Positions 1-64,000 of a DNA stretch of 64,000 nucleotides are shown here, piece by piece. The stretch spans positions 6,368-70,367 of the forward strand of contig JAHCRE010000006.1 of the NCBI GenBank assembly GCA_020148145.1. Reading direction: 5' to 3'. The first letter of the stretch is position 1, and each line of letters begins with the position of its first letter. Origin of the DNA: Patescibacteria group bacterium. Lineage in GTDB: Bacteria > Patescibacteriota > Minisyncoccia > Minisyncoccales > JAHCRE01. Under the pieces are notes generated by a model. That model made no database searches, was not told where the DNA came from, and worked only from the letters and a program-made list of their open reading frames with translations. The position numbers were made by a program, and so were the translations under genes.

Positions 1-1588
1 TAGCGCCGTTGTAAGTAACAGTGTAGCCCGATGAAGCATTTGTTGCAACAGTCATAGTATGAGCAGAGGTAGCAGTATCTGACCCGGTCGTATCTGTTGC
101 AAAACGAGCGTTGGCTGACACAAGAGTTCCAAAACCAATGCTCAAGTCTCCATCAATGGTAAAAGTTAAAGTTAGAGCAGCGGTCTTGATTGAAAGTTCA
201 GTGGCATTGGCTTTATGGCCGTAAGTATCGTAAGCCCAAATATTAAAGACATAATCTGTGTTAGCGGTAAGCCCAGAAACGGTTGTATTGGTGGTACTGT
301 TGTAGTCAATAAAGCCAAGATCTGCATCCGAATGCTCTGTATCACTTTCAGTAACGCCTGTAGTGCCTTGCTTGTAGTAAATGCGGTAGGTGCTAAAGTT
401 CGTTTCGGTCGTCTGGCTGCCAAAAGTTAAGGTAATACTGGAGGTCGTCTTGCCACCGTCGGTTAAATTTCCTGGCGCAGTTGGAGCAACATTATCAATA
501 GTTAGGGTTTGAGTAACTGGTGTGGTCTGGTCCACTGTATCGTCATTAACTGTCAGACGCAGACAATAAGTGCCGTTCCCGCTCGGCGCATCAGTAGCTG
601 AATTCCAATCAAATTGAACAGTGTTAGAGCCAGAAGAGGTGATAATTCTATAATCAGCCGTAGTCCCCACCTGATAAGTGTCAGCGTTAACTACTGAAGG
701 AGCCCCACCCGAATCATTAAAGTCTGCTGTTGCTCCTCCGGCTTCATCTAAAGTAGGGTCTAAGGGAGTAGCAAAATCACAAGTGCCATTAGCTACATAT
801 TCTATTTTGGCCTTAGTATCATCATCATTGGGGTCATCAACTTCAATAGAAATATCCACTGCCCCGGAACCATCGGTTTTTTGTGCTGCAGAATTAATAG
901 AGCCCGTTGGCGGGACGTTTGCTGGCGGCGTGTAGTATATCTCAATGGTTACATAGTCAACATCCACATCAGCATTATTCGCTGTAGCAAGAATACCAAT
1001 TGCTACACCAAAATTGGCATTCTTTACCCACGCAGCGTCCAGGGCATTGCCCCACAAATCTTCTGAAGTACCCTTGGTAATAATTGTTGTATCATCTTCG
1101 GTCAGCACTACGGGTGTAGCGCATTGATTCGTGCCGACTTTCGCTTTAGATGTATCAAGTAACTGAAGCAAATCCATTGAACCTGAACCCTGACCAGACC
1201 TATACCACGAATTAACGCGAACTATTACGCCGTTAATAGTAGAACCATCTAGAATTGCGCTGAAATCAAAGCCGGTTGCCTTCAAAACAGCTGTCTGGTC
1301 GCCGTTATCAAAATTCGCCGCAGTTACGTTTGCCGTAGCCCCATCATCAGCATAGATATTGGTAGGCGTATTCCAGCTATTATCACTCCAAGGTGATTCT
1401 TTTACCGACTCACCAAGAGTTGGATATACTTCTTCAGTAGTATCCGCCCGTGCTTCCGGAATTTCCGGCGGAATTGGTGGCTTTTTCCAAATCTGGGGCC
1501 AGCCAGAAAAAATCCAAACCGCCACCATTAAAAAGATAAGGCAAATCGCCAAAAAATTAGCTAAGGCATTTTTAATAATTTTAGCCAT
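1..1588 (-). CDS. Large secreted/cell-surface protein, 5' part only (runs off window start); signal-anchor plus fibronectin-III-like repeat
   Basis: Absent from ORF track because truncated. Own translation from ATG at 1588 gives MAKIIKNALANFLAICLIFLMVAVWIF... and stays open to base 1. FN3-like stretch APTAPGNL..SSITLTFG..YRIYYK..LTANTDYVFNIWAYDTYGH. Visibly more GC-rich than flanks. Confidence 0.75.
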   Translation of the reverse strand, partial: MAKIIKNALANFLAICLIFLMVAVWIFSGWPQIWKKPPIPPEIPEARADTTEEVYPTLGESVKESPWSDNSWNTPTNIYADDGATANVTAANFDNGDQTAVLKATGFDFSAILDGSTINGVIVRVNSWYRSGQGSGSMDLLQLLDTSKAKVGTNQCATPVVLTEDDTTIITKGTSEDLWGNALDAAWVKNANFGVAIGILATANNADVDVDYVTIEIYYTPPANVPPTGSINSAAQKTDGSGAVDISIEVDDPNDDDTKAKIEYVANGTCDFATPLDPTLDEAGGATADFNDSGGAPSVVNADTYQVGTTADYRIITSSGSNTVQFDWNSATDAPSGNGTYCLRLTVNDDTVDQTTPVTQTLTIDNVAPTAPGNLTDGGKTTSSITLTFGSQTTETNFSTYRIYYKQGTTGVTESDTEHSDADLGFIDYNSTTNTTVSGLTANTDYVFNIWAYDTYGHKANATELSIKTAALTLTFTIDGDLSIGFGTLVSANARFATDTTGSDTATSAHTMTVATNASSGYTVTYNGA

Positions 1589-1594
1589 TATTTT

Positions 1595-1603
1595 ATTTTA
1601 CCA
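1595..1603 (-). promoter_or_regulatory. Extended -10 box TGGTAAAAT, 6 nt upstream of the ATG (leaderless candidate)
   Basis: Minus strand reads TTTGGTAAAATAAAATAATG. Sits just after the terminator T-tract. Confidence 0.45.
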
Positions 1604-1624
1604 AATCAGAAACAAAAGCAAAGG

Positions 1625-1745
1625 CCCGAGAAAAACTCTCGGGTGGGGGCTTGCACTAAGCGTTGTCCAGGTGCTGCGGGGCCTGAACGCTGTTCGAACC
1701 TATTTTATGATACAAAACGGTATTTTGAGATACCAGTTTTGGCCA
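1625..1745 (-). repeat. Cassette-junction element copy A (family 1): terminator hairpin plus conserved 3' element
   Basis: Hairpin CCCGAGAG-TTTTT-CTCGGG at 1625-1643. Core GAACGCTGTTCGAACC at 1685-1700. About 80 nt alignable with copies at 6999-7110 and 11303-11415. Confidence 0.8.
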
Positions 1746-1774
1746 GTCCCTAATATACCCTATCCTCCTACTTA

Positions 1775-2053
1775 CTATTTCTTTCTTATTTTGATTGCTT
1801 TTCCATTGATTAAGGCTTCGGCTACTTTTTTACGAGCAGAAGTTAAAATTCGGCCTAAAGTGCTTTGAGAAATTTTCATTCTCTTAGCAGCTTTGATTTG
1901 GTTTAAACCTTTCAAATCACACAGTCTGATTGCTTCTAATTCATCTACGCCTAAATCAACTTCTTCTAACATAGAAAGAGGCACTGCCCTAGGCTTAAAA
2001 TATGTGACATTCGGATCAAACATGACCCTTCTTGGTTTTATTGGTCTTACCAT
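1775..2053 (-). CDS. DUF134/UPF0251-like small DNA-binding protein
   Basis: 92 aa. MVRPIKPRRV..FKPRAVP N-terminus and C-terminal HTH (MKISQSTLGRILTSARKKV), as I recall for DUF134. Last gene of the 4539-1775 operon. Confidence 0.65.
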   Translation of the reverse strand: MVRPIKPRRVMFDPNVTYFKPRAVPLSMLEEVDLGVDELEAIRLCDLKGLNQIKAAKRMKISQSTLGRILTSARKKVAEALINGKAIKIRKK

Positions 2054-2904
2054 AATTGATTGAGATTTTTAGAAATCTTTTTAATTTCTTTTTTAACTCT
2101 TAAATTGGTTTCTACGATTGGTTTTAAGTTGGCAATGGCTTTAAATATTTCCTTATCATAAGATATTTTGCCCAAAAATTTTTTGCCAGCCCACTTTTCT
2201 ATTTTATTGCTTAAACTTTTATAAATATCCCACTTATTAATTACTACACCATAAGGAATATTGAAATGATTAACTACTTTCAAAACTCTTTTTAAGTCAG
2301 TAAATCCAGAAGGAGTGGGTTCAGTAATCAGAATAGTAAAGTTTGCTCCCTGTAAAGAGGCAATCACTGGACAGCCGGTTCCAGGAGCGGAATCAATTAA
2401 CATTATTTCATAATTGAATTTTTCTGCTTCTTTTTTAATTTCGGTAACTACTTTACCAGACCCTGATTCTCCCGGATAAAGCTGACCAGAAATTAATGGA
2501 AAACCATATTTTGTTTTTTTAATTCTAATTTGGCCGTTTTGAACTGGTTTCAAAGAAATAGCTTTTTGGGGACAAATAACTTCACAAGCACCACAACCTT
2601 CACATAAAAATGGATTTAGTCGAGGTTTATCATTTACCATTTTTAATGCTTCAAATTTGCAATTTTTAACACAGAGGCTACAGCTATTGCATTTGTTTAA
2701 GTCAATCTCTGGCTTAGCCGAAGTAACCACTGGTAAAGTTTTATCCCATTTTTTTATTCCTCCTAACCAAATAGCTAAATTAGGGGCATCAACATCACAA
2801 TCTACAGCCGTAATCTTTTTCGATTTTCTAAAAAGCATTGCCAAAGCTGAAGTTAGCATCGATTTCCCTACTCCGCCTTTTCCAGAAGCTATAACTATTT
2901 TCAC
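2047..2904 (-). CDS. MinD/ParA-type P-loop ATPase with inserted 2x[4Fe-4S] ferredoxin motifs
   Basis: Deviant Walker A GKGGVGKS. CNSCSLCVKNC and CEGCGACEVICP cysteine clusters. Confidence 0.8.
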   Translation of the reverse strand: MKIVIASGKGGVGKSMLTSALAMLFRKSKKITAVDCDVDAPNLAIWLGGIKKWDKTLPVVTSAKPEIDLNKCNSCSLCVKNCKFEALKMVNDKPRLNPFLCEGCGACEVICPQKAISLKPVQNGQIRIKKTKYGFPLISGQLYPGESGSGKVVTEIKKEAEKFNYEIMLIDSAPGTGCPVIASLQGANFTILITEPTPSGFTDLKRVLKVVNHFNIPYGVVINKWDIYKSLSNKIEKWAGKKFLGKISYDKEIFKAIANLKPIVETNLRVKKEIKKISKNLNQLW

Positions 2905-2909
2905 ATTTC

Positions 2910-3740
2910 TTACAATTTTACTAATTCAAAATCGAGTAATTTCCCTTTTGAATAGGCCTCAACTAATTTTTTTGAATAAGGAATTTCTTTTTCTATTTTA
3001 ATTTTATATTTTTTGGCGATTTTTTGAATTTTCCTTTTATCTCCTAAATTAGCGTGATTCAAAATTATTTTGGCTGGCACCTTGAGTTTTTGGCATAAAT
3101 CCAAAATTAAATTCAAATCATAAGCTCCCATTGGAGTAGGTTCAGTAACAGCGTAAGCCAAATCACAACCCAAAAGAGCAGAAATTACTGGACAATGAGT
3201 ACCGGCAGCCGTATCAAATAAAAGAAAATCTGGCTTATTTTTCCTAACCAGATTTGAAACAAATTTTTTTGTTTTAGTAACTACAGGGCCTGTTTCCTCA
3301 AGGCCCGGTTTGGCAAGACCAGTTACTAGCCAATAGTCTTTCTCAATTTTATTTAAAAAGATTTGACCAATCTCTTCTTTTTTCGGCTGGATGGCTCCGT
3401 GTGGACAAACAATCCAGCAAGCTCCACAAGCTGAACATAGATCTTTAATAAATACTGGATATTTCTCTGGAGCTTGAAAAGCAGCATTATTTCGACAGAT
3501 TTCGACGCACAAACCACATTTTTTACATTTTCTTTTATTTAATTTTGGGAATTCAGCATAAACTTTCTTTTTGGATTTTTCTAATTTTTGACCCAATAAC
3601 AAATAATCATTAGGGCACTCCACATCACAATCACAAAGAATAACTTTCTTATCTTCTTTAATTAATTTATTAGCAAATAAGATAGTAATGGTACTTTTCC
3701 CAGTACCACCTTTGCCACCGGTAATAGCAATTTTTTGCAT
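2910..3740 (-). CDS. MinD/ParA-type P-loop ATPase with inserted 4Fe-4S motifs (paralog of 2047-2904)
   Basis: GGKGGTGKST Walker A. CKKCGLCVEIC and CSACGACWIVCP clusters. Confidence 0.8.
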   Translation of the reverse strand: MQKIAITGGKGGTGKSTITILFANKLIKEDKKVILCDCDVECPNDYLLLGQKLEKSKKKVYAEFPKLNKRKCKKCGLCVEICRNNAAFQAPEKYPVFIKDLCSACGACWIVCPHGAIQPKKEEIGQIFLNKIEKDYWLVTGLAKPGLEETGPVVTKTKKFVSNLVRKNKPDFLLFDTAAGTHCPVISALLGCDLAYAVTEPTPMGAYDLNLILDLCQKLKVPAKIILNHANLGDKRKIQKIAKKYKIKIEKEIPYSKKLVEAYSKGKLLDFELVKL

Positions 3741-3741
3741 G

Positions 3742-4071
3742 CTAAGTTGATTCTAATTCTCCTTTTTTAAATTTCTCCAAGGCCTCCTTGGCGGTTCCCG
3801 AAACCCCAGAAATTACTTTAATTCCCGATTGTTCTAGTACTGCTAAAGCATTAGGCCCAACATTGCCTACAATTACTACTTCTGCTTTTTCATTGGCAAC
3901 AGTCTGAGCAGCAGCAATTCCTGCTCCGCCCACTGCCTTTTTTGCTTCATTTTCTACTGTTTTAAATTCTTCGGTTTCCATATCTACAAATAAAAAATAA
4001 CTACATCTACCAAAAACTTGATCAATTGGAGAATCTAAATCAGGGCCAGTTGTACAAATACAAATTTTCAT
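3742..4071 (-). CDS. NifX/NifB-C-terminal-like (dinitrogenase FeMo-cofactor-binding fold) small protein
   Basis: 109 aa. MKICI...FGRCSYFLFVD...GAGIAAAQ..VIVGNVGPNA pattern typical of that family. Confidence 0.65.
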   Translation of the reverse strand: MKICICTTGPDLDSPIDQVFGRCSYFLFVDMETEEFKTVENEAKKAVGGAGIAAAQTVANEKAEVVIVGNVGPNALAVLEQSGIKVISGVSGTAKEALEKFKKGELEST

Positions 4072-4076
4072 AAATT

Positions 4077-4289
4077 TTATTTAGCCCTAGTCATTGAAGT
4101 GCCACATTTTGGGCATTTATAAGTATAACAAGGTGTCCCTCTTCCGTGAGGAACTTTGGTCCCACAATTCGGACAGATACATTCTCCCCCGGGTCCTAAA
4201 CCAAAACCACCAGGTTGTCGACCCCGACCACCTCTTCCGGGCGCTCTAAATCTCCCACCAGGAGGAATTGAAGGAATTCTCTTTGGCAT
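4077..4289 (-). CDS. Gly/Arg-rich zinc-ribbon protein
   Basis: 70 aa. GRGGRGRQPGGFGLGPGG followed by CPNCG...CPKCG. Confidence 0.55.
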   Translation of the reverse strand: MPKRIPSIPPGGRFRAPGRGGRGRQPGGFGLGPGGECICPNCGTKVPHGRGTPCYTYKCPKCGTSMTRAK

Positions 4290-4290
4290 G

Positions 4291-4539
4291 TTATTTTTTT
4301 CCTTTTTTAGTTTCTAACTCTCTTAATCTTTCTTCAATGGCTTTCATTTCCTCTCGTAAGGCCTTAAGCTCTTCCAAAAGCATCTCTTTTTCTTCTTTCG
4401 GAGTAGGCTCTTGCCAATTCTCAGGATAAGCCCACCACCAACGAGGAAGCCAAGGAAATCTAAAACATCTTCCCCCATATCTTCTTAAATCTCTTTGATT
4501 GTAAGCCCACCAAGGACCACCACCATAACCAAAAGGCAT
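4291..4539 (-). CDS. DUF5320-like protein (Trp/Arg-rich N-terminus, C-terminal coiled coil)
   Basis: 82 aa. Ends EEKEMLLEELKALREEMKAIEERLRELE. First gene of the operon. Confidence 0.5.
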   Translation of the reverse strand: MPFGYGGGPWWAYNQRDLRRYGGRCFRFPWLPRWWWAYPENWQEPTPKEEKEMLLEELKALREEMKAIEERLRELETKKGKK

Positions 4540-4588
4540 AATATTATAATCTATTAATTGCTATTACTTTTTCGACCTTTCTATTATG

Positions 4589-4617
4589 ATTATAAACCCA
4601 TAACTATGTCTTGTCAA
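4589..4617 (-). promoter_or_regulatory. Sigma70-type promoter TTGACA-17-TATAAT for the 4539-1775 operon
   Basis: Minus strand reads CCTTGACAAGACATAGTTATGGGTTTATAATC. Confidence 0.55.
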
Positions 4618-4635
4618 GGTTTATTTATCCACAAT

Positions 4636-4672
4636 TAAAAAAAATCGCTAAGGGGATTTTTCCGGTAGCGAT
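4636..4672 (-). terminator. Rho-independent terminator after 4727-5227
   Basis: ATCGCTA...TAGCGAT stem followed by T8 on the minus strand. Confidence 0.5.
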
Positions 4673-4726
4673 TTGTAACGAATACTTGCGAAAGAACAAT
4701 TTTATCCACTGTTGGACGAGAGGCAC

Positions 4727-5227
4727 TTATTTTATTCTTGCTGTCTGTTCCCTGATTATATTCATTACTTCTTCTGGTTTTTCAGTTGAAAAAACAAACT
4801 CTTTAAATCTACCTTTCTTCAATAAAAGCACAACTCGAGGAGCTCCTATAACATTATACACTAATCTCCATTTTCCCTTAACTCTTCCTATGCGTATGCC
4901 CCAACCTCCATATCTAATTATTGAGGCTTCGTCTAAATAACAATTCTTAATATTCTCCCAGGTGATGATGTGCCTAAAAATCCCATAACTGACCTTGACA
5001 GACAGATGAGTTATTCTAATGCTTAGCCTACTAAAATTAATCGTCACGCCTAAAAACAATAGAAACATAAGTAGGAAAAACCAGTTTGAAGCGGGACGAG
5101 TACCAACTGGTCCTACCAAAATTTGATAGACCAATACAAAAAGAAATCCAGCTGTAAAAGCGGTCAATATACTCGTCATCCACCACTTCGAGGATATCTT
5201 TTCTTCGTAGAGGTTACTTCTCTGCAT
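4727..5227 (-). CDS. Membrane protein, two TM helices plus small C-terminal soluble domain
   Basis: 166 aa ORF. Hydrophobic segments ILTAFTAGFLFVLVYQIL and WFFLLMFLLFLGV. Confidence 0.55.
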   Translation of the reverse strand: MQRSNLYEEKISSKWWMTSILTAFTAGFLFVLVYQILVGPVGTRPASNWFFLLMFLLFLGVTINFSRLSIRITHLSVKVSYGIFRHIITWENIKNCYLDEASIIRYGGWGIRIGRVKGKWRLVYNVIGAPRVVLLLKKGRFKEFVFSTEKPEEVMNIIREQTARIK

Positions 5228-5254
5228 TTTTTTTACCTAAACAATAAAAAAACT

Positions 5255-5479
5255 CTAAAAGAAAGCATACAATACAGCCATTGCCAGCGTGATAAATAGA
5301 GTCATACCAATCCAAAGTTTAGCACCAACTCTCCTTGTTATGTATCCAATATAAAGAAACACTGGAATTAAATATAAGGGCACCACATTCAGCGGTTTGT
5401 ATATTACATTCTTAAAAATTATTATCAATCCTATCATGAGAGCAGCTGTAACTATTGCTGTTTTTGTTTCATCTTTCAT
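5255..5479 (-). CDS. Small integral membrane protein
   Basis: 74 aa, three hydrophobic helices. Co-oriented just upstream of 4727-5227. Confidence 0.45.
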   Translation of the reverse strand: MKDETKTAIVTAALMIGLIIIFKNVIYKPLNVVPLYLIPVFLYIGYITRRVGAKLWIGMTLFITLAMAVLYAFF

Positions 5480-5522
5480 GTTTTTTGGTTGCTTATAAAT
5501 TATTTTATATAACCTTTAAAAC

Positions 5523-5531
5523 ATTCTACCA
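5523..5531 (-). promoter_or_regulatory. Extended -10 TGGTAGAAT fused to the preceding terminator T-tract
   Basis: Minus strand reads GGCGGTTTTTTGGTAGAATG. Confidence 0.45.
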
Positions 5532-5536
5532 AAAAA

Positions 5537-5680
5537 CCGCCTCTTTGGCGATTCTTTGGCTCCGCATATGCGACAATGCCTGCCCCGTATACAGCTTGCT
5601 GTTATTTTGGGTTAGAACCTGTTTGTTTAACTTATCTAAAAATATCTGTAAATCCTTTTCCGGAATTTAAGTAACCTTAG
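5537..5680 (-). repeat. Cassette-junction element copy G (divergent; type-2 hairpin)
   Basis: Hairpin CGCC-AAAGA-GGCG plus T6 at 5537-5550. Core remnant GGGTTAGAACC at 5609-5619. Confidence 0.55.
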
Positions 5681-5684
5681 CCCA

Positions 5685-6932
5685 TCACCCCTTCGATCCA
5701 CCAAGACAATGAGCACAGTTATCAAATCCTTGTTTATAAGCATCAATGAGATTGATAAATTTTACTTTATTAGTATTCTTGACTAAATCAAGCCAAGGAC
5801 AGGTATGTTGATGCACCTCCATATGATTTTTGTCCTTATTTCCGATGTATAAAATTTTAGGCCTTTTTATAAATTTTCCCCACACTAAAAGCCAAATTCG
5901 CGCTACTGATTCAACGACATCGTGAAAAACTCGATTAGTAATATCTACAAACTCTTCTTTCCCTTTTCTTTTAATTAATTCTCTTACATCGTCGTATCCT
6001 AATTCTTCATTTTCTGTGTCTTCTTTATCAATCCAAACTCGCGAGAGAGCATAAGATACTCTGCAGATATTAACCATCTCTTTCCATACATCACTATTGC
6101 TTTTCTTAAGTCCGTCAGCACTTGCACTTAATTTATACTTTTTTTCTTTATCTATTTTAATTATAGAATTTTTTGGAAGGTTAAGGACAATATCATCTAC
6201 TGAATCTTTAGAATATTTACCTATCCCTACTATTCTCTCCTCGGGAAAAGATTTATCCCATCTTTCTTCTATCGAAGGATGCAGGCGGGGCGGAATAGGT
6301 CTTATTCTGTTACCTCTATCATAATCTCGATAATCACAATGCAAAGGCATATGGCCATCAGCAATATAATGAGAGAGCATAAAAAAAGTGGTAGCGATTT
6401 GGCGAGCAGAAAAAGTAGGCGATAAAGAAAGACTCTTTATGCTTGCAGCAGACAAATCACACTCATAAGCCTTTCTTCTTTGCTCTCTAAGATAAAAGGC
6501 TAAGGGGAAATCACCAAGTTTCAGCATATCACTAACAGTATGAGTAAGAGCTATTACTCGATCAGGTAAATGTCCTTTCTGTGACCAATAAGATTCATTT
6601 AACACTTTTTCTCCTTCAAGGTATTTCAAACAAAGACGTCTCCCCCGGAGCCTGGATATAAGTTCTTCGTAGGGTACCTGGCTTCGTTTATCTTTTTTTA
6701 TAGAACCTAGAAGTTCTGGGTCATTAGTCTGTTTAAAAATATGGCCATACTGCATATCGCAGATTAAACTATCAGGAATCCAGGCTCCATTCCATGTATC
6801 AGAAAGATAATAAGAAAGGAGCTCTATTAATTTATCAGTATGATATACATTACCTATTTTACCATTAACGCTAATGTCATCTATAAACTTATAAGCTCGG
6901 AGGGCTATCCAACCATGAGCAGTACGTTTCAT
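5685..6932 (-). CDS. Zn-dependent phospholipase C / S1-P1 nuclease-like protein with C-terminal Ada-type Cys/His metal-binding domain
   Basis: 415 aa. N-terminal AHGWIALRA and SHYIADGHMPLHCD resemble the PLC/P1-nuclease Zn ligand motifs. C-terminus HQHTCPW...AYKQGFDNCAHC. Confidence 0.45.
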   Translation of the reverse strand: MKRTAHGWIALRAYKFIDDISVNGKIGNVYHTDKLIELLSYYLSDTWNGAWIPDSLICDMQYGHIFKQTNDPELLGSIKKDKRSQVPYEELISRLRGRRLCLKYLEGEKVLNESYWSQKGHLPDRVIALTHTVSDMLKLGDFPLAFYLREQRRKAYECDLSAASIKSLSLSPTFSARQIATTFFMLSHYIADGHMPLHCDYRDYDRGNRIRPIPPRLHPSIEERWDKSFPEERIVGIGKYSKDSVDDIVLNLPKNSIIKIDKEKKYKLSASADGLKKSNSDVWKEMVNICRVSYALSRVWIDKEDTENEELGYDDVRELIKRKGKEEFVDITNRVFHDVVESVARIWLLVWGKFIKRPKILYIGNKDKNHMEVHQHTCPWLDLVKNTNKVKFINLIDAYKQGFDNCAHCLGGSKG

Positions 6933-6979
6933 AATTTTTTCCTTTTATATGTTTTTATATTATCGACCTTTTCATTTCT

Positions 6980-6988
6980 ATTCTACCA
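6980..6988 (-). promoter_or_regulatory. Extended -10 TGGTAGAAT
   Basis: Minus strand reads CTCGGGGTTTTCTTTTGTGGTAGAATAG. Confidence 0.45.
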
Positions 6989-6998
6989 CAAAAGAAAA

Positions 6999-7110
6999 CC
7001 CCGAGAAAAACTCTCGGGCGGCGGAAATAAAAATACTGCGGGTAGTGGACGCTGTTAGAACCTATTTTATGAGAACAAAAGAGTATTTTGAGGTGCCGGT
7101 CTTGACCCAT
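6999..7110 (-). repeat. Cassette-junction element copy B (family 1)
   Basis: Hairpin CCCGAGAGTTTTTCTCGGGG at 6999-7018. Core GGACGCTGTTAGAACC at 7047-7062. Confidence 0.8.
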
Positions 7111-7240
7111 TCATAAACAAAAACTGCCTAATTATAGACAGTTCTTGCGTTCTTTTCTCCTTTTTCCAGCTCATAATTTACATTCTGGGCTCGAAAAAAG
7201 AGGGGGAAGGTGACGGCAAACGAATGATCCTGTGGTACCT

Positions 7241-7735
7241 CTACAATAGCAGTGCGCCTAATAGGAAAGAGATTAGCAAGGCGATGATTACTCCAGTGAG
7301 ATACTTTTCGCCGTCGCTGCTCTTCTTCCACCTACCGTAGAAAACGGCAGGAAGGAAGGCGCTTACCAAAAAACCCAAGTAGACGAAAGCTGGGATAACA
7401 GTTCGAGGAGTTAACGTTGCTGCGCTGTGTTCGTTTTCTAAGTCCTTTATTACCTCTGGCAAGCTTATGTCGAGCTGTTCGGGAGTCGTCATAGTGGCAA
7501 GGATTTGAAGGTTTTCCATGTTTGGTCCCTGTTGGTAGTGTTGAATAGCTTCTTTGACGTATCCAATCTTGTCTTCGAAAGCTTGTGCTTCCTTAGCTTG
7601 CTGTAAGTCAGCTATAGCGTCTGAGATGTGGCCGTACTCCATTGCTACGAAGTTGCTGTAACTATACCATGAGTAGAGTGCTACTGCTATTCCAATCACG
7701 AATAGTACCACGAAACCAAGCCTAGCTTTTTCCAT
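7241..7735 (-). CDS. Membrane protein (N-terminal and C-terminal TM helices)
   Basis: 164 aa ORF, GC-richer than neighbours. AGGAG Shine-Dalgarno-like sequence upstream. Confidence 0.55.
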   Translation of the reverse strand: MEKARLGFVVLFVIGIAVALYSWYSYSNFVAMEYGHISDAIADLQQAKEAQAFEDKIGYVKEAIQHYQQGPNMENLQILATMTTPEQLDISLPEVIKDLENEHSAATLTPRTVIPAFVYLGFLVSAFLPAVFYGRWKKSSDGEKYLTGVIIALLISFLLGALLL

Positions 7736-7760
7736 TTTTTTGCCCTTTCACTCCTGCTTT

Positions 7761-7806
7761 GAGCGAGCGAACTATTTACCAAACATGATAGACAATTCGC
7801 TCGCTC
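7761..7806 (-). promoter_or_regulatory. Perfect 11-bp inverted repeat GAGCGAGCGAA-N24-TTCGCTCGCTC in the 5' region of 7241-7735
   Basis: Arms at 7761-7771 and 7796-7806. The spacer contains TGGTAAAT (-10-like) on the minus strand. Confidence 0.5.
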
Positions 7807-7862
7807 AGAACTCCTTTCCCCCTTAATTTTTTATCAAAGAACTATCTTATTCTTACACCTTA

Positions 7863-7892
7863 ATTATACTATATAATTTTCTATCTTGTCAA
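7863..7892 (-). promoter_or_regulatory. Sigma70-type promoter TTGACA-18-TATAAT
   Basis: Minus strand reads CTTGACAAGATAGAAAATTATATAGTATAATTA. Confidence 0.5.
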
Positions 7893-7894
7893 GC

Positions 7895-8100
7895 GGCGGC
7901 TCTCAGAAAGACGGGGCGGGGCGGAAATAAAAAAGATAAAATGTGAGGCCTTTCGGTCATCCGAAATGCTCACAAGCCTGCTCGGACTATTGGACGATTT
8001 TAGAACCTTAAGATGGGAAGACGTGTTTAAATATCCTGAGGTTGTATTAGGACAGATGAGGGAATTGTGTAAACGATGCTAGGACCTGATTTATGAGGTT
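7895..8100 (-). repeat. Cassette-junction element copy D (family 2)
   Basis: Core GGACGATTTTAGAACC at 7992-8007. Terminator-like hairpin at 7943-7973. About 80 nt alignable with 8641-8780. Confidence 0.75.
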
Positions 8101-8619
8101 TTAATCTAAATATGAATCTATAACTTTCCAAGTAATTTCACCCCCATCTGAAACCGTATATTCAAGCAACATATATCCCCCAATGTGTCCATCTTCAAAC
8201 CAAGCCAAAACCCATTTTTTTGTTAAAATCCATATATTATCTTTACTGTAAAAACCCATAGTGCCTCCCAGAATACCTTCATATGGTATCAACTCTGAAT
8301 GTTGCATAAGGTCAGATTTTAAATCGTTAACAGGGTCTATCAATCCTTTCTTTTTTAGCTCATCAATTTCCCAACTCCATAATTTGGGATCACTTTCTAA
8401 GCATCCTTCTCTTTGTTCTAATAATTCATTAATTTGCCGCTGCAAATCCTCCTTTTCCCTCTTCTCTTGTTCAAATTGAGCCTGTAATTCACTTATCTGT
8501 TGTCCCATCTCAGATTTTACACCCTCTAAAGCAGATTTTTGCCACAAATAGACACCGCTCGCCACTAAAACGATAATAATCAATAAAATGATTCCCTTTG
8601 CAATATCTTTGTTTTCCAT
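8101..8619 (-). CDS. Membrane-anchored protein with coiled coil
   Basis: 172 aa. N-terminal TM helix GIILLIIIVLVASGVYLW, then a Q/E-rich helix. Confidence 0.6.
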   Translation of the reverse strand: MENKDIAKGIILLIIIVLVASGVYLWQKSALEGVKSEMGQQISELQAQFEQEKREKEDLQRQINELLEQREGCLESDPKLWSWEIDELKKKGLIDPVNDLKSDLMQHSELIPYEGILGGTMGFYSKDNIWILTKKWVLAWFEDGHIGGYMLLEYTVSDGGEITWKVIDSYLD

Positions 8620-8627
8620 ATTATTAC

Positions 8628-8636
8628 ATTATAACA
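8628..8636 (-). promoter_or_regulatory. Extended -10 TGTTATAAT, 8 nt upstream of the ATG (leaderless candidate)
   Basis: Minus strand reads TGTTATAATGTAATAATATG. Confidence 0.45.
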
Positions 8637-8640
8637 CAAA

Positions 8641-8780
8641 CCTAAGAAAAACTATCGGGGGCGGGCGGCTCGGTCTAGCGGACGATTTTAGAGCCTTGAG
8701 ATGGGGAAAGGTGTTTAAATATCCTGAAGTTTTATTAAAACAAACGAGGGAATTATTAGAATTTACCCCAAAAACCTAAA
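8641..8780 (-). repeat. Cassette-junction element copy E (family 2, degenerate hairpin)
   Basis: Core GGACGATTTTAGAGCC at 8680-8695. Hairpin decayed to CCTAAGAAAAACTATCGGGGG. Confidence 0.7.
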
Positions 8781-8800
8781 AGTAGAAAGCATCTCTTCGT

Positions 8801-9913
8801 TTATTTTTGAATATCAATAATTATTCTTACTGGATTTGTTAAGGCGTAGAGATAATATTCAGAATATTTATTTAAAGCTATTGAATATTGAAGTGTTTGA
8901 TCGTCATAAATTTTTTCTTGGACATAAGAAAATACTACCGGATCTCCGATCTCTACAATTTTTCCAATTGATGGGCCAGCGAGATTGTTTCTCATACCAT
9001 TGATTACCACCTCAATCACCTTCGCGCTTGCATAAAGAACAGCCTTAGTAAAAGGAATCGCTTGGGCTTCTGAACCATCGAGTTTCTTTATTTCAAAAAC
9101 AAAACGATAAAATGCTCCGTGATCGCTATATCTAATAGCATTAAGCATTAATCCATCGGTTGGCTCACCTATTGTTTGCGCTCCGCCTTGAAATTTTGCT
9201 TCTTCGCCTTCAAATATTTCTGAAGAAATTTCTAGCACCTTGTTATAAATTTTATTGTATAGTTCAAGATACTTAACGCTAAAATCTACCTCAAAACCTT
9301 CCAAGAGAGAACGGTGTAATTTTATCTGGTTGAAATAATAATCTGCCCTTAGGTGATCCTCTTTATAATAGTGGGCAAAGCCATTAATAAAAAATGAAAT
9401 TACCTGCGTATCAGCTAAAAGGTCATCAGCGCCCGAAAAAAAGAATTCTGGTTCATATCCACACCGTTGGGTAGTATTTTCTAGATCATTAAAAATGATG
9501 CTTTCTGCAATACATACTTTTGTTCGCTGAACTTTCCAACTTCTCAAGTCAGGGGCATCTTGGATTTCTAGCTCTAGATCTTCAAATTTTCTGATAAGTT
9601 CCTGAACTCTATTCTTTATGTCTGTATCTTTAAATTCCAAAGCGTCTAACAAGATTCTATCAGCCCCAACATCATTAAAACTTATCGTTCTTTTTTGAGC
9701 ATATTCTCTTAATATTTCATTAACCCCTTCATCAGACAAAATAACTTGTTGGGCATTAATGCCCTCCTCTGGTTTCTTTATCTCAGGAAATTCAGTAAGA
9801 GAAATCTCTTGTTTTATTACATACCATAAGATTGTTCCAACAACTAAGATGCCTAAAAGTATTACAATTCCAATATAGTTCCAATTAGTTTTACCTTGTT
9901 TAATAAAATTCAT
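8801..9913 (-). CDS. Membrane-anchored extracytoplasmic protein, no recognisable family
   Basis: 370 aa. N-terminal TM helix YIGIVILLGILVVGTILWYVI. Confidence 0.6.
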   Translation of the reverse strand: MNFIKQGKTNWNYIGIVILLGILVVGTILWYVIKQEISLTEFPEIKKPEEGINAQQVILSDEGVNEILREYAQKRTISFNDVGADRILLDALEFKDTDIKNRVQELIRKFEDLELEIQDAPDLRSWKVQRTKVCIAESIIFNDLENTTQRCGYEPEFFFSGADDLLADTQVISFFINGFAHYYKEDHLRADYYFNQIKLHRSLLEGFEVDFSVKYLELYNKIYNKVLEISSEIFEGEEAKFQGGAQTIGEPTDGLMLNAIRYSDHGAFYRFVFEIKKLDGSEAQAIPFTKAVLYASAKVIEVVINGMRNNLAGPSIGKIVEIGDPVVFSYVQEKIYDDQTLQYSIALNKYSEYYLYALTNPVRIIIDIQK

Positions 9914-9921
9914 ATTATCTA

Positions 9922-9927
9922 ATTATA
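9922..9927 (-). promoter_or_regulatory. -10 TATAAT, 8 nt upstream of the ATG (leaderless candidate)
   Basis: Minus strand reads GTTATAATTAGATAATATG. Nearly identical to the leader at 10735-10750. Confidence 0.45.
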
Positions 9928-9951
9928 ACTTAAATCACCCGCAAAACAAAA

Positions 9952-10016
9952 CCCCGAGAGAAAAACTCTCGGGCGGGGCGGGCGGAAATAAAAAAAGAGG
10001 CAGTTGAAACTGCCTT
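9952..10016 (-). terminator. Two tandem terminators (AGGCAGT hairpin plus the shared CCCGAGAG hairpin)
   Basis: AGGCAGTTTCAACTGCCT plus T7 at 9998-10016. CCCGAGAGTTTTTCTCTCGGGG plus T-tract at 9952-9973. Confidence 0.65.
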
Positions 10017-10052
10017 TGTTCGAGAAAATAAGGTTTTTTTAACGACCGTGGT

Positions 10053-10268
10053 TCAGTCCTCGAGGATGACTTCGTTATTTCTTAGAAAGGCTTTTTGTCC
10101 AGCTCTGTTGTAAGTAAGCGAACCATCTCCCCAATGGAGACGCCCACAGGTATCACAAGGGTAAGCGGTCGCATGAGGACCGCAGCATCCGCCACCACAC
10201 CCAGTCATAAGAGAGATAGGATTACTCGTATCAATTTCTCCTGTGCAGCCTTCCTGTTTACATTTCAT
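10053..10268 (-). CDS. Small Cys-rich (zinc-finger-like) protein
   Basis: 71 aa with 9 Cys (CKQEGC, GCGGGCCGPH, CDTCG). AAGGAGG Shine-Dalgarno sequence 7 nt upstream. GC-rich. Confidence 0.55.
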   Translation of the reverse strand: MKCKQEGCTGEIDTSNPISLMTGCGGGCCGPHATAYPCDTCGRLHWGDGSLTYNRAGQKAFLRNNEVILED

Positions 10269-10416
10269 TTCTAAACCTCCTTATCTCTTACTGATAAAGA
10301 TTATATAACTTTTTATCAAAAAAATCAACTCCTAGGGGGCAGGAGGAGCAAGTTAGAGGATTTGTCGATGCTCCCCTGGTGGACGATGTAAGAACCTGTC
10401 TGGTGGAATCTCAGAA

Positions 10417-10734
10417 CTAATCTGCACAAAGCATTTCTTCTGGGCGTTCGGGATCCCAGAAATAACAACCAGTCCATCTTCCTGAACAGAACCAGTTCTT
10501 TCCATCTTTAGAGATGCAACGCTCATCTTCAGGACAATCGGTGTGTAAGCTACAAGGTTTCTGTGAGTCTGGAGCACAATAAGGACCAGAGAGAGAACCA
10601 AATTTTTTGTATCCTTCGGGACACCGCAAAAGTTTGTAGCGGATTGGTATAAAAAAGGGGGAATTATAGATGAACCATCCACCGATTATAATTATTCCAA
10701 CTATTAAAATGACAATTAAGGTTTTTGTGGTCAT
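10417..10734 (-). CDS. Small secreted/membrane-anchored Cys-rich protein
   Basis: 105 aa. N-terminal TM helix LIVILIVGIIIIGGWFIY, then 8 Cys. Confidence 0.55.
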   Translation of the reverse strand: MTTKTLIVILIVGIIIIGGWFIYNSPFFIPIRYKLLRCPEGYKKFGSLSGPYCAPDSQKPCSLHTDCPEDERCISKDGKNWFCSGRWTGCYFWDPERPEEMLCAD

Positions 10735-10742
10735 ATTATCTA

Positions 10743-10748
10743 ATTATA
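10743..10748 (-). promoter_or_regulatory. -10 TATAAT, 8 nt upstream of the ATG (leaderless candidate)
   Basis: Minus strand reads GGTATAATTAGATAATATG. Confidence 0.45.
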
Positions 10749-10772
10749 CCTCAAATCGTCCGCAAACCAAAA

Positions 10773-10915
10773 CCCCGAGAAAAACTCTCGAGGGCGGGCG
10801 GAAATAAAAAAGCTCCCCCTATTGGACGCATTCAGAACTGTCAATTGGAAAAGAATTAGAGAGGAATTGGAAGAATTAGGGCTTAGTTTAGGGATTCAAT
10901 TAGCTCCTGTAAAGA
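10773..10915 (-). repeat. Cassette-junction element copy F (family 2-like)
   Basis: Hairpin CTCGAGAGTTTTTCTCGGGG at 10773-10792. Core GGACGCATTCAGAACT at 10824-10839. Confidence 0.7.
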
Positions 10916-10916
10916 T

Positions 10917-11195
10917 TTAAATAAAAAAATTCGGGCGGTCAGTTTTCTGAAACGCCCTTTGAATTTGGTTAAGTAAGTCCTGGAGTCTCCTTGGGGGTTC
11001 TTTTGTTTCTTTAATCCTTTTTAATGCTGGAATCCAAATGAAATTTCCACCGCAAAATCTGCAACTCGGGTCGTTTCCTTCCTTAATCTTTTTGAATCCA
11101 TACTGGCTTGCTGTATGGCCTGTTTTTCCTTCTACTACAATCCCCTCGCATTCAAACTCTGCACCGCAACCTTTACATCTGTATCTCTCGCTCAT
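10917..11195 (-). CDS. Small zinc-ribbon protein
   Basis: 92 aa. CKGCG...CRFCG. Confidence 0.5.
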   Translation of the reverse strand: MSERYRCKGCGAEFECEGIVVEGKTGHTASQYGFKKIKEGNDPSCRFCGGNFIWIPALKRIKETKEPPRRLQDLLNQIQRAFQKTDRPNFFI

Positions 11196-11238
11196 TCTTC
11201 CACTTCCTTTTATATTTTATAGAAAGAACTGTCTTTAA

Positions 11239-11268
11239 ATTATACTATTATTATTTCAAGCTCGTCAA
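11239..11268 (-). promoter_or_regulatory. Sigma70-type promoter TTGACG-18-TATAAT
   Basis: Minus strand reads CTTGACGAGCTTGAAATAATAATAGTATAATTT. Confidence 0.5.
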
Positions 11269-11302
11269 GATTTTAACAGGGTCTGCCCGACATAATCAAA
11301 AA

Positions 11303-11415
11303 CCCCGAGAAAAACTCTCGGGCGGTGCCATGCTGCGGGGCCTGAACGCTATTAGAACCTATTGGCAGTGGACAATGGAATACTCTGCGATACCAGTCTT
11401 TAATAAAATATAAAG
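11303..11415 (-). repeat. Cassette-junction element copy C (family 1)
   Basis: Hairpin at 11303-11322. Core GAACGCTATTAGAACC at 11344-11359. Confidence 0.8.
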
Positions 11416-11430
11416 GAAAACTGTTGTCAA

Positions 11431-12381
11431 CTAACTAAGCATCTTAGTGTTTTGGGTTATATTAAAATCATTTAATTTTTTTGTAACTTCTTTAAGATCT
11501 ATTTTTCTGGAAACATAAGGAAAACGTACTACATTTTTGGTGTACTCTTCTTCAAAGCCAACTTTAAATAGGACTTGGCTCTGTTTTTTATCTTTATATT
11601 TGCAGAGCCCTGTTAATACAGATATTAAGTTGGAATAATCAGGAACATAAATTCGATTACCAAAAGCTCGTTGGAGATCCTTTGTTACAAAAATGCCATT
11701 TATACTAACTTTAAAAGCATTATTATCTATCATAAACTTGCCTGTTTTTATTGCAACTTCTATTACCTCCTCTCGTTTCATGTCTAAACCGCCTAGCATT
11801 ATATATCCGTTCCACTCAATATTTAGTTTATTTAAAATATCTACCGCTTGCTGAATTTGTTGTGTGTCGTTCCCTTTTTTATGTTTTTTTAATAATTCAT
11901 CATCAAAAAATTCTATTCCTAATCTTATTCTCAATTTTTTTGTCTCTAAATGAGATTTTATAGTTTTAAGTTTTTCTTGGAAACGAATTACATCATCTAC
12001 TCTTGCCTCGATTTCATACGCCTTACATTTTTGATGAAGGGCAATATACTTTGGGATATCTATTAAAATAGTTGGTTGATACATCTCTTCCTCCCTCAAG
12101 ATATTCCCGCCGTTATATAAAACTAGTGAATTCGGAGAATACTTGGTTATATACTTTTTAATTTTAGCTAATACTTCATTACCAAATTCTTCATTGATTT
12201 TTAAATTCTTATTACGCTCTTCCTGAACACCGCAAAATAAACATCGGGGAGTCTTCGTGCATCCTGTATAAGGAATAGTTACATAAAGAACTTTCTCTTT
12301 GCCTAATTTAATTAAAGTAACCTCATAACGCCCTGATTTTCCTTGTTCTTCTATTTTGATATTTGATTCTTTAGAATCCAT
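11431..12381 (-). CDS. Radical-SAM-like TIM-barrel protein with variant Cys motif (Cx5Cx2C)
   Basis: 316 aa. GCTKTPRCLFCG, then LYNGGNIL and RIRLGIEFFDDELLKKHKKG..IMLGG resemble radical SAM core strands. Assignment is tentative. Confidence 0.45.
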   Translation of the reverse strand: MDSKESNIKIEEQGKSGRYEVTLIKLGKEKVLYVTIPYTGCTKTPRCLFCGVQEERNKNLKINEEFGNEVLAKIKKYITKYSPNSLVLYNGGNILREEEMYQPTILIDIPKYIALHQKCKAYEIEARVDDVIRFQEKLKTIKSHLETKKLRIRLGIEFFDDELLKKHKKGNDTQQIQQAVDILNKLNIEWNGYIMLGGLDMKREEVIEVAIKTGKFMIDNNAFKVSINGIFVTKDLQRAFGNRIYVPDYSNLISVLTGLCKYKDKKQSQVLFKVGFEEEYTKNVVRFPYVSRKIDLKEVTKKLNDFNITQNTKMLS

Positions 12382-12388
12382 ATTCTCA

Positions 12389-12397
12389 ATTCTACCA
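12389..12397 (-). promoter_or_regulatory. Extended -10 TGGTAGAAT, 7 nt upstream of the ATG (leaderless candidate)
   Basis: Minus strand reads GGGCGGTTTTTTGGTAGAATTGAGAATATG. Confidence 0.45.
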
Positions 12398-12403
12398 AAA
12401 AAC

Positions 12404-12480
12404 CGCCCTCTTGGCGATTTTTAATGCCGCTCGGTCGCTCGAACCGAGCACTAGCCTGCTCCGCGATTTAAACAATTACA
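12404..12480 (-). repeat. Cassette-junction element copy I (family 2 fragment; type-2 hairpin)
   Basis: CGCC-AAGAG-GGCG plus T6 at 12404-12416. GGAGCAGGCTAGTGCTCGG aligns with CCGAGCAGGCTTGTGAGC of copy D. Confidence 0.55.
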
Positions 12481-12810
12481 AACTTTCTCTATTATCCTAC
12501 CAAATCTTATCCATCAGTGTAGGAAACGGGACTTAAAAAACTAAAAACCTTACCCCTAACTATATATACTTTTACTATTATTTTCTTTTACTCTTTGGTG
12601 GGCTCGGTCGCTCGCTATTGCTCGCTCCCTCGCCCCTATTTTATATTCAAAAAATGAGTTTTTGAAGGTAAAAAATCCTCTAAGACCCCTCTTTTGCAAA
12701 AATTAAAAGTTGACGTTGACTCGACATTCGAGTGTCGAGTTTTTATCAAAAGTTGTCGTTCACTTGTCGTTCTAGAACGACAAGTTTTTGAATCTAATAA
12801 TTTTTAAAGA
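12481..12810 (-). other. ORF-less unit bracketed by a junction promoter and terminator; palindromes, iterated TTGTCGTTC and GTTGAC motifs
   Basis: No ORF of 60 aa or more on either strand. 22-nt perfect palindrome at 12763-12784. Hairpin at 12720-12739. GTTGACGTTGAC at 12709-12720. GC-rich tract at 12598-12637. Confidence 0.5.
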
Positions 12811-12819
12811 ATTCTCCCA
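12811..12819 (-). promoter_or_regulatory. Extended -10 TGGGAGAAT fused to a terminator T-tract
   Basis: Minus strand reads GGCGATTTTTTGGGAGAATTC. Confidence 0.4.
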
Positions 12820-12823
12820 AAAA

Positions 12824-12910
12824 ATCGCCCCTTTGGCGATTAGTTAGCTCCGGGGATGGTACAATATTAGAACTTGGTTTTGGGATAATTTTCCAATAAT
12901 AGGCCCATTA
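12824..12910 (-). repeat. Cassette-junction element copy H (divergent; type-2 hairpin)
   Basis: ATCGCC-AAAGG-GGCGAT plus T6 at 12824-12840. Core GGTACAATATTAGAACT at 12858-12874. Confidence 0.6.
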
Positions 12911-12914
12911 TATC

Positions 12915-13709
12915 TTAAAGTACCTTGTTATCTCGAATAAATTTAAGTTGTTTTGTCCAATCCATTAGATTGCCTTCTACCCTACTAAGATCCCGATCTG
13001 ACAATGGATTATGATGGGCAATAATACGTCTTGATGGTATAGTTTCATCTAGTTTCGATAATAACCATTCGGTTTTTCTCCTTTGATTTTTCAAATACTT
13101 ATTAAAAATTCTATTATGGCTCTTCAAAATTAAAATTAAATCTCCAAAATCAGAATAATATATTGGATGATCGCCCCTTTTACCGTGCCAGGCTCTTCGC
13201 TTTTCTTCTTTCATTCGCTCTTTTACTCTAGTCATGATTTCAGAAAGTTTTTTGGTATTCATTTTTGTCGGCCACCAATCTGAACCAAATTCTTTTTCTA
13301 AGACTTTATTTATAAAATTTCTAATAGAATTTTCAAAAATATAAAGTACAAGATATGCTTTTCCTGCCATTTTTACTGCGTCTTTTTTCACCGAATTTGG
13401 CAACAAAGGTTCATTGATTATACCAAATTGGGTCTTAATTGGCCTCGACACAGAGGATCTAGCCTTATAGTATAGTCTTCTTTTTTTCTCAGATTGAGAA
13501 ACTTGAATTGCACTAGCTATTTTACTCTGTTCTTTTAGGGAAAGTTTCTTAAGTTCCCTTGAATAGCCCACATTATTTTCTGCAGCCAGAATAAAAATAG
13601 CCTCTTTTGAAGTAAGACCAAGAGGTCTTCCTCTTTGCCAAATTCTTTTCTTTAGAGCGACCACTGTGGAAGATCTAAGTTTTTTTTGAAGACGTTCAAG
13701 AAGAGTCAT
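12915..13709 (-). CDS. Swt1-like HEPN domain protein (predicted RNase)
   Basis: 264 aa. C-terminal half FENSIRNFINKVLEKEFGSDWW...YSDFGDLILIL...SRRIIAHHNPL fits the HEPN Rx4-6H motif and the Swt1-type layout as I recall it. Confidence 0.6.
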   Translation of the reverse strand: MTLLERLQKKLRSSTVVALKKRIWQRGRPLGLTSKEAIFILAAENNVGYSRELKKLSLKEQSKIASAIQVSQSEKKRRLYYKARSSVSRPIKTQFGIINEPLLPNSVKKDAVKMAGKAYLVLYIFENSIRNFINKVLEKEFGSDWWPTKMNTKKLSEIMTRVKERMKEEKRRAWHGKRGDHPIYYSDFGDLILILKSHNRIFNKYLKNQRRKTEWLLSKLDETIPSRRIIAHHNPLSDRDLSRVEGNLMDWTKQLKFIRDNKVL

Positions 13710-13885
13710 GACTTCTTTTTCTTTTTTATTTCCTTAATTGGAACAATTTGCTGAACTCTTCTCTTGCTAATCTCTAAAATCTCTGCAATATCCTTTGATT
13801 CAGCCCCGTTCAACATTGCATTCAAAATTAGAAGCCTTTTAATCGCTTCCAGTGGTTTTAGTGATTGTTTCCTTTTCTTAGCCAT
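13706..13885 (-). CDS. Small HTH protein (59 aa; below ORF-track cutoff)
   Basis: Own translation: MAKKRKQSLKPLEAIKRLLILNAMLNGAESKDIAEILEISKRRVQQIVPIKEIKKKKKS. Its stop overlaps the next gene's start (ATGA). Confidence 0.55.
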   Translation of the reverse strand: MAKKRKQSLKPLEAIKRLLILNAMLNGAESKDIAEILEISKRRVQQIVPIKEIKKKKKS

Positions 13886-13892
13886 ATTGTTT

Positions 13893-14066
13893 TTATTTCT
13901 TTTTCAAATGTTTGGCAATTTTATTCACCATGTTAATATCTGTGCCAACTATCTTCCGTATCTTACGTTGGGTCATACCAGCTCTGCTAAGCTCAACAAT
14001 CAAAAGCTTCTTCAGTAAATCTATAATCTCCTCTGTTTCAGATTTTTTTTCCTGTTTTTTATTCAT
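13893..14066 (-). CDS. Small HTH protein
   Basis: MNKKQEKK...LSRAGMTQRKIRKIVGTDINMVNKI. Start chosen at the internal ATG (14066), directly after the upstream stop. The track ORF starts at 14096. Confidence 0.5.
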   Translation of the reverse strand: MNKKQEKKSETEEIIDLLKKLLIVELSRAGMTQRKIRKIVGTDINMVNKIAKHLKKK

Positions 14067-14067
14067 T

Positions 14068-14304
14068 TTACTTCTTCTTTCTTCTTTTGTTATCATAAAG
14101 TAAATGTGATACTTGTGTATTAGTTTTCCCTAGCAATCGTGCAATTTCTTGGTTTTTAAAACCTAATTGTCTCAATTGACTAGCTAAACTAGCCAAAGTC
14201 ATTTTTGATCTTTTTTCTTCACTTTGGGTAAGAGAGGTTAGTAAAAAGTTAATTATCACATCTAATCTCTTTATGATGTCTTGTGTGTTTTTGTTCGAAG
14301 GCAT
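14068..14304 (-). CDS. Small HTH protein
   Basis: 78 aa. LRQLGFKNQEIARLLGKTNTQVSHLL helix-turn-helix. Confidence 0.55.
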   Translation of the reverse strand: MPSNKNTQDIIKRLDVIINFLLTSLTQSEEKRSKMTLASLASQLRQLGFKNQEIARLLGKTNTQVSHLLYDNKRRKKK

Positions 14305-14317
14305 ATTGCTTTGTTGT

Positions 14318-14617
14318 TTAAATCAATTTAAAAAAATATTTTTTGCCTTTTCTGGTTTCACTTGTGATAAAACCTAACTCAGAGAGTGTTGTTAAGTGGT
14401 GGGTAACTGTTGGCTGTTTGACCCTGAGGATTTTAGCAATTTCAGTAACACCTTTTTTGCCATCACATAAATTATAGACTTTTTTTCTAGGCCCACTAGC
14501 TAATGCTTTCTCTTTAGCAGCTTCTATTTGATCAGCGTGTGTTAGCTTATAGAGAGAGAGGACTTGGTTAAGAACAGACTTTAAAGCTATTATTTCTTTT
14601 ATAAATTCTTCGTTCAT
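14318..14617 (-). CDS. Winged-helix (ArsR/MarR-like) transcriptional regulator
   Basis: 99 aa. GVTEIAKILRVKQPTVTHHLTTLSELGFI. Confidence 0.6.
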   Translation of the reverse strand: MNEEFIKEIIALKSVLNQVLSLYKLTHADQIEAAKEKALASGPRKKVYNLCDGKKGVTEIAKILRVKQPTVTHHLTTLSELGFITSETRKGKKYFFKLI

Positions 14618-14666
14618 TTATATCTTTTTTCTATAAGTTTAATTTTTAACATTGTCGACCATATAT

Positions 14667-14695
14667 AGTTTAGCTGATATAGAAATTGTTGTCAA
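14667..14695 (-). promoter_or_regulatory. Sigma70-type promoter TTGACA-17-TAAACT for the 14617-12915 operon
   Basis: Minus strand reads CTTGACAACAATTTCTATATCAGCTAAACTATA. Confidence 0.5.
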
Positions 14696-14736
14696 GAACC
14701 AGAACATAATACTCACACAGGGCTCGAATCGAGAAA

Positions 14737-14860
14737 ATAAAAAATTGCCCAGCGAATGGGCTTTTTGTTTTTAAATCTCTTGGTCTCTTGATAAAAAATT
14801 TGGTTACGGAACATCGTGGACAATGTTAGAACTGTGTTTAGAGAATTAGATGAATTATGT
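14737..14860 (-). repeat. Cassette-junction element copy J (divergent) with bidirectional terminator
   Basis: GCCCA-GCGAA-TGGGC at 14747-14761, flanked by A and T runs. Core GGACAATGTTAGAACT at 14818-14833. Confidence 0.6.
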
Positions 14861-15469
14861 TTATATACCCAACTTAAAGGTCTCAAGCACATCCACTCTA
14901 TGACCATCGGGCGGTAATCCACCTTTAATTATATTGATTTGACTGACAAGCATTTTCCCAAACGAAATTTCTTGGTAGTTTTTCTTGATGGTTTCAAATA
15001 ATTCAGTAGGCTCTTCGTAGAAATAAATTACTGCAACGTGGGGCATATAATTATTTCCCTCAAATTCGGGATACTCGCTAAAAGGAATTGCATTGTTTAA
15101 TCGCTTATGTAACTCAAAGAGTTTGTCGTCAGGAGAAAAAACCTGCACAAATATATTATTGGGAAATTGACTAAATCCTTTAAGTTCTACCTCAAATGGT
15201 TGAAATCCAACCAATGCTTCTTTAGTTTTTTTAATAACATCTGGTATTACAGATTCTTGAATCTGTTTTCTCAACAAACCACAGGATTTAACAGTGCAGT
15301 GATACATATCCTGAGGTACATAATCTTGATTCGGAAATTTTTCTCTCAGAAGTTGGGCAATTTCACTGATTTTCTCTTTTAAAGGAGGTGAAATCCAAAA
15401 ATTAAGAGATAAATCATTGAATTCTGGAATAGGATTATTCTTATTTCTTAGAAATATCTTATTTTTCAT
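14861..15469 (-). CDS. 2H phosphoesterase superfamily protein (LigT / 2'-5' RNA ligase-like)
   Basis: 202 aa. Two H-x-T/A-type motifs (YHCTVK and PHVAVIYF) with appropriate spacing. Confidence 0.55.
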   Translation of the reverse strand: MKNKIFLRNKNNPIPEFNDLSLNFWISPPLKEKISEIAQLLREKFPNQDYVPQDMYHCTVKSCGLLRKQIQESVIPDVIKKTKEALVGFQPFEVELKGFSQFPNNIFVQVFSPDDKLFELHKRLNNAIPFSEYPEFEGNNYMPHVAVIYFYEEPTELFETIKKNYQEISFGKMLVSQINIIKGGLPPDGHRVDVLETFKLGI

Positions 15470-15490
15470 AAAATTTCTTAAGTCGTCTTC

Positions 15491-15499
15491 ATTCTATCA
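15491..15499 (-). promoter_or_regulatory. Extended -10 TGATAGAAT
   Basis: Minus strand reads GCGGTTTTTTGATAGAATGAAG. Confidence 0.45.
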
Positions 15500-15513
15500 A
15501 AAAACCGCAAAAA

Positions 15514-15533
15514 GTTCTAACCGTCCACGACGG
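15514..15533 (-). terminator. Hairpin CCGTC-GTG-GACGG after tRNA-Gln; contains an inverted copy of the junction core
   Basis: Plus strand GTTCTAACCGTCCAC (15514-15528) equals the reverse of the core seen elsewhere on the plus strand as GTGGACGCTGTTAGAAC. Confidence 0.5.
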
Positions 15534-15562
15534 GTAGCTAATTTTGAGTTAAAAATTGAGTG

Positions 15563-15633
15563 CTGGAGGGGTAGGATTCGAACCTACATTACGGGTTCCA
15601 GAGACCCGCTGCCTACCGTTAGCAGACCCTCCA
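15563..15633 (-). tRNA. tRNA-Gln (anticodon CUG)
   Basis: Hand-folded cloverleaf. Acceptor stem UGGAGGG/CCCUCCA with U1:A72, anticodon loop CUCUGGA, T arm GUAGG-UUCGAAU-CCUAC, G73. CCA not encoded. Confidence 0.85.
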
Positions 15634-15645
15634 AAATAACGAGAA

Positions 15646-16551
15646 TTATACTTCTAAATATCTCCTGATAGCAATTATACTGGAAATTACCCCTAATCCT
15701 ATTCCGGTTAAAATCTGAATTAAAAGCAATGTCCAGAAATTACTGACAAAGAAACTGTAAATATTTAAACCGGGAATGAGAATTTCCAGTTTTGGACTTA
15801 AAAAATAGCAAAGAGGAAGAAAAATTAAAAGGCAAATTAGAGTAGCGAGAAAACCAGAAATTACTCCCTGGATTAAAAAGGGTCCTCTGATAAACCGATT
15901 TGAGGCACCAACTAATCTCTGAATTTCAATTTCCTCTCTTGAGTTATAAATTGCTAATTTAATGGTATTAAAGGCAATTAAAATGGCCAATATCCCAAAA
16001 ATCAAACTGGCTCCAATTCCCGCTTTGTTAATCCCGGAGGTTATTGAGAAAATTCTTTCAATGACTGGTTTTCTTTGATAATAATCAACTTTTTCAATTA
16101 GATTTTCAGAGGAATTGTCTTCTAAAAAATTTGCGACAATTCCGTATTGAGTGGCTTCCCAGGCTTTAATATTTAAGGCAGCTAAAAAGGGGTTTTCAAC
16201 CTCAACCAAAGAGGCCATTAACAAAGGATTATCTTTGTGCCTCTGAGTAAATCTTTCTAAAGCCTCAGTTCGAGAAACATATTCTATATTCTTTACTTCT
16301 GGAATCTTAGAAATTTCGTCCTTTAGTTCTAAAATATCTTCTTCTGGAGAATCTTCTTTAAAATAAACTGAAATATCAACTTTTTCTTGAAGGCTCAAAA
16401 TCAAAAATCGAGTCGCTTTTTGTGAAATAAAAAGGGAGGTGGCCAAAGAAATAACAATCAACATAATAAAAATAGTAGCCAAAGATAATCCGCTATTCCT
16501 TTTAAAATTTAACCAACCAGATTTAAATATTCTTTTAATTAGTACAAACAT
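15646..16551 (-). CDS. ftsX: Cell division permease FtsX
   Basis: 301 aa. N-terminal TM helix, periplasmic domain, three C-terminal TM helices. Follows ftsE. Confidence 0.9.
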   Translation of the reverse strand: MFVLIKRIFKSGWLNFKRNSGLSLATIFIMLIVISLATSLFISQKATRFLILSLQEKVDISVYFKEDSPEEDILELKDEISKIPEVKNIEYVSRTEALERFTQRHKDNPLLMASLVEVENPFLAALNIKAWEATQYGIVANFLEDNSSENLIEKVDYYQRKPVIERIFSITSGINKAGIGASLIFGILAILIAFNTIKLAIYNSREEIEIQRLVGASNRFIRGPFLIQGVISGFLATLICLLIFLPLCYFLSPKLEILIPGLNIYSFFVSNFWTLLLIQILTGIGLGVISSIIAIRRYLEV

Positions 16552-16638
16552 TAATTTAGCTTTTTAGCTTCTTAGCCGGTTAGCTTATTAGAAATTTATA
16601 TCTTTACCTAAAAAGCTAATAAACTACAAACTAGTCAG
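16552..16638 (-). repeat. AT-rich intergenic hairpin repeat, family W copy 1 (ftsE-ftsX spacer)
   Basis: TTAGCTTTTTAGCTTCTTAGCCGGTTAGCTTATTAG...CTAAAAAGCTAATAAACTACA. Second copy at 48495-48631. Confidence 0.75.
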
Positions 16639-17319
16639 CTACAGAATGAATCGGCCTTTTTCTTTATCCCTAATTATTCTTCCCTCCTCCAGGGTTATTA
16701 CCCTTTTCCTTAAGATATTAATTATTTCCTTATTATGGGTGGCTAAAATAACAGTAGTTCCCAATTCCTGAATTCTCAATAAAAGTCTAATAATGTCTGA
16801 GGCGTGATAGGGATCTAAATTACCAGTTGGTTCATCGGCTAAAATAACATCAGGTCGATGGATAAAAGCCCGAGCAAGGGCTGTTCTTTGACGCTCTCCC
16901 TGGGAAAGTTCAGCTGGGAAATTATCGGCCCGATCAGTCAATCCAACAATTTCCAAAACTTCAGGAACCTGACGGGCAATTTCCTCGTCTGTTGCCCCAA
17001 TTACTTCTAAAGTATAGGCAATATTTTCATAAGTTGTTTTTGAAGGTAGAAGTTTATAATCCTGGAAAACTGTCCCAATTCTTCGCCTTAGTTGAGGAAG
17101 ATCACCTCTTTCTATTCTATGAACATCGTTTTTATCAAAAAAAACTCTTCCTTTAGTTGGTCTTTCTTCGGCTAGGAGTAATTTAAACAAAGTTGTTTTA
17201 CCAGCCCCCGATCTTCCGACAATTGAAACAAACTCTTTTTTTGCTACTTCAAAAGAGATATCCTCTAAGGCAATAGTATTTGGAGGATAGACTTTAGTAA
17301 TATTCTGAAATTTAATCAT
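16639..17319 (-). CDS. ftsE: Cell division ATP-binding protein FtsE
   Basis: GRSGAGKTT Walker A, LSQGERQR signature, ILADEPTGNLD Walker B. Confidence 0.92.
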   Translation of the reverse strand: MIKFQNITKVYPPNTIALEDISFEVAKKEFVSIVGRSGAGKTTLFKLLLAEERPTKGRVFFDKNDVHRIERGDLPQLRRRIGTVFQDYKLLPSKTTYENIAYTLEVIGATDEEIARQVPEVLEIVGLTDRADNFPAELSQGERQRTALARAFIHRPDVILADEPTGNLDPYHASDIIRLLLRIQELGTTVILATHNKEIINILRKRVITLEEGRIIRDKEKGRFIL

Positions 17320-18413
17320 TTAATTTTATTTGGGCTTCAATAAATTTATCTAAATTACCATCCAAAACCCCTTCAACGTCAGATGTTTCTATTTTGGTTC
17401 TGAGATCTTTGACAAGTTTATAAGGATGTAAAACATAAGATCTAATTTGATTTCCCCAGCTAGCCGAAATTAGACTACCTTTGATTTCTTTTAACTCTTT
17501 TTTTTGTTTTTTTGCTTTCAGTTGAAGAAGTTTAGCATATAAAACCTTCATTGCCTTTTCTCGATTTAGTCCCTGGAGTCTTTCGCCTTGACAGGAAACA
17601 GTAATTTTAGTTGGTAAATGGGTGATTCTAACTGCCGATTCTCTCCTGTTCACATACTGACCACCAGGACCTGAAGCTCTAAAAGTTTCTAATTTTAGAT
17701 CATCCTGTTTAATTTTAATATTCTGTTCCTCAACTTTTCCAATCTCGGGCAAAACTTCAACTAGGGCAAAAGAGGTATGACGAAGGCTCTTTGGAGAAAA
17801 GGGAGAAATTCTAACAAGTCTGTGAACTCCAGTTTCTTTTTTAAGGAAACCGAAGGCATAAGGTCCTTTAATCTCTAGAGTGGCTGATTTTGTCCCAATT
17901 CTTCCTTCTGGACCACCTCCTTGACCAAAGGATTGGTCTAAAATTTTTGTTTTATACCCCGAAACCAGGCAATACCTTTGATACATTCTAAGTAACATTG
18001 TTGCCCAATCTTGAGCATCCTGTCCACCTGCCCCGGCCATTATCTGTAAAGTCGCACTTCCCTTGTCATATTTTCCAGAAAGAAAGATTCTCAGTTCTTC
18101 CTTTTTAATTTTAGTTTCTAAAATCTGAATTCTTTTTTGTATCTCTAATTCTTTAAAATCTTTCTCCTTAAGTAAAGCACTCAATCCTTTTAGTTCCCTT
18201 AATATCTGATCCCATTTTTTTACCTCATTAGAAATGTGAGCCAATTCTTGACTAATTTCAGTTGCCCTAACTTTTTCTTTCCAAAAATCGGCTTTTTGAG
18301 ATTCTTTTTTAAATTCTCTAATTTTCTCTCTCTTTTTTTCTAAGTCAAAGACGGTCCATCAACTGATGGATTTTAGTTTGAAGTTCTTTTAATTTTAAAA
18401 ATAGATCAGCCAT
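17312..18413 (-). CDS. prfB: Peptide chain release factor 2, with programmed +1 frameshift
   Basis: Frame 0 gives MADLFLKLKELQTKIHQLMDRL, then CTT TGA C at 18350-18344. The +1 frame continues DLEKKREKIREF... into the 310-aa track ORF. SPF and GGQ motifs present. Confidence 0.9.
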
Positions 18414-18445
18414 AATTTTATTCCTTTTCTAATTAACTTCAATAA

Positions 18446-18517
18446 AGCCAGAGATCGGATTTGAACCGATGACCTGCGCTTTACGAGAGCGCTGCTCTTC
18501 CTCTGAGCTACTCTGGC
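18446..18517 (-). tRNA. tRNA-Thr (anticodon CGU)
   Basis: Hand-folded. GCCAGAG/CUCUGGC acceptor stem, loop CUCGUAA, T arm AUCGG-UUCAAAU-CCGAU. Confidence 0.88.
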
Positions 18518-18536
18518 ATCATAGCTCTTCAATTTA

Positions 18537-18607
18537 AGCGGGATACGGGGATTGAACCCGTGTCTCAACCTTGGGAAGGTTGCATTGAGCCACTCAACTA
18601 ATCCCGC
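18537..18607 (-). tRNA. tRNA-Gly (anticodon CCC)
   Basis: Hand-folded. GCGGGAU/AUCCCGC acceptor stem, loop UUCCCAA, T arm ACGGG-UUCAAUC-CCCGU. Confidence 0.85.
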
Positions 18608-18663
18608 AGATTTGCTACGAAACTTGGGAAAAGTCACAGTAACCATTATACGACACCCGCCCA

Positions 18664-19062
18664 TTAAAATTTTAACTTTTCTAACTTTTCTAAAATTTTC
18701 TGCCAGAGGCTTTTTGGCTCCTCGGTTTTTTCTTCCTCTGTTTCTCCTGATGGCGAAATAACTACTACCTCTTCTCCTTCTTTTTTGAGTAAAAACTTTT
18801 CTCTGGCCACTTTTTCTAAATAGCTTTCATCTGAAATCTGAAAAATTCCAGCTTTTAATTCCTCATTTTTTTTCTCTAGAGTTTGGATTTCTTCTTTTAA
18901 GCGCTCAATTTGGGAGGTAAGTTCTCTCTTTCTTTGATTTATTCTTGAATTAGAAAGGAGTAAAAAGGCGATTATTCCTAAGGCGAAAAGGGTTGAAAAA
19001 ATAGTAAAAAGGACTTTCTTATAAAGGCGCTTCCTTTTAAATTTCTTTGATTTTGCTATCAT
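18664..19062 (-). CDS. Septum formation initiator (FtsB/DivIC-like)
   Basis: 132 aa. N-terminal TM helix followed by coiled coil RELTSQIERLKEEIQTLEKKNEELK. Confidence 0.7.
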   Translation of the reverse strand: MIAKSKKFKRKRLYKKVLFTIFSTLFALGIIAFLLLSNSRINQRKRELTSQIERLKEEIQTLEKKNEELKAGIFQISDESYLEKVAREKFLLKKEGEEVVVISPSGETEEEKTEEPKSLWQKILEKLEKLKF

Positions 19063-19210
19063 ATACCAATATGCCTAAAATTAGACCGAAGAAAATTTTT
19101 AGAATAATCTGGATTATTATAGTCTTTTCAGTGATCTTAAGTACAGTTTTCTTTCTAATCGCTCCCCTATTTTGATTATACAGAATTAATAAAATTTTAA
19201 AAGGGTAGTA

Positions 19211-19240
19211 AAAAACAGCGGTCATTTGAGCCGCTTTTTA
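19211..19240 (-). terminator. Rho-independent terminator after lepA
   Basis: Minus strand reads AAAAAGCGGCTCAAATGACCGCTGTTTTTT. Confidence 0.6.
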
Positions 19241-19287
19241 ACGAACTGTTTTAAGATAGCGAAATAATTAAGAATTGTCAACTTCTT

Positions 19288-21096
19288 TTAGGCCTTAAAT
19301 ATTTCTAAAAATACCTTTGTAGGAATTCTTACCCCTCCAATTTCTTTTAATTTTTTCTTGCCTTTTTTTTGTTTTTCTAGAAGCTTTCGCTTCCGAGTGT
19401 AATCACCACCATAAAGAGGAGCGGTAACGTCTTTTCTCCTAGCTTTTATTGTTTCCCGGGCAATAATTTTTCCGCCAACTGCTGCCTGGAGGGCAACAGA
19501 AAAAAGTTGGGAAGGCAAAATTTCTTTTAATTTTTTAACAATCTTTTTTCCTTCTTCAAGGGTCCTATTTTTTGGAACGATTTTTGAAAAAACCTCTTCT
19601 TTTTTCCCAGCAATTAAAATTTCAAGTTTTATTAAATCTGCCGGCCGATAGCCTAAAATTTCATAATTCATTGAGGCAAAACCCTGACTTTGCCCTTTAA
19701 GTTGATCATAAAATCCGACAATAATTTCTCTTAAAGGGACCTCGTAAATTAGAAGTAATCGATCCTGGCTGAAATACTTTTTTTCAATGTAATTTCCTTC
19801 CAATTTTTCGACGATTTCTAAAACTCGGCCAAGATAACCCGATGGGGTAATAATTTCTAATCTTACCCAGGGTTCTTGAATTTCTTTTATAACTGAAGGG
19901 TTGGGCCAATCACTGGGGGAATAAACAAAAAATGTTTCATTATTTTTTTTGATAATTTTATAAACCACTGAGGGGGTGGAAATTACCAAATTCAAGTCAA
20001 ATTCTCTTTTTAATCTCTCAGCGACAATTTCGATATGGAGGGAACCTAAAAATCCACAAAGATATCCTCGACCGAGACCCTCTTTTCTTTCTGGTTCAAA
20101 AATAAGAGAGGCATCGTTCAATTTCAATTTCATCAAAGCTTCTTTTAAAAGATTAAAATCATCAGGATTTTCTGGATAAAAACTAGCAAAAATCATGGGT
20201 TTAGGCTCCAAATAACCAGGTAATGACTTCACTGAGTGACTGAGTGACTGAGCGACTGAGTGACTGGTAATGGTATCCCCTACCCTTACCCTTCCCGGTT
20301 CTTTAATTCCAGTAGCAATATAACCAATTTCACCTGTCTTTAACTCTTCCTGAGGTAAGAATTGAGGTCCAAAGAAACCTAGCTCTTTTACTTTACCCTC
20401 TATCTTTCCAGCCAATAAATAAAGGTTTTGTCCATTTTTAATCTTGCCATCAACTATTCGGACAAAACAGATTACTCCCTTATAAGGATCGTATTTTGAA
20501 TCAAAAATTAGAGCCCGCAAGGGCCCTTTTATATCGCCTCCTGGAGAGGGAATTTTTTCAATTGTCGTTTTTAAAATCTCTGGGGTGTTGGTTCCGTATT
20601 TGGCTGAAATTTTCATAACCTCTTTTTTTTCTATACCCAAAAGGTTAGCCATTTCCTCAGTTGTTTCCTTAATTCGAGCATTAGAGAGGTCAATTTTATT
20701 AACCACTGGTAGAATCACTAAATTTTGCTTTTTAGCCAAATCTAAGTTTGCCAATGTCTGGGCCTGAATTCCCTGAGTAGCGTCAATTAATAAAATTGCT
20801 CCTTCAACCGCTGCCAAAGAACGAGAAACTTCGTAAGAGAAATCAACGTGGCCAGGGGTATCAATCAAGTTCAGGGTATAGGGTTTAGCTACTAGGGTAT
20901 AATTCATTCTTACGGGATGCATTTTTATTGTAATGCCTTTGCCTCTTTCTAAATCCATTGTATCGAGATATTGTGGCCTCATTTCTTTTTTATCTACGGT
21001 CTCTGTCAACTCTAAAAAGCGATCAGCCAAAGTTGACTTACCGTGATTTATGTGTGAGATAATACAGAAATTTCTGATAAAAGATTGATCTCTCAT
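19288..21096 (-). CDS. lepA: Translation elongation factor 4 (LepA)
   Basis: 602 aa. IRNFCIISHINHGKST, DTPGHVDF, NKID GTPase motifs and the LepA C-terminal region. Confidence 0.95.
   Translation of the reverse strand: MRDQSFIRNFCIISHINHGKSTLADRFLELTETVDKKEMRPQYLDTMDLERGKGITIKMHPVRMNYTLVAKPYTLNLIDTPGHVDFSYEVSRSLAAVEGAILLIDATQGIQAQTLANLDLAKKQNLVILPVVNKIDLSNARIKETTEEMANLLGIEKKEVMKISAKYGTNTPEILKTTIEKIPSPGGDIKGPLRALIFDSKYDPYKGVICFVRIVDGKIKNGQNLYLLAGKIEGKVKELGFFGPQFLPQEELKTGEIGYIATGIKEPGRVRVGDTITSHSVAQSLSHSVKSLPGYLEPKPMIFASFYPENPDDFNLLKEALMKLKLNDASLIFEPERKEGLGRGYLCGFLGSLHIEIVAERLKREFDLNLVISTPSVVYKIIKKNNETFFVYSPSDWPNPSVIKEIQEPWVRLEIITPSGYLGRVLEIVEKLEGNYIEKKYFSQDRLLLIYEVPLREIIVGFYDQLKGQSQGFASMNYEILGYRPADLIKLEILIAGKKEEVFSKIVPKNRTLEEGKKIVKKLKEILPSQLFSVALQAAVGGKIIARETIKARRKDVTAPLYGGDYTRKRKLLEKQKKGKKKLKEIGGVRIPTKVFLEIFKA
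20225..20267 (-). repeat. Tandem 8-nt repeat (TGAGTGAC x4 plus partial units) inside lepA
   Basis: Units at 20233-20264. Encodes SHSVAQSLSHSVKS. Confidence 0.85.
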
Positions 21097-22742
21097 GATT
21101 TGCTTTGAAATTGTCTTAAAATCGAATATTTAAAGGTTTCAAATTCCGGTGATTTTAAAAGAAAAGTGATTAAAATATAAACAAAACCACCCACTGCCCC
21201 AGCTAAAACCGTCTGAAGGGAAAGCCCAAAGACTGTTTTGGTGTTAACAAAATTGGCTGAAAAATAAAGAGTAAAATAAGTGAAAAGGATCATTAAAATA
21301 CTAGCTATAATAATTTTTGAAAGAGAGCGCCAAATTTCTATTAATTTTATATCACCGATTTTTTTATAAAAGAAAAATAAAAGCAAAATAAACTGAAAGA
21401 TAACACTCAAAGAGAAGGCTAAGGGTAATCCAGTAACTGATATATTTTCCATTCCCTCTAATTTTAAGATTGCCCTCAGGAAATCCTGAATAAAGTTAGG
21501 AAATTTTAAAAGCCGGACAAAATTAAAACTCAAAATAATATTTAAAATAACCGCTCCGACAGCAATTAAAGTAGGAGTTTTAGTGTCTTGCATGGAAAAG
21601 AAGGCCCGGGAAATCAAATGAATAAAAGCCAGGGCAAAAATTCCAATAGAAAAAAGTCCAAGACAGGCAGCGGTCAATTTAGTGGCTGGCCAATCAAATT
21701 CCTGGGGCCCTAAGGTCCCTAAAACTAATCTAATTATCTGAGCTCTTAAAATAAACATTAAGAGTGAAATTGGAATAATTAAAAAAAGAATATGTCGAAA
21801 GGCCAAAGAAAATTGTTCTAAAAATTTTTCTTTGTCATTACTAGCCCAAGCCTTAGAAAGAGTTGGAAAAACAGCAATGGCAAAAGGAATAGCAATTATT
21901 CCAATAGGAAAATACTGAAAATCATTTGCATAATTAAAAATAGCAATCCCACCAGCGATCGTTGAGGCAATAGCAGTAATTACCAAAAGGTTTATTTGTT
22001 GAGCAGCGACAGTGAAGGTTCGAGGGATCATTAAATAAAAAATCTTTTTTATAGCCGGATACTTAAAATCAAAAAGAAACCTATATGAAAAACCAGAATT
22101 TATAGCCGCCGGAATCTGAACTAGCCAGTGACAAAAAGCTCCTAAAATTACTCCATAAGCTAAGCCTAAAAGACCAAAGGTTGGATAAAAAAACAAAATC
22201 CCAAAAATAATTCCCAGATTATACAAAATAGGAGCTAACGAATAAACAAGGAATCGATTAAAATACTGCAGAATTCCAGAAAAGATATTTGACATCCCAA
22301 AGAAAATCGGGCTTAAAAACATTATTCTAGCCAAAACAACAGTTAAGGCTCTATCTTGAGGAGAAAAGCCAGGAACAATAATTTCCATTAACTGGGGGGC
22401 TAAAAAAAAGAGTACCAGTGAAGTTAAAATAAGGAGAAACAAAAAAATATTTAAAACGTAGTTTGTCATTTCCCAGGCTTTTTCTTTATTTTTAGTAAAA
22501 TATTCTGAAAACAATGGTAAAAAGGCAACCGCCAGTCCACCAACAATTAAAACATTATAAACTAAATCAGGGATTCTAAAGGCGGCTAAATAAATATTTG
22601 CCTCAGTTTTTGTTCCAAAGTAACCAGCCAAAAGCCCATTTCGAATAAGTCCTAAAATTCGACTGATTGCCGAAGAAAGACCGATTAAAATGGCAGCAAA
22701 GGTAACGGTTTTAGTTTGAGAATTAAAAATCCGATTAAACAT
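21093..22742 (-). CDS. murJ: Lipid II flippase MurJ/MviN
   Basis: 549 aa polytopic membrane protein. N-terminal LSRILGLIRNGLLAGYFG typical of MurJ. Confidence 0.85.
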   Translation of the reverse strand: MFNRIFNSQTKTVTFAAILIGLSSAISRILGLIRNGLLAGYFGTKTEANIYLAAFRIPDLVYNVLIVGGLAVAFLPLFSEYFTKNKEKAWEMTNYVLNIFLFLLILTSLVLFFLAPQLMEIIVPGFSPQDRALTVVLARIMFLSPIFFGMSNIFSGILQYFNRFLVYSLAPILYNLGIIFGILFFYPTFGLLGLAYGVILGAFCHWLVQIPAAINSGFSYRFLFDFKYPAIKKIFYLMIPRTFTVAAQQINLLVITAIASTIAGGIAIFNYANDFQYFPIGIIAIPFAIAVFPTLSKAWASNDKEKFLEQFSLAFRHILFLIIPISLLMFILRAQIIRLVLGTLGPQEFDWPATKLTAACLGLFSIGIFALAFIHLISRAFFSMQDTKTPTLIAVGAVILNIILSFNFVRLLKFPNFIQDFLRAILKLEGMENISVTGLPLAFSLSVIFQFILLLFFFYKKIGDIKLIEIWRSLSKIIIASILMILFTYFTLYFSANFVNTKTVFGLSLQTVLAGAVGGFVYILITFLLKSPEFETFKYSILRQFQSKS

Positions 22743-22772
22743 TTTATATTAAGTTAATATATCATTATACCC

Positions 22773-22801
22773 TTGACAGAAAAAAATTAAAGGGTTAAAA
22801 T
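22773..22801 (+). promoter_or_regulatory. Sigma70-type promoter TTGACA-17-TAAAAT for RNase P RNA
   Basis: TTGACA at 22773-22778 and TAAAAT at 22796-22801. The RNA 5' end lies about 7 nt downstream. Confidence 0.6.
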
Positions 22802-22807
22802 GAATTT

Positions 22808-23177
22808 GTCCTAGTAAGTCGGGTGATTGCGGATCGTTTTTACGATCTGAGGAAAGTCCGAACACCCATTTCCATCGCTGAGACGGATCTAAAAAGATAG
22901 CGGTTAACAACCGTCGATCGTAAGATTAGAGGTGCGAACAGAGACGCCGAGGCTCGAAAGGGTCGAGGCGCCCTCCGAAGCCAAAGGCCTCGGAGGGCGA
23001 GTTCAGCCTAAAGGCTGAGGTGAAACGGCTAAATCCTTATCGGGTGCAAGAACAAACCAAAGTTCTGCTAAATCTTGTAGAACTCTTGGAAAAGTAGTTC
23101 GCCTGAGCCCAGTGGTAACATTGGGCCTAGAGAGATAATCACTTAAAACAGAATTCGGCTTATGGACTTACTAGGAC
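22808..23177 (+). ncRNA. rnpB: RNase P RNA (bacterial type)
   Basis: P1 stem GTCCTAGTAAGTC/GACTTACTAGGAC. Universal GAGGAAAGTCCGAACAC near the 5' end and ACAGAATTCGGCTTAT near the 3' end. Confidence 0.9.
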
Positions 23178-23180
23178 ATT

Positions 23181-23208
23181 AAAAAACAGGGAATATCCCC
23201 TGTTTTTT
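23181..23208. terminator. Bidirectional terminator between rnpB and rnhA
   Basis: AAAAAACAGGGAATATCCCCTGTTTTTT. Confidence 0.65.
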
Positions 23209-23216
23209 AATTATAT

Positions 23217-23660
23217 TTAGACTAATTTCTGAGTCTTTGCTCGAATATTGAGAGCTTCATTTACCAGCCTATCGGCCTCTTTATTTTTTTCTCGAGAAAT
23301 GAGTTTAAATTTAACTTTTTTAAAATCAATTTTTAGGTTCCAGGCTTTTAAAAAAAGAGGTTGAATTTTTGAATCTAAAATTTTGAATTGACCTCGCAAT
23401 TGTTTTACTAAAAGCTCTGAATCTGATCTTAATTCGATTTCTGAGTTTTTGGCTAATTTTTTTCCAAAAAGAGCCTTAAATTTTTTCAAAGCAGAAATGC
23501 AAGCTAAATACTCAGCCTCGTTATTTGTAAAATTCTCACCCAAATACTGAGAGTATTTTTTTATCATCTGACCCTTTTCATTACAAAACAAAGCTCCAAT
23601 GGCCGCCGGCCCAGGATTACCCCTGGAACCTCCGTCGATGTAAATTATTATCTTTTTCAT
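23217..23660 (-). CDS. rnhA: Ribonuclease HI
   Basis: Start set at the internal ATG (MKKIIIYIDGGSRGNPGPAAIG...). NNEAEY and the ADRL motif are present. The upstream part of the 214-aa track ORF is read-through of a repeat element. Confidence 0.85.
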   Translation of the reverse strand: MKKIIIYIDGGSRGNPGPAAIGALFCNEKGQMIKKYSQYLGENFTNNEAEYLACISALKKFKALFGKKLAKNSEIELRSDSELLVKQLRGQFKILDSKIQPLFLKAWNLKIDFKKVKFKLISREKNKEADRLVNEALNIRAKTQKLV

Positions 23661-23695
23661 AGGTTTAAAAGTATACTTTATATTAAAATCTGACA

Positions 23696-23846
23696 GTAAT
23701 CCTGGGCCACAGAAAGGGGTCGGGAAAACTGGGTGTTTTCCCGTAGTGGAAGTATTGAAACCGCAAGGTTTCAAGGAGCGAAGCGAAGCCCCGAAGGGGC
23801 GCTCGAGCCGAAGGCGAGAGAGAGTGGAGCGACGGCCCAGGATTAC
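23696..23846 (-). repeat. GC-rich multi-hairpin repeat, family X copy Z (inverted relative to the X1/X2 copies)
   Basis: Bounded by the 13-bp inverted repeat GTAATCCTGGGCC (23696-23708) / GGCCCAGGATTAC (23834-23846). Its reverse complement aligns with 47213-47351. Confidence 0.75.
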
Positions 23847-23886
23847 CTCTTGAGCCTCCATCTATGTAAATAATAATTTTTTTCAT
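23834..23886 (-). pseudogene. Duplicated 5' fragment of rnhA (codons 1-18)
   Basis: ATGAAAAAAATTATTATTTACATAGATGGAGGCTCAAGAGGTAATCCTGGGCC versus the real gene at 23608-23660. 8 differences, all synonymous third positions. Confidence 0.7.
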
Positions 23887-23915
23887 AATTTTTAGATTTT
23901 TTTTCGTGGTGACAG

Positions 23916-25064
23916 TCACCTTTTAGAGAAATATTCAATTAGGCGTTTTTTAAATTGTTCTAAGTTTTCATTTTTTATTCTGAAACCACAGGCCGGTGGA
24001 TGACCACCATAGGTCTCTAAAATTTCTGGACAAGTGCCCATCGCTTTGACTCCATCAAGTCCTTGAGGTATCCTTACTGCTCCTTGACTTTCTTTTTGGC
24101 CCTTCTGAAAAAGGAAGGTCGGCTTTTTATATTTCTGGCAGATTCTGGAAGCAACTGGACCAAGTAAAGTTAATGACCAGTCAGATGCTCCTTCAAAAAC
24201 TATTTCTTCTGATTTTTTCAAAATCCTTTCCTCAACTTCTCTATTTATCTCTCTGATTCTGACTTTGCGTTGAGAACTTTTTTCAAGGAGACCTTTAACC
24301 AAATATTCCGCTGTTTCTTCGTCTTTTTGAGTTAAAAGTAAATAAGCTCCGGTAAGGTGATTTTTAACATCGGCGGTATTTAAAGAAGAAATAATTCTTT
24401 GAATAAATTCTTGGAAATTTTTACAACTTTTAAGTAAATTTATTTTCAAAAAAGCCCTCAATCCCGGTCGCCAACTATTTCTAAGAGACCTAATTCCTTC
24501 TTCAATGAAAATCTGATTCTCTTCAATTCTGGGCATCTGATCGGCGATAGTGGCTAAAGCAACGAGTTCAAGGAAATTTTCTTTTAAAGACTGAGTTAAT
24601 TTTTTTCCTAAGAGAGCCTGGGAAAGCTTAAAAGCAATTGCGGCATTGGCCAGTTCTTTAAAAGGATACTCATCACCTTTTTGTTTTGGATCAACGACAA
24701 TAGAAGCCTGGGGAATTTTATTTAAAACTTGGTGATGATCAACAATAATTACCTCAAATCCCAATTTTTTAGCAAGTTTTATTTCCTCAAAATTTCCGAT
24801 TCCACAATCTAAGGTAATTAGCAAACTAGGGGCTTCATTTTTTAAATAATTTAGAGCTTTAACATTTAATCCATATCCTTCTTTTTCTCGGTCAGGAAAA
24901 TAAATAGCGGGAATTTCTCCGCCCAGAGTTTTGAGAGTTTCTTTTAAAATAAGGACTGAGGATACTCCATCTAAATCAGCATCTCCATAAAGGATGATTT
25001 TTTCTTTCGACTTAATTGCAACTATTATCCTTTGGGCTGCTTTTTTTAAATTTTTAATTTCCAC
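23916..25064 (-). CDS. DHH-family phosphoesterase (RecJ/NrnA-like)
   Basis: 382 aa. LYGDADLDG, ITLDCG, VIIVDHHQ motifs and a DHHA1-like C-terminus with GGHPPACG. Confidence 0.8.
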   Translation of the reverse strand: MEIKNLKKAAQRIIVAIKSKEKIILYGDADLDGVSSVLILKETLKTLGGEIPAIYFPDREKEGYGLNVKALNYLKNEAPSLLITLDCGIGNFEEIKLAKKLGFEVIIVDHHQVLNKIPQASIVVDPKQKGDEYPFKELANAAIAFKLSQALLGKKLTQSLKENFLELVALATIADQMPRIEENQIFIEEGIRSLRNSWRPGLRAFLKINLLKSCKNFQEFIQRIISSLNTADVKNHLTGAYLLLTQKDEETAEYLVKGLLEKSSQRKVRIREINREVEERILKKSEEIVFEGASDWSLTLLGPVASRICQKYKKPTFLFQKGQKESQGAVRIPQGLDGVKAMGTCPEILETYGGHPPACGFRIKNENLEQFKKRLIEYFSKR

Positions 25065-25075
25065 AATATCCTAAT

Positions 25076-26281
25076 TTATTTTTTTATTCCAGCATAGAAT
25101 TTTGAGTTTTTCTCATAGAAATTTAAAGCTTCCAGGCCTGGCAGTTTTTCGCCACCTAGAAATTTAAGCATTGCCCCTCCTCCAGTAGAAAGATAATCAA
25201 ATTTATCCGCTAAATTAAATTTATTAAGAGCAGAGAGGGTATCCCCTCCGCCAGCAATTTTAAAGACGAGGGGGTTCCTAATAATAGCCTGGGCAATTTC
25301 TTTAGTTCCTTTTTCAAATTGTTTTTTTTCATAAACTCCTAAAGGGCCACTCCAAATAATCATTTGAGCATTTTTAATTATTTGAGAAAAAATTTTGATA
25401 GTTTCCGGCCCGATATCAAAAACTCCCTCTTCTTTTCTAATACTTCCCAGGGCAGCCTCTCGAATATAATCCCCCTCTCCGCTCTCTAAAGAAACAATCC
25501 CATCCATGGGAAGATGAAGCTTGGGATTAGTTAAATCTAATTTTTTAATTTCTTCTATTACTTCTTTTTCTGGCCAGGGTTTTCCTATAGAAATTCCTTT
25601 TATTCTCAAAATAATATTAGCTATTTCCCCTCCCACAAGTAGATGGTCAGCTATTTTGAGAAATTTAGGGATTGCTTTAGCCTTAGTTGAAACTTTTATC
25701 CCTCCAATTATTGCTACCAGAGGACGCCAAGGTTTTTCTAAAACCTTAGAAAGAATTTTAATTTCCTTTTCTGATAATAATCCCACTCCCGAAGGTAAAT
25801 ATTTCGGTACTTTGGCAATTGAGGCATGGGGTCTATGACAGGTTGAAAAGGCTTCATTAATAAAAATATCCCCTAATCTGGAAAGTTCTTTGGCAAAATT
25901 TTCAGAATTTCCTTTTTCCTCTTTGTGAAATCTTAAATTTTCTAAAAGTAAAATTTCTCCAGACCTCATTGAATCTATCCATTTTTCAATTTCTTTTCCT
26001 AAACAATCTTTTGCCTTTACTACTGATAAATCTAAATATTCCATTAATTTTTCCTGAATCATATTCAACCTCAATCTCTCCACAATTTCACCTCCGGGAT
26101 TATCTAAATGACTCATTAAAATAATCTTTGCCCCTTTTTTTATTAAATATTCAATGGTGGGGATGGTCTTTCTAATTCGGAAATCATCTAAAATTTCCCC
26201 TTCTGGAGTAAGGGGAACATTAAAATCACATCTTACCAAAACTCTTTTATCTTTGAAGTCAAAATCCCTTAGACTTTTCAT
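25076..26281 (-). CDS. pgk: Phosphoglycerate kinase
   Basis: 401 aa. VRCDFNVP, IGGIKVSTK, STGGGA motifs. Confidence 0.95.
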   Translation of the reverse strand: MKSLRDFDFKDKRVLVRCDFNVPLTPEGEILDDFRIRKTIPTIEYLIKKGAKIILMSHLDNPGGEIVERLRLNMIQEKLMEYLDLSVVKAKDCLGKEIEKWIDSMRSGEILLLENLRFHKEEKGNSENFAKELSRLGDIFINEAFSTCHRPHASIAKVPKYLPSGVGLLSEKEIKILSKVLEKPWRPLVAIIGGIKVSTKAKAIPKFLKIADHLLVGGEIANIILRIKGISIGKPWPEKEVIEEIKKLDLTNPKLHLPMDGIVSLESGEGDYIREAALGSIRKEEGVFDIGPETIKIFSQIIKNAQMIIWSGPLGVYEKKQFEKGTKEIAQAIIRNPLVFKIAGGGDTLSALNKFNLADKFDYLSTGGGAMLKFLGGEKLPGLEALNFYEKNSKFYAGIKK

Positions 26282-26282
26282 T

Positions 26283-27896
26283 CTAAGTTTTATCTCCCTG
26301 ATTTTTTGTCTTTGATTTTGTTTTCTTTAAAGATTCTTCTAAAACTTTCTTTAATTCTTCTAAATTAACGGTTTTTCTCTTTGGTCTTTTTGTTTTTTTT
26401 ATTTTTTTAGATAAAAAGGGGGTGGGTTCTTTTTTAAAAGCCTCTTTAAGGGAAATGGTTGAAACTTTTGATGTTTTTATTTTCTTAAGACAAGATTTAC
26501 AATAAACTGGCCTGGTTCCATCGGGAGGAAAAATAACTTTTGTCCATTTTTTGCACAAAAAACATTGGGCATCGTAAAGAACAGGAGTGGCTGGTCTGGG
26601 AGTTGTAGGCAGGGTTGAAGTTCCCAACCAGCGACTAATTTTTTCTTCAACAATTGACCTTGAGGCTCCATATCTTTCCCTAGAGGCCTTAATAATCTTT
26701 TCTCTATTTGATTTTTCTGGTTTTAGTATAGGAAGTAGGGTTTCAGCAGAAAATGGACGGCCTGCTATTCCATCAATCATTAACTTCAAATAAATGTTGT
26801 ATTTTGCCAGATTAACCAAATCAGTAGCCGAAAACTCGGGAATAAATTCTTTTTCTAAGTATTCAGCGTCTTCAGCTCCCACTCTAAAAGAGATGAGAGT
26901 TCCGACATTACCAAAAACAGCATCTCTAACTGAATCTTCCATTTGGGCAATATATTGATGCCCTAAAGTCAAAGACAGCCTATATTTTCTTGCCTCAGAT
27001 AAAATGTTAACAAAGGATTCAGTGGCAAAGTTCTGAAATTCGTCAACATACAAAAAGAAATCTCTTCTTTGTTCTTCGGGAACATCCACCCTTGACATTG
27101 CTGCTAATTGCAATTTTGTAATTAAAAGAGCTCCCAAGAGCATTGAATTATCTTCACCAATTCTTCCTTTAGACAAGTTTAAAATCAGAATTTTCCCTTC
27201 ATCCATTATTTCTCTCATATCAATAGCTGACTTAACCTGGCCAATAATGTTTCGAACTAAGGGGGCAGAGATGAATTGGCCAACTTTATTTTGGATGGCA
27301 GCTGTTGCCTCTACTTCATATCTCTGGGTGTATCTGGCAAATTCATTAACCCAAAAAGTTTTTATTACCGGGTCAGTAATTTTCTCAACTACCTTTTTTC
27401 GATATTCGGGATCAGCCATCATTCGGTTAATCCCTAATAAAGTTGAACCAGGATATTCTAAAAGAGCTAAAATAGAATTATTTAAAATGTATTCCATTCT
27501 GGCTGACCAGACATCTGGCCAGATTTTTTTAAAAACTCCCATTAGGCCCGAGGCGATCAAATGTCTATGTTCTAAACTAACCTTTTCCATAACATTGAAG
27601 GTAATTGGATAGTCTAAATCGGCCGGATTAAAATAAACAACATCATTAATTCGATTAGAGGGAACAAAGTTTAATAATCTTTCGGCTGCCTCACCATGGG
27701 GATCAACAAAACCAATACCTCTACCCTGCTGAATATCTTGAATAGCCATATTTTCCATCATTACTGTTTTTCCCATCCCCGTTTTCCCAATAAGATAAAT
27801 ATGTCGACGCCGATCATCGAGTTTTATGCCAAACTTTTTCCTTATGTTCCGGAAAGTTGTTTCAGCAAAAAAGGTTATATCTTTGTTATTTTTCAT
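26283..27896 (-). CDS. VirD4/TraD-like (type IV secretion coupling-protein-like) P-loop ATPase with C-terminal Cys4 zinc ribbon
   Basis: 537 aa. Walker A GKTGMGKT, Walker B FLYVDEFQNF, C-terminus CFLCKK...CKSC. Confidence 0.7.
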   Translation of the reverse strand: MKNNKDITFFAETTFRNIRKKFGIKLDDRRRHIYLIGKTGMGKTVMMENMAIQDIQQGRGIGFVDPHGEAAERLLNFVPSNRINDVVYFNPADLDYPITFNVMEKVSLEHRHLIASGLMGVFKKIWPDVWSARMEYILNNSILALLEYPGSTLLGINRMMADPEYRKKVVEKITDPVIKTFWVNEFARYTQRYEVEATAAIQNKVGQFISAPLVRNIIGQVKSAIDMREIMDEGKILILNLSKGRIGEDNSMLLGALLITKLQLAAMSRVDVPEEQRRDFFLYVDEFQNFATESFVNILSEARKYRLSLTLGHQYIAQMEDSVRDAVFGNVGTLISFRVGAEDAEYLEKEFIPEFSATDLVNLAKYNIYLKLMIDGIAGRPFSAETLLPILKPEKSNREKIIKASRERYGASRSIVEEKISRWLGTSTLPTTPRPATPVLYDAQCFLCKKWTKVIFPPDGTRPVYCKSCLKKIKTSKVSTISLKEAFKKEPTPFLSKKIKKTKRPKRKTVNLEELKKVLEESLKKTKSKTKNQGDKT

Positions 27897-27897
27897 A

Positions 27898-29205
27898 TTA
27901 TTCAGTAGGTAGACCCGGAGGGGCTTCTCCTTTTTTAGCCTCTATTCGAGGAACAGCTGGAGCAGGAGCAACTATTCTCCCAGGGAAATGATACAAAGTG
28001 GCTAATTCGGCAGTATTTAAAATATAAGTGCCACCTTTTCGAGGAAATAAAGGAGGCCATCTTTTTATATAATATTTAAATAATCTTCTCTTCCTTAGAT
28101 AGGTTCTTCTCTTTCTCAGAATCCATTGAATCTTTGGCATTGTTTTTGTCCAGGGTTTAAGACCATTCATATTCTCAGTAGAAATTTCCTTAAAAAAACC
28201 AAAGGGAATTCGGGCTTTTGGTTTAAAGAAAACACCTTTTTTCCCAAGATAAAAATATCTAACATTACAGTCAAAACCAAATTTTGAAATTTTTTCCTGA
28301 ATTCCTTTAATTATCTCTAATTCTCCGGGAGAAAGTCTTAAGGCTCCAAATTCTATTTTTTCTGGTTCTTTTTTTGCTTCTTCAAGGGGTTCCCCAGCTA
28401 TTAAAACCCGAGTGGTCCCTTTTATAGCATACTGAGGAAATGGCTCCAAAGAAGGAGGAGCAGCCCTACCCATTAATTCCTCAACTATTTTTTCTCCTTC
28501 CTTAATCCAGGGAATCTCGTCTCTAATTGGTTTAGCAATTATCTGAAGCCAGAGTTGTTCGCCTGGTTTAAGAGTAGCCATTCCTTCAAGAAGTCCAGCT
28601 AAAGGGTCAATTCTTTTTTCTTCCTTTATCTCTCTTTCTAATTCAAATTTTGAATAAGTCTTAATTGGGTAAGGACTTGGTCTAGGGTTTTTCATATCAA
28701 AACCAAAAAGATCCCAATCTTTGTTGGGAATATCTTGGGGAACATATTTTGTATAGTCATCAACTTCAGAAATTTCAGCCTCGGCATATTGAGAATAGAT
28801 ATTTGATTCAATAATATTTCGGAATACTTCTGGCGCTCTGACATAAAAGTGAACCTCACCACCAAAACTAACGATTTCCAGAGAAATGGCCAACTGACAT
28901 TTCCCTTCTAGCCATTTCTCTCTAAAGCTAAAAATATCATGAATTGCATGGAAACCAGCGAAAACCTGTTCCATGGCCTTGATAGGCTTTAATACTTCTT
29001 TTGGTATCTTGATTTCGAGGAGAATAAATTTAATTTTGGATGTCCACCTGTCTCGAATAAAATAAAGATAAAGATACAAAAAAGGCTGGATAAAAATAAA
29101 AGGCAGGATAACCCACCACCAATTCTTTAAAATTTCTAAACTAGAAATTGAAGTTTTAGCCCAGAAATCAGGAGTTTTTAATAAATCTAAAATTTCCAGA
29201 ATCAT
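27898..29205 (-). CDS. Membrane protein, conserved partner of the upstream ATPase (function unknown)
   Basis: 435 aa. N-terminal TM pair. Tightly coupled to 26283-27896 (stop and start adjacent). Confidence 0.6.
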   Translation of the reverse strand: MILEILDLLKTPDFWAKTSISSLEILKNWWWVILPFIFIQPFLYLYLYFIRDRWTSKIKFILLEIKIPKEVLKPIKAMEQVFAGFHAIHDIFSFREKWLEGKCQLAISLEIVSFGGEVHFYVRAPEVFRNIIESNIYSQYAEAEISEVDDYTKYVPQDIPNKDWDLFGFDMKNPRPSPYPIKTYSKFELEREIKEEKRIDPLAGLLEGMATLKPGEQLWLQIIAKPIRDEIPWIKEGEKIVEELMGRAAPPSLEPFPQYAIKGTTRVLIAGEPLEEAKKEPEKIEFGALRLSPGELEIIKGIQEKISKFGFDCNVRYFYLGKKGVFFKPKARIPFGFFKEISTENMNGLKPWTKTMPKIQWILRKRRTYLRKRRLFKYYIKRWPPLFPRKGGTYILNTAELATLYHFPGRIVAPAPAVPRIEAKKGEAPPGLPTE

Positions 29206-30225
29206 TTAAACTTCTTTAATTTTGTACTTCCCAGCAGAATTTTTTAAAAAATACTTTTTATCTTGGAGATTTATCAAAATAGTATTTATCTTAACTAATC
29301 TTTGTTTTAAAACCTCTTTCACTATTTCTTCTTTGCTTAGAGACCTCTTGCTCTTTTTTAAAACCATTGAAATTATATCCTTGACCACTCCCGGGACATA
29401 TCCCCATTCTCTTAGGGCATAAAGGCCGCGACCAACCAGAACAAATCTGGGATCTTTGATTAATTCATTATGAACAGTCTGGGGTAAGGCCAAAGATTGA
29501 GATATTTTTTCCAGTTTTGAATTGTTAATTAATTGAGTGACCTCTCGAAAATGCAAAGGCTTTTTTTCTCTTTTAAATATTAAATGGGCCCTATCTTTTA
29601 TCCCTCGGGGATTAATCTCTGGCCAATCTTTTAGGCCAAATTTCTCTTCCGGCCCCTTTTGAATTTTCTTTGAAACCTCAAGATAGGAAACTAAAGCTTT
29701 AGGAGTTAGCTTTTCAAAGCCCAAATTGGTTTCTTTAATAATTTCTTCAAACAACAAGGGACGATTAATCTCTTCAAATTTATTATAGAGAGAAGATAAG
29801 ACTTCTTGAGCAAAACTTAAAGAATTGGGATTAATTGTCCAGAGAGAATAAAGGTTTCTTGTTTCAGAAAATCTATCAAATTTTTCTCCCAATTTTAATA
29901 AGAAGAAAACCTGGTTTTGAAATTTGGAATCACCCAGCAAATCAAGTAATACTTCTTCTCTCCTTAAATCTCCGAAAGTATGAATTTGATCAGAAAAATA
30001 TTGAAAAACCTTTTGGTGTTTCTCCAATTTCGGTTTCAACTTTAAAAATCCGGCCTCTTCAATTTGCCGAACCCTTTCTCTGGTAATACCGTAGCCTCTT
30101 CCAATTTCCTCTAAAGTCTTTCTTTTGCCAGTCTCAAAACCAAAACGAGACTCAATAATATCCTTTGTTCTTTTGGGTAAATCCTTAAGCAGATTTTGAC
30201 AAATTTTTTGGTAATTAAGAATCAT
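29206..30225 (-). CDS. Sigma-70 region-4-like HTH plus HARE-HTH-like domain DNA-binding protein
   Basis: 339 aa. TLEEIGRGYGITRERVRQIEEAGFLKLK. Later ELIKDPRFVLVGRGLYALREWGY. Confidence 0.6.
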   Translation of the reverse strand: MILNYQKICQNLLKDLPKRTKDIIESRFGFETGKRKTLEEIGRGYGITRERVRQIEEAGFLKLKPKLEKHQKVFQYFSDQIHTFGDLRREEVLLDLLGDSKFQNQVFFLLKLGEKFDRFSETRNLYSLWTINPNSLSFAQEVLSSLYNKFEEINRPLLFEEIIKETNLGFEKLTPKALVSYLEVSKKIQKGPEEKFGLKDWPEINPRGIKDRAHLIFKREKKPLHFREVTQLINNSKLEKISQSLALPQTVHNELIKDPRFVLVGRGLYALREWGYVPGVVKDIISMVLKKSKRSLSKEEIVKEVLKQRLVKINTILINLQDKKYFLKNSAGKYKIKEV

Positions 30226-30292
30226 TATATCTTTATATCACAGTTAAAAAGATATGTCAAGAAATTTTAGAGCTTTTAAGAACCTCCTTATG

Positions 30293-30457
30293 CGGGGACG
30301 GCGAGACTCGAACTCGCAACTCTCCCCTACCAAATCTGCGGGTCCGATGGGATTTGAACCCACGATTTTCGGTTCGACAAACCGACGTGTTAAACCTAGC
30401 TACACTACGGACCCATTTTGGTGGGGGGGGTGTTCTAACCAATTGAACTACGTCCCC
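30293..30457 (-). tRNA. tRNA-Trp-like gene interrupted in its anticodon arm by about 88-100 nt that contains tRNA-Asp
   Basis: 5' part at 30457-30415 (GGGGACG acceptor strand, GUUC-AAUUGGUUA-GAAC D arm, C8, ACCAAAAU). 3' part at 30338-30293 (..UUUGGUAGGGG, GCGAG-UUCGAGU-CUCGC T arm, CGUCCCC acceptor strand, G73). Anticodon assignment is uncertain. Confidence 0.55.
30339..30414 (-). tRNA. tRNA-Asp (anticodon GUC)
   Basis: Hand-folded, fully canonical. GGGUCCG/CGGACCC acceptor stem, GUGU/ACAC D stem, UCGGU-UUGUCGA-ACCGA anticodon arm, GUGGG-UUCAAAU-CCCAU T arm, G73. Confidence 0.9.
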
Positions 30458-30459
30458 TA

Positions 30460-30533
30460 TGCCGAGGGTGGGGTTCGAACCCACGACTTTCGCCTTATGA
30501 GTGCGATGCTCTAACCAACTGAGCTACCCCGGC
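30460..30533 (-). tRNA. tRNA with CAU anticodon, elongator type (Met or lysidine-modified Ile2)
   Basis: GCCGGGG/CCUCGGC acceptor stem with G1:C72, loop CUCAUAA, T arm GUGGG-UUCGAAC-CCCAC, A73. Confidence 0.8.
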
Positions 30534-30573
30534 ATTATTCCAAGTCGTTTCTGCAATTTGGAAAATCAATTTG

Positions 30574-30644
30574 TTGCGCCGCCTGGAATTGCACCAGGGT
30601 CTTCAGCTTATGAGACTGACGAGGTACTACTCCTCTACGGCGCG
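30574..30644 (-). tRNA. Initiator-like tRNA-fMet (CAU) with atypical D and T loops
   Basis: C1xA72 mismatch, A11:U24, A73, loop CUCAUAA. However the T loop is UGCAAUU (not UUC), the D loop AGUAGUA lacks GG, and the anticodon stem has no 3xG:C. Confidence 0.7.
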
Positions 30645-30686
30645 CCATTTGAAAATCGTATCATAAAAATTAGAATAAAGTCAAGT

Positions 30687-31190
30687 CTAAAATACCTCTA
30701 GTTCGTGAAGGGTTTGTTCATAAATTTTCAAAACACTTCTGGCCTGGTCTAAATCCAGCCTGTAGCCTGGATCATGAACAATATTGTTGCGAATTTTATG
30801 AGCCCCCCACAAGGAATCTAAGTTTGAAATTACATCTCTGCTCAATTGTTTCAATCTTTCCCCTAAGCTTTCTCCTCTATATCCCATCCTTTTTAAGGTA
30901 TCGCCTAACATTGAATCAGCCTCAATGATTGCCAGCTTTGCTTCCGATTCACTGTCTTTTTCCAATCTTTTTAAAATTTCTGCCCAGACCTTTGCCGTTT
31001 TTCTCATTCCATAGGGTTTAAAAGTTAAAATTTCTACTAAATCCGCCAAACCCATCCTTCTTAGCCAGGTAGATTTTAGAAGAATATAGATAAGACCAAA
31101 AATGGAAAATAGAAAAAGAACTAAAAATATAATTTTTAAAATGAAAAGGATTTCCTGAAATGGAAGTGAGGTTAAATTTTCGTATATCAT
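30687..31190 (-). CDS. Membrane-anchored helical protein, unknown function
   Basis: 167 aa. N-terminal TM helix. C-terminus WGAHKIRNNIVHDPGY (R-x4-H-like motif, significance unclear). Confidence 0.55.
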   Translation of the reverse strand: MIYENLTSLPFQEILFILKIIFLVLFLFSIFGLIYILLKSTWLRRMGLADLVEILTFKPYGMRKTAKVWAEILKRLEKDSESEAKLAIIEADSMLGDTLKRMGYRGESLGERLKQLSRDVISNLDSLWGAHKIRNNIVHDPGYRLDLDQARSVLKIYEQTLHELEVF

Positions 31191-32635
31191 ATTTTTTCAA
31201 AGATTAGACCTGCCTCTAAGATTTTACTCTCCTCAAAAGCCTTTCCAATGATTTGTAAACCAACTGGAAGATTCTTAACCTTACCCACAGGAATAGAAAG
31301 GGCCGGTAGTCCAGCTAAATTGACTGAAACCGTAAAAATATCAGAGAGATACATTAAAAGAGGGTCAGTAATTTTTTCTCCCAGTTTGAAAGGAAGGCTG
31401 GGTGAAACAGGGACTAGAATGACATCGACAGTTTTAAAAGCTTTTTCAAAATCTTTTTTAATCTTAGTTCTAACTTTTTGAGCTCTTAAATAATATGCTT
31501 CGTAATAACCAGCAGATAAAGCATAGGTGCCAAGCATTATTCTTCGTCTAACTTCCTCTCCAAATCCTTCTTTCCTTGAATACAAATATACATCTAATAA
31601 GCTTTTAACTTTTGCTGGAGCTTTTGACTCCCCTCCATAAAATTCTTTTGATAGTCCGTATTTTATTCCATCATATCTGGCTAAGTTAGCCGAAACTTCA
31701 GATGGCATAATAATATAATAAGTAGCCAAAGCGTATTTTGTATGGGGAAGACTAATTTCTTTAATTTTTGCCCCTAGATTCTCAAATTTTTTTATTGAAT
31801 CTCGAATTATTTCTTCAACTTTTGGATCCATCCCTTCAATAAAATATTCCTTGGGAATGCCAATTTTTAAATTTCTAATTTCTAATTTCCTTCTTCTAAT
31901 TTCTGGTATTTCTACGCTTGTCGAATCCATTTCATCCTTGCCAGAAATTACCCCAAAAACTATCTTTATCTCCTCAACCGTTTTTGCGATTGGTCCTATT
32001 TGGTCCAAGGAAGAAGCCATGGAAATTAGGCCATAGCGAGAAACTGCTCCATAAGTTGGTTTTAACCCTACTACCCCACAAAAAGAAGCTGGCAATCTAA
32101 TTGAACCTCCGGTATCTGATCCTAAGGCAAAACAACATAAATTTCCAGCTACCGCCGCTGCCGGTCCTCCCGAAGAACCTCCGGGAACTCGAGTTAAATC
32201 AAGGGGATTATGGGTAGGACCAAAAGCTGAATGTTCAGTAGATGAACCCATGGCAAATTCATCCAGGTTTGCCTTTCCTAAAATCACTGCCCTTTGAGCT
32301 TTCAGTCTTCTTATCACTGTAGCATCATAGGGAGCGATATAGTTTTCCAGAATCTTAGAGCCGGCCGTAGCTCTTATATTCTCGACTAAAATATTATCTT
32401 TTACTGCCAGGGGGATTCCAGCTAAAATAGGAATTTCTTTTTCTTTTGAAATTAAATCATCAATGATTTTAGCCTGCGAAATTGCTAAATCTTTGCTTAT
32501 TGTTAAATAGGAAAAAAAATTTTTATCTAATTTTCCAATTCTATCCAAAAAAGCCTGGGTTAATTCTAATGCCGAAAATTCCTTTTTTATTAAACCCTGG
32601 TGGGTCTGGGGAATGGTTAGTTGGTAAAGTTCCAT
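31187..32635 (-). CDS. gatA: Glu/Asp-tRNA amidotransferase subunit A
   Basis: 482 aa. Amidase signature GGSSGGPAAAVA..GSDTGGSIR. Confidence 0.95.
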   Translation of the reverse strand: MELYQLTIPQTHQGLIKKEFSALELTQAFLDRIGKLDKNFFSYLTISKDLAISQAKIIDDLISKEKEIPILAGIPLAVKDNILVENIRATAGSKILENYIAPYDATVIRRLKAQRAVILGKANLDEFAMGSSTEHSAFGPTHNPLDLTRVPGGSSGGPAAAVAGNLCCFALGSDTGGSIRLPASFCGVVGLKPTYGAVSRYGLISMASSLDQIGPIAKTVEEIKIVFGVISGKDEMDSTSVEIPEIRRRKLEIRNLKIGIPKEYFIEGMDPKVEEIIRDSIKKFENLGAKIKEISLPHTKYALATYYIIMPSEVSANLARYDGIKYGLSKEFYGGESKAPAKVKSLLDVYLYSRKEGFGEEVRRRIMLGTYALSAGYYEAYYLRAQKVRTKIKKDFEKAFKTVDVILVPVSPSLPFKLGEKITDPLLMYLSDIFTVSVNLAGLPALSIPVGKVKNLPVGLQIIGKAFEESKILEAGLIFEKI

Positions 32636-32644
32636 ATTAAAAAT

Positions 32645-32935
32645 TTACAATACTGACTTTACCCGAATATATCTTTTTTTCTTTTCAGGAGCCATTTCAA
32701 TTAATTTATTGACTTTTTCTATCGGTTGCTTTTTTCGTTCATCCTTCCTCATTATCTCTTCTTTTTTTGGTAAAACATGAAAGGTCGGCTCAACCCCCTC
32801 TACGTTAACTTCTTTTAAAGAGGTAAAATAATCTAAAATTGAAGAAAGTTCTTTTTGAAATTTTTCTTCTTCTGATTCAGTAATTCCTAATCTAGCCAGT
32901 TTGGCAATGTGTTTTACTTCCTTTTTTGAAATCAT
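32645..32935 (-). CDS. gatC: Glu/Asp-tRNA amidotransferase subunit C
   Basis: 96 aa. VKHIAKLARLGITESEEEKF. Sits upstream of gatA. Confidence 0.9.
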   Translation of the reverse strand: MISKKEVKHIAKLARLGITESEEEKFQKELSSILDYFTSLKEVNVEGVEPTFHVLPKKEEIMRKDERKKQPIEKVNKLIEMAPEKKKRYIRVKSVL

Positions 32936-32947
32936 AATTCTAATAAG

Positions 32948-34000
32948 CTATTTTGGGAGTTCTAAGTATTCTGTTTCAATCAATACTTCCTGTAATTCAT
33001 CAAGATTTTCTAAAACCATTCCTGCCCCCCTAACCATTGCTGTCATAGGATCATCAATAATTTTAGTTAGAATTTTTGTTTCTTTAGCAACTAAGATGTC
33101 TAATCCCCGAAGAAGGCTTCCTCCACCAACCAGATGAATTCCTCCGGACATAATGTCAGATAAGAGTTCGGGGGGAGTTTCCTCCACTGTGTTTTTAATT
33201 TCAGTAACAATTCGTCTTACCGATTTTTCTAAGGCTTTTCTAATATTTTCATCAGAAACTAAAATTTCCTCAGGTAAACCGGTAACTAAATTTCTTCCTC
33301 TCATGGCCATTTCCTTTTTTTCTTTTAAAGGATAGGCAGAACCAATACCAATTTTAATTGTCTCAGCCATTCTTTCCCCTAAAAGAAGTTTATATTCCTC
33401 CCGAGCAAAATGAATTATGTCTTTATTAAGTTTATCCCCGGCTATTCTAAGACTCTTGGCTATAACAATTCCACCAAGGGAAATTACTGCTACTTCAGTT
33501 GTTCCTCCCCCAATGTCGACAATAAAATTCCCTCCTGCTTCCTGAATTGGTAATCTTGCCCCAATCGCTGCTGCCATTGGTTCTTCAATTAAAAAAACTT
33601 TTCCCGCTCCGGCATTTTTGGCGGCATCTTGAACTGCTTTTTTTTCCACCTCAGTAACTCCACAGGGAACACCAACAATCACCCGGGGCCTAAGACTCAA
33701 AATAAATTTTCTTTGTCGAACCTTCTCAATAAAATACCGCAGCATTTGTTCGGTTACCTCAAAATCAGAAATTACCCCTGAAACAAGGGGTCTGGTAGCT
33801 ACAATATGAGCAGGGGTTCGACCAACCATTTTTTTGGCCTCTTCCCCTATTGCTAAAATCTGGCCGGTTTTTTGATTAATGGCCACTACTGAGGGTTCAG
33901 AAATAACTATTCCCCGACCTCGAACGTAAACTAAAGAATTTGCTGTTCCTAAATCAATAGCAATGTCTTGAGAAAGGAAAGAAAAAAGTTTTTTTAACAT
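32948..34000 (-). CDS. mreB: Rod-shape-determining actin homolog MreB
   Basis: 350 aa. IDLGTANSLVY, DIGGGTTEVAV, LVGGGSLLRGL. Confidence 0.93.
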   Translation of the reverse strand: MLKKLFSFLSQDIAIDLGTANSLVYVRGRGIVISEPSVVAINQKTGQILAIGEEAKKMVGRTPAHIVATRPLVSGVISDFEVTEQMLRYFIEKVRQRKFILSLRPRVIVGVPCGVTEVEKKAVQDAAKNAGAGKVFLIEEPMAAAIGARLPIQEAGGNFIVDIGGGTTEVAVISLGGIVIAKSLRIAGDKLNKDIIHFAREEYKLLLGERMAETIKIGIGSAYPLKEKKEMAMRGRNLVTGLPEEILVSDENIRKALEKSVRRIVTEIKNTVEETPPELLSDIMSGGIHLVGGGSLLRGLDILVAKETKILTKIIDDPMTAMVRGAGMVLENLDELQEVLIETEYLELPK

Positions 34001-35238
34001 ATAATTTTCATTAGTTGACTTATTTTTATCAATCTTGCCTTTTTTTCGCTACGCTTTTTTATCTCCACTCTATTTTTAGATAAAGTTTTTTCACTTACTA
34101 CTAATCTCTGGGGTATTCCAATCAAATCAGCCTCGACAAGCTTTTCTCCGGGGGTAACATTCTTTCTATCATCATATAATACTTCAAAATTCGATTTTCT
34201 CAAATTTTTATATAATCTCTCAGCTATTTTTCTTACTTTTTTTGTATTTTCAATTTGAATCAAGTGGAGAGAGAAAGGAGCTACTTCTTTTGACCAGATA
34301 ATTCCTTTCTCATCATGATGAATCTCAACAATTGTTCCAATTAAACGGCCCAAGCCAATCCCATAGCATCCCATTTTTACTAATTGTTTTTTGCCATCTT
34401 TATCCACAAAATAAAGACCTAGGGCTTTTGCATATTTAGTTCCCAAGTTAAAGGTATGCCCTATCTCAATTGTATTTATTTTTTCTAATTTTGTTTTACA
34501 CTCAGGACAAGGGTTTCCCTTCTTTACTTTGGCTACCTCTAAATTAACTGCGAAATTGCATTTTGGACAAAAAATCACTTTATCTTCTCCTACCTCGGCT
34601 GGGACCTGAAATTCATAAGTCTCAAATTCGGTAAAAGTTCCTCCCGAAGCCTCAGAAATTTCAGCCCTCAAGCCACATCTTCTGAAAATTCTCGAATAAA
34701 CTTTAACTACTTTATCAAAGAAATTTCTTAAATCTTTTTCTGAACTATGAAAACTATAGAGATCTTTCATTATAAATTCCCTGGTTCGTAGAAGCCCACC
34801 AGTAGACCTCATTTCATTTCTAAATTTATTTTGAAATTGATAAAGATATAAAGGTAAATCTTTATAGGATTGAATCCGAGATTTGGCAATTTCAGTAATT
34901 ACTTCTTCGGCGGTTGGGCCGAGGGCAAATTCAGCCTTGTGTCTATCTTTAAGTTTAAAAAGAGGGGGCTGCATATTTTGCCAACGATTTGTTCTCTGCC
35001 AAAGCTCTTTTGGTTGGAGCGTAGGCAAAAATACTTCCTGACCAGAAATTTCCTCCATCTCTTCCCGAATTATCTTCTTGATTTTTCGATGAACTCTCCA
35101 TCCCAAAGGTAAAAAACTATAAATTCCTGAGGCTAACTGGGCAATAAAATCAGCCCTAGTTAAAAGTTTATGGGAAATAGTTTTGGCTTCTTTTGGTAAT
35201 TCCTTTTTAGTTTTATAAAAAAGTTGAGATTGGCGCAT
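33994..35238 (-). CDS. proS: Prolyl-tRNA synthetase, short form without the editing insertion; Cys4 ribbon in its place
   Basis: 414 aa. Class II motifs (FRNEMRSTGGLLRTREF, GCYGIG). CPKC...CPEC between motifs 2 and 3. Confidence 0.85.
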   Translation of the reverse strand: MRQSQLFYKTKKELPKEAKTISHKLLTRADFIAQLASGIYSFLPLGWRVHRKIKKIIREEMEEISGQEVFLPTLQPKELWQRTNRWQNMQPPLFKLKDRHKAEFALGPTAEEVITEIAKSRIQSYKDLPLYLYQFQNKFRNEMRSTGGLLRTREFIMKDLYSFHSSEKDLRNFFDKVVKVYSRIFRRCGLRAEISEASGGTFTEFETYEFQVPAEVGEDKVIFCPKCNFAVNLEVAKVKKGNPCPECKTKLEKINTIEIGHTFNLGTKYAKALGLYFVDKDGKKQLVKMGCYGIGLGRLIGTIVEIHHDEKGIIWSKEVAPFSLHLIQIENTKKVRKIAERLYKNLRKSNFEVLYDDRKNVTPGEKLVEADLIGIPQRLVVSEKTLSKNRVEIKKRSEKKARLIKISQLMKIIC

Positions 35239-36325
35239 TTTTTAAAATAGCCTGGATATCTTTTATTGTTACCCAAATCATTAAAGCAATTAATAAAGCA
35301 AAAAAGATAGTATTAATTCTTTGCTCAATCTTTTGATTTAACGGTCTTCCCCTAATTTTCTCAATCCCCAAAAAGAGAAGTCTTCCTCCGTCTAATGCTG
35401 GAATAGGCAAAATGTTAAAAAAAGCAAGGAAAATAGAAATCATTGCAAGGGAAGATAGAAAATAGTTTATCCCTTTTTGGAGTTCTCCAACCATTAATCG
35501 ACTAATACCAACAAGGCCCTTAAATTCAACTTCTTCCACTCTTTCACCTCGGATTGCCTTTTTCAGGATATCGCCAAAAAGATAGGGTATTGAAATAGTA
35601 GTCTTGGCTGTAAGTAAAATTCCCTGAATCGGGGCCTTGGACCAGGGATAAAGTTTTAAAGCAGTTCTAATTAAAGCCACCCCCATTGGCCCCTCCCCTT
35701 CCGGAGGAGAAACTCGCGGAACCAAGGAGACCTCAAAGATTTCTTTCCCTCTTTGAATAGCTAGAGTAATTTCTTCTCCCTTATGGGCCTGAGTAAATTC
35801 AATCACCTCTTTTACTTTATCAGTTTTTAATTCTTGATCATTTCTCACAAGTTTTAAAATAGTGTCGCCAGATCTCAGGCCGGCAACTTCGGCTGGGGAA
35901 CCAGAAGCAATCTTAATAATCTGAATTTTAGAATCAATTAAATTATGATTTGACTCATCTTCCACTGCTATTGGTAACCCCCAAATTCCAGCAATAATAG
36001 TTAATAAAATGGCAGAAATTATCCAAAAAGTAACTACTCCCCCGATAACAATTAAGGTTCTCTGCCAGATTGGTTTTCCACTAAAACTTGTGGGTTCTTT
36101 AATCCGCTCTTCTTCACCATAAAGCTTAACAAAGGCCCCAATAGGCAAAAGATTCAAAGAATAAATTGTCTCTCCTATCTTTTTCTTTAAAATTCTTGGC
36201 GGGATACCGATTCCAAATTCCTCAACTTTTACTCCAAATTTCTTGGCTAAAATAAAGTGGCCAAACTCATGTAGGGCAAGTAAAAAAACGAGGCTAAAAA
36301 TAATAATAAGGATGTTAAAAACCAT
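35213..36325 (-). CDS. rseP: Site-2 (M50) membrane metalloprotease RseP-like
   Basis: 370 aa. HEFGHF, PDZ-like segment, NILPIPALDGG. Confidence 0.88.
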   Translation of the reverse strand: MVFNILIIIFSLVFLLALHEFGHFILAKKFGVKVEEFGIGIPPRILKKKIGETIYSLNLLPIGAFVKLYGEEERIKEPTSFSGKPIWQRTLIVIGGVVTFWIISAILLTIIAGIWGLPIAVEDESNHNLIDSKIQIIKIASGSPAEVAGLRSGDTILKLVRNDQELKTDKVKEVIEFTQAHKGEEITLAIQRGKEIFEVSLVPRVSPPEGEGPMGVALIRTALKLYPWSKAPIQGILLTAKTTISIPYLFGDILKKAIRGERVEEVEFKGLVGISRLMVGELQKGINYFLSSLAMISIFLAFFNILPIPALDGGRLLFLGIEKIRGRPLNQKIEQRINTIFFALLIALMIWVTIKDIQAILKNAPISTFL

Positions 36326-36343
36326 ATTTAAAGAATTTTCGAA

Positions 36344-36907
36344 CTATTCTTCTAATATCTCCTTTCTTTTCTTTTCCCCAATTTCTTTAACTTTTTCATT
36401 ATAATCGTCAACCAATTTCTGAAGTTCATCCTTGGCTCGAAATTTATCGTCCTCTCTAATTTCTCCCTCACTAAATTTATCTTGAATTTCATCCCAAGCT
36501 TTTCCTCTCCAATGTCTAATAGTTTTTTTACATTCTTCTTGTTTTTCCGACAAAATCTTAAGCAAATTCTTTCTATATTCTTCGCTTAGAGGTGGGAGAG
36601 AAATTCGAATCGACTCTCTATCTACAATTGGAGCCACTCCTAATGGGGACCGAGAAATTGCTTTTACTATTCCTTCAAGATATGATTTATCCCAAGGCTG
36701 AATGATAATTTTCCGAGGTCCAGGAGAAAAAATTGCCCCAAGTTGCTTTAAGGGGAGTTTTTGGCCAAAACAATCAACTTGAATATTTTCAACTAAAGAA
36801 GGGGAAGCCCGGGTGGTGCGAATCTTAGCCAATTCCCTCTCTAAAAAATCAATGGTTTTATCTAACTCAGGTTTAATTCTTTCTAAAATTTCTTTATGAG
36901 TATTCAT
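36344..36907 (-). CDS. frr: Ribosome recycling factor
   Basis: 187 aa. Typical RRF length and ..IRTTRASPSLVENIQVD.. motif. Confidence 0.92.
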   Translation of the reverse strand: MNTHKEILERIKPELDKTIDFLERELAKIRTTRASPSLVENIQVDCFGQKLPLKQLGAIFSPGPRKIIIQPWDKSYLEGIVKAISRSPLGVAPIVDRESIRISLPPLSEEYRKNLLKILSEKQEECKKTIRHWRGKAWDEIQDKFSEGEIREDDKFRAKDELQKLVDDYNEKVKEIGEKKRKEILEE

Positions 36908-37821
36908 AGCTCCATTAGTAAATTCTCCAGGGCTAATCTCGGATTAACGTTAGTAGTGGATAGGAAAAAAATTGTATTTTGAATAAGTTTTAAGATGCTC
37001 TTTAGTTTTTTCAAAGAATATTTCTCAGATGGATGATCAATATTAGAAAATAAAATGTCTCTAAAATATCTTAGCCAGATTTCTAAAATTTCTTTTAAAT
37101 TCTGAGGTTTTAAAGATAAGTCCTTGGCATACTGAAAACGGGAAACTAAATTAGAATTTAAAACTGAAATTAACTCTTTTAATCTTTTTTCTTGATTTTC
37201 TATTTTTTTTGGGTCTAAAAGAAAATCTAAGGCTTCTCCTGGCTTTCCTAAAGAAAGTTGGCTAATCTTTGAAGCAAATTTTTGGGAAACTCCCTGGGTC
37301 AAAAGATATTTTTCAATTTCTGCTCTTTTTATGGGATAAAATTTAATTTTTTGGACTCGAGAAAGAATAGTCGGTAAAAGAATCTCTGGATATTCAGTTA
37401 TCAAAATCAAAAGAGTTTTACCCTTTGGCTCCTCAAGGGTTTTTAAAAAACAACTCTGAGCCTCTCGATTCATAAAATGAGCCTTGTCTATAATTGCTGA
37501 CTTAATCGAGGCTGAATAAGGCTTTAATGCTAATTTCCAGGAAAGATCTCTTATCTGGGAAATTTGAATTTCCTTATTGATTGGTTCAATTAGTAAAACA
37601 TCAGTGTGTTGTCTTTTTTGAATATCCTGACAGGATCTACAAATTTGACAGGGCCTCTTTGAAAATTGAGGATTTTGACAATTCAATAACTTAATAAATT
37701 CCAGAGCTATTGTTTTTTTTCCCAATTTTTCTTCACCATAAAACAAAAGACTATGGGAAATTCTTTCTAATTCTGCCGATTTTTTTAGAAACTTCCATTG
37801 TTTTTGATGGCCCAAAATCAT
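36904..37821 (-). CDS. holB: DNA polymerase III delta-prime subunit-like clamp-loader protein
   Basis: 305 aa. HSLLFYGEEKLGKKT, Cys cluster CQICRSC, SRVQKIKF. Confidence 0.75.
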   Translation of the reverse strand: MILGHQKQWKFLKKSAELERISHSLLFYGEEKLGKKTIALEFIKLLNCQNPQFSKRPCQICRSCQDIQKRQHTDVLLIEPINKEIQISQIRDLSWKLALKPYSASIKSAIIDKAHFMNREAQSCFLKTLEEPKGKTLLILITEYPEILLPTILSRVQKIKFYPIKRAEIEKYLLTQGVSQKFASKISQLSLGKPGEALDFLLDPKKIENQEKRLKELISVLNSNLVSRFQYAKDLSLKPQNLKEILEIWLRYFRDILFSNIDHPSEKYSLKKLKSILKLIQNTIFFLSTTNVNPRLALENLLMEL

Positions 37822-38825
37822 TTTTTTGCCAATACACTTTTTTTGTAAACCTCCAAGTTTTTCAATACTATTCCTGTTCCTTTAGCAACGCAGAGTATCG
37901 GTTCTTCAGCTAAAAAGCAGGGAACGCCAGTGCTTTGAGAAATTTTCTCATCGATATTTCTGAGCAGGGCCCCACCACCTGCAAGAACCATTCCCTTATC
38001 CATTATATCAGCCGATAGCTCAGGTGGAGCATCTCTCAAAACCATCTTCACCGCCTGAGTAATTCCTGTTAAAACATCGGAAATTGCTTCACAAACCTCA
38101 TTAGAGGAAATCTTAATGGTTTTTGGTAGTCCTAAAATCAAATCTCTGCCCCGAACTTCAAAAGATTTTTCTTCTTTTTCTGGTAAAGCTGTCCCAATTT
38201 TTATTTTTATTTCTTCAGCTGTCTGCTCTCCAATGGCTAAATTATATTTTTGCTTAATATAGTCTGAAATAGCGAGATCCATTTTATCTCCGGCTATCCT
38301 AATTGAATGCCAGCAAACTATTCCTCCAAGAGAAATTAAGGCTACTTCTGAGGTTCCGCCGCCAATATCAATAATCAAATGACCTGAGCAAGAATTAATA
38401 GGAATACCGGCACCAATAGCAGCTAAAATTGGTTCCTTAGCTAAATAAACCGCCTTAGCGCCGGAAGTCATCCCGGCCTCAATTACTGCTCTTCTTTCAG
38501 TAGAAGTAATTCCAGCTGGTACCCCAATCAATAGTTCTGGTTTTAAAAATCGAAAATATCCCATGGCTTTATCAATAAAATATCTTAGCATCGCCTGGGT
38601 CACTCGATAGTCAGCAATCACTCCATCTTTGAGAGGTCGATAAACTCTTAAGGTATCGGGGGTCCGACCAAGCATTTCTTTGGCCTCTTGACCCACTGCC
38701 AAAATTTTATTCTCAGAAAGGGTTACCGCTACTACTGAGGGCTCTCGCAAGACGATTCCCTTCTTAGGAATAAAAATTACCGAATTGCAGGTTCCAAGAT
38801 CAATACCGATTTTTCTTAAAAACAT
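37818..38825 (-). CDS. Second MreB/Mbl-like actin homolog
   Basis: 335 aa. IDLGTCNSVIF, DIGGGTSEVAL, LAGGGALLRNI. Confidence 0.88.
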   Translation of the reverse strand: MFLRKIGIDLGTCNSVIFIPKKGIVLREPSVVAVTLSENKILAVGQEAKEMLGRTPDTLRVYRPLKDGVIADYRVTQAMLRYFIDKAMGYFRFLKPELLIGVPAGITSTERRAVIEAGMTSGAKAVYLAKEPILAAIGAGIPINSCSGHLIIDIGGGTSEVALISLGGIVCWHSIRIAGDKMDLAISDYIKQKYNLAIGEQTAEEIKIKIGTALPEKEEKSFEVRGRDLILGLPKTIKISSNEVCEAISDVLTGITQAVKMVLRDAPPELSADIMDKGMVLAGGGALLRNIDEKISQSTGVPCFLAEEPILCVAKGTGIVLKNLEVYKKSVLAKK

Positions 38826-38830
38826 ATTTT

Positions 38831-40099
38831 TTAGGTTTTAACTCTTTTTATATCTGCTCCTAATTTTTGTAATCTTTGCTCTATTTTCTCATATCCCCTA
38901 TCTATCTGATAAATATTTTCAATAGTAGTCTGGCCTTTGGCAATTAAACCGGCGATAATTAAAGAGGCTCCGGCTCGAATGTCCCAACTTTCGATTTTTC
39001 GACCTCGCAGAGAAGTCTTCCCAAAAACAAAAGCTCGGTGGGGATCAACAATCTCTATATCTGCTCCCATTTTTTTTAATTCTTGAATGAAATTAAATCG
39101 ATTTTCATAAAGGGGGTCATGAACTAAACTCTTTCCTTTAGCCTGGGTTAAAAGAGGAGCAATAATTGGAAGCAAATCAGTTTGAAAACCAGGATAAGGA
39201 AAGGCCTGAACTCGGGTAGCCTTTAAATTCTGCGAAAAATCGCCAACCCTCACAAAATCTTCACCTCTTTCAAAATTAACCCCAATTTCCTCTAATTTAT
39301 CTAAAAAGATATCTAAATGCTCAGGAATTATATTTTTGATTTCAATTTCCCCTGGAGTTACTGCTCCAGCAACAATAAATGTTCCAGCTTCTAAGAGGTC
39401 AGGGATAATTTTATGATAGGTGCCTTCTAACTTTTCAGTACCTTCAACAAAAATTGTATGAGTCCCCAATCCATCAATTTTAACTCCCATTTTTCTAAGA
39501 AATTCTCCTAAATCTTGGACCTGAGGTTCAGCTGCCGCCCCTTTAATAATTGTTTTCTCTGGTAATCTGGCTGCGGCCATCATTAAATTTTCAGTAGCTG
39601 TAACACTAAATTCTTTAAGAATAATTTCTTTGCTTTCGAGATTTTTTCCATTAAAAGAATAAAAATCACCTTCATTTTTAATATCTGTACCCAGTTTTTT
39701 AAGAGCTTTGAGATGAGTAGTAATTGGCCTTACCCCAATTCTGTCTCCTCCGGGATGAGAAATTTTAAACTTTCCAAATCTAGAAAGCAGACTACCAATT
39801 AACAAAACTGAAACTCTTGTTTCAGTTATAGGACCTTGAGTCATTTTTTCTGGATCTGTTTTTGAGCCTGCTTTAATTTTTACCTTTCTCTCATTTAACC
39901 AGGTAATTTCAACTCCCATGCTTTCTAAAATTTTCAACATTTTAAAGATGTCCTCAACCAAAGGCAGGTTATCAATGATAACTTCTTCATCAGTTAATAA
40001 GGCAGCTGCTAAGCAAGCCCCAGCTGCATTTTTATAGCCTGGTATCTCAACAACTCCTTCTAAAGAATTACCACCTTTAATAATAAATTTCTCTGGCAT
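38831..40099 (-). CDS. murA: UDP-N-acetylglucosamine 1-carboxyvinyltransferase
   Basis: 422 aa. MurA/EPSP fold repeats, ..PGGDRIGVRPI.. Confidence 0.93.
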   Translation of the reverse strand: MPEKFIIKGGNSLEGVVEIPGYKNAAGACLAAALLTDEEVIIDNLPLVEDIFKMLKILESMGVEITWLNERKVKIKAGSKTDPEKMTQGPITETRVSVLLIGSLLSRFGKFKISHPGGDRIGVRPITTHLKALKKLGTDIKNEGDFYSFNGKNLESKEIILKEFSVTATENLMMAAARLPEKTIIKGAAAEPQVQDLGEFLRKMGVKIDGLGTHTIFVEGTEKLEGTYHKIIPDLLEAGTFIVAGAVTPGEIEIKNIIPEHLDIFLDKLEEIGVNFERGEDFVRVGDFSQNLKATRVQAFPYPGFQTDLLPIIAPLLTQAKGKSLVHDPLYENRFNFIQELKKMGADIEIVDPHRAFVFGKTSLRGRKIESWDIRAGASLIIAGLIAKGQTTIENIYQIDRGYEKIEQRLQKLGADIKRVKT

Positions 40100-40122
40100 A
40101 CTTTTATATCATAAATTAAAAT

Positions 40123-41304
40123 TTAAAATTTAGCAAGTTTTTTTCCTAAAATCCCCGCTATTAAAACGAAAATTCCGCCAAAAATAAATAAAAAGCTATA
40201 ACCTAAAAAACCAATAACCAATCCTGAAATTAAAGCCCCGAAAGCTATACCTAAAGGAGAAAAAATTGTATCAATAGCACCGGTTTCCTCGGGATACTCT
40301 TTCAATTTCTGAGAGATTAACCCACTTCTTCCAGAACCTGTCATCAGGGCACCCGCAGATTTCCCAATCATAATTAAAAGAACTGTGAAGAAGTTTAAAA
40401 AGGGAACTAAACTTCCGAGTAAAACCGAGAAGATTCCACAGAGTGAACCCCCACGAGAAATGCTCTCCTCGCTTTTTTGTTTTCCAACTCGTTTTATTAC
40501 AAAAATAGAAATTGGCAAAAATACAAGAGAAAGTATTGAACCAAAGAGAAGTATCAAATTTTGTGACCAGCCAAAATCTTTTAAAAACAAAACGAAAAAA
40601 GCTCGATAAAATCCAACTAAAATTAAAACTGAAAGGGAAATTAAAATAAAGGGCAAAATAGCTCTACTTTTTATTTTTTCAAAAATTTCCAGATAATTTT
40701 GTCTTACCTGTTGAAATTTAAAACCTCTATCCACCAAATTCATTGCTGGTTTTCTTAGAAAGATAAGACAAAAAATGACAGTGAAAAGACATAAAATCAA
40801 ACTTAAAACAAATACTCCAACGAAATCAAATTTCCAGATAAAAAAAGCACCAACTGCCGGGGCTAAAGCATCGGCATAAAAAGGGGAAGAATAAAACCAA
40901 GCAAAAGATTGATCAGGGCTTTGAAGGGGAAAGCCCATTAAAATTGCCCGAGAGGAGGCAAAAAACAAAGCAGCTGAAATTCCTAGAAGAATCTGCCAAA
41001 AATAAAACAAAATTTGATTTTGAATAAAAATCATTCCTAAAGAATAAACTCCATATCCTAAAACCCCAACTGTAACCAAAATAGCTGGATTTATTTTATG
41101 ATTAAGAAAACCAACGAAGGGTGCAAAGATAACAATTGGTAAATAAATTAGAAGATAATTATAGCCCACCTCGGGTAGAGAAAAACCCCGGGCAACCAAA
41201 AATAAGGGAAAATATAAAGAAAAAAGTTTATATCCAAACATCAAAAGAAAATGGGAAATTGAAACATCTCTGGTAATCTTTTCAATTTTTGGAAAAATTG
41301 CCAT
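40123..41304 (-). CDS. MFS-type transporter
   Basis: 393 aa, about 12 hydrophobic helices. Confidence 0.7.
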   Translation of the reverse strand: MAIFPKIEKITRDVSISHFLLMFGYKLFSLYFPLFLVARGFSLPEVGYNYLLIYLPIVIFAPFVGFLNHKINPAILVTVGVLGYGVYSLGMIFIQNQILFYFWQILLGISAALFFASSRAILMGFPLQSPDQSFAWFYSSPFYADALAPAVGAFFIWKFDFVGVFVLSLILCLFTVIFCLIFLRKPAMNLVDRGFKFQQVRQNYLEIFEKIKSRAILPFILISLSVLILVGFYRAFFVLFLKDFGWSQNLILLFGSILSLVFLPISIFVIKRVGKQKSEESISRGGSLCGIFSVLLGSLVPFLNFFTVLLIMIGKSAGALMTGSGRSGLISQKLKEYPEETGAIDTIFSPLGIAFGALISGLVIGFLGYSFLFIFGGIFVLIAGILGKKLAKF

Positions 41305-41385
41305 ATTGTTTATTTTAACAAAAAATAGACGTTTCAGCTAAACCAAAACGCCTTTTGTTCTTGCGTATTTTAAAGGACCAATGTA

Positions 41386-42033
41386 TTAGAGATTGGCTAG
41401 TTTTTTCTGAACGCCTTCAATATGGAATTTAGCGCTCTGACCGGTAGCTTTTTCGTATTTCTTGTAGAGCTCAATCGCTTCTTTATATTCGTGTCTTGCT
41501 TCTTCAGCTCTTCCCAGTTTTACTAAAGCATCAGCTTTATTGTGTTTACCGTGGCCGGCCGTTCTATAGTCTTCTTTTTCTATAGCAGTCTCGTAGACTT
41601 TTTCGCATACCTCAACAGCTTTTTCGTAATCCTGTGCCCAGCGACAGAGAATGCTTCTTGTGTTCCAAATTGAAGGTATATCTGGAAATTCTTCCGTAGC
41701 TTTATCACTTACTTGCCAAGCTTCTTCTTTTTTTCCTAAAATCCAGAGCGCCAGCGGTAATCCATTCATTGCTGAAATTCTTGTTTTGTCTTCTGCTTTT
41801 TCCAGTACTGCCTTGAAGGTATTTTCTGCTTCCTCAAGATTCTCTGTCTTTTTGTCTTTTGGTCCCTTTATTCCTAGATAGTAATAGCTCCATCCCTTTA
41901 TCCTATTAGCCTCTGTAATATCACTGTCTGTTACCAAAGTGGCTAAATTCTCGTCGATTGCATCGATTGCTTCCTGCCATTCTCCTTTGTTGTATAGCTG
42001 CTGTGCTTTTTTCAGTACTTCTTTCGCTTCCAT
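41386..42033 (-). CDS. TPR repeat protein
   Basis: 215 aa. Repeated W-x-x-A-x-x-x-Y/F-x-K-A helical pairs. GC-richer than neighbours. Confidence 0.65.
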   Translation of the reverse strand: MEAKEVLKKAQQLYNKGEWQEAIDAIDENLATLVTDSDITEANRIKGWSYYYLGIKGPKDKKTENLEEAENTFKAVLEKAEDKTRISAMNGLPLALWILGKKEEAWQVSDKATEEFPDIPSIWNTRSILCRWAQDYEKAVEVCEKVYETAIEKEDYRTAGHGKHNKADALVKLGRAEEARHEYKEAIELYKKYEKATGQSAKFHIEGVQKKLANL

Positions 42034-42049
42034 TCACCTCACCTCCTTT

Positions 42050-42742
42050 TTAGATTTTTTCTTCTCCAAACACATTCTTTTTTACTTGTTGGATTCTTTC
42101 AATATCTCCAATTTCTTCAAAGTATCTTAGGGCTTTGTCTCCATATTCTTGGGTTTTTTGACCTTCGCCAATTTTTTTGTAACACTCCCCTAATCTAGCC
42201 CAAGTTAAACCAAAACCCCGCTGATCATTAGCTATCCCTCTAAATACCTCAGTCACCTGATAAAGCCAGATGGCTTTTCTTATCTCTCCCTGTTTAGACT
42301 CAACATAAGCTAAGTTCTGAAAAGCATCTCCTATTTCTTTTGGATTTTGACTGGCATCAATCAGTTCCCAAAGGGCTATTTTTGTCTCTTTTACCTCTTC
42401 AGGCGAGATGAGAATTCCTCCGTAATCTTTGCAAATATACAATTGAAACATGGAATAGCTATAGCCAATGGGGTCTTCTTTTCTAAGTTCAATTGCCGTT
42501 TTAAGTCTCTCCACTGCTTCATCGTATTTTCCCATTGCTTGCAAGATTCTACCTTGATAGTGGCGAATCAATCCTCTTAGAGGCTTTGCTTTATCTTCTG
42601 GAAGTAATTTGGTTTTCTCTTGAGCTTCTTTTAAAAGCTTTAATCCTTTCTCCCATTCGCCTTTGTGCTGCAGTTCTATTGCTTGATTAACTATTTCTCG
42701 TATTGCTTGCTCAGCTTTTTCCTCTCTATATTTATTTGTCAA
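42050..42742 (-). CDS. TPR repeat protein
   Basis: 230 aa. GEWEKGLKLLKEA, GKYDEAVERLKTAIEL and similar repeats. Confidence 0.65.
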   Translation of the reverse strand: MTNKYREEKAEQAIREIVNQAIELQHKGEWEKGLKLLKEAQEKTKLLPEDKAKPLRGLIRHYQGRILQAMGKYDEAVERLKTAIELRKEDPIGYSYSMFQLYICKDYGGILISPEEVKETKIALWELIDASQNPKEIGDAFQNLAYVESKQGEIRKAIWLYQVTEVFRGIANDQRGFGLTWARLGECYKKIGEGQKTQEYGDKALRYFEEIGDIERIQQVKKNVFGEEKI

Positions 42743-42841
42743 TTTACATACCTTCTTTGGTAAGTATAAGAAGTCTTTTAATTTTTGTCAAATTTTTATT
42801 GTTTACTATTAAATTTTGATTTAAAATTAAATAGAAGCTTT

Positions 42842-44272
42842 ATGACTAAAAAAGCTCGGACAATTTTATTTTTAATTTGCCTATTTTTATTTTTAATATC
42901 TGTTCCTTTAATTGTTTTTTATTCTCAGGGCTATAGATTTGATTTTGATTCAAAAAAAATTGTCCAGACAGGGGCCTTTTATTTTAAGGTCTGGCCAAAG
43001 AGTGTTCAAATTTATCTCGATGGGAAATTAGAAAAGAAAACTGACTTTTTCTTTGGCTCAGCTCTGATTAAAGACTTATTACCAAAAAAATATGATGTTG
43101 AAATAAAAAAATCTGGTTTCCATTCCTGGAAAAAAATTCTTCAAATAAAAGAAAAGGAAGTTACTGAAGTAAAGAGTGTTTTTTTAATTCCCGAAAATCC
43201 CAAATTTACCATCTTAACTAAGGAAACCGAGAATTTCTTTTTCTCTCCTGATGAAAGAAAAATAATTTTAGAGGAGGTCGATGAAAAAGGTTGGAACTTA
43301 AAACTTTTAGAATTAGATCGAAATGTTAAAAGCCATCTTTTTGAAGAAAAAGATTTCTCAAAAGAAAAAGTTCCTGAAGTTGAGTTTTTAGATTTAGAGT
43401 ATTCTTTAGATTCAAAAAAAATTTTACTTAAAACTAGAGAAAAAGAGAGAATAAGAACCTCGCCTTCGGCAAGAACCTTGATTCCTTCGGAATTAAAATA
43501 TTGGATTGTTGATTTAGAAAAAATTCCGGTTAATTTAATCTCTCTTGATTTTTTGGGGAGGGATATTGAAAAAATTTCTTTTAACCCAAGAGATTCTCAA
43601 AAAATATTTTTTATAAGTAAAAATAGCCTTTTTGAGGCTAATTTTATAAAAAGAGAAACAAATCAAATTTTAGAAAATTTAATAACTTATGAAACTTCCG
43701 ATAGAAATATATATTTGATTGACAATAATGGATTTTTTTTGAAAACTGACCTTTTAGGCCAAAGCCAAGAAAAGCTTAATTTAGAACCTCTTCCTTTAAA
43801 GGAAGAGGTTGAATATCAACTCTGCCTGAAATCACCAAGAACTTTCCTAAAAGAAAATGATATTTTACATATTTTTAATCCAGACTCAAAGAATTTTGAA
43901 AAATTTTTTGAATCAATTAAAGATTTTAAATTTTCTCCAGATTTGAAAAAAATGGTTTTTTTTAGTGATTATGAGATTTGGGTCTTTTTTTTAGAAGAAA
44001 AATATGGCCAGCCTCGGAAAAAAACCGGAGAAAGAATTTTTTTAACTCGGTTTTCAGAAAAAATCAGGAATTGCTTTTGGTATACTCCCCATTATTTAAT
44101 ATTTAATGCTGGGAGTGTCATAAAAATTGCCGAGATTGATGATCGAGACAGAATAAATATTGTTGATTTAGCAAACCTTCAATCCCCAGAGATATTTTGG
44201 AATGAGAGCAATAAAAAACTGTATGTTTTGAGTGATGGAAATTTATATGTTTCCGAAATGTTAATAAAATGA
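42842..44272 (+). CDS. Membrane-anchored PEGA-domain / beta-propeller-like protein
   Basis: Start moved to ATG 42842 (MTKKARTILFLICLFLFLISV...). PEGA-like VQIYLDGKL...YDVEIKKSGFHSW. The only clear plus-strand CDS in the window. Confidence 0.7.
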   Translation: MTKKARTILFLICLFLFLISVPLIVFYSQGYRFDFDSKKIVQTGAFYFKVWPKSVQIYLDGKLEKKTDFFFGSALIKDLLPKKYDVEIKKSGFHSWKKILQIKEKEVTEVKSVFLIPENPKFTILTKETENFFFSPDERKIILEEVDEKGWNLKLLELDRNVKSHLFEEKDFSKEKVPEVEFLDLEYSLDSKKILLKTREKERIRTSPSARTLIPSELKYWIVDLEKIPVNLISLDFLGRDIEKISFNPRDSQKIFFISKNSLFEANFIKRETNQILENLITYETSDRNIYLIDNNGFFLKTDLLGQSQEKLNLEPLPLKEEVEYQLCLKSPRTFLKENDILHIFNPDSKNFEKFFESIKDFKFSPDLKKMVFFSDYEIWVFFLEEKYGQPRKKTGERIFLTRFSEKIRNCFWYTPHYLIFNAGSVIKIAEIDDRDRINIVDLANLQSPEIFWNESNKKLYVLSDGNLYVSEMLIK

Positions 44273-44329
44273 GGGAGTTATTTTTTGATATAAAAGTAGT
44301 GAAATTTTCTACTGCTGGATAAATAAAAT

Positions 44330-45034
44330 TTATTTACCTTCACCTGTTTCACCTTGAGTTTCAATTATCTTTTTAAAATTTTCCCAACTAACATCTCCCT
44401 CTCCTGTCATCAAACAAATTTCTTTAAACTGACAGTATTGACACTGCCAATTCTCTGGCCATTCTGGAATTCTCGGGGGAATGATATTGGAATCAATTTT
44501 TGTTTTAAGGTCAGATAGTACTTTTAAAAGAGATTGGGCTCGATTCGAATCGTAATTAATCAAAAATTCTTTTAATTCTTGAGTGTCTTTATTAACATAA
44601 AGCAATATTCCCTTTTTAGGATCTAAATAATGAAGATAAAGTTGAATTTGATCAATATGTTCTTTTTTTGGCTGATTTAAATTTTTAAAAACCATGCTAT
44701 TCATACTTTTAATATCAAGTATATACAAATCTTTGCCATCGCTAATTACTGCGTCGGCCCTTCCTCTGATTAATTCTCGGGGAGGAATATCTACTTCTGA
44801 AGCTACTACATGAGCCTCTTTCGTGCTAAGGAGAGGTTTCATGATAAGGCGATGAATAGAATCACCGTGATCAAACAACCTCAAAACCCTTGCCTCTATT
44901 TCTTCTCTGGGGACTTTTTTAAATTTAAAAAATATTGCTCGTGAGCATTTTCCAGCATCAGAAATATAAAAATGATGCTGTTCTCTATCTCTCTGTCTAT
45001 CCAAATAAAATTTATTAATAAGTTCTTTTAACAT
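44330..45034 (-). CDS. PD-(D/E)XK nuclease, Cas4/RecB-like with Cys cluster
   Basis: 234 aa. GKCSR near the N-terminus, GRADAV..LDIKS..QIQLY core, C-terminus CQYCQFKEIC. Confidence 0.7.
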   Translation of the reverse strand: MLKELINKFYLDRQRDREQHHFYISDAGKCSRAIFFKFKKVPREEIEARVLRLFDHGDSIHRLIMKPLLSTKEAHVVASEVDIPPRELIRGRADAVISDGKDLYILDIKSMNSMVFKNLNQPKKEHIDQIQLYLHYLDPKKGILLYVNKDTQELKEFLINYDSNRAQSLLKVLSDLKTKIDSNIIPPRIPEWPENWQCQYCQFKEICLMTGEGDVSWENFKKIIETQGETGEGK

Positions 45035-45041
45035 AATGGTG

Positions 45042-45563
45042 TTATCTCTTCTGCCACTGAGGCGCTTTTCTTGCTCGTTTTAATCCAAATTTTTTTCTTT
45101 CTCTCATTCGGGAATCCCGAGTTAAGAAACCGGCTTTTTTTAGTCTTTTTCTAAAATAAGAATTAAAAAGAACCAAGGTTCGGGATATCCCGTGCCTTAC
45201 CGCTTCAGCCTGGGAATGATATCCTCCTCCTTTTACCTTAGCTGAAATTCGAAATCGATCAAGACATTTCATTTTTTTTAAAGCGGCTTGAGCGATTTGC
45301 CGAAGTTCAAAGGTAGGAAAATAAATATCAAAAGGTTTTTCATTAACCAAAAATTTCTTTTCTCCTTTTGTGAAAAGGCGAATTCTAGCTACTGCGGTTT
45401 TTCTTCGACCAACTGCTTCAAAATATTTTTCTTTCTCAGGTTTAACCTTTGGTTTCTCAACCTTTTTTTTAATTTTTTTTGGCTTTCTCTTTTTAGTTGG
45501 CTTTTTCTTTCTGATTGTCTTTTTCTTTTTTATGGTTGACTTTTTAGTTTTGGTCTTTTTCAT
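45042..45563 (-). CDS. rpsI: 30S ribosomal protein S9 with about 45-aa Lys-rich N-terminal extension
   Basis: Core GRRKTAVARI...GGGYHSQAEAVRHGISR...RKKFGLKRARKAPQWQKR. Confidence 0.92.
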   Translation of the reverse strand: MKKTKTKKSTIKKKKTIRKKKPTKKRKPKKIKKKVEKPKVKPEKEKYFEAVGRRKTAVARIRLFTKGEKKFLVNEKPFDIYFPTFELRQIAQAALKKMKCLDRFRISAKVKGGGYHSQAEAVRHGISRTLVLFNSYFRKRLKKAGFLTRDSRMRERKKFGLKRARKAPQWQKR

Positions 45564-45921
45564 AAGATTTTAATATTTTCAATCTTTTTATCTGTTTTGC
45601 CCTTAATTTATTCTTGGGCAACATTCCAAAAACTGCTTTTCTTAGAACTTTAGCCGGATTCTTTTTAAAAAGTATTTTCAATGGAATTTCTTTCAAGCCT
45701 CCAATATATCCTGAATGACGATAATATTTTTTCTGCTCAAATTTTTTACCAGTTAATTTAATCTTTTCAATATTTTTAACAATCACAATATCTCCCATAT
45801 CTTTTTGGGGTAGGAAATCTCTTTTATGCTTACCACGTAATAAAATTGCAATTTCAGTAGATAGCCTCCCGAGAATTTTTCCAGTGGCATCAATTGTGTG
45901 AGTCTTACGCTCCATTATCAA
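45544..45921 (-). CDS. rplM: 50S ribosomal protein L13
   Basis: 125 aa. GKILGRLSTEIAILLRGKHK, YYRHSGYIGG. Confidence 0.92.
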   Translation of the reverse strand: MIMERKTHTIDATGKILGRLSTEIAILLRGKHKRDFLPQKDMGDIVIVKNIEKIKLTGKKFEQKKYYRHSGYIGGLKEIPLKILFKKNPAKVLRKAVFGMLPKNKLRAKQIKRLKILKSYEKDQN

Positions 45922-45930
45922 AATAAAATT

Positions 45931-46281
45931 TTATTTAATTAGTTCTATTATTGCCATCTTCGCCCCATCCGATTTTCTAGGTCCTAGTTTTATAATCCTT
46001 GTGTAGCCTCCACCCCTTTCTTTGTATCTCGGAGCAATATCCTCTATTAATTTCTTAACTAATTTTTTTGGAAAAAATCTCAATAATAATCTTCTTGAAG
46101 ATAGATCTCTTTTTTTAGCTTTAGTTATAAATTTCTCCAAAAATCTGGAAACTTCTTTAGCCTTAGTCTCGGTTGTCTTAATCTTTTCATTTAAAATGAG
46201 GGCTCTAGCCAATGATTTTAACAGGGCTTTACGTTGATTGCTTTTACGAGAAAATTTCCGGCCAAGTTTGCGTTTTTTCAT
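45931..46281 (-). CDS. rplQ: 50S ribosomal protein L17
   Basis: 116 aa. KLGRKFSRKSNQRKALL...GGGYTRI. Confidence 0.93.
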   Translation of the reverse strand: MKKRKLGRKFSRKSNQRKALLKSLARALILNEKIKTTETKAKEVSRFLEKFITKAKKRDLSSRRLLLRFFPKKLVKKLIEDIAPRYKERGGGYTRIIKLGPRKSDGAKMAIIELIK

Positions 46282-47198
46282 TGTTTAAGTTCTAAGTTTA
46301 GTTTTTTTAGAACTTTTTTTATTTCTTTCACTCCCTTTTTGCCCATCCCTTCCAGTTTTAATAAATTTTCTTCACTCTTTCTTAAAATTCCACTGATAGT
46401 TTTTATATTATTTTTTAACAAAGCATTTTTAGTTCTGATGGAAAATTTTAAATCCTCTACTTTAACTTTAAGTTTCTCAATTTTTTCTTCTTTTTTCACT
46501 GGATAGACTTCCTTTGGTTTAAAGGCTTGACTAAACATGGTAAAATGCTGGTTTAAAATTTCTGATGCCCGGTAAAACGCCCATTCAGGAGTAATTGTCC
46601 CATCGGTCTCAACTTCCAGGATTAACCGATCAAAATCAGTTCTTTCTCCAACCCGCATATTTTCTACATGAAAACTCACGTTTCTAATGGGAGTAAAAAC
46701 AGCATCAAGGGTAATCTTTCCTATTTCCAATTTTTCCTTTTTCCTTAATTCTCGGGAAACATATCCTAATCCTTTTTCAATTTGGATTTCCATTTCTAAT
46801 TCTGATTTTTTATCTGTTAAAGTAGCAATCAGAAAATTCTTGTTGACTAATTCAACCTGGGAAGGTAACTGAAAATCAGAACCTAAAACTTTTTTTTCTC
46901 CTTTAACTCTCAAAAATCCTCTCTGGGGTTCATCGGTGAAGATTTTAAATCTTAGTTGTTTCAGATTTAACATAATAGTAATCATGTCTTCTAAAGCACC
47001 AGGGATTGTTGAAAATTCATGTTCAACTCCCTTAATCTTCACTTGAGTAACGGCCGCTCCCGACAGAGAAGAGAGTAAAACTCTCCGGAGAGAATTACCA
47101 ATGGTCACCCCATAATTAGGATATAAAGCCCTAATTTCAAAACGGGCTCGATTTCCTTTTTTTTCAATAATTTTTGGCTGAAGAGGAAGAGAAATCAT
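46278..47198 (-). CDS. rpoA: DNA-directed RNA polymerase alpha subunit
   Basis: 306 aa. GNSLRRVLLSS, N-terminal and C-terminal domain organisation. Confidence 0.93.
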   Translation of the reverse strand: MISLPLQPKIIEKKGNRARFEIRALYPNYGVTIGNSLRRVLLSSLSGAAVTQVKIKGVEHEFSTIPGALEDMITIMLNLKQLRFKIFTDEPQRGFLRVKGEKKVLGSDFQLPSQVELVNKNFLIATLTDKKSELEMEIQIEKGLGYVSRELRKKEKLEIGKITLDAVFTPIRNVSFHVENMRVGERTDFDRLILEVETDGTITPEWAFYRASEILNQHFTMFSQAFKPKEVYPVKKEEKIEKLKVKVEDLKFSIRTKNALLKNNIKTISGILRKSEENLLKLEGMGKKGVKEIKKVLKKLNLELKQ

Positions 47199-47212
47199 AG
47201 TGGTAATACAAA

Positions 47213-47351
47213 GTTAATCGCTCGCCCTCTTCCAGCCTTACGGCTGGCGGTCGCCTTCGGCGACCTTCGGGCTCGCTCTTTAAAAACCCTCGGTTTTTAA
47301 TATTTTCCTATACGGGGAAACCGAAGGGTTTCCCCGACCCCCTTCCGATAT
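47213..47351 (-). repeat. GC-rich multi-hairpin repeat, family X copy 1 (rpsD-rpoA spacer)
   Basis: TTAATCGCTCGCCCTCT...GACCCCCTTCCGATAT. Hairpins CCAGCC-TTAC-GGCTGG, GGTCGCC-TTCG-GCGACC, TTAAAAACC-CTC-GGTTTTTAA, GGGGAAACC-GAAG-GGTTTCCCC. Confidence 0.8.
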
Positions 47352-47366
47352 TTCAACGAGATCCTG

Positions 47367-47993
47367 TTATCTTGAATAAAATTCAAAAATTGCTGATATT
47401 TCCGCTGGGGGCACAGTTTCCTCAAGAGAAGGTTGACCTATTACTTTTCCTTCTAATTTTTCGACATTTAATTTAAGCCAAGAGGGGGGTTGGTATTTTT
47501 TGAGTTTCATCTTGAGATTTTTAAAAAAAATCTTTTTAAAAGAAGATTGAGAGATATCAATCACATCTCCTTTTTTAACTTGATAGCTAGGGTAGTTAAC
47601 TTTTCTTGAGTTTATCCTGAAATGACCGTGACTGACAAGTTGACGAGCTTGAGACCTAGAGCCGGTCAACCCTAAACGAAAAATTACATTATCTAGACGG
47701 CTTTCTAATTTCTTAATAAGAGAAGATTTAGCATCTTCTCTTCCCCGTCTATCCAGGACTTCTAAAATATATTTTTTAAATTGCCTTTCTCTCAAGCCAT
47801 ACCAATTTTTTAATTTTTGTTTTTCCCTTAGTTGTTGTGCATATTCAGAAGGAGCTCTAGTTCTTCTTTTTCTTTTTTGACCTGGCGGATAAGGTCTTTT
47901 TATCATTGGACATTTTGAAGTAAGACAACGTTCACCTTTGAGAAACAACTTCACTCCTAGCCTTCTACATATTTTACATTTTGAATTTTGCAT
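47367..47993 (-). CDS. rpsD: 30S ribosomal protein S4
   Basis: 208 aa. CKICRRLG Zn motif and S4 domain. Confidence 0.94.
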   Translation of the reverse strand: MQNSKCKICRRLGVKLFLKGERCLTSKCPMIKRPYPPGQKRKRRTRAPSEYAQQLREKQKLKNWYGLRERQFKKYILEVLDRRGREDAKSSLIKKLESRLDNVIFRLGLTGSRSQARQLVSHGHFRINSRKVNYPSYQVKKGDVIDISQSSFKKIFFKNLKMKLKKYQPPSWLKLNVEKLEGKVIGQPSLEETVPPAEISAIFEFYSR

Positions 47994-48006
47994 AATATCG
48001 GGGGGT

Positions 48007-48035
48007 CCCCGAAATTTGCAAAAGCAAATTTGGGG
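48007..48035. repeat. Intergenic 12-13 bp stem hairpin (rpsK-rpsD spacer)
   Basis: CCCCGAAATTTGC-AAAA-GCAAATTTGGGG. Confidence 0.6.
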
Positions 48036-48041
48036 TATTAT

Positions 48042-48494
48042 TTAGACTCTCCGGGCTTTTGGGGGCCGACAGCCATTATGAGGAATTGGGGTTACATCTT
48101 TAATTGAAATAATATCTAAGCCTCGAGCGGCTAAAGATCTAATTGCTGATTCTCGACCAGAACCTATCCCTTTTATTAAAACCCTCACTTTTTCTATTCC
48201 TAATTTTTTAGCTCTCTGAACCATTGCCTCAGCTACTTTAGAAGCAGCAAAAGGTGTACCTTTCTTTGTTCCCTTAAAACCAATATTACCGGCACTGGCC
48301 CAAGAAAGGACATCTCCCCGGGGATCGGTAAGGGTTATTATAGTATTATTATAAGAAGAGGAAATATAAATTTTCCCCTCGTTAATCTTTTGAGGGGCTC
48401 GGATCTTAACTTCTTTTCTTAATGCCGCTTCTACTCTTTCTCTTTCTTTTAGGAGCTCCTCTTCAGTTTTTTTGATAATGCGTTTTTTTCCCAT
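48042..48494 (-). CDS. rpsK: 30S ribosomal protein S11
   Basis: 150 aa. Core [20 protein letters not shown] and C-terminus [13 protein letters not shown]. Confidence 0.94.
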
Positions 48495-48631
48495 AATTTT
48501 AGCTTTTTAGCTTCTTAGCTAGTTAGCTTATTAGTTAAAAAAAATTAAAAATTCTTGAAAGTATTTTATTGGGAAAATTCCTAAAAAGCTAATAAACTAC
48601 AGTCTAATAAGCTACAGCCTAATAAGCTATT
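48495..48631 (-). repeat. AT-rich intergenic hairpin repeat, family W copy 2 (rpsM-rpsK spacer)
   Basis: Shares TTTAGCTTTTTAGCTTCTTAGCTAGTTAGCTTATTAG and CTAAAAAGCTAATAAACTACA with 16552-16638. Confidence 0.75.
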
Positions 48632-49021
48632 TTACTTCGGTGTTGGAGGTGGTCTCCTTCCCGATCCCACCGTCTTTCTGACATTTCCTCTAACTGTCCT
48701 GGTATTAGTTTTGGTTCTTTGTCCTCTAACTGGTAGTCCCTTAATATGCCGAATTCCTCGCCAGCTACCTATATCTTTTAATCTTTTAATATTCATCATT
48801 CTCTCCCTTTTAAGTCCTCCTTCAATTTTGTAATTCTTTTCAATAATTTCTTTAAGTTTACTAACTTCTTCAGAGGTCAATTCTGAGGCTGATCTCCCCG
48901 GTTTAATTCCGGCTTCAGCTAAAATTCTTCTACTCAAAGGAGGACCTATTCCATAAATATAGGTCAGGGCTATTTCAATTTGTTTTTTCTCTGGTATATT
49001 AATACCAGCAATTCTTGGCAT
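48632..49021 (-). CDS. rpsM: 30S ribosomal protein S13
   Basis: 129 aa. MPRIAGINIP...IYGIG. Confidence 0.94.
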   Translation of the reverse strand: MPRIAGINIPEKKQIEIALTYIYGIGPPLSRRILAEAGIKPGRSASELTSEEVSKLKEIIEKNYKIEGGLKRERMMNIKRLKDIGSWRGIRHIKGLPVRGQRTKTNTRTVRGNVRKTVGSGRRPPPTPK

Positions 49022-49098
49022 ATTTTTATTCTAGATACTTGATACGATTTTAAAAATTTACGCACAAATTTCTTCGTGGTGACAGTCACCTTTTTTCA

Positions 49099-49265
49099 AA
49101 GCGAGGGAACCAATTTTTGAACCCTTAGCGAGACTATAATTTTTAGAGACGTTTAGCCGACTTGCGGCCATGGTTTCGCGAGACGAAGAGCAAGGCGGCG
49201 TAATACGAGTCAATTTTTCCCGGTGGGAAAAATTGACGTACTCTAAAAATTAGCTTCTCGAACGC
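49099..49265 (-). repeat. Long-hairpin (TIR-type) repeat, family Y copy 2 (rpmJ-rpsM spacer)
   Basis: Left end AAGCGAGGGAACCAATTTTT. Arms GAGACTATAATTTTTAGAGACG / CGTACTCTAAAAATTAGCTTCTC. Inner perfect 13-bp stem at 49209-49237. Confidence 0.7.
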
Positions 49266-49379
49266 CTATCCTTGGCGTTGTTTATGTTTAGGATTTGAAC
49301 ATATCACATATACTCTTCTCTTACGCCTCACAATTTTGCATTTTTTACAAATTTTTTTAACTGATGGCCTAACTTTCAT
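49266..49379 (-). CDS. rpmJ: 50S ribosomal protein L36
   Basis: Below ORF-track cutoff. Own translation: [37 protein letters not shown]. Confidence 0.93.
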
Positions 49380-49380
49380 A

Positions 49381-49602
49381 TCATTTTCCTCTATAAACTA
49401 TTCTCCCTCTTTTTTTATCATAGGGAGTTATTTCTACTGTTACCCGATCTCCCGGTAAGACCTTAATTCGATAAAGTCTTAATCTTCCAGCTAAATGGGC
49501 AATTATCTCTGAGTCATCATCTAATCTCACCCGAAAATGGGTACTGGGCAGAGCTTCCAGAACTATTCCAGTTTTTCGGAAAGTTTTCTTAGATTTAGGC
49601 AT
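49381..49602 (-). CDS. infA: Translation initiation factor IF-1
   Basis: 73 aa. S1-like fold, ..[20 protein letters not shown]...[12 protein letters not shown]. Confidence 0.94.
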
Positions 49603-49636
49603 TAGGTAATTTTTTAGAATAGCAAATTACTTAGAT

Positions 49637-50863
49637 TTAGTCAAGATTTAATTTTATCTCAATTTTCTCAATATCTTCTGGGGTAGTCTTAACCCAAAAG
49701 GGCCAGAATTTAAGCCTTACTCTAGTAATCTTGGGTTGATCTTCCAAATGTACTTGAGTCTCGGCTAATAATTTTCCTCTTAGAGCTCTCTTTAGAGAAA
49801 TCACATCAATATCTGAATAAATTTTAGCTGAGAATTCTAAATTTAGAGAAATTTTCTCTGACTCCCAATCTATTGACTCTAATGAATAATCTATTTTTAG
49901 ACTATCCTCTTGGAATTTTTTATCTTGGGGGAGACGAGAAAGAATAAATTGTTCAGCAAAATAACCAAGATCAGGTTTTTTAAATACTAAGGCCTTGGAT
50001 TTAATTCTGACCTGAAAATTAAAAGATTGAGCCTCGGCTCCGGCCTCAACTGAAGAAGAAGTATCGACAATTTTTTCTTTTAAAGTTTCGTCTAATAGAA
50101 TGAAATCCCCACCAATTTTGTTTTTTAAAGATTCTTTAGTCTCGGTGAATAATTTCTCAACCAAAGTATTTTTTGCTCTTTCTAAATCTTCCTCGGTAAC
50201 CTTGAAGGTTTCTCCTTTGAAACCACCAGTCATTGGAGAAGAAGATTTACCATAAACACTATAATATTGAGGAAGGCCAAATAGGCCAGGGATAGAGAAA
50301 GTTGAAGGCTCGATATTATATTCTTCCCCCGGTTGATCGGCTATCACTTCAATATCAATATGGCCTTTGGCTGGTAAAAATATAGTTTTTTTTGAACGAA
50401 AGTATAACACTTTTTCCAAAGGAGGCTGAAAACGAGTATTGACTACTAAGGTCTGGGCGAGATGATAATTATTAAAAACTCGAATTTGACCTTTAGCTTT
50501 CTCTTCTTTTAAAATCTTGCTTGAAGATGGAAATTCTTGAGAAAAACTTTTTTCTAATTCAAAAATTTCTCCTGAAATAACCTTTGCCCCAAAATCAGAT
50601 TGATTAACTCTTGAATCAATGGTAATTTTTTCCTTAAAATTTAAAACCTCGGTCTCTAGCCAAATCTCGATTTCTGCTTTAGAGAGAGTAAGAAAGCAAA
50701 AAAATCCAATCGAAATCAAAGTAGCTAGAGTGATTATTAGGCCTTTTTTAAAGGTGCTTTTCTGCAAAATGGGAATACTGGCCCGATATTTTATAGGACG
50801 TTCTATCTCAATTTTTTTCTCAATTTTCTTCGGTGGGACAATATCAAAAAATTTTTTTGGCAT
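49637..50863 (-). CDS. Membrane-anchored protein, unknown function
   Basis: 408 aa. Single N-terminal TM helix (LIITLATLISIGFFCFLTL). Immediately downstream of the FtsA/PilM-like gene. Confidence 0.6.
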   Translation of the reverse strand: MPKKFFDIVPPKKIEKKIEIERPIKYRASIPILQKSTFKKGLIITLATLISIGFFCFLTLSKAEIEIWLETEVLNFKEKITIDSRVNQSDFGAKVISGEIFELEKSFSQEFPSSSKILKEEKAKGQIRVFNNYHLAQTLVVNTRFQPPLEKVLYFRSKKTIFLPAKGHIDIEVIADQPGEEYNIEPSTFSIPGLFGLPQYYSVYGKSSSPMTGGFKGETFKVTEEDLERAKNTLVEKLFTETKESLKNKIGGDFILLDETLKEKIVDTSSSVEAGAEAQSFNFQVRIKSKALVFKKPDLGYFAEQFILSRLPQDKKFQEDSLKIDYSLESIDWESEKISLNLEFSAKIYSDIDVISLKRALRGKLLAETQVHLEDQPKITRVRLKFWPFWVKTTPEDIEKIEIKLNLD

Positions 50864-50867
50864 ATTA

Positions 50868-52073
50868 TTATGATAGGCAAATTAAAATTGGGGCAGTATC
50901 TTGAGGACTATTTAAAATCTGACTTTTATCTTCGATACCTCTCAAATCTTTTGGTAAAACTAATTTTACCTTAGGTTGAGAAATAAAGGGAAAATCTTCC
51001 CAATTCCCTCTTTCTAAAATCTCTTGAATTTCAGGTATTTGACTTCCTCCCCCAAAAAGCAAAAAGTTCGATGGTAATAAACTTTTAGTATTAATCAAAG
51101 AAATTTTTTTAAAAGTTTCCTTTAAATTTTTGAACCAGATTTGGAGATCTTCAAAAAAAATTCCTTTAACTCTTTTTCTTACTCCCCAAGACAGCATTCC
51201 CCGAGAATAGCTGTGTTTCAAGGCCCTGGCACTTCCTAGGCTTAATCCTAAAATTTGAGAAAGTTTTTTAGTGAAATCAATTCCCCCACCTTTAAACTGG
51301 GAAATTCCTTCTAGTTTTCCTCTCTTAAATAAAAAAGTTTGGGTCAATTCTCCTCCTACATCAAGGAAAATAGCATTTTCTTTCTTATTTTCAAAAGATA
51401 TTAGACCTTCTGATTGATGAACTATTTTCAAGATTTTTAAATTTAAATCTTTAAAAATCTTTTTTATATTTTCTAAATAATATTTCGGTGAAAAGGTAGC
51501 TAAAATTCTAAAGTCTAAATTTTTGCCTCCCAATTCTAGAACAGAAGGGACTTCATATCCATCAATTTTTATTTCTAGAATTTTTAGATTACAAAAATGA
51601 AGATCTTCAGATAAGATTCCAAGTTCTTGGGCAATTTTTTGGGAAAGTTCTTTTTTGGCTTGATTTAAAACTTCTTTTAGAATCTGGCTTTCTTCACTCT
51701 TTCTAATAATTTCTTTAGGATTTTTTCTTTTGAGATTTAAAAATAAAATCTCTCCTCTTAAAATATTAGCTGGCAAAGAAAGTAAAAGAGAATTTATCTT
51801 TGTCTTGGCTTGAGTCTGGGTTTTTTTGATTGCAATTGATAAGGCTTTTTTTATTGTGCTCTGTTCAAAATCTCTGGAATCCCAAACGCCTAATTGGTCA
51901 AAGTATTGAGTAGAGGCTCCGAGGACAATAATTTTCTCACTTTCCTTTCCGCCATAGCCTGCCGGGTGGACAGAAGTGGAAAAAATCAAGGCTTTTATGG
52001 CTTCAGTGCCAATATCCAAAGTTAAAAAATGCTCTTTCTGTCTTTGTTTTGGTTTTAAAGAGTCAATCTTCAT
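50868..52073 (-). CDS. FtsA/PilM-like actin-fold ATPase
   Basis: 401 aa. LTLDIGTEAIKALIF, LDVGGELTQ, GGGSQIPEI. Confidence 0.7.
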   Translation of the reverse strand: MKIDSLKPKQRQKEHFLTLDIGTEAIKALIFSTSVHPAGYGGKESEKIIVLGASTQYFDQLGVWDSRDFEQSTIKKALSIAIKKTQTQAKTKINSLLLSLPANILRGEILFLNLKRKNPKEIIRKSEESQILKEVLNQAKKELSQKIAQELGILSEDLHFCNLKILEIKIDGYEVPSVLELGGKNLDFRILATFSPKYYLENIKKIFKDLNLKILKIVHQSEGLISFENKKENAIFLDVGGELTQTFLFKRGKLEGISQFKGGGIDFTKKLSQILGLSLGSARALKHSYSRGMLSWGVRKRVKGIFFEDLQIWFKNLKETFKKISLINTKSLLPSNFLLFGGGSQIPEIQEILERGNWEDFPFISQPKVKLVLPKDLRGIEDKSQILNSPQDTAPILICLS

Positions 52074-52120
52074 TTTTATTATATTGAAAAATTCTTAAAG
52101 ATTCAATAGAAAGAAGTTTT

Positions 52121-53941
52121 TTATTTCAAAATAGCTCTTATCCTTCTTATGCCGGCGCCTGAAGATTCTTCTTTGATGATTTTAAAAAAACCTAATTCTG
52201 AAGTTTCATTAATATGAGGGCCAGCGCAAATTTCTTTTGAAAAATTACCAATGGAATAAACGGTCACAATTTTTGGATATTTTTCTCTAAAAAAAGCCAA
52301 AGCTCCTGATTCTAAAGCCCTTTCATATTCCATTTCTTCTTTCTCTATTACTAAATCTTCTTTAATTTTTTGATTAACCAGGTCCTCAACTTTTTTTATC
52401 TCTTCTTCGCTGGGTTTCTGAGGATGGGAAAAATCAAAGCGAAGTCTTTTGGAATTAATATCAGACCCCATTTGTTTAACATGTTTTCCTAAAACTTCTC
52501 TTAAAGCCCAATGAAGTAAGTGAGTGGCAGTATGGAGTTTTATTGCCTCATAACTAGCACTTTTTCCAATTCCGCCAAATTTCTTTTCAGCCCCAGCTCG
52601 AGAAATTTCTCGATGTCTTTTAAAGGCTGCTTTAAATCCCTCGACATCAACTCTTAACCCTTTTTCTTTAGCTAATTCTTGAGTCAATTCTAAAGGAAAT
52701 CCATAAGTATCAAATAAATGAAAGGCATCAATTCCCGAAATATCTCCTTTTGCTAAAATTTTTTCAAATTGTTTTAGGCCCTTTTCTAAAGTCTTTTCAA
52801 ATTTCTCCCCTTCATTTTGAATTACAGTTAAGATATCGGTTTGGTTAGATTGAATTTCCGGATAAACATTTTTGTAAATTTCGACCACCTTTTGAGCTAG
52901 AGGAATTAAAAAATTTTTTGGTAGATTTAATAATTTCCCAAATCTTATTGCCCTTCTCAAAATTCTTCTTAAAACATATCCTTTCTCTACATTTGAAGGA
53001 AAGATTTCCTCTGCTATCAAAAAAACCGAAGCCTTTATATGATCGGCAATGATTCGAGAATCTCGTTGATATTTCATCTTTGTTAATTCTTCTTCAAGGA
53101 CAATAGAAGGCTTAAAAAGTCTTTCAAAGGAAGAGGGACCACTAATTTCTTTCATTCCGACCATTTTTCCTATTTCAAGAATTATTGGTGAAAATAAATC
53201 GGTCTCAAAAATACTCTCTTTTTGCTGCAAAACCATAGCCAATCTTTCCAATCCCATTCCAGTATCTACTCCCTTTTGTTTTAAAGGACTAAGTTTTCCA
53301 TTTTTATCCTGATAGTATTCGTTAAAAACTAAATTCCAAAGTTCAATAAATCTTCCGCATTGACAATTGGGAAGACAATTTTTGCCTAATTCGCAAGGTT
53401 TTTTGGTTAAATCGTAATGAATTTCAGTTGTTGGTCCGCAAGGCCCCTCCAATCCAGTTGGTCCCCAGAAATTATCTTTTTTGCCAAATTTATAAATCCT
53501 ATCTTGGGGGACACCCAATTTTTTCCAAATCTCTTGGGATTCCTTATCTTCGGGAACATTTCCTTCCCCTCCAAAATAAGTAATCCATAATTTTTCAACT
53601 GGAATCTTAAAATTTTTAGTCAAAACTTCTAAAGCGAATTCAACGGCCTTCTCTTTAAAATAATCTCCGAAACTAAAATTTCCTAACATTTCCAGGAAGG
53701 TTAAATGACGATTATCTCCTACTTCTTCAATATCTGAGGTTCTAAAACATTTCTGGCAACTAGCAACTTTTTTCCCATAAGGAGATGGTTCTCCTAAATA
53801 ATATTCCTTGAATTGTTGCATTCCGGCAGTAGTAAATAAAACACTAGGATCTGAAGGTAAAAGAGAAGAGGAAGAAACTATTTTATGAGTCCTTTTTTTA
53901 AAAAAAATTAAAAACCCTTGGCGAATCTGAAAAGATTTCAT
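52121..53941 (-). CDS. alaS: Alanyl-tRNA synthetase, short form (catalytic plus editing domains, no C-terminal domain)
   Basis: 606 aa. FTTAGMQQFK, FEMLGNFSFGDYFK, HTATHLLHWAL, CAGPH. Confidence 0.9.
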   Translation of the reverse strand: MKSFQIRQGFLIFFKKRTHKIVSSSSLLPSDPSVLFTTAGMQQFKEYYLGEPSPYGKKVASCQKCFRTSDIEEVGDNRHLTFLEMLGNFSFGDYFKEKAVEFALEVLTKNFKIPVEKLWITYFGGEGNVPEDKESQEIWKKLGVPQDRIYKFGKKDNFWGPTGLEGPCGPTTEIHYDLTKKPCELGKNCLPNCQCGRFIELWNLVFNEYYQDKNGKLSPLKQKGVDTGMGLERLAMVLQQKESIFETDLFSPIILEIGKMVGMKEISGPSSFERLFKPSIVLEEELTKMKYQRDSRIIADHIKASVFLIAEEIFPSNVEKGYVLRRILRRAIRFGKLLNLPKNFLIPLAQKVVEIYKNVYPEIQSNQTDILTVIQNEGEKFEKTLEKGLKQFEKILAKGDISGIDAFHLFDTYGFPLELTQELAKEKGLRVDVEGFKAAFKRHREISRAGAEKKFGGIGKSASYEAIKLHTATHLLHWALREVLGKHVKQMGSDINSKRLRFDFSHPQKPSEEEIKKVEDLVNQKIKEDLVIEKEEMEYERALESGALAFFREKYPKIVTVYSIGNFSKEICAGPHINETSELGFFKIIKEESSGAGIRRIRAILK

Positions 53942-53970
53942 GATTCTAATTTATATTTTACAATTTTAAA

Positions 53971-53989
53971 AGCCACTTTTAAAGTGGCT
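53971..53989. terminator. Hairpin terminator between the ykuK-like gene and alaS
   Basis: AGCCACTTT-T-AAAGTGGCT flanked by A and T runs. Confidence 0.55.
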
Positions 53990-54017
53990 TCTATTTATTA
54001 TTCATCGCCCATTTTCA

Positions 54018-54590
54018 TTAAGCATATCGGTCAGCCACAGTTGAGGCTACAAAAGCTGCTGGTTTAATTTTTGGTTCAAAACCATTGCCGCGAATAAGTC
54101 CAGTAACCTCCCTTATCATATCTTTTGTCTGGCCATTCTCACCGACATCAGCATGGATATAACAAAACTGGTAATTTAAAGGATTAGACAGGTTTTTTCC
54201 GCCTCCGCCAGAGGCTTCGGCGGATCCACCATAGTTTTTAATGAAGGTGGATATTTTCCCCTCAAAATTTTCTCTCAAAAATAAGGCCAATTGGCAAGAG
54301 AGCAAAACTTCTTCTAAAATTCTCTGATGCCAATTATAAAATTTTTTTCTTAAAGATTTGGGATATTTTATCTTTTTAAGAAAAAATCGCCCTCCCTCCC
54401 CTACTCTTAAAATAACTACTGCTACCGGGAAATGAGGGTCATCACCTGAAGATGAGTCGCAACCAACAATGATGTCATAAAATTTCTCTGGTTTTTCTCT
54501 CATATAATTGAGCATTTCCTCCATTACCTGCTCAATTTTTAAATTTCCCCGAGTTGGATTATAAAAATATCCTTCTAAAAATTTTTCCAT
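54018..54590 (-). CDS. YkuK/DUF458-like RNase H-fold protein
   Basis: 190 aa. DIIVGCDSS...FPVAVVILRVGEGG...YIHADVGENGQT, as I recall for DUF458. Confidence 0.6.
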   Translation of the reverse strand: MEKFLEGYFYNPTRGNLKIEQVMEEMLNYMREKPEKFYDIIVGCDSSSGDDPHFPVAVVILRVGEGGRFFLKKIKYPKSLRKKFYNWHQRILEEVLLSCQLALFLRENFEGKISTFIKNYGGSAEASGGGGKNLSNPLNYQFCYIHADVGENGQTKDMIREVTGLIRGNGFEPKIKPAAFVASTVADRYA

Positions 54591-54622
54591 GTTAGTTCAG
54601 AATATCAAACTGAATGAAAAAG

Positions 54623-55402
54623 TCAAGATTTTTTGACTGCCTTTATTATTTTAATAAATTCTTGAGGATTTAAAGAAGCTCCACCTATTAAAAGACCGTC
54701 CATTCTTGCTTCTTTAATATAGCCTGCTGCATTTTTACTGTTAACGCTGCCTCCGTAAATTATTCGAATTTTCTCAGATATATTACGACTAAAAATTCGG
54801 TTTATAATTTTTCGAATAAGTAAACCCATAATCTGAGCTTCTTTAACATCACAGGGTTTTCCAGTTCCAATTGCCCAAACTGGTTCATAGGCAATTACAA
54901 TATTTTTGATTTCTTTTTTTGAAATTTTTTTAAGTCCTTTTTCAATCTGAGATTTTAAAATATTTTGGGTTTTACCTTTTTCTCGCTCAGTTTTGGTCTC
55001 GCCAATACAAAAAATTGGATTTAATTTTACTAATATCGCTTTTTTCATTTTTTTATTTATCACATCATCGGTCTCACCAAACCACCTTCTTCTTTCGGAA
55101 TGACCCAAAATCACATAATCACATCCTAGATCCTTGAGCATTAAAGATGAAATTTCCCCAGTAAAAGCTCCTTTTTCTTCCCAAAAACAATCTTGCGAGC
55201 CGGAGGCGAGTCCGCCGAAGCCCGCCTTTCGGCGGGCGGAGGTGGAAACTCCTAAAATTGATAAATAAACAAAAGGTGGGCAAATTACCACCTCAATATT
55301 TTTAATATTTTTTATTCTTCTTTTCAGGGAATTAAAAAGTTTCTTTGCTTCAATTAAAGTTTGAGGGTTACACTTCCAATTGGCGACAATTAGTGGTTTC
55401 AT
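54623..55402 (-). CDS. tpiA: Triosephosphate isomerase
   Basis: 259 aa. ANWKCN, GAFTGEIS, GHSERR, AYEPVWAIGTG. Confidence 0.94.
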   Translation of the reverse strand: MKPLIVANWKCNPQTLIEAKKLFNSLKRRIKNIKNIEVVICPPFVYLSILGVSTSARRKAGFGGLASGSQDCFWEEKGAFTGEISSLMLKDLGCDYVILGHSERRRWFGETDDVINKKMKKAILVKLNPIFCIGETKTEREKGKTQNILKSQIEKGLKKISKKEIKNIVIAYEPVWAIGTGKPCDVKEAQIMGLLIRKIINRIFSRNISEKIRIIYGGSVNSKNAAGYIKEARMDGLLIGGASLNPQEFIKIIKAVKKS

Positions 55403-56484
55403 CTCACTTTCTGTTTTCTTAAATACTCAGCCGCTTTCTCTGGTTCAATTGTTGAAATCTCCATCCCCGCTCCGAGTTCAAAACCGGCTAAGATCGCTGT
55501 CTTTGGTAAAAATGTAAAATGCCAATGATAAAATTCATAATTTCTTCCGTCACAAGGGGCAGCATGTAAATAGAAATTATAAGCAGGGTCATTTAAGGCC
55601 CTGTAAAGTTTTCCCAGGGCTATTTTAAATGCCTCAGCTAAGGTCCATTTTTCTCTTTCTTTTATTCTTTCAAAATAAGCCGAATGTTTTTTTGGAGAAA
55701 TTATAACCTCAAAAGCAGCCTTTGAAGCAAAAGGGCAAATAACCAAAAAATCTTTATTTTCAAAAACAACTCTTTCTTTACTTTTTCTTTCCCATTTATT
55801 CATCCGACAATAAATACATTTTTTTTGAGCCCTAAAATATTTTCCAGAATTCAAGAGAGCTTTTTTAAGATCAATGTCAATAAGAGGAGTAGTAATAATC
55901 TGAGAGTGAGGGTGGCCAATCGAAGTTCCAGCCTCAACTCCATGATTGTGAAAAAGAGAAATATAATTAACGAATTTCTTTTTCATTAACCCCAAATATC
56001 TTTCCTGGTAAGCATCAATTACTTCTTTAATCTGGTCTATTGAGAATTGAGCTAATGATTTTTTATGATCTCGCGTAATTACCACCTCATGAAAACCTAC
56101 TGCTTGGATTCTTTGATATAACCCTCCCTCAATACTTTTGCCCAATCTAGGTGAGGGGGTAAAGGCCGGAAATTTATTAGGAACAACAATAAGTGTCCAA
56201 CTTTTGGGAATACCTTTATTTAAAGGAATTTTTTTACCATGAGAGAAAATAAGGGTAGGTTTTTCTAATTTATTAATCCGGCAGAAAGGACAATCTTTCC
56301 GGGGAACTTCTTTTTCTATTCTCCTCTCTCTTTTGAAAGTTTCTGGTCTTCTTGCCCGGCCTGTGGCAATAACCACCCAGTGCTTGGAAGCTAAATCAAA
56401 ACGAAGTTCTGAAGGAAATTTAATTTTTTTGTTTTTAGCAGATTTTTTGGAAAAAGGCATAGAATTTTTAACGATATTTACCAA
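55399..56484 (-). CDS. GalT-type (HIT superfamily) hexose-1-phosphate nucleotidyltransferase
   Basis: 361 aa. CPFC Zn site and HPHSQI active-site motif. Confidence 0.8.
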   Translation of the reverse strand: MVNIVKNSMPFSKKSAKNKKIKFPSELRFDLASKHWVVIATGRARRPETFKRERRIEKEVPRKDCPFCRINKLEKPTLIFSHGKKIPLNKGIPKSWTLIVVPNKFPAFTPSPRLGKSIEGGLYQRIQAVGFHEVVITRDHKKSLAQFSIDQIKEVIDAYQERYLGLMKKKFVNYISLFHNHGVEAGTSIGHPHSQIITTPLIDIDLKKALLNSGKYFRAQKKCIYCRMNKWERKSKERVVFENKDFLVICPFASKAAFEVIISPKKHSAYFERIKEREKWTLAEAFKIALGKLYRALNDPAYNFYLHAAPCDGRNYEFYHWHFTFLPKTAILAGFELGAGMEISTIEPEKAAEYLRKQKVR

Positions 56485-57187
56485 ATAACATATTCCGTCT
56501 TATTTTAATTAAATCAAGGCCCATTTTTACCATATTTTTAAATTTGACCTTGCTTTCGGGATCATTTATCCATAAAACTGGAATTTCTTTAATTTTGTAA
56601 CCTAATCTTTTGGCAATTACTAAAATTTCCGGATCAAAAGCGAAGCGATCAATTTTGCATCTAGGAAAAATATCTTCAACTGCTTTTTTTGTAAATCCCT
56701 TAAAGCCACATTGACTATCTAATATTTCCCAGGTGCCACAGATTATTTGAGTTAATAATCTGAAGAAATTTCCTAAAAATCTTCTAAAAAGTGGCTGGGG
56801 TGGATCTAAAACTGCCCCTTTTATATCTCGAGATCCAATAACAATATCATAACCCTCTTTAAAATAGGGCCACATTTTCTCAACCTGATCAATTGTAGTT
56901 GAGTTGTCAGCATCAGTAAAAATCCGATATTCTCCAATAGCCTCTAACATTCCCTGGCGAACTCCAAATCCCTTGCCCTTATTCTCTTTAAAATCAATTA
57001 TTTTTAGATTTTTTATCTCAGCCATTAGGTTTTTAACAACTTCAACTGTTCTATCGGTTGATCCATCAGAAACAACAATCATTTCATAATCGTAATCTTG
57101 CTCCTTCAAATATTTATTAATCTCTCGCAAAGTCTTTGGCAATCTTTTTTCCTCATTATAGGCGGGGATAATAACAGAAAGATACAT
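56468..57187 (-). CDS. Family-2 glycosyltransferase (polyprenyl-phosphate sugar transferase-like)
   Basis: 239 aa. SVIIPAYNEE, VSDGSTD, TDADN. Confidence 0.85.
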   Translation of the reverse strand: MYLSVIIPAYNEEKRLPKTLREINKYLKEQDYDYEMIVVSDGSTDRTVEVVKNLMAEIKNLKIIDFKENKGKGFGVRQGMLEAIGEYRIFTDADNSTTIDQVEKMWPYFKEGYDIVIGSRDIKGAVLDPPQPLFRRFLGNFFRLLTQIICGTWEILDSQCGFKGFTKKAVEDIFPRCKIDRFAFDPEILVIAKRLGYKIKEIPVLWINDPESKVKFKNMVKMGLDLIKIRRNMLFGKYR

Positions 57188-57239
57188 AAGTTTATTTAAT
57201 TATAACACTTTTGAAATACAAAACAAAAAGTGCGAAAAT

Positions 57240-57989
57240 TTACTTTAATTTTGTTAAAATTTCTCCTCCTTCTTTTGTTACCACTATTGTATGTTCAAAG
57301 TGGCAAGATATTGAACTATCAGCAGTTTCCCAGCCATAACTATCTTCTGATTTTTTTATTTTCCAGTCCCCTATTGTTACCATTGGTTCAAGGCAAAATG
57401 CCATTCCTTCTTTAATTTCCGAACCTGTTCTTCTTTTACCATAATTCAAAATTTGAGGATCTTCATGTAAATTTTTGCCAATTCCATGACCACAAAGATC
57501 CCTAATGACGTTAAATCCCTGAGACTCTACATATCTTTGAATGGTATTTGAAATATCACCAATTTTATTTCCTGGCCTTACTTTTTTAATTCCTCGTTTT
57601 AAAGCCTTTTTTGTTATCCGAATCAATCTTTGAATCTCAGGATTAACTTTACCCACCGGAACAGTAATAGCCATATCAGTATGATATCCTTTGAAAAAAT
57701 TTCCGAGATCAAGAGAAATAATATCTCCTTTTTTCAAGACTCTATTTTTAGGGGCAACATGGACAATTTCTTCATTTACTGAAGTACATAAACAAGCCGG
57801 AAAATCTTGATATCCTTTAAATGAACATTTTGCTCCCAATTTTAAAATCAGGGTCTCTGCGACCCTGTCTAATTCTTTGGTGGTGATACCTGGTTTAATC
57901 AATCTTTCCAATTTCTTCATAATTTTTGCCAAGATTTTACCACCTTCTCTCATTATTTCAATTTCCTCTTTTGATTTTATACTAATCAT
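57240..57989 (-). CDS. map: Methionine aminopeptidase type I
   Basis: 249 aa. D..D..H..E..E metal ligand pattern (SLDLG, HGIG, FCLEP, FEHT). Confidence 0.94.
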   Translation of the reverse strand: MISIKSKEEIEIMREGGKILAKIMKKLERLIKPGITTKELDRVAETLILKLGAKCSFKGYQDFPACLCTSVNEEIVHVAPKNRVLKKGDIISLDLGNFFKGYHTDMAITVPVGKVNPEIQRLIRITKKALKRGIKKVRPGNKIGDISNTIQRYVESQGFNVIRDLCGHGIGKNLHEDPQILNYGKRRTGSEIKEGMAFCLEPMVTIGDWKIKKSEDSYGWETADSSISCHFEHTIVVTKEGGEILTKLK

Positions 57990-58034
57990 CGGCGAGATAA
58001 CATGTTTTCTACGATCGTAGAAATTATATTACAG

Positions 58035-58745
58035 CTATTTTAGAGTTTTTAAAATATCTTTGAAAACTTTCTCGACTGATTGTTCGCCATTGACTTTTTT
58101 AACCCTTAAACCTTCTTTTTTGAAATAATCAATCAATGGGAGGGTTCTTTCTTGGTATTCTTTCAATTTCATTTTAATCACTCTTGGACTACTATCTTCA
58201 CGAAATATTAATTTTGAACCATCAAAAGGGCAGACTTTCAATTTAGCAGTTTCTTTAGTGTACAAAATTGAATGGCGCATTAATTGGCAAATTCTTCTCT
58301 TGGTATTTCTCCAAATCGATTCTTTCTCACCTAATTTAATCAAAATTATTTTAAAATTAGAATTTCCATACAATTTTTTTAAAAGGGAGGTAATCTCTTT
58401 TCCTTCATAAAGAGTTTTGGGAGAACCAGAAATTGCTATCCCCTCTCCTTCTTTAGCTAATTCTTTAATCTTGTTTTTTACCCAAAAAGTGATTAATGGA
58501 GGACTCATCCATTTTCCTGATTTTCTTAATTTTTTTTCTTCTGAGAGAAAATATTTTTTTCCTTTGACTTTTACAAAATCACCCTTTTTAGCCTTCAATA
58601 AATTGGCCACAATAATCTTACTTGTCTCTAAATGATAAAGGTTTAATTTTTCTGTCAAAAGTTCAGCTTGGGTCCCCTTACCAGAACCCGGTGGTCCAAG
58701 TAAAATTATGACTAATTGATTTTTGATTTTTTTAGAACGTTTCAT
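58035..58745 (-). CDS. adk: Adenylate kinase
   Basis: 236 aa. LGPPGSGKGTQA P-loop. Sits in the spc operon after secY. Confidence 0.88.
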   Translation of the reverse strand: MKRSKKIKNQLVIILLGPPGSGKGTQAELLTEKLNLYHLETSKIIVANLLKAKKGDFVKVKGKKYFLSEEKKLRKSGKWMSPPLITFWVKNKIKELAKEGEGIAISGSPKTLYEGKEITSLLKKLYGNSNFKIILIKLGEKESIWRNTKRRICQLMRHSILYTKETAKLKVCPFDGSKLIFREDSSPRVIKMKLKEYQERTLPLIDYFKKEGLRVKKVNGEQSVEKVFKDILKTLK

Positions 58746-60030
58746 ATTCTCTCATCTCTAGTTGAGCTTTAATTTGACGCATAGTTTCCAAAACCACTGA
58801 AACGACAATAAGTAAGGCCGTCCCTCCAATTAAAAACTGAAAGACCATGACTTTAGTTATTCTCCCAATAATTGACGGCATTACGGCGATTGTTCCTAAA
58901 AATAAAGCTCCAATAAGCAATACCCGATTTAAAATATAAGATAAAAAGTTAGCGGTGGAAGTCCCTGGCCGAATTCCTGGAACAAACCCACCCATTTTTT
59001 GAAGATTTTCAGAAACAGTCTTTGGATCAAAGGTTACAGCGGTATAAAAAAAAGTAAAAGCACAAACTAATAAAAAGTACAAAATTCCATAAGTCCAGGG
59101 GTTCTGGAAAAAGTTTCCTATAGCCTGGGCTATCTGACCAATGGTTCCACCAGCTCCGGCTAAAAAATTAGCAATCATTCCTGGAAAAGTTAAAATAGAT
59201 AAGGCAAAAATTATCGGCATTACTCCAGCCGGATTAACATTCAGGGGTAGATAGGTTGAAACTCCTCCATAAAGGCGCATCCCCCTAACTCTTTTAGCAT
59301 AAGAAACAGGAATGTTTCTTCTAGCCTCACTAACCAAAACCACTCCAGCAATAATAAGTAAGGCCATAGCAAAGAAGAATAAATAGGCCGGAATCCTGGT
59401 CAGATCACCAGTAATTATCATCTGGCGGATATCAACTATTACCTGGCCGGCATTAGCTGGAAAGTCAGCAATAATTCCGGCAAAAATTAAAAGGGAAACC
59501 CCATCGCCAATCCCTTTTTCAGAAATTAACTCTCCTAACCACATCAAAAATATGGCTCCGCCAGTAATAGTTAAAATTGAAGCGAAAAGTAAAGTAGGAG
59601 AAAGGGTTCCAATTACCTCCTGTCTTTGAAATAAAGCAAGCATTGCATATCCCTGCAAAGCTGCCAGAGGAACAGTCAGGATCCTTCCATATTGATTGAA
59701 TTTCTGACGTCCGGCCTCCCCCTCTTCTCGGTAAATTCTTTCCAATTGAGGAAAAATCATGGTTAAAAGTTGTAAAATAATAGTGGCAGTAATGTAGGGC
59801 CCCAATCCTAACATCACAATTGAAACTTTCTCTAAAGCACCACCAGTAAAGACATTTAAAATCCCGAAAATTTGAAATTGTTCAAAAAAATTTCTTAAAT
59901 TCTCGGTACTAATCCCGGGTATAGGGATATTAGCCATTAAACGGAAAACGGCAAAAATCCCCAAAACAAAAAGGATTTTATTACGTAAATCTCTTATTTT
60001 AAAAACTTGAAGAATTTTTTGAAACCACAT
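58732..60030 (-). CDS. secY: Preprotein translocase subunit SecY
   Basis: 432 aa, 10 TM helices. GLGPYITATIILQLL. Confidence 0.95.
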   Translation of the reverse strand: MWFQKILQVFKIRDLRNKILFVLGIFAVFRLMANIPIPGISTENLRNFFEQFQIFGILNVFTGGALEKVSIVMLGLGPYITATIILQLLTMIFPQLERIYREEGEAGRQKFNQYGRILTVPLAALQGYAMLALFQRQEVIGTLSPTLLFASILTITGGAIFLMWLGELISEKGIGDGVSLLIFAGIIADFPANAGQVIVDIRQMIITGDLTRIPAYLFFFAMALLIIAGVVLVSEARRNIPVSYAKRVRGMRLYGGVSTYLPLNVNPAGVMPIIFALSILTFPGMIANFLAGAGGTIGQIAQAIGNFFQNPWTYGILYFLLVCAFTFFYTAVTFDPKTVSENLQKMGGFVPGIRPGTSTANFLSYILNRVLLIGALFLGTIAVMPSIIGRITKVMVFQFLIGGTALLIVVSVVLETMRQIKAQLEMREYETF

Positions 60031-60177
60031 ACCTTTTACTTCGTAAAAGAAATATCAAATTCCAAATCACAAATTCCAAATAAATTCAAAATTCCAATGG
60101 CCAAAATTCTAAACAGTTTGTAATTTGAGATTTGGTGCTTGGAATTTGTTTGTTATTTGATGCTTGGTGCTTGGAAT
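60031..60177. repeat. 147-nt imperfect long hairpin filling the rplO-secY spacer (TTCCAA/TTGGAA-rich arms)
   Basis: AAATTCCAAATCACAAATTCCAAATAAATTC... opposed by ...GGTGCTTGGAATTTGTTTGTTATTTGATGCTTGGTGCTTGGAATTT. Confidence 0.6.
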
Positions 60178-60609
60178 TTATTTTATGGTACCTCCGGCCT
60201 TTTCAATTTTTTCCTTTGCACCCTTTGAAACTCCGCACCCTTCAATAACTAAAGCTTTTTTTAATTCTCCTTTCCCTAAAATTTTCACCCCTGGTATCTT
60301 TCCTTTTATTTTACGAATTAATTTCTTTTCCAGCAAGATTTGAGGATTGATTTTTTCATTTACCTTAAATTTTTTTCCAAGAACCTCAATATTAATTATT
60401 ACTGATTTTAATTCTTTTCCCTTAAATTTATATCCCCTTAACTTTGGGTATCTTTTTATAAATTCTCGAATAGCTGGTTGTAATTTTCGACCAGATCTTG
60501 CTTTCTGGCCCTTCATTCCTCGACCAGAATAAGTTCCTCTTTTTCCTCCCCGACCTATTCTCTTTGGTCGCTTTTTCTTGTGGATAGGTTTTAATTGGTG
60601 TAACTGCAT
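60178..60609 (-). CDS. rplO: 50S ribosomal protein L15
   Basis: 143 aa. KRIGRGGKRGTYSGRGMKGQKARSG. Confidence 0.94.
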   Translation of the reverse strand: MQLHQLKPIHKKKRPKRIGRGGKRGTYSGRGMKGQKARSGRKLQPAIREFIKRYPKLRGYKFKGKELKSVIINIEVLGKKFKVNEKINPQILLEKKLIRKIKGKIPGVKILGKGELKKALVIEGCGVSKGAKEKIEKAGGTIK

Positions 60610-60612
60610 TTT

Positions 60613-61077
60613 TTATTTTAATCTTAATTTTTTTAGAGCTTTTATAGTCGCTCTGGCATTATTTAATTTGTTCCCAGTTCTCCCTAAAATTTTTGAGGAA
60701 ATATTTTTGATTCCAGCTAAATTACAAATAACCCTAACCGTTCCTCCAGCCACCAATCCCCTTCCTTTTCTTTGAGGTTTTAACAAAACCCGAGCCGGCC
60801 CGAATTTGGAAGTCACTTCATGAGGAACAGTCTCATTAACAATTAGAACCTCAATTATATTTTTTTTGGCCAGCCTTGTTGCTTTCTTAATTGCCTGAGC
60901 AACATCTGACCCTTTAGCCACTCCCACCCCAACTTTTCCTTCTTTGTTTCCAACTACTACTACTGCTCGAAACCGAAAATGCTTACCTCCGGCAGATACC
61001 CGAGTAACTCGAGCCAAATCGAGTAATTTTGATTCAAACTCCTTAATTGTTTTCTCTTTTTCAACTTCTTTTGCCAT
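60613..61077 (-). CDS. rpsE: 30S ribosomal protein S5
   Basis: 154 aa. VTRVSAGGKHFRFRAVVVVGN..GVG. Confidence 0.94.
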   Translation of the reverse strand: MAKEVEKEKTIKEFESKLLDLARVTRVSAGGKHFRFRAVVVVGNKEGKVGVGVAKGSDVAQAIKKATRLAKKNIIEVLIVNETVPHEVTSKFGPARVLLKPQRKGRGLVAGGTVRVICNLAGIKNISSKILGRTGNKLNNARATIKALKKLRLK

Positions 61078-61086
61078 AATAAAAAC

Positions 61087-61524
61087 TTAAAATTTCAATC
61101 CCCCTTCTCTCGCTCCTTCTGCCACTGCCTTCGTTCTCCCGTGATATTTATATCCTCCCCTATCAAATACTACCTTTTTAATTTTTTTCTTAAAGGCTTT
61201 TTTAGCAATTAGTTTTCCTACCTCAAAAGCGATGCCAACTTTTCTTGTTAAGGGTTTTTTAATTTCTTTAGCTTTCGGAGACCCCTCCTGGCGGGAGGGT
61301 GATGGGCTGGCTGTAGCCTTTTTAATTTTTGTTTTTTGTTTTTTTAATTCTAAATCACTAGTTGCAACTAAAATATGGCCTTTTTCATCATCAATTAATT
61401 GAACATAAATATGTTTTTGTGATCTAAAAACACAAAACCGAGGTCTAGTGGCTGTTCCCCATATTTTAGCTCTCACTCGCTTGTGACGTCTAACTTTTTT
61501 CTCACGTTTTATCTTTGTTTTCAT
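61087..61524 (-). CDS. rplR: 50S ribosomal protein L18 (with GC-rich internal patch)
   Basis: 145 aa. [46 protein letters not shown]. Patch at 61271-61318 encodes [16 protein letters not shown]. Confidence 0.93.
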
Positions 61525-61552
61525 ATAGCTCAGATTTTTAATTCGGATTATT

Positions 61553-62098
61553 TTACATTCCTGTTGTTATTACCCTCTTTCCTACTTTTCTTCTAATTAC
61601 TTCTCCTACATATCTAATTCCTGTTCCTTTATAGGGTTCGGGTGGTCTGACTTTTCTTATTTTAGCAGCGATTTGAAAAACTTTTTCTTTATTGATTCCA
61701 GAAACAGAAATTATATTTTTTTCAACTGAGAATTTAATTCCTTCGGGAACCTTTATTTTAACTGGATGAGTAAAGCCAACTTTTAAAACTAAATCATTAT
61801 CTTCTAAAACAACACGATATCCCAAGCCTTCTAGTTGTAATTTTTTCTCGTAACCTTCGGTTACACCTTTTATATGGCTAGCCAGAAGGGCTCGAGTCAA
61901 ACCCCAAAAGGCTTTGGTTTTTTTAGTCTCAATCTGAGGAGAGATAAAGATCTTTTCCTCTTTTACCTCTACTTTAATTTCCGGCCGAATTTCCTGAAGG
62001 ATTTCGCCTCTAGGGCCCGTGATTTTAACTCGCTGCTCTTTAATTTCAACCTCTACTTTCTCAGGTATTAATATTGGTTTTTTTCCAACTCGAGACAT
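61553..62098 (-). CDS. rplF: 50S ribosomal protein L6
   Basis: 181 aa. MSRVGKKPI... Confidence 0.94.
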
Positions 62099-62113
62099 AA
62101 TATTCTTTTATTT

Positions 62114-62255
62114 AAGCGAGGGAATCAATTTTTATGGACCATCCGCAGCGAGTTGGCATGGTCTCGCCGCAGAGCGGCGAGCAACTCGCGAGGACATGAG
62201 CCTGATCCTCGCTGGGGGTCAGAGCGTGTCCTAAAAATTGGATTCCCGAAGCGCC
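62114..62255 (-). repeat. Long-hairpin (TIR-type) repeat, family Y copy 1 (rpsH-rplF spacer)
   Basis: Arms GCGAGGGAATCAATTTTTATGGAC (62116-62139) and GTCCTAAAAATTGGATTCCCGAAGCGC (62228-62254). GC-rich core. Abuts the rpsH stop codon. Confidence 0.75.
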
Positions 62256-62645
62256 CTACCATATTTCACAAATTACCTCTCCTCCTAATTTCCTTTTTCT
62301 CGCCTCTTTATTAGTCATTAAACCCTCAGGGGTAGAGATAATAGCTATTCCATATCCTCCTTTTACTCTCTTAATTTTTTTAAATGGCAAATAAATTTTT
62401 TGACCGGGTTTAGAGATTCTTCGCAAACCAGATATTGCGGGAGTTTTATCATCGTATTTTAAAGTAATTTCAATAAATTTTCTTACTTTTCTACCTTTTC
62501 TCTCAACTTTTTCAATAAATCCTTTTTTTTCAAAAATTTTAGCTATCTTATATTTCAAATTAGAAAAAGGAATATTAACCGTAGGATGTAAAACGGCTTG
62601 GGCATTACGAATTCGATTTAACATATCGGTTATAGGATCGGTCAT
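62256..62645 (-). CDS. rpsH: 30S ribosomal protein S8
   Basis: 129 aa. DPITDMLNRIRNA. Confidence 0.94.
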   Translation of the reverse strand: MTDPITDMLNRIRNAQAVLHPTVNIPFSNLKYKIAKIFEKKGFIEKVERKGRKVRKFIEITLKYDDKTPAISGLRRISKPGQKIYLPFKKIKRVKGGYGIAIISTPEGLMTNKEARKRKLGGEVICEIW

Positions 62646-62652
62646 ATTCTTT

Positions 62653-62838
62653 TTACCAACTTGATTTTTTAACTCCAGGAATTAATCCCTGATTTGCCAT
62701 TTCTCTAAAACAAATTCGGCATAAACCAAATTTTCTCATATATCCCCTTTTTCTCCCACACCTAAAACAGCGTAAAATTTTTCGAGTTGAAAATTTGGGC
62801 TTTTTCTTAGATTTAACAATTTGAGCTTTTACTGCCAT
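62653..62838 (-). CDS. rpsN: 30S ribosomal protein S14, short Zn-binding (type Z)
   Basis: Start set at the internal ATG 62838 ([13 protein letters not shown]...[20 protein letters not shown]...W). The track ORF start lies inside a repeat element. Confidence 0.9.
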
Positions 62839-62852
62839 TGGTATTACATAAT

Positions 62853-63055
62853 TAATCGCTCGCCCTCTCCAGAACAAAGTTCTGGCGCTCCCCGCCCAGG
62901 GCGGATCGCTTCGGGCTCGCTCTTTAAAAACCCTCGGTTTTTAATATTTTCCTATACGGGGAAACCGAATGGTTTCCCAGATGGGGCTTTCCGACTCAAC
63001 CCGCTTCGCAGGTTTCGCGGAGAAGCCTCGCGCCTTGACCGACCCCCTTCCGATA
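62853..63055 (-). repeat. GC-rich multi-hairpin repeat, family X copy 2 (rplE-rpsN spacer)
   Basis: Same ends as copy 1 (TTAATCGCTCGCCCTCT ... GACCCCCTTCCGATAT) and same central CTTCGGGCTCGCTCTTTAAAAACCCTCGGTTTTTAATATTTTCCTATACGGGGAAACCGAA. About 60 nt of extra hairpins. Confidence 0.8.
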
Positions 63056-63062
63056 TGGGGTG

Positions 63063-63623
63063 TTATGAAGATTTAATTGGGAATCCCATTAATCTTAATA
63101 GTTCAATTCCTTCTTCCCGAGTCTTAGTAGTAGTCACAACGGTTATTTCAAATCCAAAAATATTTTTGACTTTTTCTGGAGATATTTCAGGGAAACAAAT
63201 ATGTTCTTTAATAGCAATAGTTAAATTCCCTTCTTTATCAAATGATTTTAAATTAATCCCCTGAAAATCTCGAGACCTAGGAAGACCAATATGAATTAGT
63301 CTTTCTAAAAAATCTGTCATTCTCTTTCCTCTCAGCGTCACTCGAGCTCCAATCGGCATTCCCTGACGAATTTTAAAGCCGGAAATTGATTTTCTTGCTC
63401 TTCTTAATTCTAGATGCTGTCCAGTGATTAAAGCAAGGTCATTTGAGATAGCTTCATAAATTTTTTTTTGTTCTTCTGAGGTTTTTCCAAAAATTTTACT
63501 ACCAAATCCGGTGTTAATCACCACTTTCTCAATCCTGGGAACAGCCATAGGGCTTTTATATCTGAATTTTTGAATCATCTGGGGAACGACCTCTTTTTTA
63601 TATTTTTCTTTTAAGGAAAGCAT
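63063..63623 (-). CDS. rplE: 50S ribosomal protein L5
   Basis: 186 aa. Order and motifs (PRIEKVVINTG, FDKEGNLTI..E). Confidence 0.94.
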   Translation of the reverse strand: MLSLKEKYKKEVVPQMIQKFRYKSPMAVPRIEKVVINTGFGSKIFGKTSEEQKKIYEAISNDLALITGQHLELRRARKSISGFKIRQGMPIGARVTLRGKRMTDFLERLIHIGLPRSRDFQGINLKSFDKEGNLTIAIKEHICFPEISPEKVKNIFGFEITVVTTTKTREEGIELLRLMGFPIKSS

Positions 63624-63632
63624 ATTTTAGAA

Positions 63633-64000
63633 TTAGATTTCTTTTCCACATTTCTTACATATCCTTATTTTTGATTTCTTATTTTTGCCGCTCGATTTCA
63701 TTGAGCGCCCGCTTCGCCTCGGCGAAGACGAGGCGAGAACCTCCCGCCCACTTAGGCGAGGCTCGCCCACTTTGTGGGCGGCACCTCTTTGAGGCGGGAT
63801 TTTTGATATTACTTTATAACCTATCCTGGTTGCCTTTCCGCATTTTGAACAAATGAGTTTTACATTGGAAACAGGAATAGGGGCCGGCAGTTCTATAATT
63901 TGACCTTTTTCCTCTGTCCTTCTTGGTTTAATATGTTTTTTTCTTAAATTAACTCCTTCAACTAAAAGTTTTTGCTCTTCGGGAAAAGCCTTTAAAACCT
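63633..64000 (-). CDS. rplX: 50S ribosomal protein L24, 3' part (5' end beyond window), carrying an in-frame insertion
   Basis: Own translation: ..LLVEGVNLRKKHIKPRRTEEKGQIIELPAPIPVSNVKLICSKCGKATRIGYKVIS[38 aa]GKNKKSKIRICKKCGKEI*. Stop at 63633-63635. Confidence 0.88.
   Translation of the reverse strand, partial: VLKAFPEEQKLLVEGVNLRKKHIKPRRTEEKGQIIELPAPIPVSNVKLICSKCGKATRIGYKVISKIPPQRGAAHKVGEPRLSGREVLASSSPRRSGRSMKSSGKNKKSKIRICKKCGKEI
63690..63803 (-). repeat. 114-nt GC-rich hairpin-rich insertion, in frame within rplX
   Basis: Encodes KIPPQRGAAHKVGEPRLSGREVLASSSPRRSGRSMKSS. Hairpins CTTCGCC-TCG-GCGAAG and GCCCAC-TTT-GTGGGC. Absent from the L24 sequences I recall (e.g. B. subtilis RVGYKVEDGKKVRV). 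Confidence 0.75.

Follow-up and report, generated by a model that had tools for sequence, protein, structure and literature searches.

Putative serine-integrase scars in a tRNA-flanked island of a Patescibacteria group bacterium

Serine integrases and integrons are described systems with which the locus considered here can be compared. Canonical serine integrases recombine attP with attB only, and integration destroys attB. Serine-integrase half-sites differ in the position of a zinc-ribbon-domain motif, which is shifted by 5 bp between attP and attB, and attR-type sites are inert unless a directionality factor is present and do not recombine with attB (PMC3783163). Integrons have IntI, attI, and attC as their features. 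The window analyzed here, a 64-kb stretch of DNA from a Patescibacteria group bacterium, carries at positions 1-15633 about 14 co-oriented transcription units with recurrent modules between them. We consider it likely (probability roughly 0.72) that a flexible genomic island occupies the region 3′ of tRNA-Gln(ctg) and derives from large serine recombinase (LSR) elements with tRNA-Asn and tRNA-Gln 3′ ends as their targets.

Layout of the island and its junctions

A sequence-only reading had described recurrent modules between short minus-strand units in 1-15633, and this held, with its hairpin coordinates confirmed to within 1-2 nt (Table 1). Its gene calls were broadly right (fn3; DUF134, two MinD/Fer4, NifX-like, Zn ribbon, and DUF5320; S1/P1-like; radical SAM; HEPN_Swt1; 2H/LigT). 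The cargo had been called mostly single orphan genes plus one six-gene operon, which held only in part, as there is also a five-gene unit (four small HTH genes and HEPN), a two-gene unit, and a gene-less unit. The all-minus orientation is true but unremarkable, since 58 of the 59 ORFs of at least 120 aa across the whole 64 kb lie on the minus strand. The stretches 1-1588, 7241-7735, and 10053-10734 had been called GC-richer, and they are, at 0.447, 0.457, and, for 10053-10268 and 10417-10734, 0.481 and 0.406, against 0.348 in the core (sd 0.036, 500-nt windows). Unit 13 is 81% identical to L044, where it has other neighbours. Unit 3 is 75% identical to L004 170-515, in which a 217-aa open reading frame begins where conservation stops; it has no match in Rfam and, as an inference from sequence alone, resembles an orphan regulatory leader.

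The type-1 hairpin CCCGAGAGTTTTTCTCGGGG occurs at 1624, 6999, 9954, 10773, and 11303 (all minus strand, at most 2 mismatches; chance expectation 0.01), with a decayed copy at 8641-8660, and the type-2 hairpin at 5538, 12404, and 12826 (chance expectation 0.1). The claimed repetition of -10 boxes also held, with TGGTAGAAT present three times (12397, 6988, and 5531) and TGGTAAAAT (1603), TGATAGAAT (15499), and TGGGAGAAT (near 12815) once each. Promoter-like sites overall show no excess (52 vs 47.7 in shuffles), and terminator-like sites a modest one (21 vs 12.1, sd 4.3). The view of hairpins and -10 boxes as the key punctuation needs correction, as neither is a recombination site. The hairpins are the usual tRNA-trailer terminators of this clade, found in relatives directly behind genuine tRNA-His, -Gln, and -Gly, and the -10 boxes are ordinary promoters. 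A hairpin that proved to be a generic terminator had been named as grounds for rejecting the cassette idea; it is generic in the clade, yet neither type was found in the window's 48-kb core part (16-64 kb). The conserved 80-130 nt 3′ element claimed for nearly every unit held in part, being not one element but five subfamilies (A-E) with a common 27-nt core, and a recognisable scar is absent at junctions 9954, 4650, and 14750.

Table 1. Features of the island in window coordinates, listed from the tRNA toward the window edge
Feature	Positions	Strand	Description
tRNA-Gln(ctg)	15562-15633	-	island anchor; 3′ end and trailer resemble an unoccupied attB (B/B′)
tRNA-Gln(ctg) trailer	15470-15561	-	hairpin CCGTCGTGGACGG, T-runs, then -10 TGATAGAAT serving unit 1
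Unit 1	14861-15469	-	2H/LigT-like phosphoesterase
Divergent box	14747-14832	-	GTTCTAACATTGTCC, without GAGC end, then terminator GCCCATTCGCTGGGC and T-run
Unit 2	12915-14617	-	ArsR-type HTH, three small HTH-like ORFs, HEPN_Swt1 protein
attR scar, subfamily E	12826-12900	-	box 12859-12873; ..CCCCGGAGC to 12847; type-2 hairpin 12826-12840, then TGGGAGAAT
Unit 3	12440-12800	-	no gene; two palindromes, promoter-like site, GC-rich stem
Real tRNA-Asn 3′ end remnant and trailer	12404-12465	-	CGCGGAGC/AGGCTAGTGCTCGG..; type-2 hairpin 12404-12418, then TGGTAGAAT; comparator, L018 tRNA-Asn trailer
Unit 4	11431-12381	-	radical SAM protein
attR scar, subfamily A (tRNA-Gln(ttg)-type)	11303-11413	-	box 11344-11358; ..GGCCCCGCAGC to 11332; type-1 hairpin 11303-11322
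Unit 5	10917-11195	-	Zn-ribbon protein, 92 aa
attR scar, subfamily C	10773-10920	-	opposite-strand LSR tail LPLLDAFRTVNWKRIREELEELGLSLGIQLAPVKI and stop; box 10824-10838; ..GGGGGAGC to 10812; type-1 hairpin 10773-10792
Unit 6	10417-10734	-	Cys-rich membrane-anchored protein, 105 aa, GC 0.406
attR scar, subfamily D	10329-10395	-	box 10381-10395; then ..CCAGGGGAGC; different terminator 10329-10345
Unit 7	10053-10268	-	Cys-rich protein, 71 aa, GC 0.481
Box-less junction	9953-10015	-	gene's own terminator 9998-10015; type-1 hairpin 9953-9973
Unit 8	8801-9913	-	370 aa; weak AMIN-like domain match, 22.6 bits, below Pfam cutoff of 27
attR scar, subfamily B	8641-8779	-	opposite-strand LSR tail LGLADDFRALRWGKVFKYPEVLLKQTRELLEFTPKT and stop; box 8680-8694; ..GACCGAGC to 8668; decayed type-1 hairpin 8641-8660
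Unit 9	8101-8619	-	coiled-coil membrane protein, 172 aa
Truncated D-type box (~8068-8085) abutting B-type attR scar	7935-8090	-	tail LGLLDDFRTLRWEDVFKYPEVVLGQMRELCKRC and stop; box 7992-8006; ..GTCCGAGC to 7980; then tRNA-Asn-type trailer hairpin (AGGCTTGTGAGC..)
Unit 10	7241-7735	-	membrane protein, 164 aa, GC 0.457; 12/12 consensus promoter at 7863-7892
A-type 3′ element, ~180 nt	6999-7215	-	box 7047-7061; ..CCCGCAG to 7036; type-1 hairpin 6999-7018, then TGGTAGAAT; 82% identity to L050 3313-3518
Unit 11	5685-6932	-	S1/P1-nuclease-like protein, 415 aa; match under Pfam cutoff
Degenerate scar	5538-5620	-	AGGTTCTAAC 5611-5620; ..GCGGAGC to 5559; type-2 hairpin 5538-5552, then TGGTAGAAT
Unit 12	4727-5553	-	horizontally exchanged cassette: hairpin, promoter, two membrane genes
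Unit 13	1775-4539	-	six-gene operon: DUF5320, Zn ribbon, NifX-like, two MinD/Fer4 ATPases, DUF134
attR scar, subfamily A	1624-1753	-	box 1685-1699; ..GGCCCCGCAGC to 1673; type-1 hairpin 1624-1643, then TGGTAAAAT
Unit 14	2-1588	-	fn3-containing surface protein, GC 0.447; extends past window edge; 630 aa in L001

The box, the integrase tail, and att sites in relatives

The 27-nt core of the 3′ element, hereafter the box, reads GGTTCTAAC-ATCGTCC-N8-GAGC or -GCAG(C), like the 3′ end of tRNA-Asn or tRNA-Gln yet exactly 5 bp longer. It is a real, island-specific feature, with nine minus-strand copies in 1-16 kb at no more than one mismatch. A consensus of AAAnAGGTTCTAAnATCGTCC-N7-GGAGC emerges from 57 copies in many Patescibacteria loci, and the information content drops to zero directly past GGAGC. 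In L075 and L094, foreign DNA abuts the ..GAGC/CAGC box end directly. No consensus RNA structure was found for the box-containing element. The strand opposite the 3′ element encodes the final ~36 codons of an LSR family, and this tail identity is shown. In seven B copies of 32 codons each, the opposite-strand frame across the box contains no stops, compared with 16-29 stops in four of the remaining frames and 2 in the fifth, and its pN/pS is 0.59-0.67. An exhaustive profile search with the tail returned 305 cluster representatives, with the tail domain at or near the C-terminus in every one that had listed match coordinates; the longer matches are LSR C-terminal parts ending in ..SRxxW/LAGWDDFRT..YPEL.L.Q...LL and a stop (here and below, the slash marks the junction). 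The IMG/VR contig L084 encodes a full 518-aa LSR, where the box lies inside the 3′ end of the gene in a different reading frame, so it is as a DNA site that the box is conserved.

The att-site logic is likewise shown, as all four site types are found in relatives and can be aligned. attP lies within an intact LSR 3′ end (L096 and L094), attB at free tRNAs (L018, L061, L063, and L050), and attL at the fusion of an LSR body with tRNA-Asn (L099) or tRNA-Gln(ctg) (L097), the P′ sequences of the two being related (CAAT..AGACG..). In L099, tRNA-Asn(gtt) and the LSR 3′ end overlap, and in L097 the LSR gene runs antisense into tRNA-Gln(ctg), the orthologue of the window's anchor. attR consists of the box joined to a tRNA trailer and terminator, which is the junction module of the window, as at 8006 (..GTCCGAGC/AGGCTTGTGAGC..; compare ..GGAGC/AGGCTAGTGAGG.. 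at the tRNA-Asn of L018). GGTTC lies 28 nt from the junction in attP and attR vs 23 nt in real tRNAs of both the Asn and Gln types. Most P0222 homologues lack the tail and end in ..W/LPxxDSNxEP, which is what a real tRNA 3′ end encodes when read antisense. An obvious conserved motif is absent from the right half-sites, P′ and B′. The LSR beside tRNA-Gln in L065 is tail-less, lies 800 nt from the tRNA, and shares only ~30% identity with the tail-bearing family.

Strain variation and assembly of the array

Strains differ at this locus, and the point of divergence is exactly the tRNA. L063 and L065 share 99.36% identity over 10,991 nt up to the final base of tRNA-Gln(ctg), directly past which their content is unrelated, and no homologue of the window cargo occurs downstream of this tRNA in either of these sampled relatives. 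One cassette has been horizontally exchanged: window 4741-5553 is 93.7% identical to L011 1513-2324, placed elsewhere in CR_Bin_053, whereas core genes of the two genomes are 67-75% identical. This block begins exactly at the type-2 hairpin, excluding the upstream box, and its right edge falls within a gene, not at a site. The strain variability at the tRNA, the cassette in CR_Bin_053, and the attR scars are three independent lines that support the earlier proposal of cassette acquisition or shuffling rather than ordinary operon evolution.

In the mechanism we propose, attP lies within the final ~40 codons of its own integrase gene. Its left half-site P is the box, resembling the T-loop and acceptor 3′ strand of a tRNA, the host half-site B, with the distal GGTTC motif 5 bp farther from the crossover in P than in B. 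On integration, the tRNA would be joined to the integrase body, which creates attL. At the other end of the insert, attR would combine the severed integrase tail, the previously noted 3′ element that codes in the opposite direction, with the trailer and intrinsic terminator that had belonged to the tRNA. Every recurrent module would then be an attR scar with the promoter of the next and older unit behind it, which would explain why near-identical punctuation surrounds unrelated cargo.

Growth of the array by repeated integration beside the tRNA and subsequent loss of the integrase side is possible, but it is inferred and not shown. The earlier view of an array anchored by tRNA-Gln(ctg) needs one correction: the scars mimic the ends of tRNA-Asn and tRNA-Gln(ttg), not that of the anchor, and the anchor's 3′ end has no further copy in the island; simple serial integration at tRNA-Gln(ctg) therefore cannot explain the array. 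Since only attP and attB recombine and attB is destroyed, multi-scar arrays need extra steps that have not been demonstrated. attB may have been regenerated along the way, plausibly via homologous recombination through the repeated terminator-promoter modules, and cassettes with scars of other tRNAs may have arrived as captured cargo or through inter-module recombination. The window holds tails only, with no LSR gene or LSR-body remnant, and the reported lack of an integrase or recombinase held for the ORFs tested; the implicated LSR is found only in relatives, and none recurs in 110 ORFs around their arrays.

Alternative explanations and known systems

One alternative is that the junctions are clade-standard terminator-promoter regions after stand-alone genes, alike through descent, selection, or gene conversion and with no role in acquisition. 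Both hairpin types do occur on many contigs of related MAGs, CR_Bin_053 has ~17 type-1 matches on 8 contigs, some right behind real tRNAs, and the L063 junctions have type-2 hairpins and -10 boxes mostly without a box. The core also has one T-run fused to TGNTAAAAT (41325), and co-orientation is general in the window anyway. For the hairpins and -10 boxes taken by themselves, this account holds. As a full explanation it is unlikely, and for the box-containing part largely refuted, because it leaves unexplained the pseudo-tRNA ends exactly 5 bp longer than real ones, the LSR-tail coding, the complete set of att sites, the abrupt loss of conservation past GAGC, the cassette of 94% identity between genomes with ~70% identical cores, and the strain breakpoint at the tRNA end.

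We also regard as improbable an integron-like system, in which a trans-acting serine integrase would actively shuffle self-expressed cassettes with box/trailer sites, excising them and re-inserting them at a tRNA-proximal site. In its favor are the small co-oriented units closed by the same kind of site, the mixed scar types in one island, and the same cassette in differing contexts. In L050, moreover, the native trailer and hairpin stand behind a real tRNA-Gln(ttg) and recur 1.15 kb downstream behind an A-box, as would be expected had a unit with a P/B′-type site entered B/B′ and regenerated both. Against it, attR-type sites would be inert and unable to recombine with attB under the serine-integrase rules given above (PMC3783163), no circular cassette or integrase was seen near arrays, and no attC-like R″/R′ inverted repeats or folding were found.

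Least likely of all is a MITE/REP-like origin, with the ~60-180-nt module a non-autonomous element landing downstream of resident genes and bringing a terminator and promoter: the module is short, dispersed, multi-copy, and orientation-specific in many genomes, with tandem or nested boxes (window 8068-8085 and 7992-8006; L015 7650/7571; L045 6388/6321), but terminal inverted repeats and target-site duplications are absent, box subfamilies combine freely with trailer and hairpin types across a breakpoint within the module directly past GAGC, the tail is accounted for as a piece of an integrase gene, and the ~94% block starts at the hairpin without the upstream box, so the moving unit is hairpin-promoter-gene(s) and not box-hairpin.

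On the serine-integrase reading, the region is not a normal stretch of operons but a patchwork island in which a candidate-phyla-radiation bacterium has gathered acquired genes. Compared with integrons, it lacks an IntI-type tyrosine recombinase, attI, and attC, and its cassettes carry their own promoters. Compared with published serine integrases, the offset between box and tRNA matches their 5-bp shift of the zinc-ribbon motif between attP and attB (PMC3783163).

The island 3′ of tRNA-Gln(ctg)

The window is a bacterial chromosome segment with a GC content of 35%. Besides six tRNA genes and the gene for RNase P RNA, it contains housekeeping genes typical of Patescibacteria/CPR (MreB, RpoA, SecY, MurA, FtsEX and others), and its FtsX is identical to a protein labelled 'Patescibacteria group bacterium' by NCBI. 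The minus strand holds 58 of the 59 ORFs of at least 120 aa in the whole 64 kb, and therefore the co-orientation of the island genes, stressed by an earlier sequence-only reading, is true but is a genome-wide property. Read from the tRNA on the minus strand, the island falls into about 14 units, of which nine are single genes. The others are a 2-gene unit, a 5-gene unit (HEPN_Swt1 with four small HTH genes), a 6-gene operon (DUF134/MinD/NifX-like), a gene-less unit (12440-12800), and an fn3 protein unit that extends past the window edge. The other elements of that reading fared well. Its gene labels are supported by Pfam; the tRNA, the -10 boxes, the GC-rich cargo, and both families of hairpin occur at the places it gave, far above chance; and neither hairpin type occurs in the core (16-64 kb), as it had claimed. 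The GC-rich cargo reaches 0.41-0.48 against 0.348, which is compatible with a foreign origin, and the units carry their own strong promoters; those at 7863-7892 and 4589-4617, for example, match the consensus at 12/12 positions. A separate assembly (L001) matches window 1-4805 with 100% identity and contributes only further surface-protein genes over 2.7 kb past the window start. No tyrosine recombinase was found in the tested window ORFs or in these 2.7 kb, and no recombinase of any kind among the tested window ORFs or in the annotation of locus L059, so the statement that no integrase or recombinase is visible held for the ORFs tested. Around arrays in relatives, no transposase family recurs and no recombinase family is matched by two or more of 110 ORFs; families matched by a single ORF were not listed, and a lone recombinase is not excluded.

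The 3′ end of tRNA-Gln(ctg) is an integration hotspot. Synteny upstream of the island is kept in relatives whose FtsX is about 70% identical (TraG-like, PGK, DHH, RNase H, MurJ, DivIC, PrfB, FtsE, FtsX), and the tRNA itself is found in two of their loci, L063 and L065, while two other assemblies end right after FtsX. L063 and L065 share 99.36% identity over 10,991 nt, ending at the last base of tRNA-Gln(ctg), and are unrelated beyond it. Past the tRNA, L063 contains small co-oriented genes with type-2 hairpins and TGNTAGAAT between them; L065 contains an element with another large serine recombinase (LSR), a Type ISP restriction enzyme, and a Shedu-like gene. No homologues of the window cargo lie downstream of the tRNA in these two relatives. 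Distant genomes have exchanged at least one cassette: window 4741-5553, which holds a type-2 hairpin, a promoter, and two membrane genes, is 93.7% identical to positions 1513-2324 of a contig of CR_Bin_053 (L011), a genome whose core genes are 67-75% identical to those of the window genome. This identity starts exactly at the hairpin, and the neighbours of the shared cassette differ. The sequence-only reading had interpreted the island as cassette acquisition; cross-strain comparison, with content varying from a breakpoint exactly at the tRNA 3′ end, was carried out, the interpretation is supported, and a mechanism is now supplied.

A number of features lie beside these results. The L065 element (11071-20906, directly 3′ of the tRNA) carries genes for the 441-aa recombinase, for a MerR/HTH_17 protein, for SduA_C (Shedu), and for a Type ISP restriction-modification enzyme of 1015 aa, and is a defence island at the same hotspot. 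In the gene-less unit (minus strand), the near-perfect palindromes ACTTGTCGTTCTAGAACGACAAGT and ACTCGACACTCGAATGTCGAGT both lead into (G/C)AACG(A/T)CAACTTTT; a promoter-like TTGCAA..TATAAAAT comes next, and then a GC-rich stem. The unit has no Rfam match. Positions 170-515 of L004, from a Paceibacterales MAG, align to it at 75% identity, the changes within the palindromes being compensatory, and a 217-aa open reading frame of L004 begins where the conserved region ends; the unit looks like an orphaned operator/leader region or an sRNA. A promoter-leader module (TTGACA-N18-TATAAT, then ..ATAGTTCTTTGA(A/T)AAAA..GGGGAA(G)GAG ahead of the start codon) precedes unrelated cargo genes in two genomes, at window 7800-7892 and 11200-11268 (minus) and at ~4395-4490 and ~3790-3850 of the related contig L050. 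In the core, the sole plus-strand ORF of at least 120 aa (42842-44272; 476 aa, without a Pfam match) sits in the lowest-GC kilobase of the window (0.27), beside a Cas4/PD-(D/E)XK-like gene (44330-45034), and may be another foreign insertion. The RNase P RNA (class A, 127 bits; 22811-23178, plus) is on the strand opposite to nearly all genes, and a TrwB/TraG-like coupling-protein gene with a zinc finger (26283-27896, minus) belongs to the core gene order that is conserved upstream of FtsEX in every relative examined, including L063, L065 and a third locus, L067.

The junction module and the integrase tail

The sequence-only reading had placed its emphasis on the hairpin; the informative part is instead the '3′ element' before it. 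A 15-nt box, GTTCTAAnnnnGTCC, precedes most hairpins, with nine copies (at most one mismatch), none on the plus strand and none outside 1-16 kb, and GAGC or GCAG(C) comes 7-8 nt after it. The consensus of 57 copies from the window and related MAGs is AAAnAGGTTCTAAnATCGTCC-N7-GGAGC, directly past which conservation falls to zero. Subfamilies A-E of the box are distinguished by the 60-100 nt upstream of it, and trailer types and both hairpin types are found past GAGC in free combination with the subfamilies; therefore a recombination junction, inferred from these sequences, follows GAGC immediately.

The stretch running from box to hairpin resembles a tRNA 3′ end plus its trailer. The type-1 hairpin is a dispersed repeat in a Patescibacteria MAG clade (CR_Bin_053, CR_Bin_039, Modern_marine.mb.304, CSMAG_1234 and others in a genome-collection scan), often directly 3′ of real tRNAs, including tRNA-His (contigs L021 and L056), tRNA-Gln(ttg) (L050), and tRNA-Gly (L022), and relatives also have window-like arrays in the order ORF-box-hairpin-ORF. 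A-type boxes end in ..GGCCCCGCAG, the acceptor end of tRNA-Gln(ttg), and in L050 an A-type box and the real tRNA 1.15 kb upstream share the trailer and hairpin that follow. Boxes of types B-E end in the tRNA-Asn-like ..GGAGC, with the tRNA-Asn trailer AGGCTAGTG.. continuing at several sites (window 8006 and 12458, L017, L021, and L037). The Rfam tRNA model does not recognise the boxes.

The opposite strand encodes the end of a protein. The antisense frame across the box reads L-x-x-x-D-D-[FV]-R-T..., stays open for about 30-36 codons, and stops at a conserved place. In subfamily B, 7 copies of 32 codons contain no stop in this frame; of the five other frames, four have 16-29 stops and the fifth has 2. 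The pN/pS is 0.59. A word-indexed profile search returned just 43 short ORFs with this C-terminal segment behind unrelated N-termini, while an exhaustive HMMER search of 1.84 billion representatives found 305 matches, including longer proteins. The upstream part of these longer proteins is the C-terminal region of an LSR (zinc ribbon ..YVYYHCTQY.., coiled coil, ..EKRxLL..), and they end in ..SRxxW/LAGWDDFRTxxWxxxxEYPELxLxQxxxLL and a stop. One of them, P0222, has only a weak Zn_ribbon_recom match (E=0.0023, under the Pfam cutoff); its homologues P0292 and P0300 have Recombinase and Zn_ribbon_recom. The window copies match LSR tails directly (tblastn E~5e-4) and via the profile, and relatives encode Resolvase + Recombinase + Zn_ribbon_recom proteins, of which the window has none. 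An IMG/VR contig (L084) encodes a full 518-aa LSR (Resolvase, Recombinase, and Zn ribbon) whose 3′ end includes the box, read there in another frame, and the box is therefore conserved as DNA.

The search of IMG/VR gave 23 box matches, mostly chance, of which only L084 and L075 were informative, and two hairpin matches. In L075 (UViG_3300009529_003397, 14690-14819), AT-rich CPR-like DNA runs up to a D-type box, ..GTCCAGTTCCCGGAGC, and GC-rich DNA (>52%) begins immediately after it, which could be either an integration junction or an assembly chimera. A further observation comes from JGI contig Ga0373626_0033906 (L094), in which a 79-aa ORF (P0034; 1487-1726, plus) has the LSR tail as its last 34 residues, while its first 32 align with a phage small terminase at its N-terminal end (phrog_83, E=4e-6), such that the box-containing right end is joined in frame to a truncated terS-like gene. 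A relationship of the module to TerS was considered and set aside, and the likeness of the hairpin's antisense 'NPEKNSR' to 'GNPGKRP' was judged coincidental.

Other identities for the module were considered and rejected. An independent small protein is ruled out, with N-termini and starts that vary and database matches that all share only the C-terminal 36 aa, which favours a severed LSR tail. Boxes as displaced genuine tRNA 3′ ends are likewise ruled out, as all share the same 5-bp excess over the real T-loop-to-3′-end segment. A fragment of an SSV-like tyrosine integrase found no long match in the word-indexed search, and the exhaustive search gave serine recombinases. For an integron, there is no IntI tyrosine recombinase among the ORFs tested, no attC-like fold or Rfam match in the box region, and the units have their own promoters; by eye only, without a formal test, no symmetry or hairpin pairs matching attC, dif/Xer, or IS200/IS605-like ends were seen. 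A MITE/REP-like dispersed repeat is also rejected, with no TIR or TSD seen at the module ends and the breakpoint inside the module. A structured RNA fails, with no Rfam match at gathering or E<=5, no consensus fold, and an alifold energy of about 0 on both strands.

Attachment sites and the 5-bp shift

Most homologues of P0222 lack the tail and end instead in ..SRQxW/LPxxDSNxEP.., where DSN corresponds to a genuine T-loop (GGTTCGAATCC) translated from the opposite strand. The recombinase ORF overlaps tRNA-Asn(gtt) in antisense in contig L099, and in L097 it overlaps, also antisense, tRNA-Gln(ctg), the same tRNA species as the window anchor. Aligned in tRNA orientation, the four site types are reciprocal hybrids with the common core GAGC/GCAG(C), and we therefore place attP inside the 3′ end of the integrase gene. 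In this arrangement, integration at a tRNA 3′ end likely severs the last ~36 codons of the integrase, although recombination is inferred from sequence alone.

Attachment sites in tRNA orientation (a slash marks the joint between half-sites)
Site type	Composition	Location	Sequence
attP		L096	..GTTCTGAAATCGTCCCACCCTGCGAGC/CAATTTAGACG..
attP		L094	
attB	B/B′	free tRNA-Asn and tRNA-Gln in L018, L061, L063, L050	
attL	tRNA/P′ + LSR body	L099	..GGTTCGAATCCACGCGGGGGAGC/CAATCAAGACG..
attL	tRNA/P′ + LSR body	L097	
attR	P/B′	window 8006, 8694, 10838, 10395, 12873, 11358, 7061, 1699	

GGTTC and the junction are 28 nt apart in attP and attR boxes, compared with 23 nt in the real tRNAs for Asn and Gln. In serine integrases, the motif bound by the zinc-ribbon domain lies 5 bp farther from the centre in attP than in attB half-sites (Rutherford et al., PMC3783163), and the box/tRNA spacing fits this published shift exactly. 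The comparison covers the left half-site only, and the analysis was not designed around the agreement. On this sequence evidence the window modules are attR-type scars of a tRNA-targeting LSR family, with the recombination itself inferred. In composition, each '3′ element + terminator' is an attR made of a P half-site, carrying the integrase tail, and the original tRNA trailer and terminator; that the enzyme performed the joining is again an inference.

Partial tRNAs also occur elsewhere. At window ~30290-30337 (minus), just 3′ of tRNA-Asp (30338-30414), AGATTTGGTAGGGGAGAGTTGCGAGTTCGAGTCTCGCCGTCCCCGCA is a partial tRNA with a perfect T-arm and acceptor 3′ strand and no 5′ half, and a similar half-tRNA, 'ATTTGGTAGG..T-arm..GGAGC', follows tRNA-Val at ~11700-11746 of contig L062. 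These may be att remnants or a half-tRNA feature of the core region.

Formation of the array and relation to known systems

The mechanism by which a multi-scar, integrase-less array arises can only be inferred. Our best guess is repeated integration next to a tRNA, followed by loss of the integrase/P′ side. The attB site would be regenerated through homologous recombination between the highly repeated terminator-promoter modules, and scar-bearing cassettes may also arrive as cargo when elements excise with a distal attR. The arrangement in L050, tRNA/B′-hairpin..cargo..P/B′-hairpin, is exactly the product expected from attB regeneration.

An actively shuffling integron-like system is unlikely but not excluded, and conflicts with the known site selectivity of serine integrases. 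Simple serial integration at the anchor is opposed by the restriction of canonical serine integrases to attP x attB, which destroys attB, and by the window scars themselves, which mimic tRNA-Asn and tRNA-Gln(ttg) with 5 bp in excess, with no second copy of the tRNA-Gln(ctg) 3′ end anywhere in the window.

A bolder reading, possible but not likely as one joint claim, combines a self-embedded attP switch with scars that are still recombinogenic into a serine-recombinase analogue of the integron. Here, a CPR serine-integrase family would carry attP in its own 3′ coding end and be full-length only on the excised circle, the integrated enzyme losing (exchanging) its ~36-residue C-terminal tail. This would create an integration-state-dependent switch of integrase form, with a putative consequence for directionality or stability. 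The P/B′ scars, each with a terminator and beside a promoter, may remain recombinogenic; if so, islands would capture and reshuffle self-expressed cassettes as integrons do.

Little is understood of how candidate-phyla-radiation bacteria (Patescibacteria), with their tiny genomes, acquire genes. Returning to the attR reading, this locus and its relatives offer a concrete route, in which serine integrases act at the 3′ ends of tRNA-Asn and tRNA-Gln genes, and the attR scars left behind, with their terminators, come to punctuate an island whose acquired genes are each presumably expressed individually. They also supply natural attP/attB pairs for a new LSR clade, and a signature for mapping islands and past integrations in metagenomes: GGTTCTAAC-ATCGTCC-N8-GAGC, a tRNA 3′-end mimic that is 5 bp too long.

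A shallow literature search turned up no report of a tRNA-targeting serine integrase whose attP lies in the 3′ end of its own gene. A search on Patescibacteria islands gave nothing relevant. The closest system is attP x attB integration by LSRs (Listeria phage A118/LI integrase, Bxb1, phiC31), with which the relatives share three-domain recombinases, four hybrid site types with a short common core, and a distal half-site motif shifted exactly 5 bp between attP- and attB-type sites (PMC3783163). Well-known serine integrases mostly target protein-coding genes. Here, in contrast, the targets are tRNA gene 3′ ends, attP lies inside the 3′ coding end of the integrase such that integration removes its last ~36 residues, and the window keeps only attR scars, many per array, without the integrase.

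Archaeal SSV-type tyrosine integrase genes are split by their own attP, and mycobacteriophage repressors are truncated upon integration; to our knowledge, no serine integrase gene is known to be cut by its own reaction. SSV-type partition in archaeal viruses and plasmids, reportedly described by She et al. ('gene capture in archaeal chromosomes'), is alike in that an attP within the integrase ORF mimics the 3′ part of a tRNA, integration splits the gene, and fragments overlapping the tRNA-like sequence persist as borders of captured DNA and accumulate by tRNAs. Those tyrosine recombinases are split near the N-terminus, whereas here a serine recombinase of CPR bacteria loses only a short C-terminal tail. 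In the integration-dependent immunity of mycobacteriophages, reported to be the subject of Broussard et al. (2013), attP also lies in the 3′ end of a phage gene and integration into a tRNA gene alters the C-terminus of a protein, but it is a repressor that is split, by a tyrosine integrase; here it is the integrase itself, and any functional consequence is putative.

At the level of the island, the flexible, tRNA-anchored islands of Prochlorococcus are shaped by tycheposons and contain scattered partial tRNAs (bioRxiv 10.1101/2020.12.28.424599). Like the present island, they lie beside a tRNA, newer insertions displace older ones distally, partial-tRNA att remnants and recombinase-less cargo are scattered, and content differs between strains. 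They differ in using tyrosine recombinases and true duplicate partial tRNAs, where we find P-type half-sites 5 bp longer than the tRNA end, and the window units are tiny (0.3-3 kb), each with its own promoter and terminator. Integron arrays share the co-oriented, mostly single-gene, unrelated units and a recurrent spacer derived from a recombination site, but the window has no IntI, attI, or attC structure, its cassettes carry promoters and terminators, and its sites trace back to the attP of a serine integrase and to sequence flanking tRNAs. Taken together, with a probability of about 0.7 for the explanation as a whole, the mechanism is likely serine-integrase site-specific integration, and the island likely a tRNA-anchored flexible island in CPR bacteria. 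The unusual feature, as inferred from sequence in relatives, is an integrase gene split by its own reaction.

Follow-up and report, generated by a model that had tools for sequence, protein, structure and literature searches.

The tycheposon islands of Prochlorococcus are made up of tandem integrative elements at tRNA genes (bioRxiv 10.1101/2020.12.28.424599), and the ssrA islands of Dehalococcoides are reported to consist of tandem integrative elements at the tmRNA gene (PMC3146451). Cis-mobilizable elements (CIMEs) undergo accretion at att sites in streptococcal ICE/IME systems (PMC5704250). They derive from recognisable ICEs/IMEs, and one or two such units lie beside an integrase-bearing element. 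In the Xer/dif modules (IMEX arrays at dif and the pdif modules of plasmids), groups of genes are bounded by short conserved sites on which a housekeeping recombinase acts in trans. The dif-type sites have a length of 28 bp and consist of two inverted 11-bp arms with a 6-bp centre, Xer/dif-type sites in general having a central region of 6-8 bp. In case of integrons, the attC sites of the cassettes are 57-141 bp long, contain imperfect inverted repeats (R''-L''/L'-R') and fold as a hairpin; the consensus sequences of R'' and R' are RYYYAAC and GTTRRRY, respectively, and the cassettes enter at attI.

In our study, a cassette array has been analysed which resembles each of these systems in part. 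The window, i.e. the whole 64-kb stretch of DNA that was analysed, has a GC content of about 35% and carries nearly all of its genes on the minus strand. On this strand prfB, ftsE, ftsX and tRNA-Gln(CTG) are followed by about 14 kb of small, unrelated and co-oriented accessory genes, and the 3' end of the tRNA-Gln gene forms the proximal boundary of the array. The cargo recognised with Pfam comprises LigT, HTH_5, a HEPN_Swt1-like protein, a radical SAM protein, several small Cys-rich proteins and an S1/P1-nuclease-like protein, together with a gene set of DUF134, CbiA/Fer4 (two copies), Nitro_FeMo-Co and DUF5320. The other 48 kb of the window has housekeeping content (ribosomal proteins, SecY, MreB, aminoacyl-tRNA synthetases and RNase P RNA). 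At the junctions of the array the order on the gene strand is stop codon, 40-100 nt, the repeated core, a terminator hairpin, a promoter-like extended -10 and the next gene. The sites and modules are as follows, read outward from the tRNA gene.

15562..15633, minus strand: tRNA-Gln(CTG), the anchor of the array (ARAGORN; Rfam tRNA, 56.7 bits)
1672..15561, minus strand: the whole cassette array, about 10 units with 1-9 co-oriented genes each (ORFs and Pfam)
15470..15561, minus strand: post-tRNA flank module, containing an inverted half-site (15509-15539; E 0.04-0.18 with the profiles), a T tract and the promoter-like GATAGAAT
14805..14839, minus strand: junction site H (profiles), the direct copy nearest to the tRNA gene, at a distance of 722 nt from its end
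12846..12880, minus strand: junction site G (profiles), of the subtype AACCAAGTTCTAATATTGTACCATCCCCGGAGC, which occurs also in loci L092, L132, L134 and L155
12458..12482, minus strand: probable decayed site recognised by reading the sequence, retaining ..CGCGGAGC, undetected by the profile and followed by a T-arm-like hairpin module (12429-12457)
11331..11363, minus strand: junction site C (profiles), with the terminal sequence GCCCCGCAGCA
10811..10846, minus strand: junction site F (profiles; external profile E 0.06), with the terminal sequence GGGGGAGC
10368..10401, minus strand: junction site J (profiles), absent from the earlier list of copies
8668..8702, minus strand: junction site E (profiles), of repeat family D3
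7979..8014, minus strand: junction site D (profiles), followed by a T-arm-like hairpin module (7930-7978)
7034..7069, minus strand: junction site B, the top-scoring copy (external profile E 1.7e-8)
5558..5624, minus strand: site K, split into AAACAGGTTCTAAC, 33 inserted nt and ATTGTCGCATATGCGGAGCC; its 5' half has an external-profile E of 0.03 and its 3' half matches the G-type sites (family D7)
5523..5560, minus strand: repeated terminator-plus-promoter module ..AATCGCC..GGCGGTTTTTTGGTAGAAT (pattern matches)
1672..1707, minus strand: junction site A, the last copy in the window (profiles), with the terminal sequence GCCCCGCAGCA
1625..1643, minus strand: repeated terminator hairpin CCCGAGAGTTTTTCTCGGG (pattern matches; scored as intrinsic terminators)

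The hairpin CCCGAGAGTTTTTCTCGGG recurs at 7000-7018, 8641-8659, 9955-9973, 10774-10792 and 11304-11322, giving 6 matches against 0.03 expected. Similarly, the terminator-plus-promoter module has further copies at 12389-12422, 12811-12844 and 15491-15509, the last one inside the post-tRNA flank (4 matches against 0.05 expected). Every match of either pattern lies within the array, and the second module is also present after tRNA-Gln or after sites in L006, L008, L020 and L132.

The main profile of the repeat was built from 269 site copies, all taken from outside the window, so that the search of the window is free of circularity. This external profile detected eight clear minus-strand copies with E = 1.7e-8 to 3.5e-3 (match extents 7069-7035, 8008-7979, 1707-1672, 11363-11331, 12880-12846, 8696-8668, 10401-10374 and 14832-14814). 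Weaker matches were obtained at 5624-5611 (E 0.03), at 10838-10811 (E 0.06) and, in inverted orientation, at 15510-15539 (E 0.18), with no further match below E = 2.9 in the rest of the 64-kb window. A 20-nt pattern taken from copy A gave 3 matches at up to 3 mismatches, compared with 0.00 expected in shuffles. All direct copies are found on the tRNA strand between 1.6 and 15.6 kb and none in the remaining 48 kb; this absence from the core genome of the window rules out an uptake sequence. In the preliminary description of this DNA nine positions had been listed (eight direct and one inverted), and the motif is indeed present at every one of them; a profile made from its eight direct copies found matches confined to the same 1.6-15.6 kb region, and the copy sequences and shared blocks which it quoted (TAGGTTCGAA and CCCC..CAGCA) are correct. 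The list was incomplete, as it had overlooked the intact copy at 10368-10401 and the site at 5558-5624 that is split by a 33-nt insertion, and probably also a further decayed copy near 12458-12482.

The site is 35 nt long and consists of a 22-nt conserved arm, AAACAGGTTCTAACATCGTCCA, followed by 8 variable GC-rich nt and AGC, as obtained from a logo of 185 unique sites in which one site per metagenome locus had been chosen by a 19-nt arm pattern, a selection that inflates the apparent conservation of the arm. Only a single conserved arm and no second arm is seen in this logo, which rules out a dif-like site. As in Xer/dif modules, short conserved sites delimit gene modules in the array; unlike dif, there is no dyad, and the sites are anchored at tRNA genes and uniform in their direct orientation.

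The site corresponds to tRNA positions of about 44-74, i.e. to the T arm and the 3' strand of the acceptor, and its arm carries the T-loop consensus GGTTCnAA. When the core of locus L010 is compared with the tRNA-Gln of the same locus, 21 of 23 positions agree with a single 5-nt gap (GGTTCTAAcgtcgTCCAAGACCCGCAGC versus GGTTCGAA-----TCCAAGCCCCGCAGC). The 5-nt insertion is conserved in the sites and found in no tRNA. The conserved arm alone has a weak T-arm resemblance when compared with all tRNAs (p ~0.012). The preliminary description had proposed a patchy likeness to the adjacent tRNA-Gln, and this was borne out for a part of the copies only: in pairwise alignments copies A and C and the cores of some relatives score 26-32 against tRNA-Gln genes, where shuffled tRNAs reach at most 19-24 and other tRNAs 16-23, whereas most other cores are not individually significant and the profile of the eight direct copies matches the tRNA-Gln of the window itself with 3.1 bits and a non-significant E of 7.8. 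Copies A and C have GGTTCGAA and an 11-nt acceptor block in common with the tRNA-Gln genes. The commonest 3' end of tRNA-Gln among the relatives is GGTTCGAATCCAAGCCCCGCAGC, and the terminal GCCCCGCAGCA of copies A and C equals the acceptor strand of the relatives' tRNA-Gln (CCCCGCAGC). The acceptor strand of the window's own tRNA-Gln reads CCCTCCAGC, and the sites of the window carry CCCCGCAGC or other ends instead. The resemblance of the sites to tRNA is genuine, yet it does not appear to be the product of simple decay.

Relatives of the locus were collected as FtsX homologues in species-representative genomes, and these are Nealsonbacteria and other Parcubacteria MAGs. Most of them share the ftsX-tRNA-Gln synteny, and the order ftsE-ftsX-tRNA-Gln is kept in 22 related loci. 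Cores are located downstream of tRNA-Gln, always in its orientation, in L003, L007, L008, L010, L014, L018 and L020. The geometry of integration at a tRNA end, which had been described for this window earlier, was found again in nine related genomes and in a large number of contigs from metagenomes. Scanning of metagenome contigs with the 19-nt arm pattern gave at least 120 stretches, and metagenome and genome loci taken together, the family has at least 280 sites in at least 129 loci, with a locus GC content of 30-59%. The arm, including the 5-nt insertion, is conserved across these loci (at least 129) and identical at Gln, Asn, His and Glu anchors. Moreover, its conservation extends well past the identity of the surrounding genomes.

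In at least 30 loci the first site is preceded by a tRNA gene on the same strand (Gln 17, Asn 5, His 4, Glu 2, Gly 1 and Ser 1), hence the site is not specific to tRNA-Gln. The start of the arrays coincides precisely with the 3' end of a tRNA gene (Gln, Asn, His or Glu). Most of the listed loci in which no such tRNA is seen extend for less than 2 kb ahead of the first site, but in 22 loci the sequence ahead of it is longer than 2 kb and contains no tRNA. The tie to tRNA genes drawn in the preliminary description was thus not contradicted in the sense of repeats occurring far from any tRNA, yet it does not single out tRNA-Gln. The 8 variable nucleotides match the acceptor 3' strand of the anchor at 5.36 of 8 positions, compared with 4.70 +/- 0.15 after permutation, and 0 of 5000 permutations reach the observed value. 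For instance, ends of the ..GACCC(A) type are present in arrays anchored at tRNA-His and ends of the ..CCCGCAGC type in those anchored at tRNA-Gln. Within one array the variable segments are heterogeneous and most of them mismatch the resident tRNA, which a strict overlap identity would not predict.

The locus is similar to the tycheposon and ssrA islands in its apparent serial insertion at a tRNA 3' end with newer elements displacing older ones, in the tRNA-3'-like direct repeats at the junctions and in the variable accessory cargo beside a conserved backbone. The classical location of such islands at the 3' side of a tRNA or tmRNA gene, with repeats in tRNA orientation, is found here, and the corresponding earlier statement holds, as the array starts exactly at the tRNA 3' end. 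On the other hand, the repeats are not near-identical to the 3' segment of the resident tRNA, and no integrase gene was found in the units of the window and of the arrays searched, whereas each element of a classical island has one, usually next to an att site. The tycheposon and ssrA islands have their own tyrosine or serine recombinase, whereas the units found here are mostly single genes without a recombinase. The repeats of those islands are true partial tRNAs, whereas here a conserved non-tRNA arm with a 5-nt insertion occurs at no fewer than four types of tRNA. A tycheposon recombinase (tyrosine or large serine) with a replication module was not found in the window and the arrays searched; the cargo consists of unrelated accessory genes.

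Like integron arrays and CALINs (attC clusters without integrase), the arrays are composed of short, mostly single-ORF and co-oriented cassettes which end in a recombination-site-like repeat. Among the loci listed, the median spacing of the sites is 783 bp (interquartile range 490-1155 bp), a single ORF is present in 87 of 134 intervals (65%), ORFs are co-oriented with the sites in 194 of 206 cases (94%) and no locus has mixed site orientation. As in integrons there is one preferred entry point, and as in CALINs no integrase lies adjacent. The arm also contains TTCTAAC, with a rare inverted partner GTTAGAA, both of which are close to the R'' and R' consensus of integrons. However, the site of about 35 nt does not have the R''-L''/L'-R' structure of attC, and GTT[AC]G[AG]AC is present within 180 nt downstream in 6 of 275 sites, of which about three are true inverted partners. 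An intI gene with attI and Pc promoter was not found, nor was any recombinase in the 64-kb window or beside the arrays. The entry point is a tRNA gene instead of attI, and unlike integron cassettes, the cassettes described here carry promoter-like and terminator modules of their own. The rare inverted partners and the lack of intI rule out membership in the integron attC family; the analogy in function is kept.

The likeness to CIMEs lies in att-flanked units without recombination genes, placed in tandem at a chromosomal att site and served by a putative integrase in trans. The units are bounded by sites and have no recombinases, in line with CIMEs being att-flanked elements devoid of recombination and transfer genes. 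Unlike CIMEs, up to 10 units are present per locus and no helper element is found nearby. Pfam searches and ORF inspection detected no recombinase domain in the 64-kb window, and no recombinase was found in the inspected arrays, including L010 and L020, or as a recurring protein among 119 large ORFs of the metagenome loci listed. A tyrosine-recombinase profile of limited sensitivity, applied to 0.82 Mb of the loci listed, returned one frameshifted pseudogene (L085), which reads through a site in the frame of the antisense ORF. Its intact homologues form a family of 191-aa tyrosine recombinases on circularly permuted contigs of about 5.5 kb and on other small elements. These homologues do not have the motif and their elements do not have the site, which rules out an SSV-type split integrase. 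A phage attP origin was rejected: among the viral contigs scanned only L036 gave a full site, all other matches being chance 17-mers, and annotated phage and plasmid collections gave no match to the site. The L036 contig is part of a phage and encodes terminase, portal and capsid proteins; its site is located exactly where AT-rich DNA meets the phage. Full-text searches of the literature yielded no account of the motif or of cassette arrays in Patescibacteria, and the closest systems described are the tycheposon islands and the tandem ssrA islands. The proposed system would operate in the manner of integron cassettes, CIMEs or tycheposon satellites, yet it lacks the features by which each of these families is defined.

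The boundaries of the arrays were analysed by comparison of related loci. In L010 and L014 a backbone with 97-98% identity extends exactly to the final base of tRNA-Gln, after which the two loci are unrelated; their close relatives L003 and L013 have a third tRNA-proximal unit. The arrays of L018 and L020 differ throughout, and similarity (84% identity) sets in again precisely with the last site, which immediately precedes the ftsZ promoter. Turnover beside the tRNA gene is rapid. The 151 nt that follow tRNA-Gln in L010 and the 151 nt that follow one of its internal sites share 96.7% identity, and similar duplications of post-tRNA and post-site sequence are found in L007 and L018. In the window, the T arm and acceptor strand of tRNA-Gln along with a 60-nt flank, including the inverted half-copy, are colinear with a site and its flank in L118 and L162, and the whole post-tRNA flank module (15470..15561) aligns with the post-site sequence of the same two loci. 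The repetition of post-tRNA sequence after sites, like the tracking of the acceptor strand of the anchor by the variable part, supports the preliminary description. Since the same flanks follow tRNA 3' ends and sites, both are interchangeable left boundaries of the right-hand modules. Where two sites have only one flank in common, the variable segment mostly tracks the downstream flank (29 pairs, with 9.5 of 12 positions identical against a background of 5.3); in several pairs, among them some of these 29 and some that have the upstream flank in common, it tracks the upstream flank. The variable segment can thus travel with either flank, which places breakpoints on both sides of it, as expected of an exchange region.

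On balance, we lean towards reading the cores as att-type sites delimiting small, non-autonomous cassettes that lack an integrase and have been serially inserted at tRNA 3' ends by an unlinked recombinase. Each unit consists of a flank module (often terminator and promoter), one or few co-oriented genes and the 35-nt site in the last position. A recombinase encoded elsewhere is proposed to bind to the 22-nt conserved arm of a cassette, as its recognition element, and to the T-arm region of the tRNA gene; strand exchange would occur in or beside the 8-nt acceptor-like segment. With binding and exchange at these positions, a circular cassette would enter immediately 3' of the tRNA gene or of an existing site, and each new insertion would displace the older cassettes outward. 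The data show the anatomy, the anchoring at tRNA genes, the equivalence of tRNA ends and sites as left boundaries, the fast turnover next to the tRNA gene and the breadth of the family, whereas site-specific recombination as the process, the crossover position and the trans-acting enzyme are inferred. The conservation at the DNA level and the phage contig L036, which adjoins a complete site, also speak for att-type sites. Several observations count against them: no recombinase was found in the loci searched, one conserved arm without dyad symmetry is unusual for the core site of a tyrosine recombinase, the variable segments within an array are heterogeneous, 22 loci with more than 2 kb ahead of the first site show no tRNA, the conservation of the arm is inflated by the selection of loci with an arm pattern, and neither circular cassettes nor empty sites nor polymorphisms of single cassettes were seen. 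A wider proposal, which is put forward as a tentative possibility, is that the arrays may represent a new gene-capture platform of candidate-phyla-radiation (CPR) bacteria, integron-like in function but independently built. Here entry would take place at the 3' ends of the genes for tRNA-Gln, Asn, His and Glu, the 35-nt tRNA-mimicking site would take the role of attC on self-expressed single-gene cassettes, and an unlinked recombinase, either a housekeeping enzyme or one from another element, would recognise the T-arm-like arm and exchange strands in the acceptor-like segment.

Exchange of cassettes could also proceed in these bacteria with no dedicated recombinase. The junction modules and the tRNA gene would then act as portable homology, and the cassettes would be swapped by homologous or homology-facilitated recombination, in the manner of the minimal mobile elements that lie between conserved genes. 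In favour of this are the presumed dependence of CPR bacteria on DNA uptake, the lack of a linked recombinase in the loci searched and the recurrence of several conserved modules around the sites and after the tRNA genes. The variable segment travels mostly with the downstream flank, as crossovers within the arm would predict. We nevertheless regard this explanation as unlikely, because an anchor of 22-35 nt is very short for RecA-type exchange, and homologous recombination requires neither a single orientation nor placement at a tRNA 3' end. Moreover, the break lies on the right-hand side of the variable segment in some pairs, and the conservation of the arm far past the surrounding genome identity is also not accounted for.

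The preliminary description had put forward the hypothesis that each core is a partial copy of tRNA-Gln left by repeated integration. Taken literally, the cores would be passively decaying attR scars of degraded integrase-carrying islands or prophages. Their position and orientation relative to the tRNA gene fit such scars, as do the sequence blocks that copies A and C share with tRNA-Gln genes (GGTTCGAA and the 11-nt acceptor block), and in L098 and L130 there are true tRNA 3' fragments that do not have the insertion. A phage adjoins the site in L036, and the geometry is known from the tycheposon islands and is reported for the Dehalococcoides ssrA islands (PMC3146451). However, independent decay would not yield an arm and a 5-nt insertion that are shared by at least 129 loci and several anchors. 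Copies A and C carry CCCCGCAGC in place of the CCCTCCAGC of the window's own tRNA-Gln. In addition, most units consist of one gene and measure about 0.8 kb, and no integrase or integrase remnants accompany them in the loci searched. Conservation across genomes largely refutes passive scars, which we consider quite improbable.

A role of the core at the level of RNA or transcription, as a T-arm mimic in the 3'-UTR that a tRNA-processing or RNA-binding factor recognises, or as a protein-binding operator of the accessory genes, would make its link with tRNA incidental to the location of the island. In most cassette genes the core does follow the stop codon and precede the terminator, and the T-loop consensus in the arm and the weak T-arm resemblance given above agree with mimicry. 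On the other hand, no stable or conserved fold was obtained (z-scores of -1.4 to +0.6, no better than shuffles), the 120 nt to each side of the acceptor-like segment contain no partner complementary to it, and the sites have no Rfam match, as scans at gathering thresholds and by E-value find tRNA only. Folds, missing partner and Rfam result together rule out a structured RNA or tRNA-like minihelix. Such a role also leaves unexplained the tracking of the anchor tRNA and the breaks of homology at the site, and its probability is judged to be very low.

That the cores are coding, as plus-strand L-x-x-L-D-D/A-V-R-T-x-F/W in antisense small ORFs or in N-terminal fragments of SSV-like split integrases, is scarcely credible and essentially refuted: the frame continues for 20-40 codons without a stop beyond each core of the window, the eight window copies show synonymous-looking changes (CGA/AGA and ACC/ACT) and the L085 pseudogene reads through a site in frame, but the frame closes right after the core in many relatives, 2 nt are deleted in the inverted copy, Pfam gave no match to the peptides, the intact homologues of the L085 integrase are free of the motif, and third codon positions (1.61 bits, against 1.45 bits for first positions) are not relaxed, which places the conservation at the DNA level.

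CPR bacteria have tiny genomes, and their gain and loss of genes is poorly understood. If the cassette reading is confirmed, the site family would mark the main variable locus of many of these bacteria, and the arrays would constitute a second, independently evolved integron-like stockpile of cassettes, tied to tRNA genes. This would also bear on tRNA 3' ends as universal integration targets. The 22-mer could then be used as a handle to identify accessory cassettes in metagenomes and to direct the search for the recombinase, and it could explain why MAG contigs break just after certain tRNA genes. In the source sample, Logan unitigs end at the junction modules, which is explained by repeated k-mers, and such assembly breaks were not accepted as evidence of heterogeneity.

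In the comparison locus L089, three elements follow one another on the reverse strand (~6725-5884): a 22-nt tRNA-Gln 5' fragment, a LAGLIDADG-like ORF and a complete replacement allele of tRNA-Gln. The 22-nt fragment, TGCGGGATCGTCTAATGGTAGG, is derived from the resident tRNA-Gln, and the replacement allele reads TGGAGGG...CCCTCCA, which is also the allele type of the window's own tRNA-Gln. This arrangement and the allele type of the window suggest that a homing endonuclease may have driven replacement of the tRNA gene. Another tRNA fragment was observed in L140 (~4583-4616), where a tRNA 5' half with the acceptor TCCGCGG is cut off within the anticodon loop; it lies inside the array, the row of small site-bounded gene units, downstream of a dcd-like gene.

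The junction sites (~35-nt repeats resembling a tRNA 3' end) and the features lying beside them were as follows.

Window 5558-5624, minus strand: junction site split by 33 inserted nt, which separate ..GGTTCTAAC from ATTGTC...
Window 12429-12457 and 7930-7978, minus strand: second recurrent post-site module, AGGCTAGTG-CTCGG-TTCGAGCGA-CCGAG
Window 15509-15539, L118 ~5215-5235 and L162 ~2065-2085: inverted half-copy of the site, ..GTGGACGGTTAGAAC, part of a conserved flank module
L085 3747-4160, minus strand: 191-aa-type tyrosine recombinase with a frameshift, adjoining a site at 4227-4263 (plus strand)
L036 14695-14729, minus strand: complete junction site in IMG/VR contig IMGVR_UViG_3300009529_003397

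The post-site module is a T-arm-like hairpin in its own right and comes after many sites; it is also found behind sites or tRNA-Gln in L010, L018, L098, L109 and L136. In L098 and L130 a genuine tRNA 3' fragment, GGGTTCGAATCCTAGTTCTGGAGC, comes after the hairpin and lacks the 5-nt insertion that is conserved in the site arm. Together with an upstream site, the inverted half-copy forms a 9+6-bp inverted repeat having a 2-nt bulge and a loop of ~45 nt. This resembles an integron attC, but it is present at only ~3 of the 275 sites.

The L085 recombinase and its neighbouring site are on opposite strands. Its intact relatives occur on circularly permuted contigs of ~5.5 kb (L193-L196), where they are accompanied by an HTH_17 protein and by a methyltransferase fused to a nuclease; these contigs are without any site. 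L036 is a phage fragment (~53% GC) carrying terminase, portal and capsid genes, and its site forms the exact border between AT-rich DNA and phage DNA; three scans of viral contigs gave no other true site.

Two further features of the window were recorded.

Window 1775-4539, minus strand: largest array unit, a compact gene set
Window 22811-23178, plus strand: class A RNase P RNA, scoring 127 bits

The largest unit encodes DUF134, two CbiA/ParA-Fer4 P-loop NTPases, Nitro_FeMo-Co and DUF5320, and its DUF134 gene shows 76% DNA-level identity to one in the L014 array. The RNase P RNA strand is opposite to that of nearly all window genes. Many MAG contigs of relatives (L011, L012, L013, L025, L027 and others) stop no more than ~100 nt past ftsX or tRNA-Gln, and this variable, repeat-rich locus is evidently where their assemblies break.

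Follow-up and report, generated by a model that had tools for sequence, protein, structure and literature searches.

A GC-rich element between duplicated gene ends in Patescibacteria: a candidate gene-free homing cassette at rnhA

In the window, i.e., the whole 64-kb stretch of Patescibacteria DNA analysed here, the start of rnhA occurs twice, and the two copies flank a GC-rich multi-hairpin core followed by a short inverted copy of the target sequence. We propose, with confidence evenly balanced between acceptance and doubt, that this unit is a small non-autonomous homing cassette bearing a replacement gene end; the family to which it belongs is widespread in Patescibacteria. These bacteria have tiny genomes dense in essential genes, and the element was found within 20 codons of the start or the end of ribosomal-protein, repair and tRNA genes, none of which was broken. 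Its mode of movement looks undescribed.

The duplicated rnhA start and its surroundings

Codons 1–18 of rnhA were found on the minus strand at 23660–23608 and again at 23886–23834, exactly where a preliminary description of the same DNA had placed them, and a repeat search delimited the pair as 23604–23666 and 23830–23892 with a spacing of 226 nt. The sequence ATGAAAAAGATAATAATTTACATCGACGGAGGTTCCAGGGGTAATCCTGGGCC at 23660 is the true start, which opens the 147-aa RNase HI ORF, and ATGAAAAAAATTATTATTTACATAGATGGAGGCTCAAGAGGTAATCCTGGGCC at 23886 is the start of the upstream copy. The two 53-mers differ at eight positions, and all eight differences are synonymous (AAA/AAG, ATT/ATA twice, ATA/ATC, GAT/GAC, GGC/GGT, TCA/TCC and AGA/AGG; p ~1.5e-5, with a chance expectation of ca. 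22% synonymous). Both copies keep the N-terminus of RNase H including the catalytic DGG. On the plus strand, the 13-nt sequence GTAATCCTGGGCC at 23696–23708 is 100% complementary to the last 13 nt of each copy of codons 1–18 (23608–23620 and 23834–23846), so that the perfect 13-bp clamp of the preliminary description was confirmed for both copies. The 125 nt separating the upstream copy from this 13-mer have a G+C content of 64% vs 35% for the window.

The duplicated target is referred to here as T (T1 upstream, T2 downstream), its terminal stretch as b, the inverted copy of this stretch as b' and the GC-rich core as X. The window shows the order recJ, T1, X, b' and T2 joined to the rnhA body (Table 1), and the inter-copy unit of 226 nt is made up of X (125 nt), b' (13 nt) and T2 (35 + 53 nt). 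This 226-nt cassette encodes no gene, and the sole opposite-strand ORF of the window (42785–44272), screened as a possible transposase or reverse transcriptase, had no Pfam hit. The probable non-coding part of T1 was delimited from the total T length of ca. 88 nt at the rnhA, rplN, rpsI and rplP sites and, except for CTGTCA, could not be aligned to 23661–23695.

The ORF arising from the upstream copy appears in the ORF list from its GTG at 23919, and there was no evidence that it is functional. Exact-protein look-ups with the 147-aa RnhA gave no return; the identical protein P0001 (NCBI) comes from a Patescibacteria MAG and has the Pfam domain RNase_H. The nearest other RnhA relatives share ca. 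81%–83% protein identity, with synonymous sites saturated. An ENA scaffold from the same genome (L046) was 100% identical over 3645 nt and is possibly not an independent assembly. The insertion was absent from most rnhA homologues; at one empty site (L003), the stop codon of the recJ-like gene overlaps the rnhA ATG (ATGA). The inserted element is also the cause of spurious, N-terminally extended rnhA calls (P0002, 214 aa; P0076, 216 aa; vs ca. 147 aa). Immediately downstream of rnhA and convergent with it lies an RNase P RNA gene (22811–23178, plus strand; Rfam RF00010, 127 bits), which accounts for the GC-rich island beside rnhA.

Table 1 Features around rnhA and X copies in the window, and target sites of class B copies at other loci
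Feature	Position or locus	Strand	Remarks
rnhA, intact, 147-aa RNase HI	23217–23660	−	PF00075, PF13456; 100% identical to P0001
T2 coding part, rnhA codons 1–18	23608–23660	−	Joined to gene body; ends in b, the second hairpin arm; T2-specific variants: sequence ...GGTTCCAGGGGTAATCCTGGGCC
c2, AT-rich spacer, T2 non-coding part	23661–23695	−	Holds upstream region of functional rnhA start
ORF from upstream copy, 67 aa	23683–23886	−	MKKIIIYIDGGSRGNPGP, then element-encoded residues; stop 22 nt before real ATG
b' (clamp), the final 13 nt of T in inverted copy	23696–23708	−	First arm of cassette 3' hairpin
X core, class B, GC-rich multi-hairpin	23709–23833	−	GTCGCTCC...CCCGACCCCTTTCTGT; nhmmer E = 3.5e-17
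T1, upstream rnhA codons 1–18	23834–23886	−	recJ-like side; severed from rnhA body by element; probably resident
Probable non-coding T1 part	23887–23921	−	ca. 35 nt before first ATG; overlaps DHH/recJ-like stop
DHH/DHHA1 (recJ-like) gene	23916–25064	−	Upstream of rnhA
X copy, class A	47218–47345	+	rpsD/rpoA spacer; antisense to both; no clamp, no duplication
X copy, class A	62855–63055	+	rplE/rpsN-start spacer; antisense to both; extra hairpin insert of ca. 60 nt
rnhA, same codon	L001/L043		79% identical protein
rnhA, same codon	L042		Distant rnhA
rplN 5' end	L005
rplP 5' end	L035		Duplication perfect over at least 63 nt
rpsI 3' end	L029
nusG 3' end	L039
uvrC 3' end	L038, L045, L041
rpmG 3' end	L020
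tRNA genes	L011, L044

The X repeat family and its two classes

The core X forms a family of ca. 40 loci in Patescibacteria, and the 64-kb window holds three copies. A pattern for the conserved 3' hairpin matched 30 loci among one-genome-per-species contigs, all of them in Patescibacteria MAGs; a narrower X pattern matched 12 metagenome loci, again all from Patescibacteria, and viral contigs scanned with the X pattern gave no match. The core contains two conserved hairpins whose stem variants are all Watson–Crick compensatory, with no G-U pairs, indicating that the structure of X is strand-neutral. G-U vs A-C wobble was consequently uninformative as a guide to the transcribed strand. Rfam 15 at the gathering threshold returned only RNase P and tRNAs in the window and, with E-values up to 10 allowed across the element, nothing credible; covariance models of riboswitches, ribozymes, introns and omega RNA/HEARO gave no match to the element. 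No description of the element was found in the literature on CPR GC-rich insertions, Patescibacteria MITEs and palindromic elements of AT-rich genomes, nor in that on target-site duplication, inverted duplication and template switching.

Class A copies act as stop-to-start spacer filler and have conserved extensions on both sides. One extension (47190–47217 and 62838–62858 in the window; L004–L033) reads CAT AGTGGTAATACCAAGTTA, that is, on the gene strand, TAACTTGGTATTACCACT immediately before the ATG of the next gene (rpoA, rpsN, and rnhA in L030). The other end of class A abuts the preceding stop codon, so the element supplies the entire stop-to-start spacer. In addition to this class A copy directly before an rnhA ATG in L030, an unlike GC-rich element of ca. 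150 nt in L002 (1190–1350; Logan SRR32194794) separates the recJ-like stop from the rnhA ATG and is closed by a 20-nt inverted repeat (GGGAGTATGGCTTTTTGCGAC / GTCGCAAAAGCCATATTCCC). The recJ–rnhA junction is a repeated landing place for several element families.

Class B copies, including the one at rnhA, end in ...CCCGACCCCyyTCTG. An inverted repeat beginning 4–10 nt after CCCGACCCC was found in all 23 non-redundant class B copies and in none of 22 class A copies. Its arms measure 7–17 nt, with scores of 7–17 vs ca. 5 for shuffled flanks, and their sequence is site-specific, differing at every class B site; the clamp is hence not a fixed terminal repeat of the "151-nt element" of the preliminary description. 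All 23 copies share one layout, in which T1 ending in b is followed by X, b', T2 ending in b, and the remainder of the target. The arm b' is the complement of the target sequence ending at the 5' edge of X, and in hairpins with a long loop, this loop together with the second arm is a duplicate of the left flank. The second arm ends ca. 98–114, 56–81 or 27–32 nt past X, corresponding to a T of ca. 88 nt, a T of ca. 50 nt or a bare hairpin, respectively, and the target duplications vary between ca. 45 and 90 nt. The suggestion of the preliminary description that the arrangement might be the footprint of a homology-related insertion was borne out, and it holds for the element family in general.

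Class B layouts were observed in either orientation relative to the target, and the insertion points had no consensus among sites. The gene end was duplicated and the gene left intact at class B sites, with the intact gene adjoining T2 in every case (rnhA, rplN, rplP, rpsI, nusG, uvrC and rpmG). The 5' ends of X were variable in L035, L011 and L042 through microhomology or truncation; in L035, the 5' end of X shares a 12-nt microhomology with the target. At rnhA, the insertion is 228 nt long and in frame in L001 and 226 nt long and out of frame in the window.

The arm b' usually fits T2 better than T1 and often pairs 2–4 nt beyond the insertion point, i.e., with the intact target. Its mismatches look allelic, implying KWRKG vs KWHKG in L035 and GGG vs GGC in L042. 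Between the window and L001, the 13-mer carries two exactly compensatory changes.

Allele-like divergence of the copies and exchange of the block

The T copies of eight sites together showed 61 differences, 52 of which fell in synonymous codons, whereas ca. 22% would be expected by chance (P ~7e-23). At rpsI, nusG and rpmG, the peptide is identical in the relic and the working copy despite 8–10 differences each (relics FGLKRARRAPQWKKR*, FGRDTPVKLDALQIKKI and KWCRKHTPHKETKK, respectively), and the uvrC relic has conservative, ortholog-like replacements. The rpsI, nusG and rpmG relics sit past the stop codon of the gene and past an antisense X, and translation therefore cannot maintain them. Selection through translation of the upstream copy was ruled out on this ground, as relics past stops or antisense to X are equally conserved. 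Gene conversion between the copies as the only cause was ruled out by reasoning, since a copy free of constraint would still gain mainly non-synonymous differences. The coding parts of T keep the protein, and the non-coding parts have diverged past alignment. Judged from these sequence comparisons, T1 and T2 look like alleles from diverged lineages rather than products of decay after a local duplication.

The preliminary description had regarded the upstream copy as the extra one, derived from a diverged allele, and the downstream copy as the real start. Codon usage suggests the reverse: at seven of the eight differing codons, T1 of the window has the codon preferred by the genome and T2 a rarer one. 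This weakly suggests that the functional downstream copy beside b' was imported and the upstream copy is resident, an argument that involves eight codons only and a bias that is absent in L001.

Two comparisons bear on the movement of the unit. Between the uvrC loci L038 and L045, the flanks and T1 are 84%–87% identical, and the sequences are ca. 100% identical from the middle of X (its 3' half) via b' and T2 to ca. 65 nt beyond, which shows that this block was recently exchanged between lineages. In L006, X and b' with a 16-codon rpsI fragment lie between unrelated genes, and the resemblance to the rpsI locus (L029) breaks off precisely where b ends. These alignments show that X-b'-T can be moved or exchanged as a whole. 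Such block transfer and the ectopic cassette, together with the synonymous pattern above, uphold the earlier proposal that one copy came from a diverged but selected allele, by recombination or with the element, and not from slippage.

The history of X itself is less straightforward. X of the window is 80% identical to that of L001, and the host genes are 71%–81% identical; X is thus no more conserved than host genes, a result as compatible with long vertical co-divergence as with repeated homing. Furthermore, X of the window is mosaic. Its 5' half (of the copy at 23709–23833) is closest to the rnhA-site copy of L001 (80%), and its 3' half matches those at different genes of different genomes with 89%–91% identity (L005, 91%; L045, 90%). 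The mosaic implies that X copies often recombine with, or are re-copied from, one another, which complicates a simple cassette history.

At L045 (Ga0315280_10068020), only the last ca. 35 uvrC codons follow the cassette, and what comes next bears no relation to L038. This may reflect a rearrangement or the loss of genes, with a breakpoint near the element.

The cassette proposal, its alternatives and related elements

Under the cassette proposal, the mobile unit would consist of the conserved GC-rich multi-hairpin X and a variable hairpin, with b' as the first arm and T2 providing the loop and the second arm. It would be placed directly after the resident gene end T1, and T2 would take over as the working end, so that the gene stays intact. 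Spread to the orthologous site in other lineages might proceed through a homology-dependent step in which T is the homology arm that invades and b', by pairing over the insertion point of the resident, brings the 5' end of X into register with the resident strand. Spread of this kind would account for one T copy being foreign and for its differences being confined to synonymous or conservative positions. New sites would be rare and could arise through a replicative or template-switch event that duplicates 45–90 nt of the target with a 13–17-nt snap-back. Several points speak against the proposal: no recombinase, reverse transcriptase or nuclease partner was identified, and no circular, ssDNA or RNA intermediate was observed; alleles that are 15%–20% diverged are poor substrates for ordinary RecA recombination; and overwriting of T1 through recombination with empty-site alleles would give an equal synonymous pattern without a carried T2.

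A further claim is put forward tentatively, as a possibility that we hold to be rather less than probable. Class B X might represent a new kind of bacterial mobile DNA, namely a gene-free homing mini-cassette that has its own homology arm and a 13–17-nt splint complementary to the insertion point, enters the same codon across diverged lineages, keeps essential genes intact and relies on host or trans-acting machinery, by a mechanism (a self-priming 3' hairpin or template switch) undescribed for any transposon family. If an element does carry its own gene end and a target-matching clamp, it would offer a minimal, protein-free design for safe site-directed insertion and would allow short stretches of essential genes to pass between lineages. 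The element also supplies markers for tracing recombination in uncultivated lineages.

The strongest alternative, which is conceivable though somewhat unlikely in our judgement, is a de novo insertion with a 45–90-nt target-site duplication and a 13–17-nt snap-back, after which T1 or T2 was repeatedly overwritten by the functional alleles of other strains; T would then not be carried by the cassette. The perfect duplication at L035 (at least 63 nt), where target and X 5' end share a 12-nt microhomology, would be expected of such an event, as would T lengths that cluster near 88 and 50 nt as if set by a ruler, and the variable 5' ends of X in L035, L011 and L042 resemble microhomology joins. 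Inter-lineage recombination with a crossover within X was even seen directly. However, each relic examined would have to be overwritten before any non-synonymous change arose, at eight sites, and b' tracks T2, not T1. Moreover, the occurrence of an rpsI fragment with its b' at the unrelated locus L006, with the boundary exactly at b, argues for the carriage of T as in the cassette proposal.

A cis-regulatory RNA device, in which the clamp alternates between the decoy and the real coding region to switch rnhA translation with the upstream ORF as a leader, is very improbable; the preliminary description had named a translational switch as a possibility. In favour of such a device, the predicted RNA fold (−98.4 kcal/mol, z = −3.6) has b' paired to the downstream copy, 22 nt separate the end of the upstream ORF from the real ATG, and the 13-mer of L001 has compensatory changes. 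The same architecture, however, occurs antisense to genes, at 3' ends past stop codons and in tRNA genes, from which it follows that clamp and duplication belong to the element and not to rnhA regulation. Other observations also conflict with a switch: the reading frame is kept by the 228-nt insertion of L001 and not by the 226-nt insertion of the window, the strand-neutral X stems lack G-U pairs, most rnhA relatives lack the insertion, and there is no Rfam match. Nor did we find the constancy of sense orientation and of position relative to the regulated gene that would be expected of a cis-regulatory element. The effect on rnhA in the window is most likely neutral because the intact start and its own upstream spacer are kept.

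An intron-like or ribosome-bypassed insert comprising X-b'-T2, with the upstream copy as the real exon 1 and hence conserved in its coding capacity, is scarcely credible. Although the RNase H N-terminus with the catalytic DGG is present in both copies and b' resembles an exon-binding guide paired to the end of the 5' exon, relics at gene 3' ends, where X is antisense, are equally conserved, and T2 comes with an ATG and a spacer of its own. Matches to group I or group II introns or to ribozymes were not obtained; moreover, X is only 125 nt long, and known self-splicing introns are far larger. Finally, an assembly artefact or local slippage duplication, for which nothing speaks beyond the repeat itself, is practically negligible: the repeats differ at eight sites, the structure was found again in further samples and lineages (L001, L043 and L042), which excludes the assembly error that the preliminary description had named as a refutation, another scaffold of this genome shows no difference, and decay after slippage could not have produced a strictly synonymous pattern.

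Among known systems, the candidate cassette is nearest in logic to gene-end-replacing integrative elements and in form to small hairpin repeats. Islands and phages that integrate in tRNA or tmRNA 3' ends carry a replacement end, and in XerCD-dependent IMEX such as the CTX phage, single-stranded DNA folds two inverted target-like sites into a hairpin. As in gene-end integrators, the target end is duplicated, the element-borne copy is the working end and the gene survives; as in these and in IMEX, the copies differ like alleles, and the element contains an inverted pair of target-like sequences. In contrast to gene-end integrators, the cassette measures ca. 140–230 nt, has no integrase and occupies many target genes at 5' or 3' ends; the duplicated 45–90 nt and the clamp are site-specific, and no conserved core att site was seen.

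Small repeats are known from compact AT-rich genomes, e.g., Rickettsia palindromic elements, Neisseria Correia elements and yeast mitochondrial GC clusters. Like MITE- or REP-like repeats, the element is short, non-coding, hairpin-rich, multi-copy and GC-rich relative to its host, and it lies between and within genes, at times in frame (L001). Unlike MITEs, it has no conserved terminal inverted repeats, its arms being target-derived and different at each site, and instead of a short fixed target duplication it shows a long one and a site-specific inverted 13–17-mer. Target-primed SINE/LINE retroposition shares with it a defined 3' end and may be comparable in its variable 5' microhomology joins and long target duplications of variable length, and the transport of a 3' flank to a new locus (L006) recalls 3' transduction. 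The duplications are longer, however, the snap-back inverted target copy (b') is not a SINE feature, and the class B cassette has no known reverse transcriptase, poly-A or RNA intermediate.

A scaffold of ca. 125 nt followed by 13–17 nt complementary to the target also resembles guide RNAs (TnpB/IscB omega RNA, IS110 bridge RNA and group II EBS–IBS pairing), but there is no Rfam match, no nearby partner protein and no G-U stem variant. Furthermore, the occupied allele retains an intact target (T2 and the gene body), and therefore the logic of a homing nuclease does not fit. An integron attC site was rejected, as the class B arms share no R''/R' cores (RYYYAAC/GTTRRRY).

Further GC-rich segments were observed in the window. 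Within tpiA (54623–55402, minus strand), the hairpin-forming GC-rich sequence GCGAGCCGGAGGCGAGTCCGCCGAAGCCCGCCTTTCGGCGGGCGGAGG at 55190–55260 leaves the triosephosphate isomerase frame unbroken and may be another small GC-rich insertion in a coding region. Multi-hairpin islands with 64%–68% G+C that are not X-like lie in spacers of the ribosomal-protein operon, at 62109–62274 (rplF/rpsH spacer) and 63663–63830 (just past the end of rplE at 63623), and presumably represent other families of the same kind of element. Two related GC-rich segments at 1620–1700 and 11300–11360 had no Rfam match at the gathering threshold; they share CCCGAGAAAAACTCTCGGG...GCTGCGGGGCCTGAACGCT..GAACCTATT and may represent a small RNA that is repeated or a further family of repeats.
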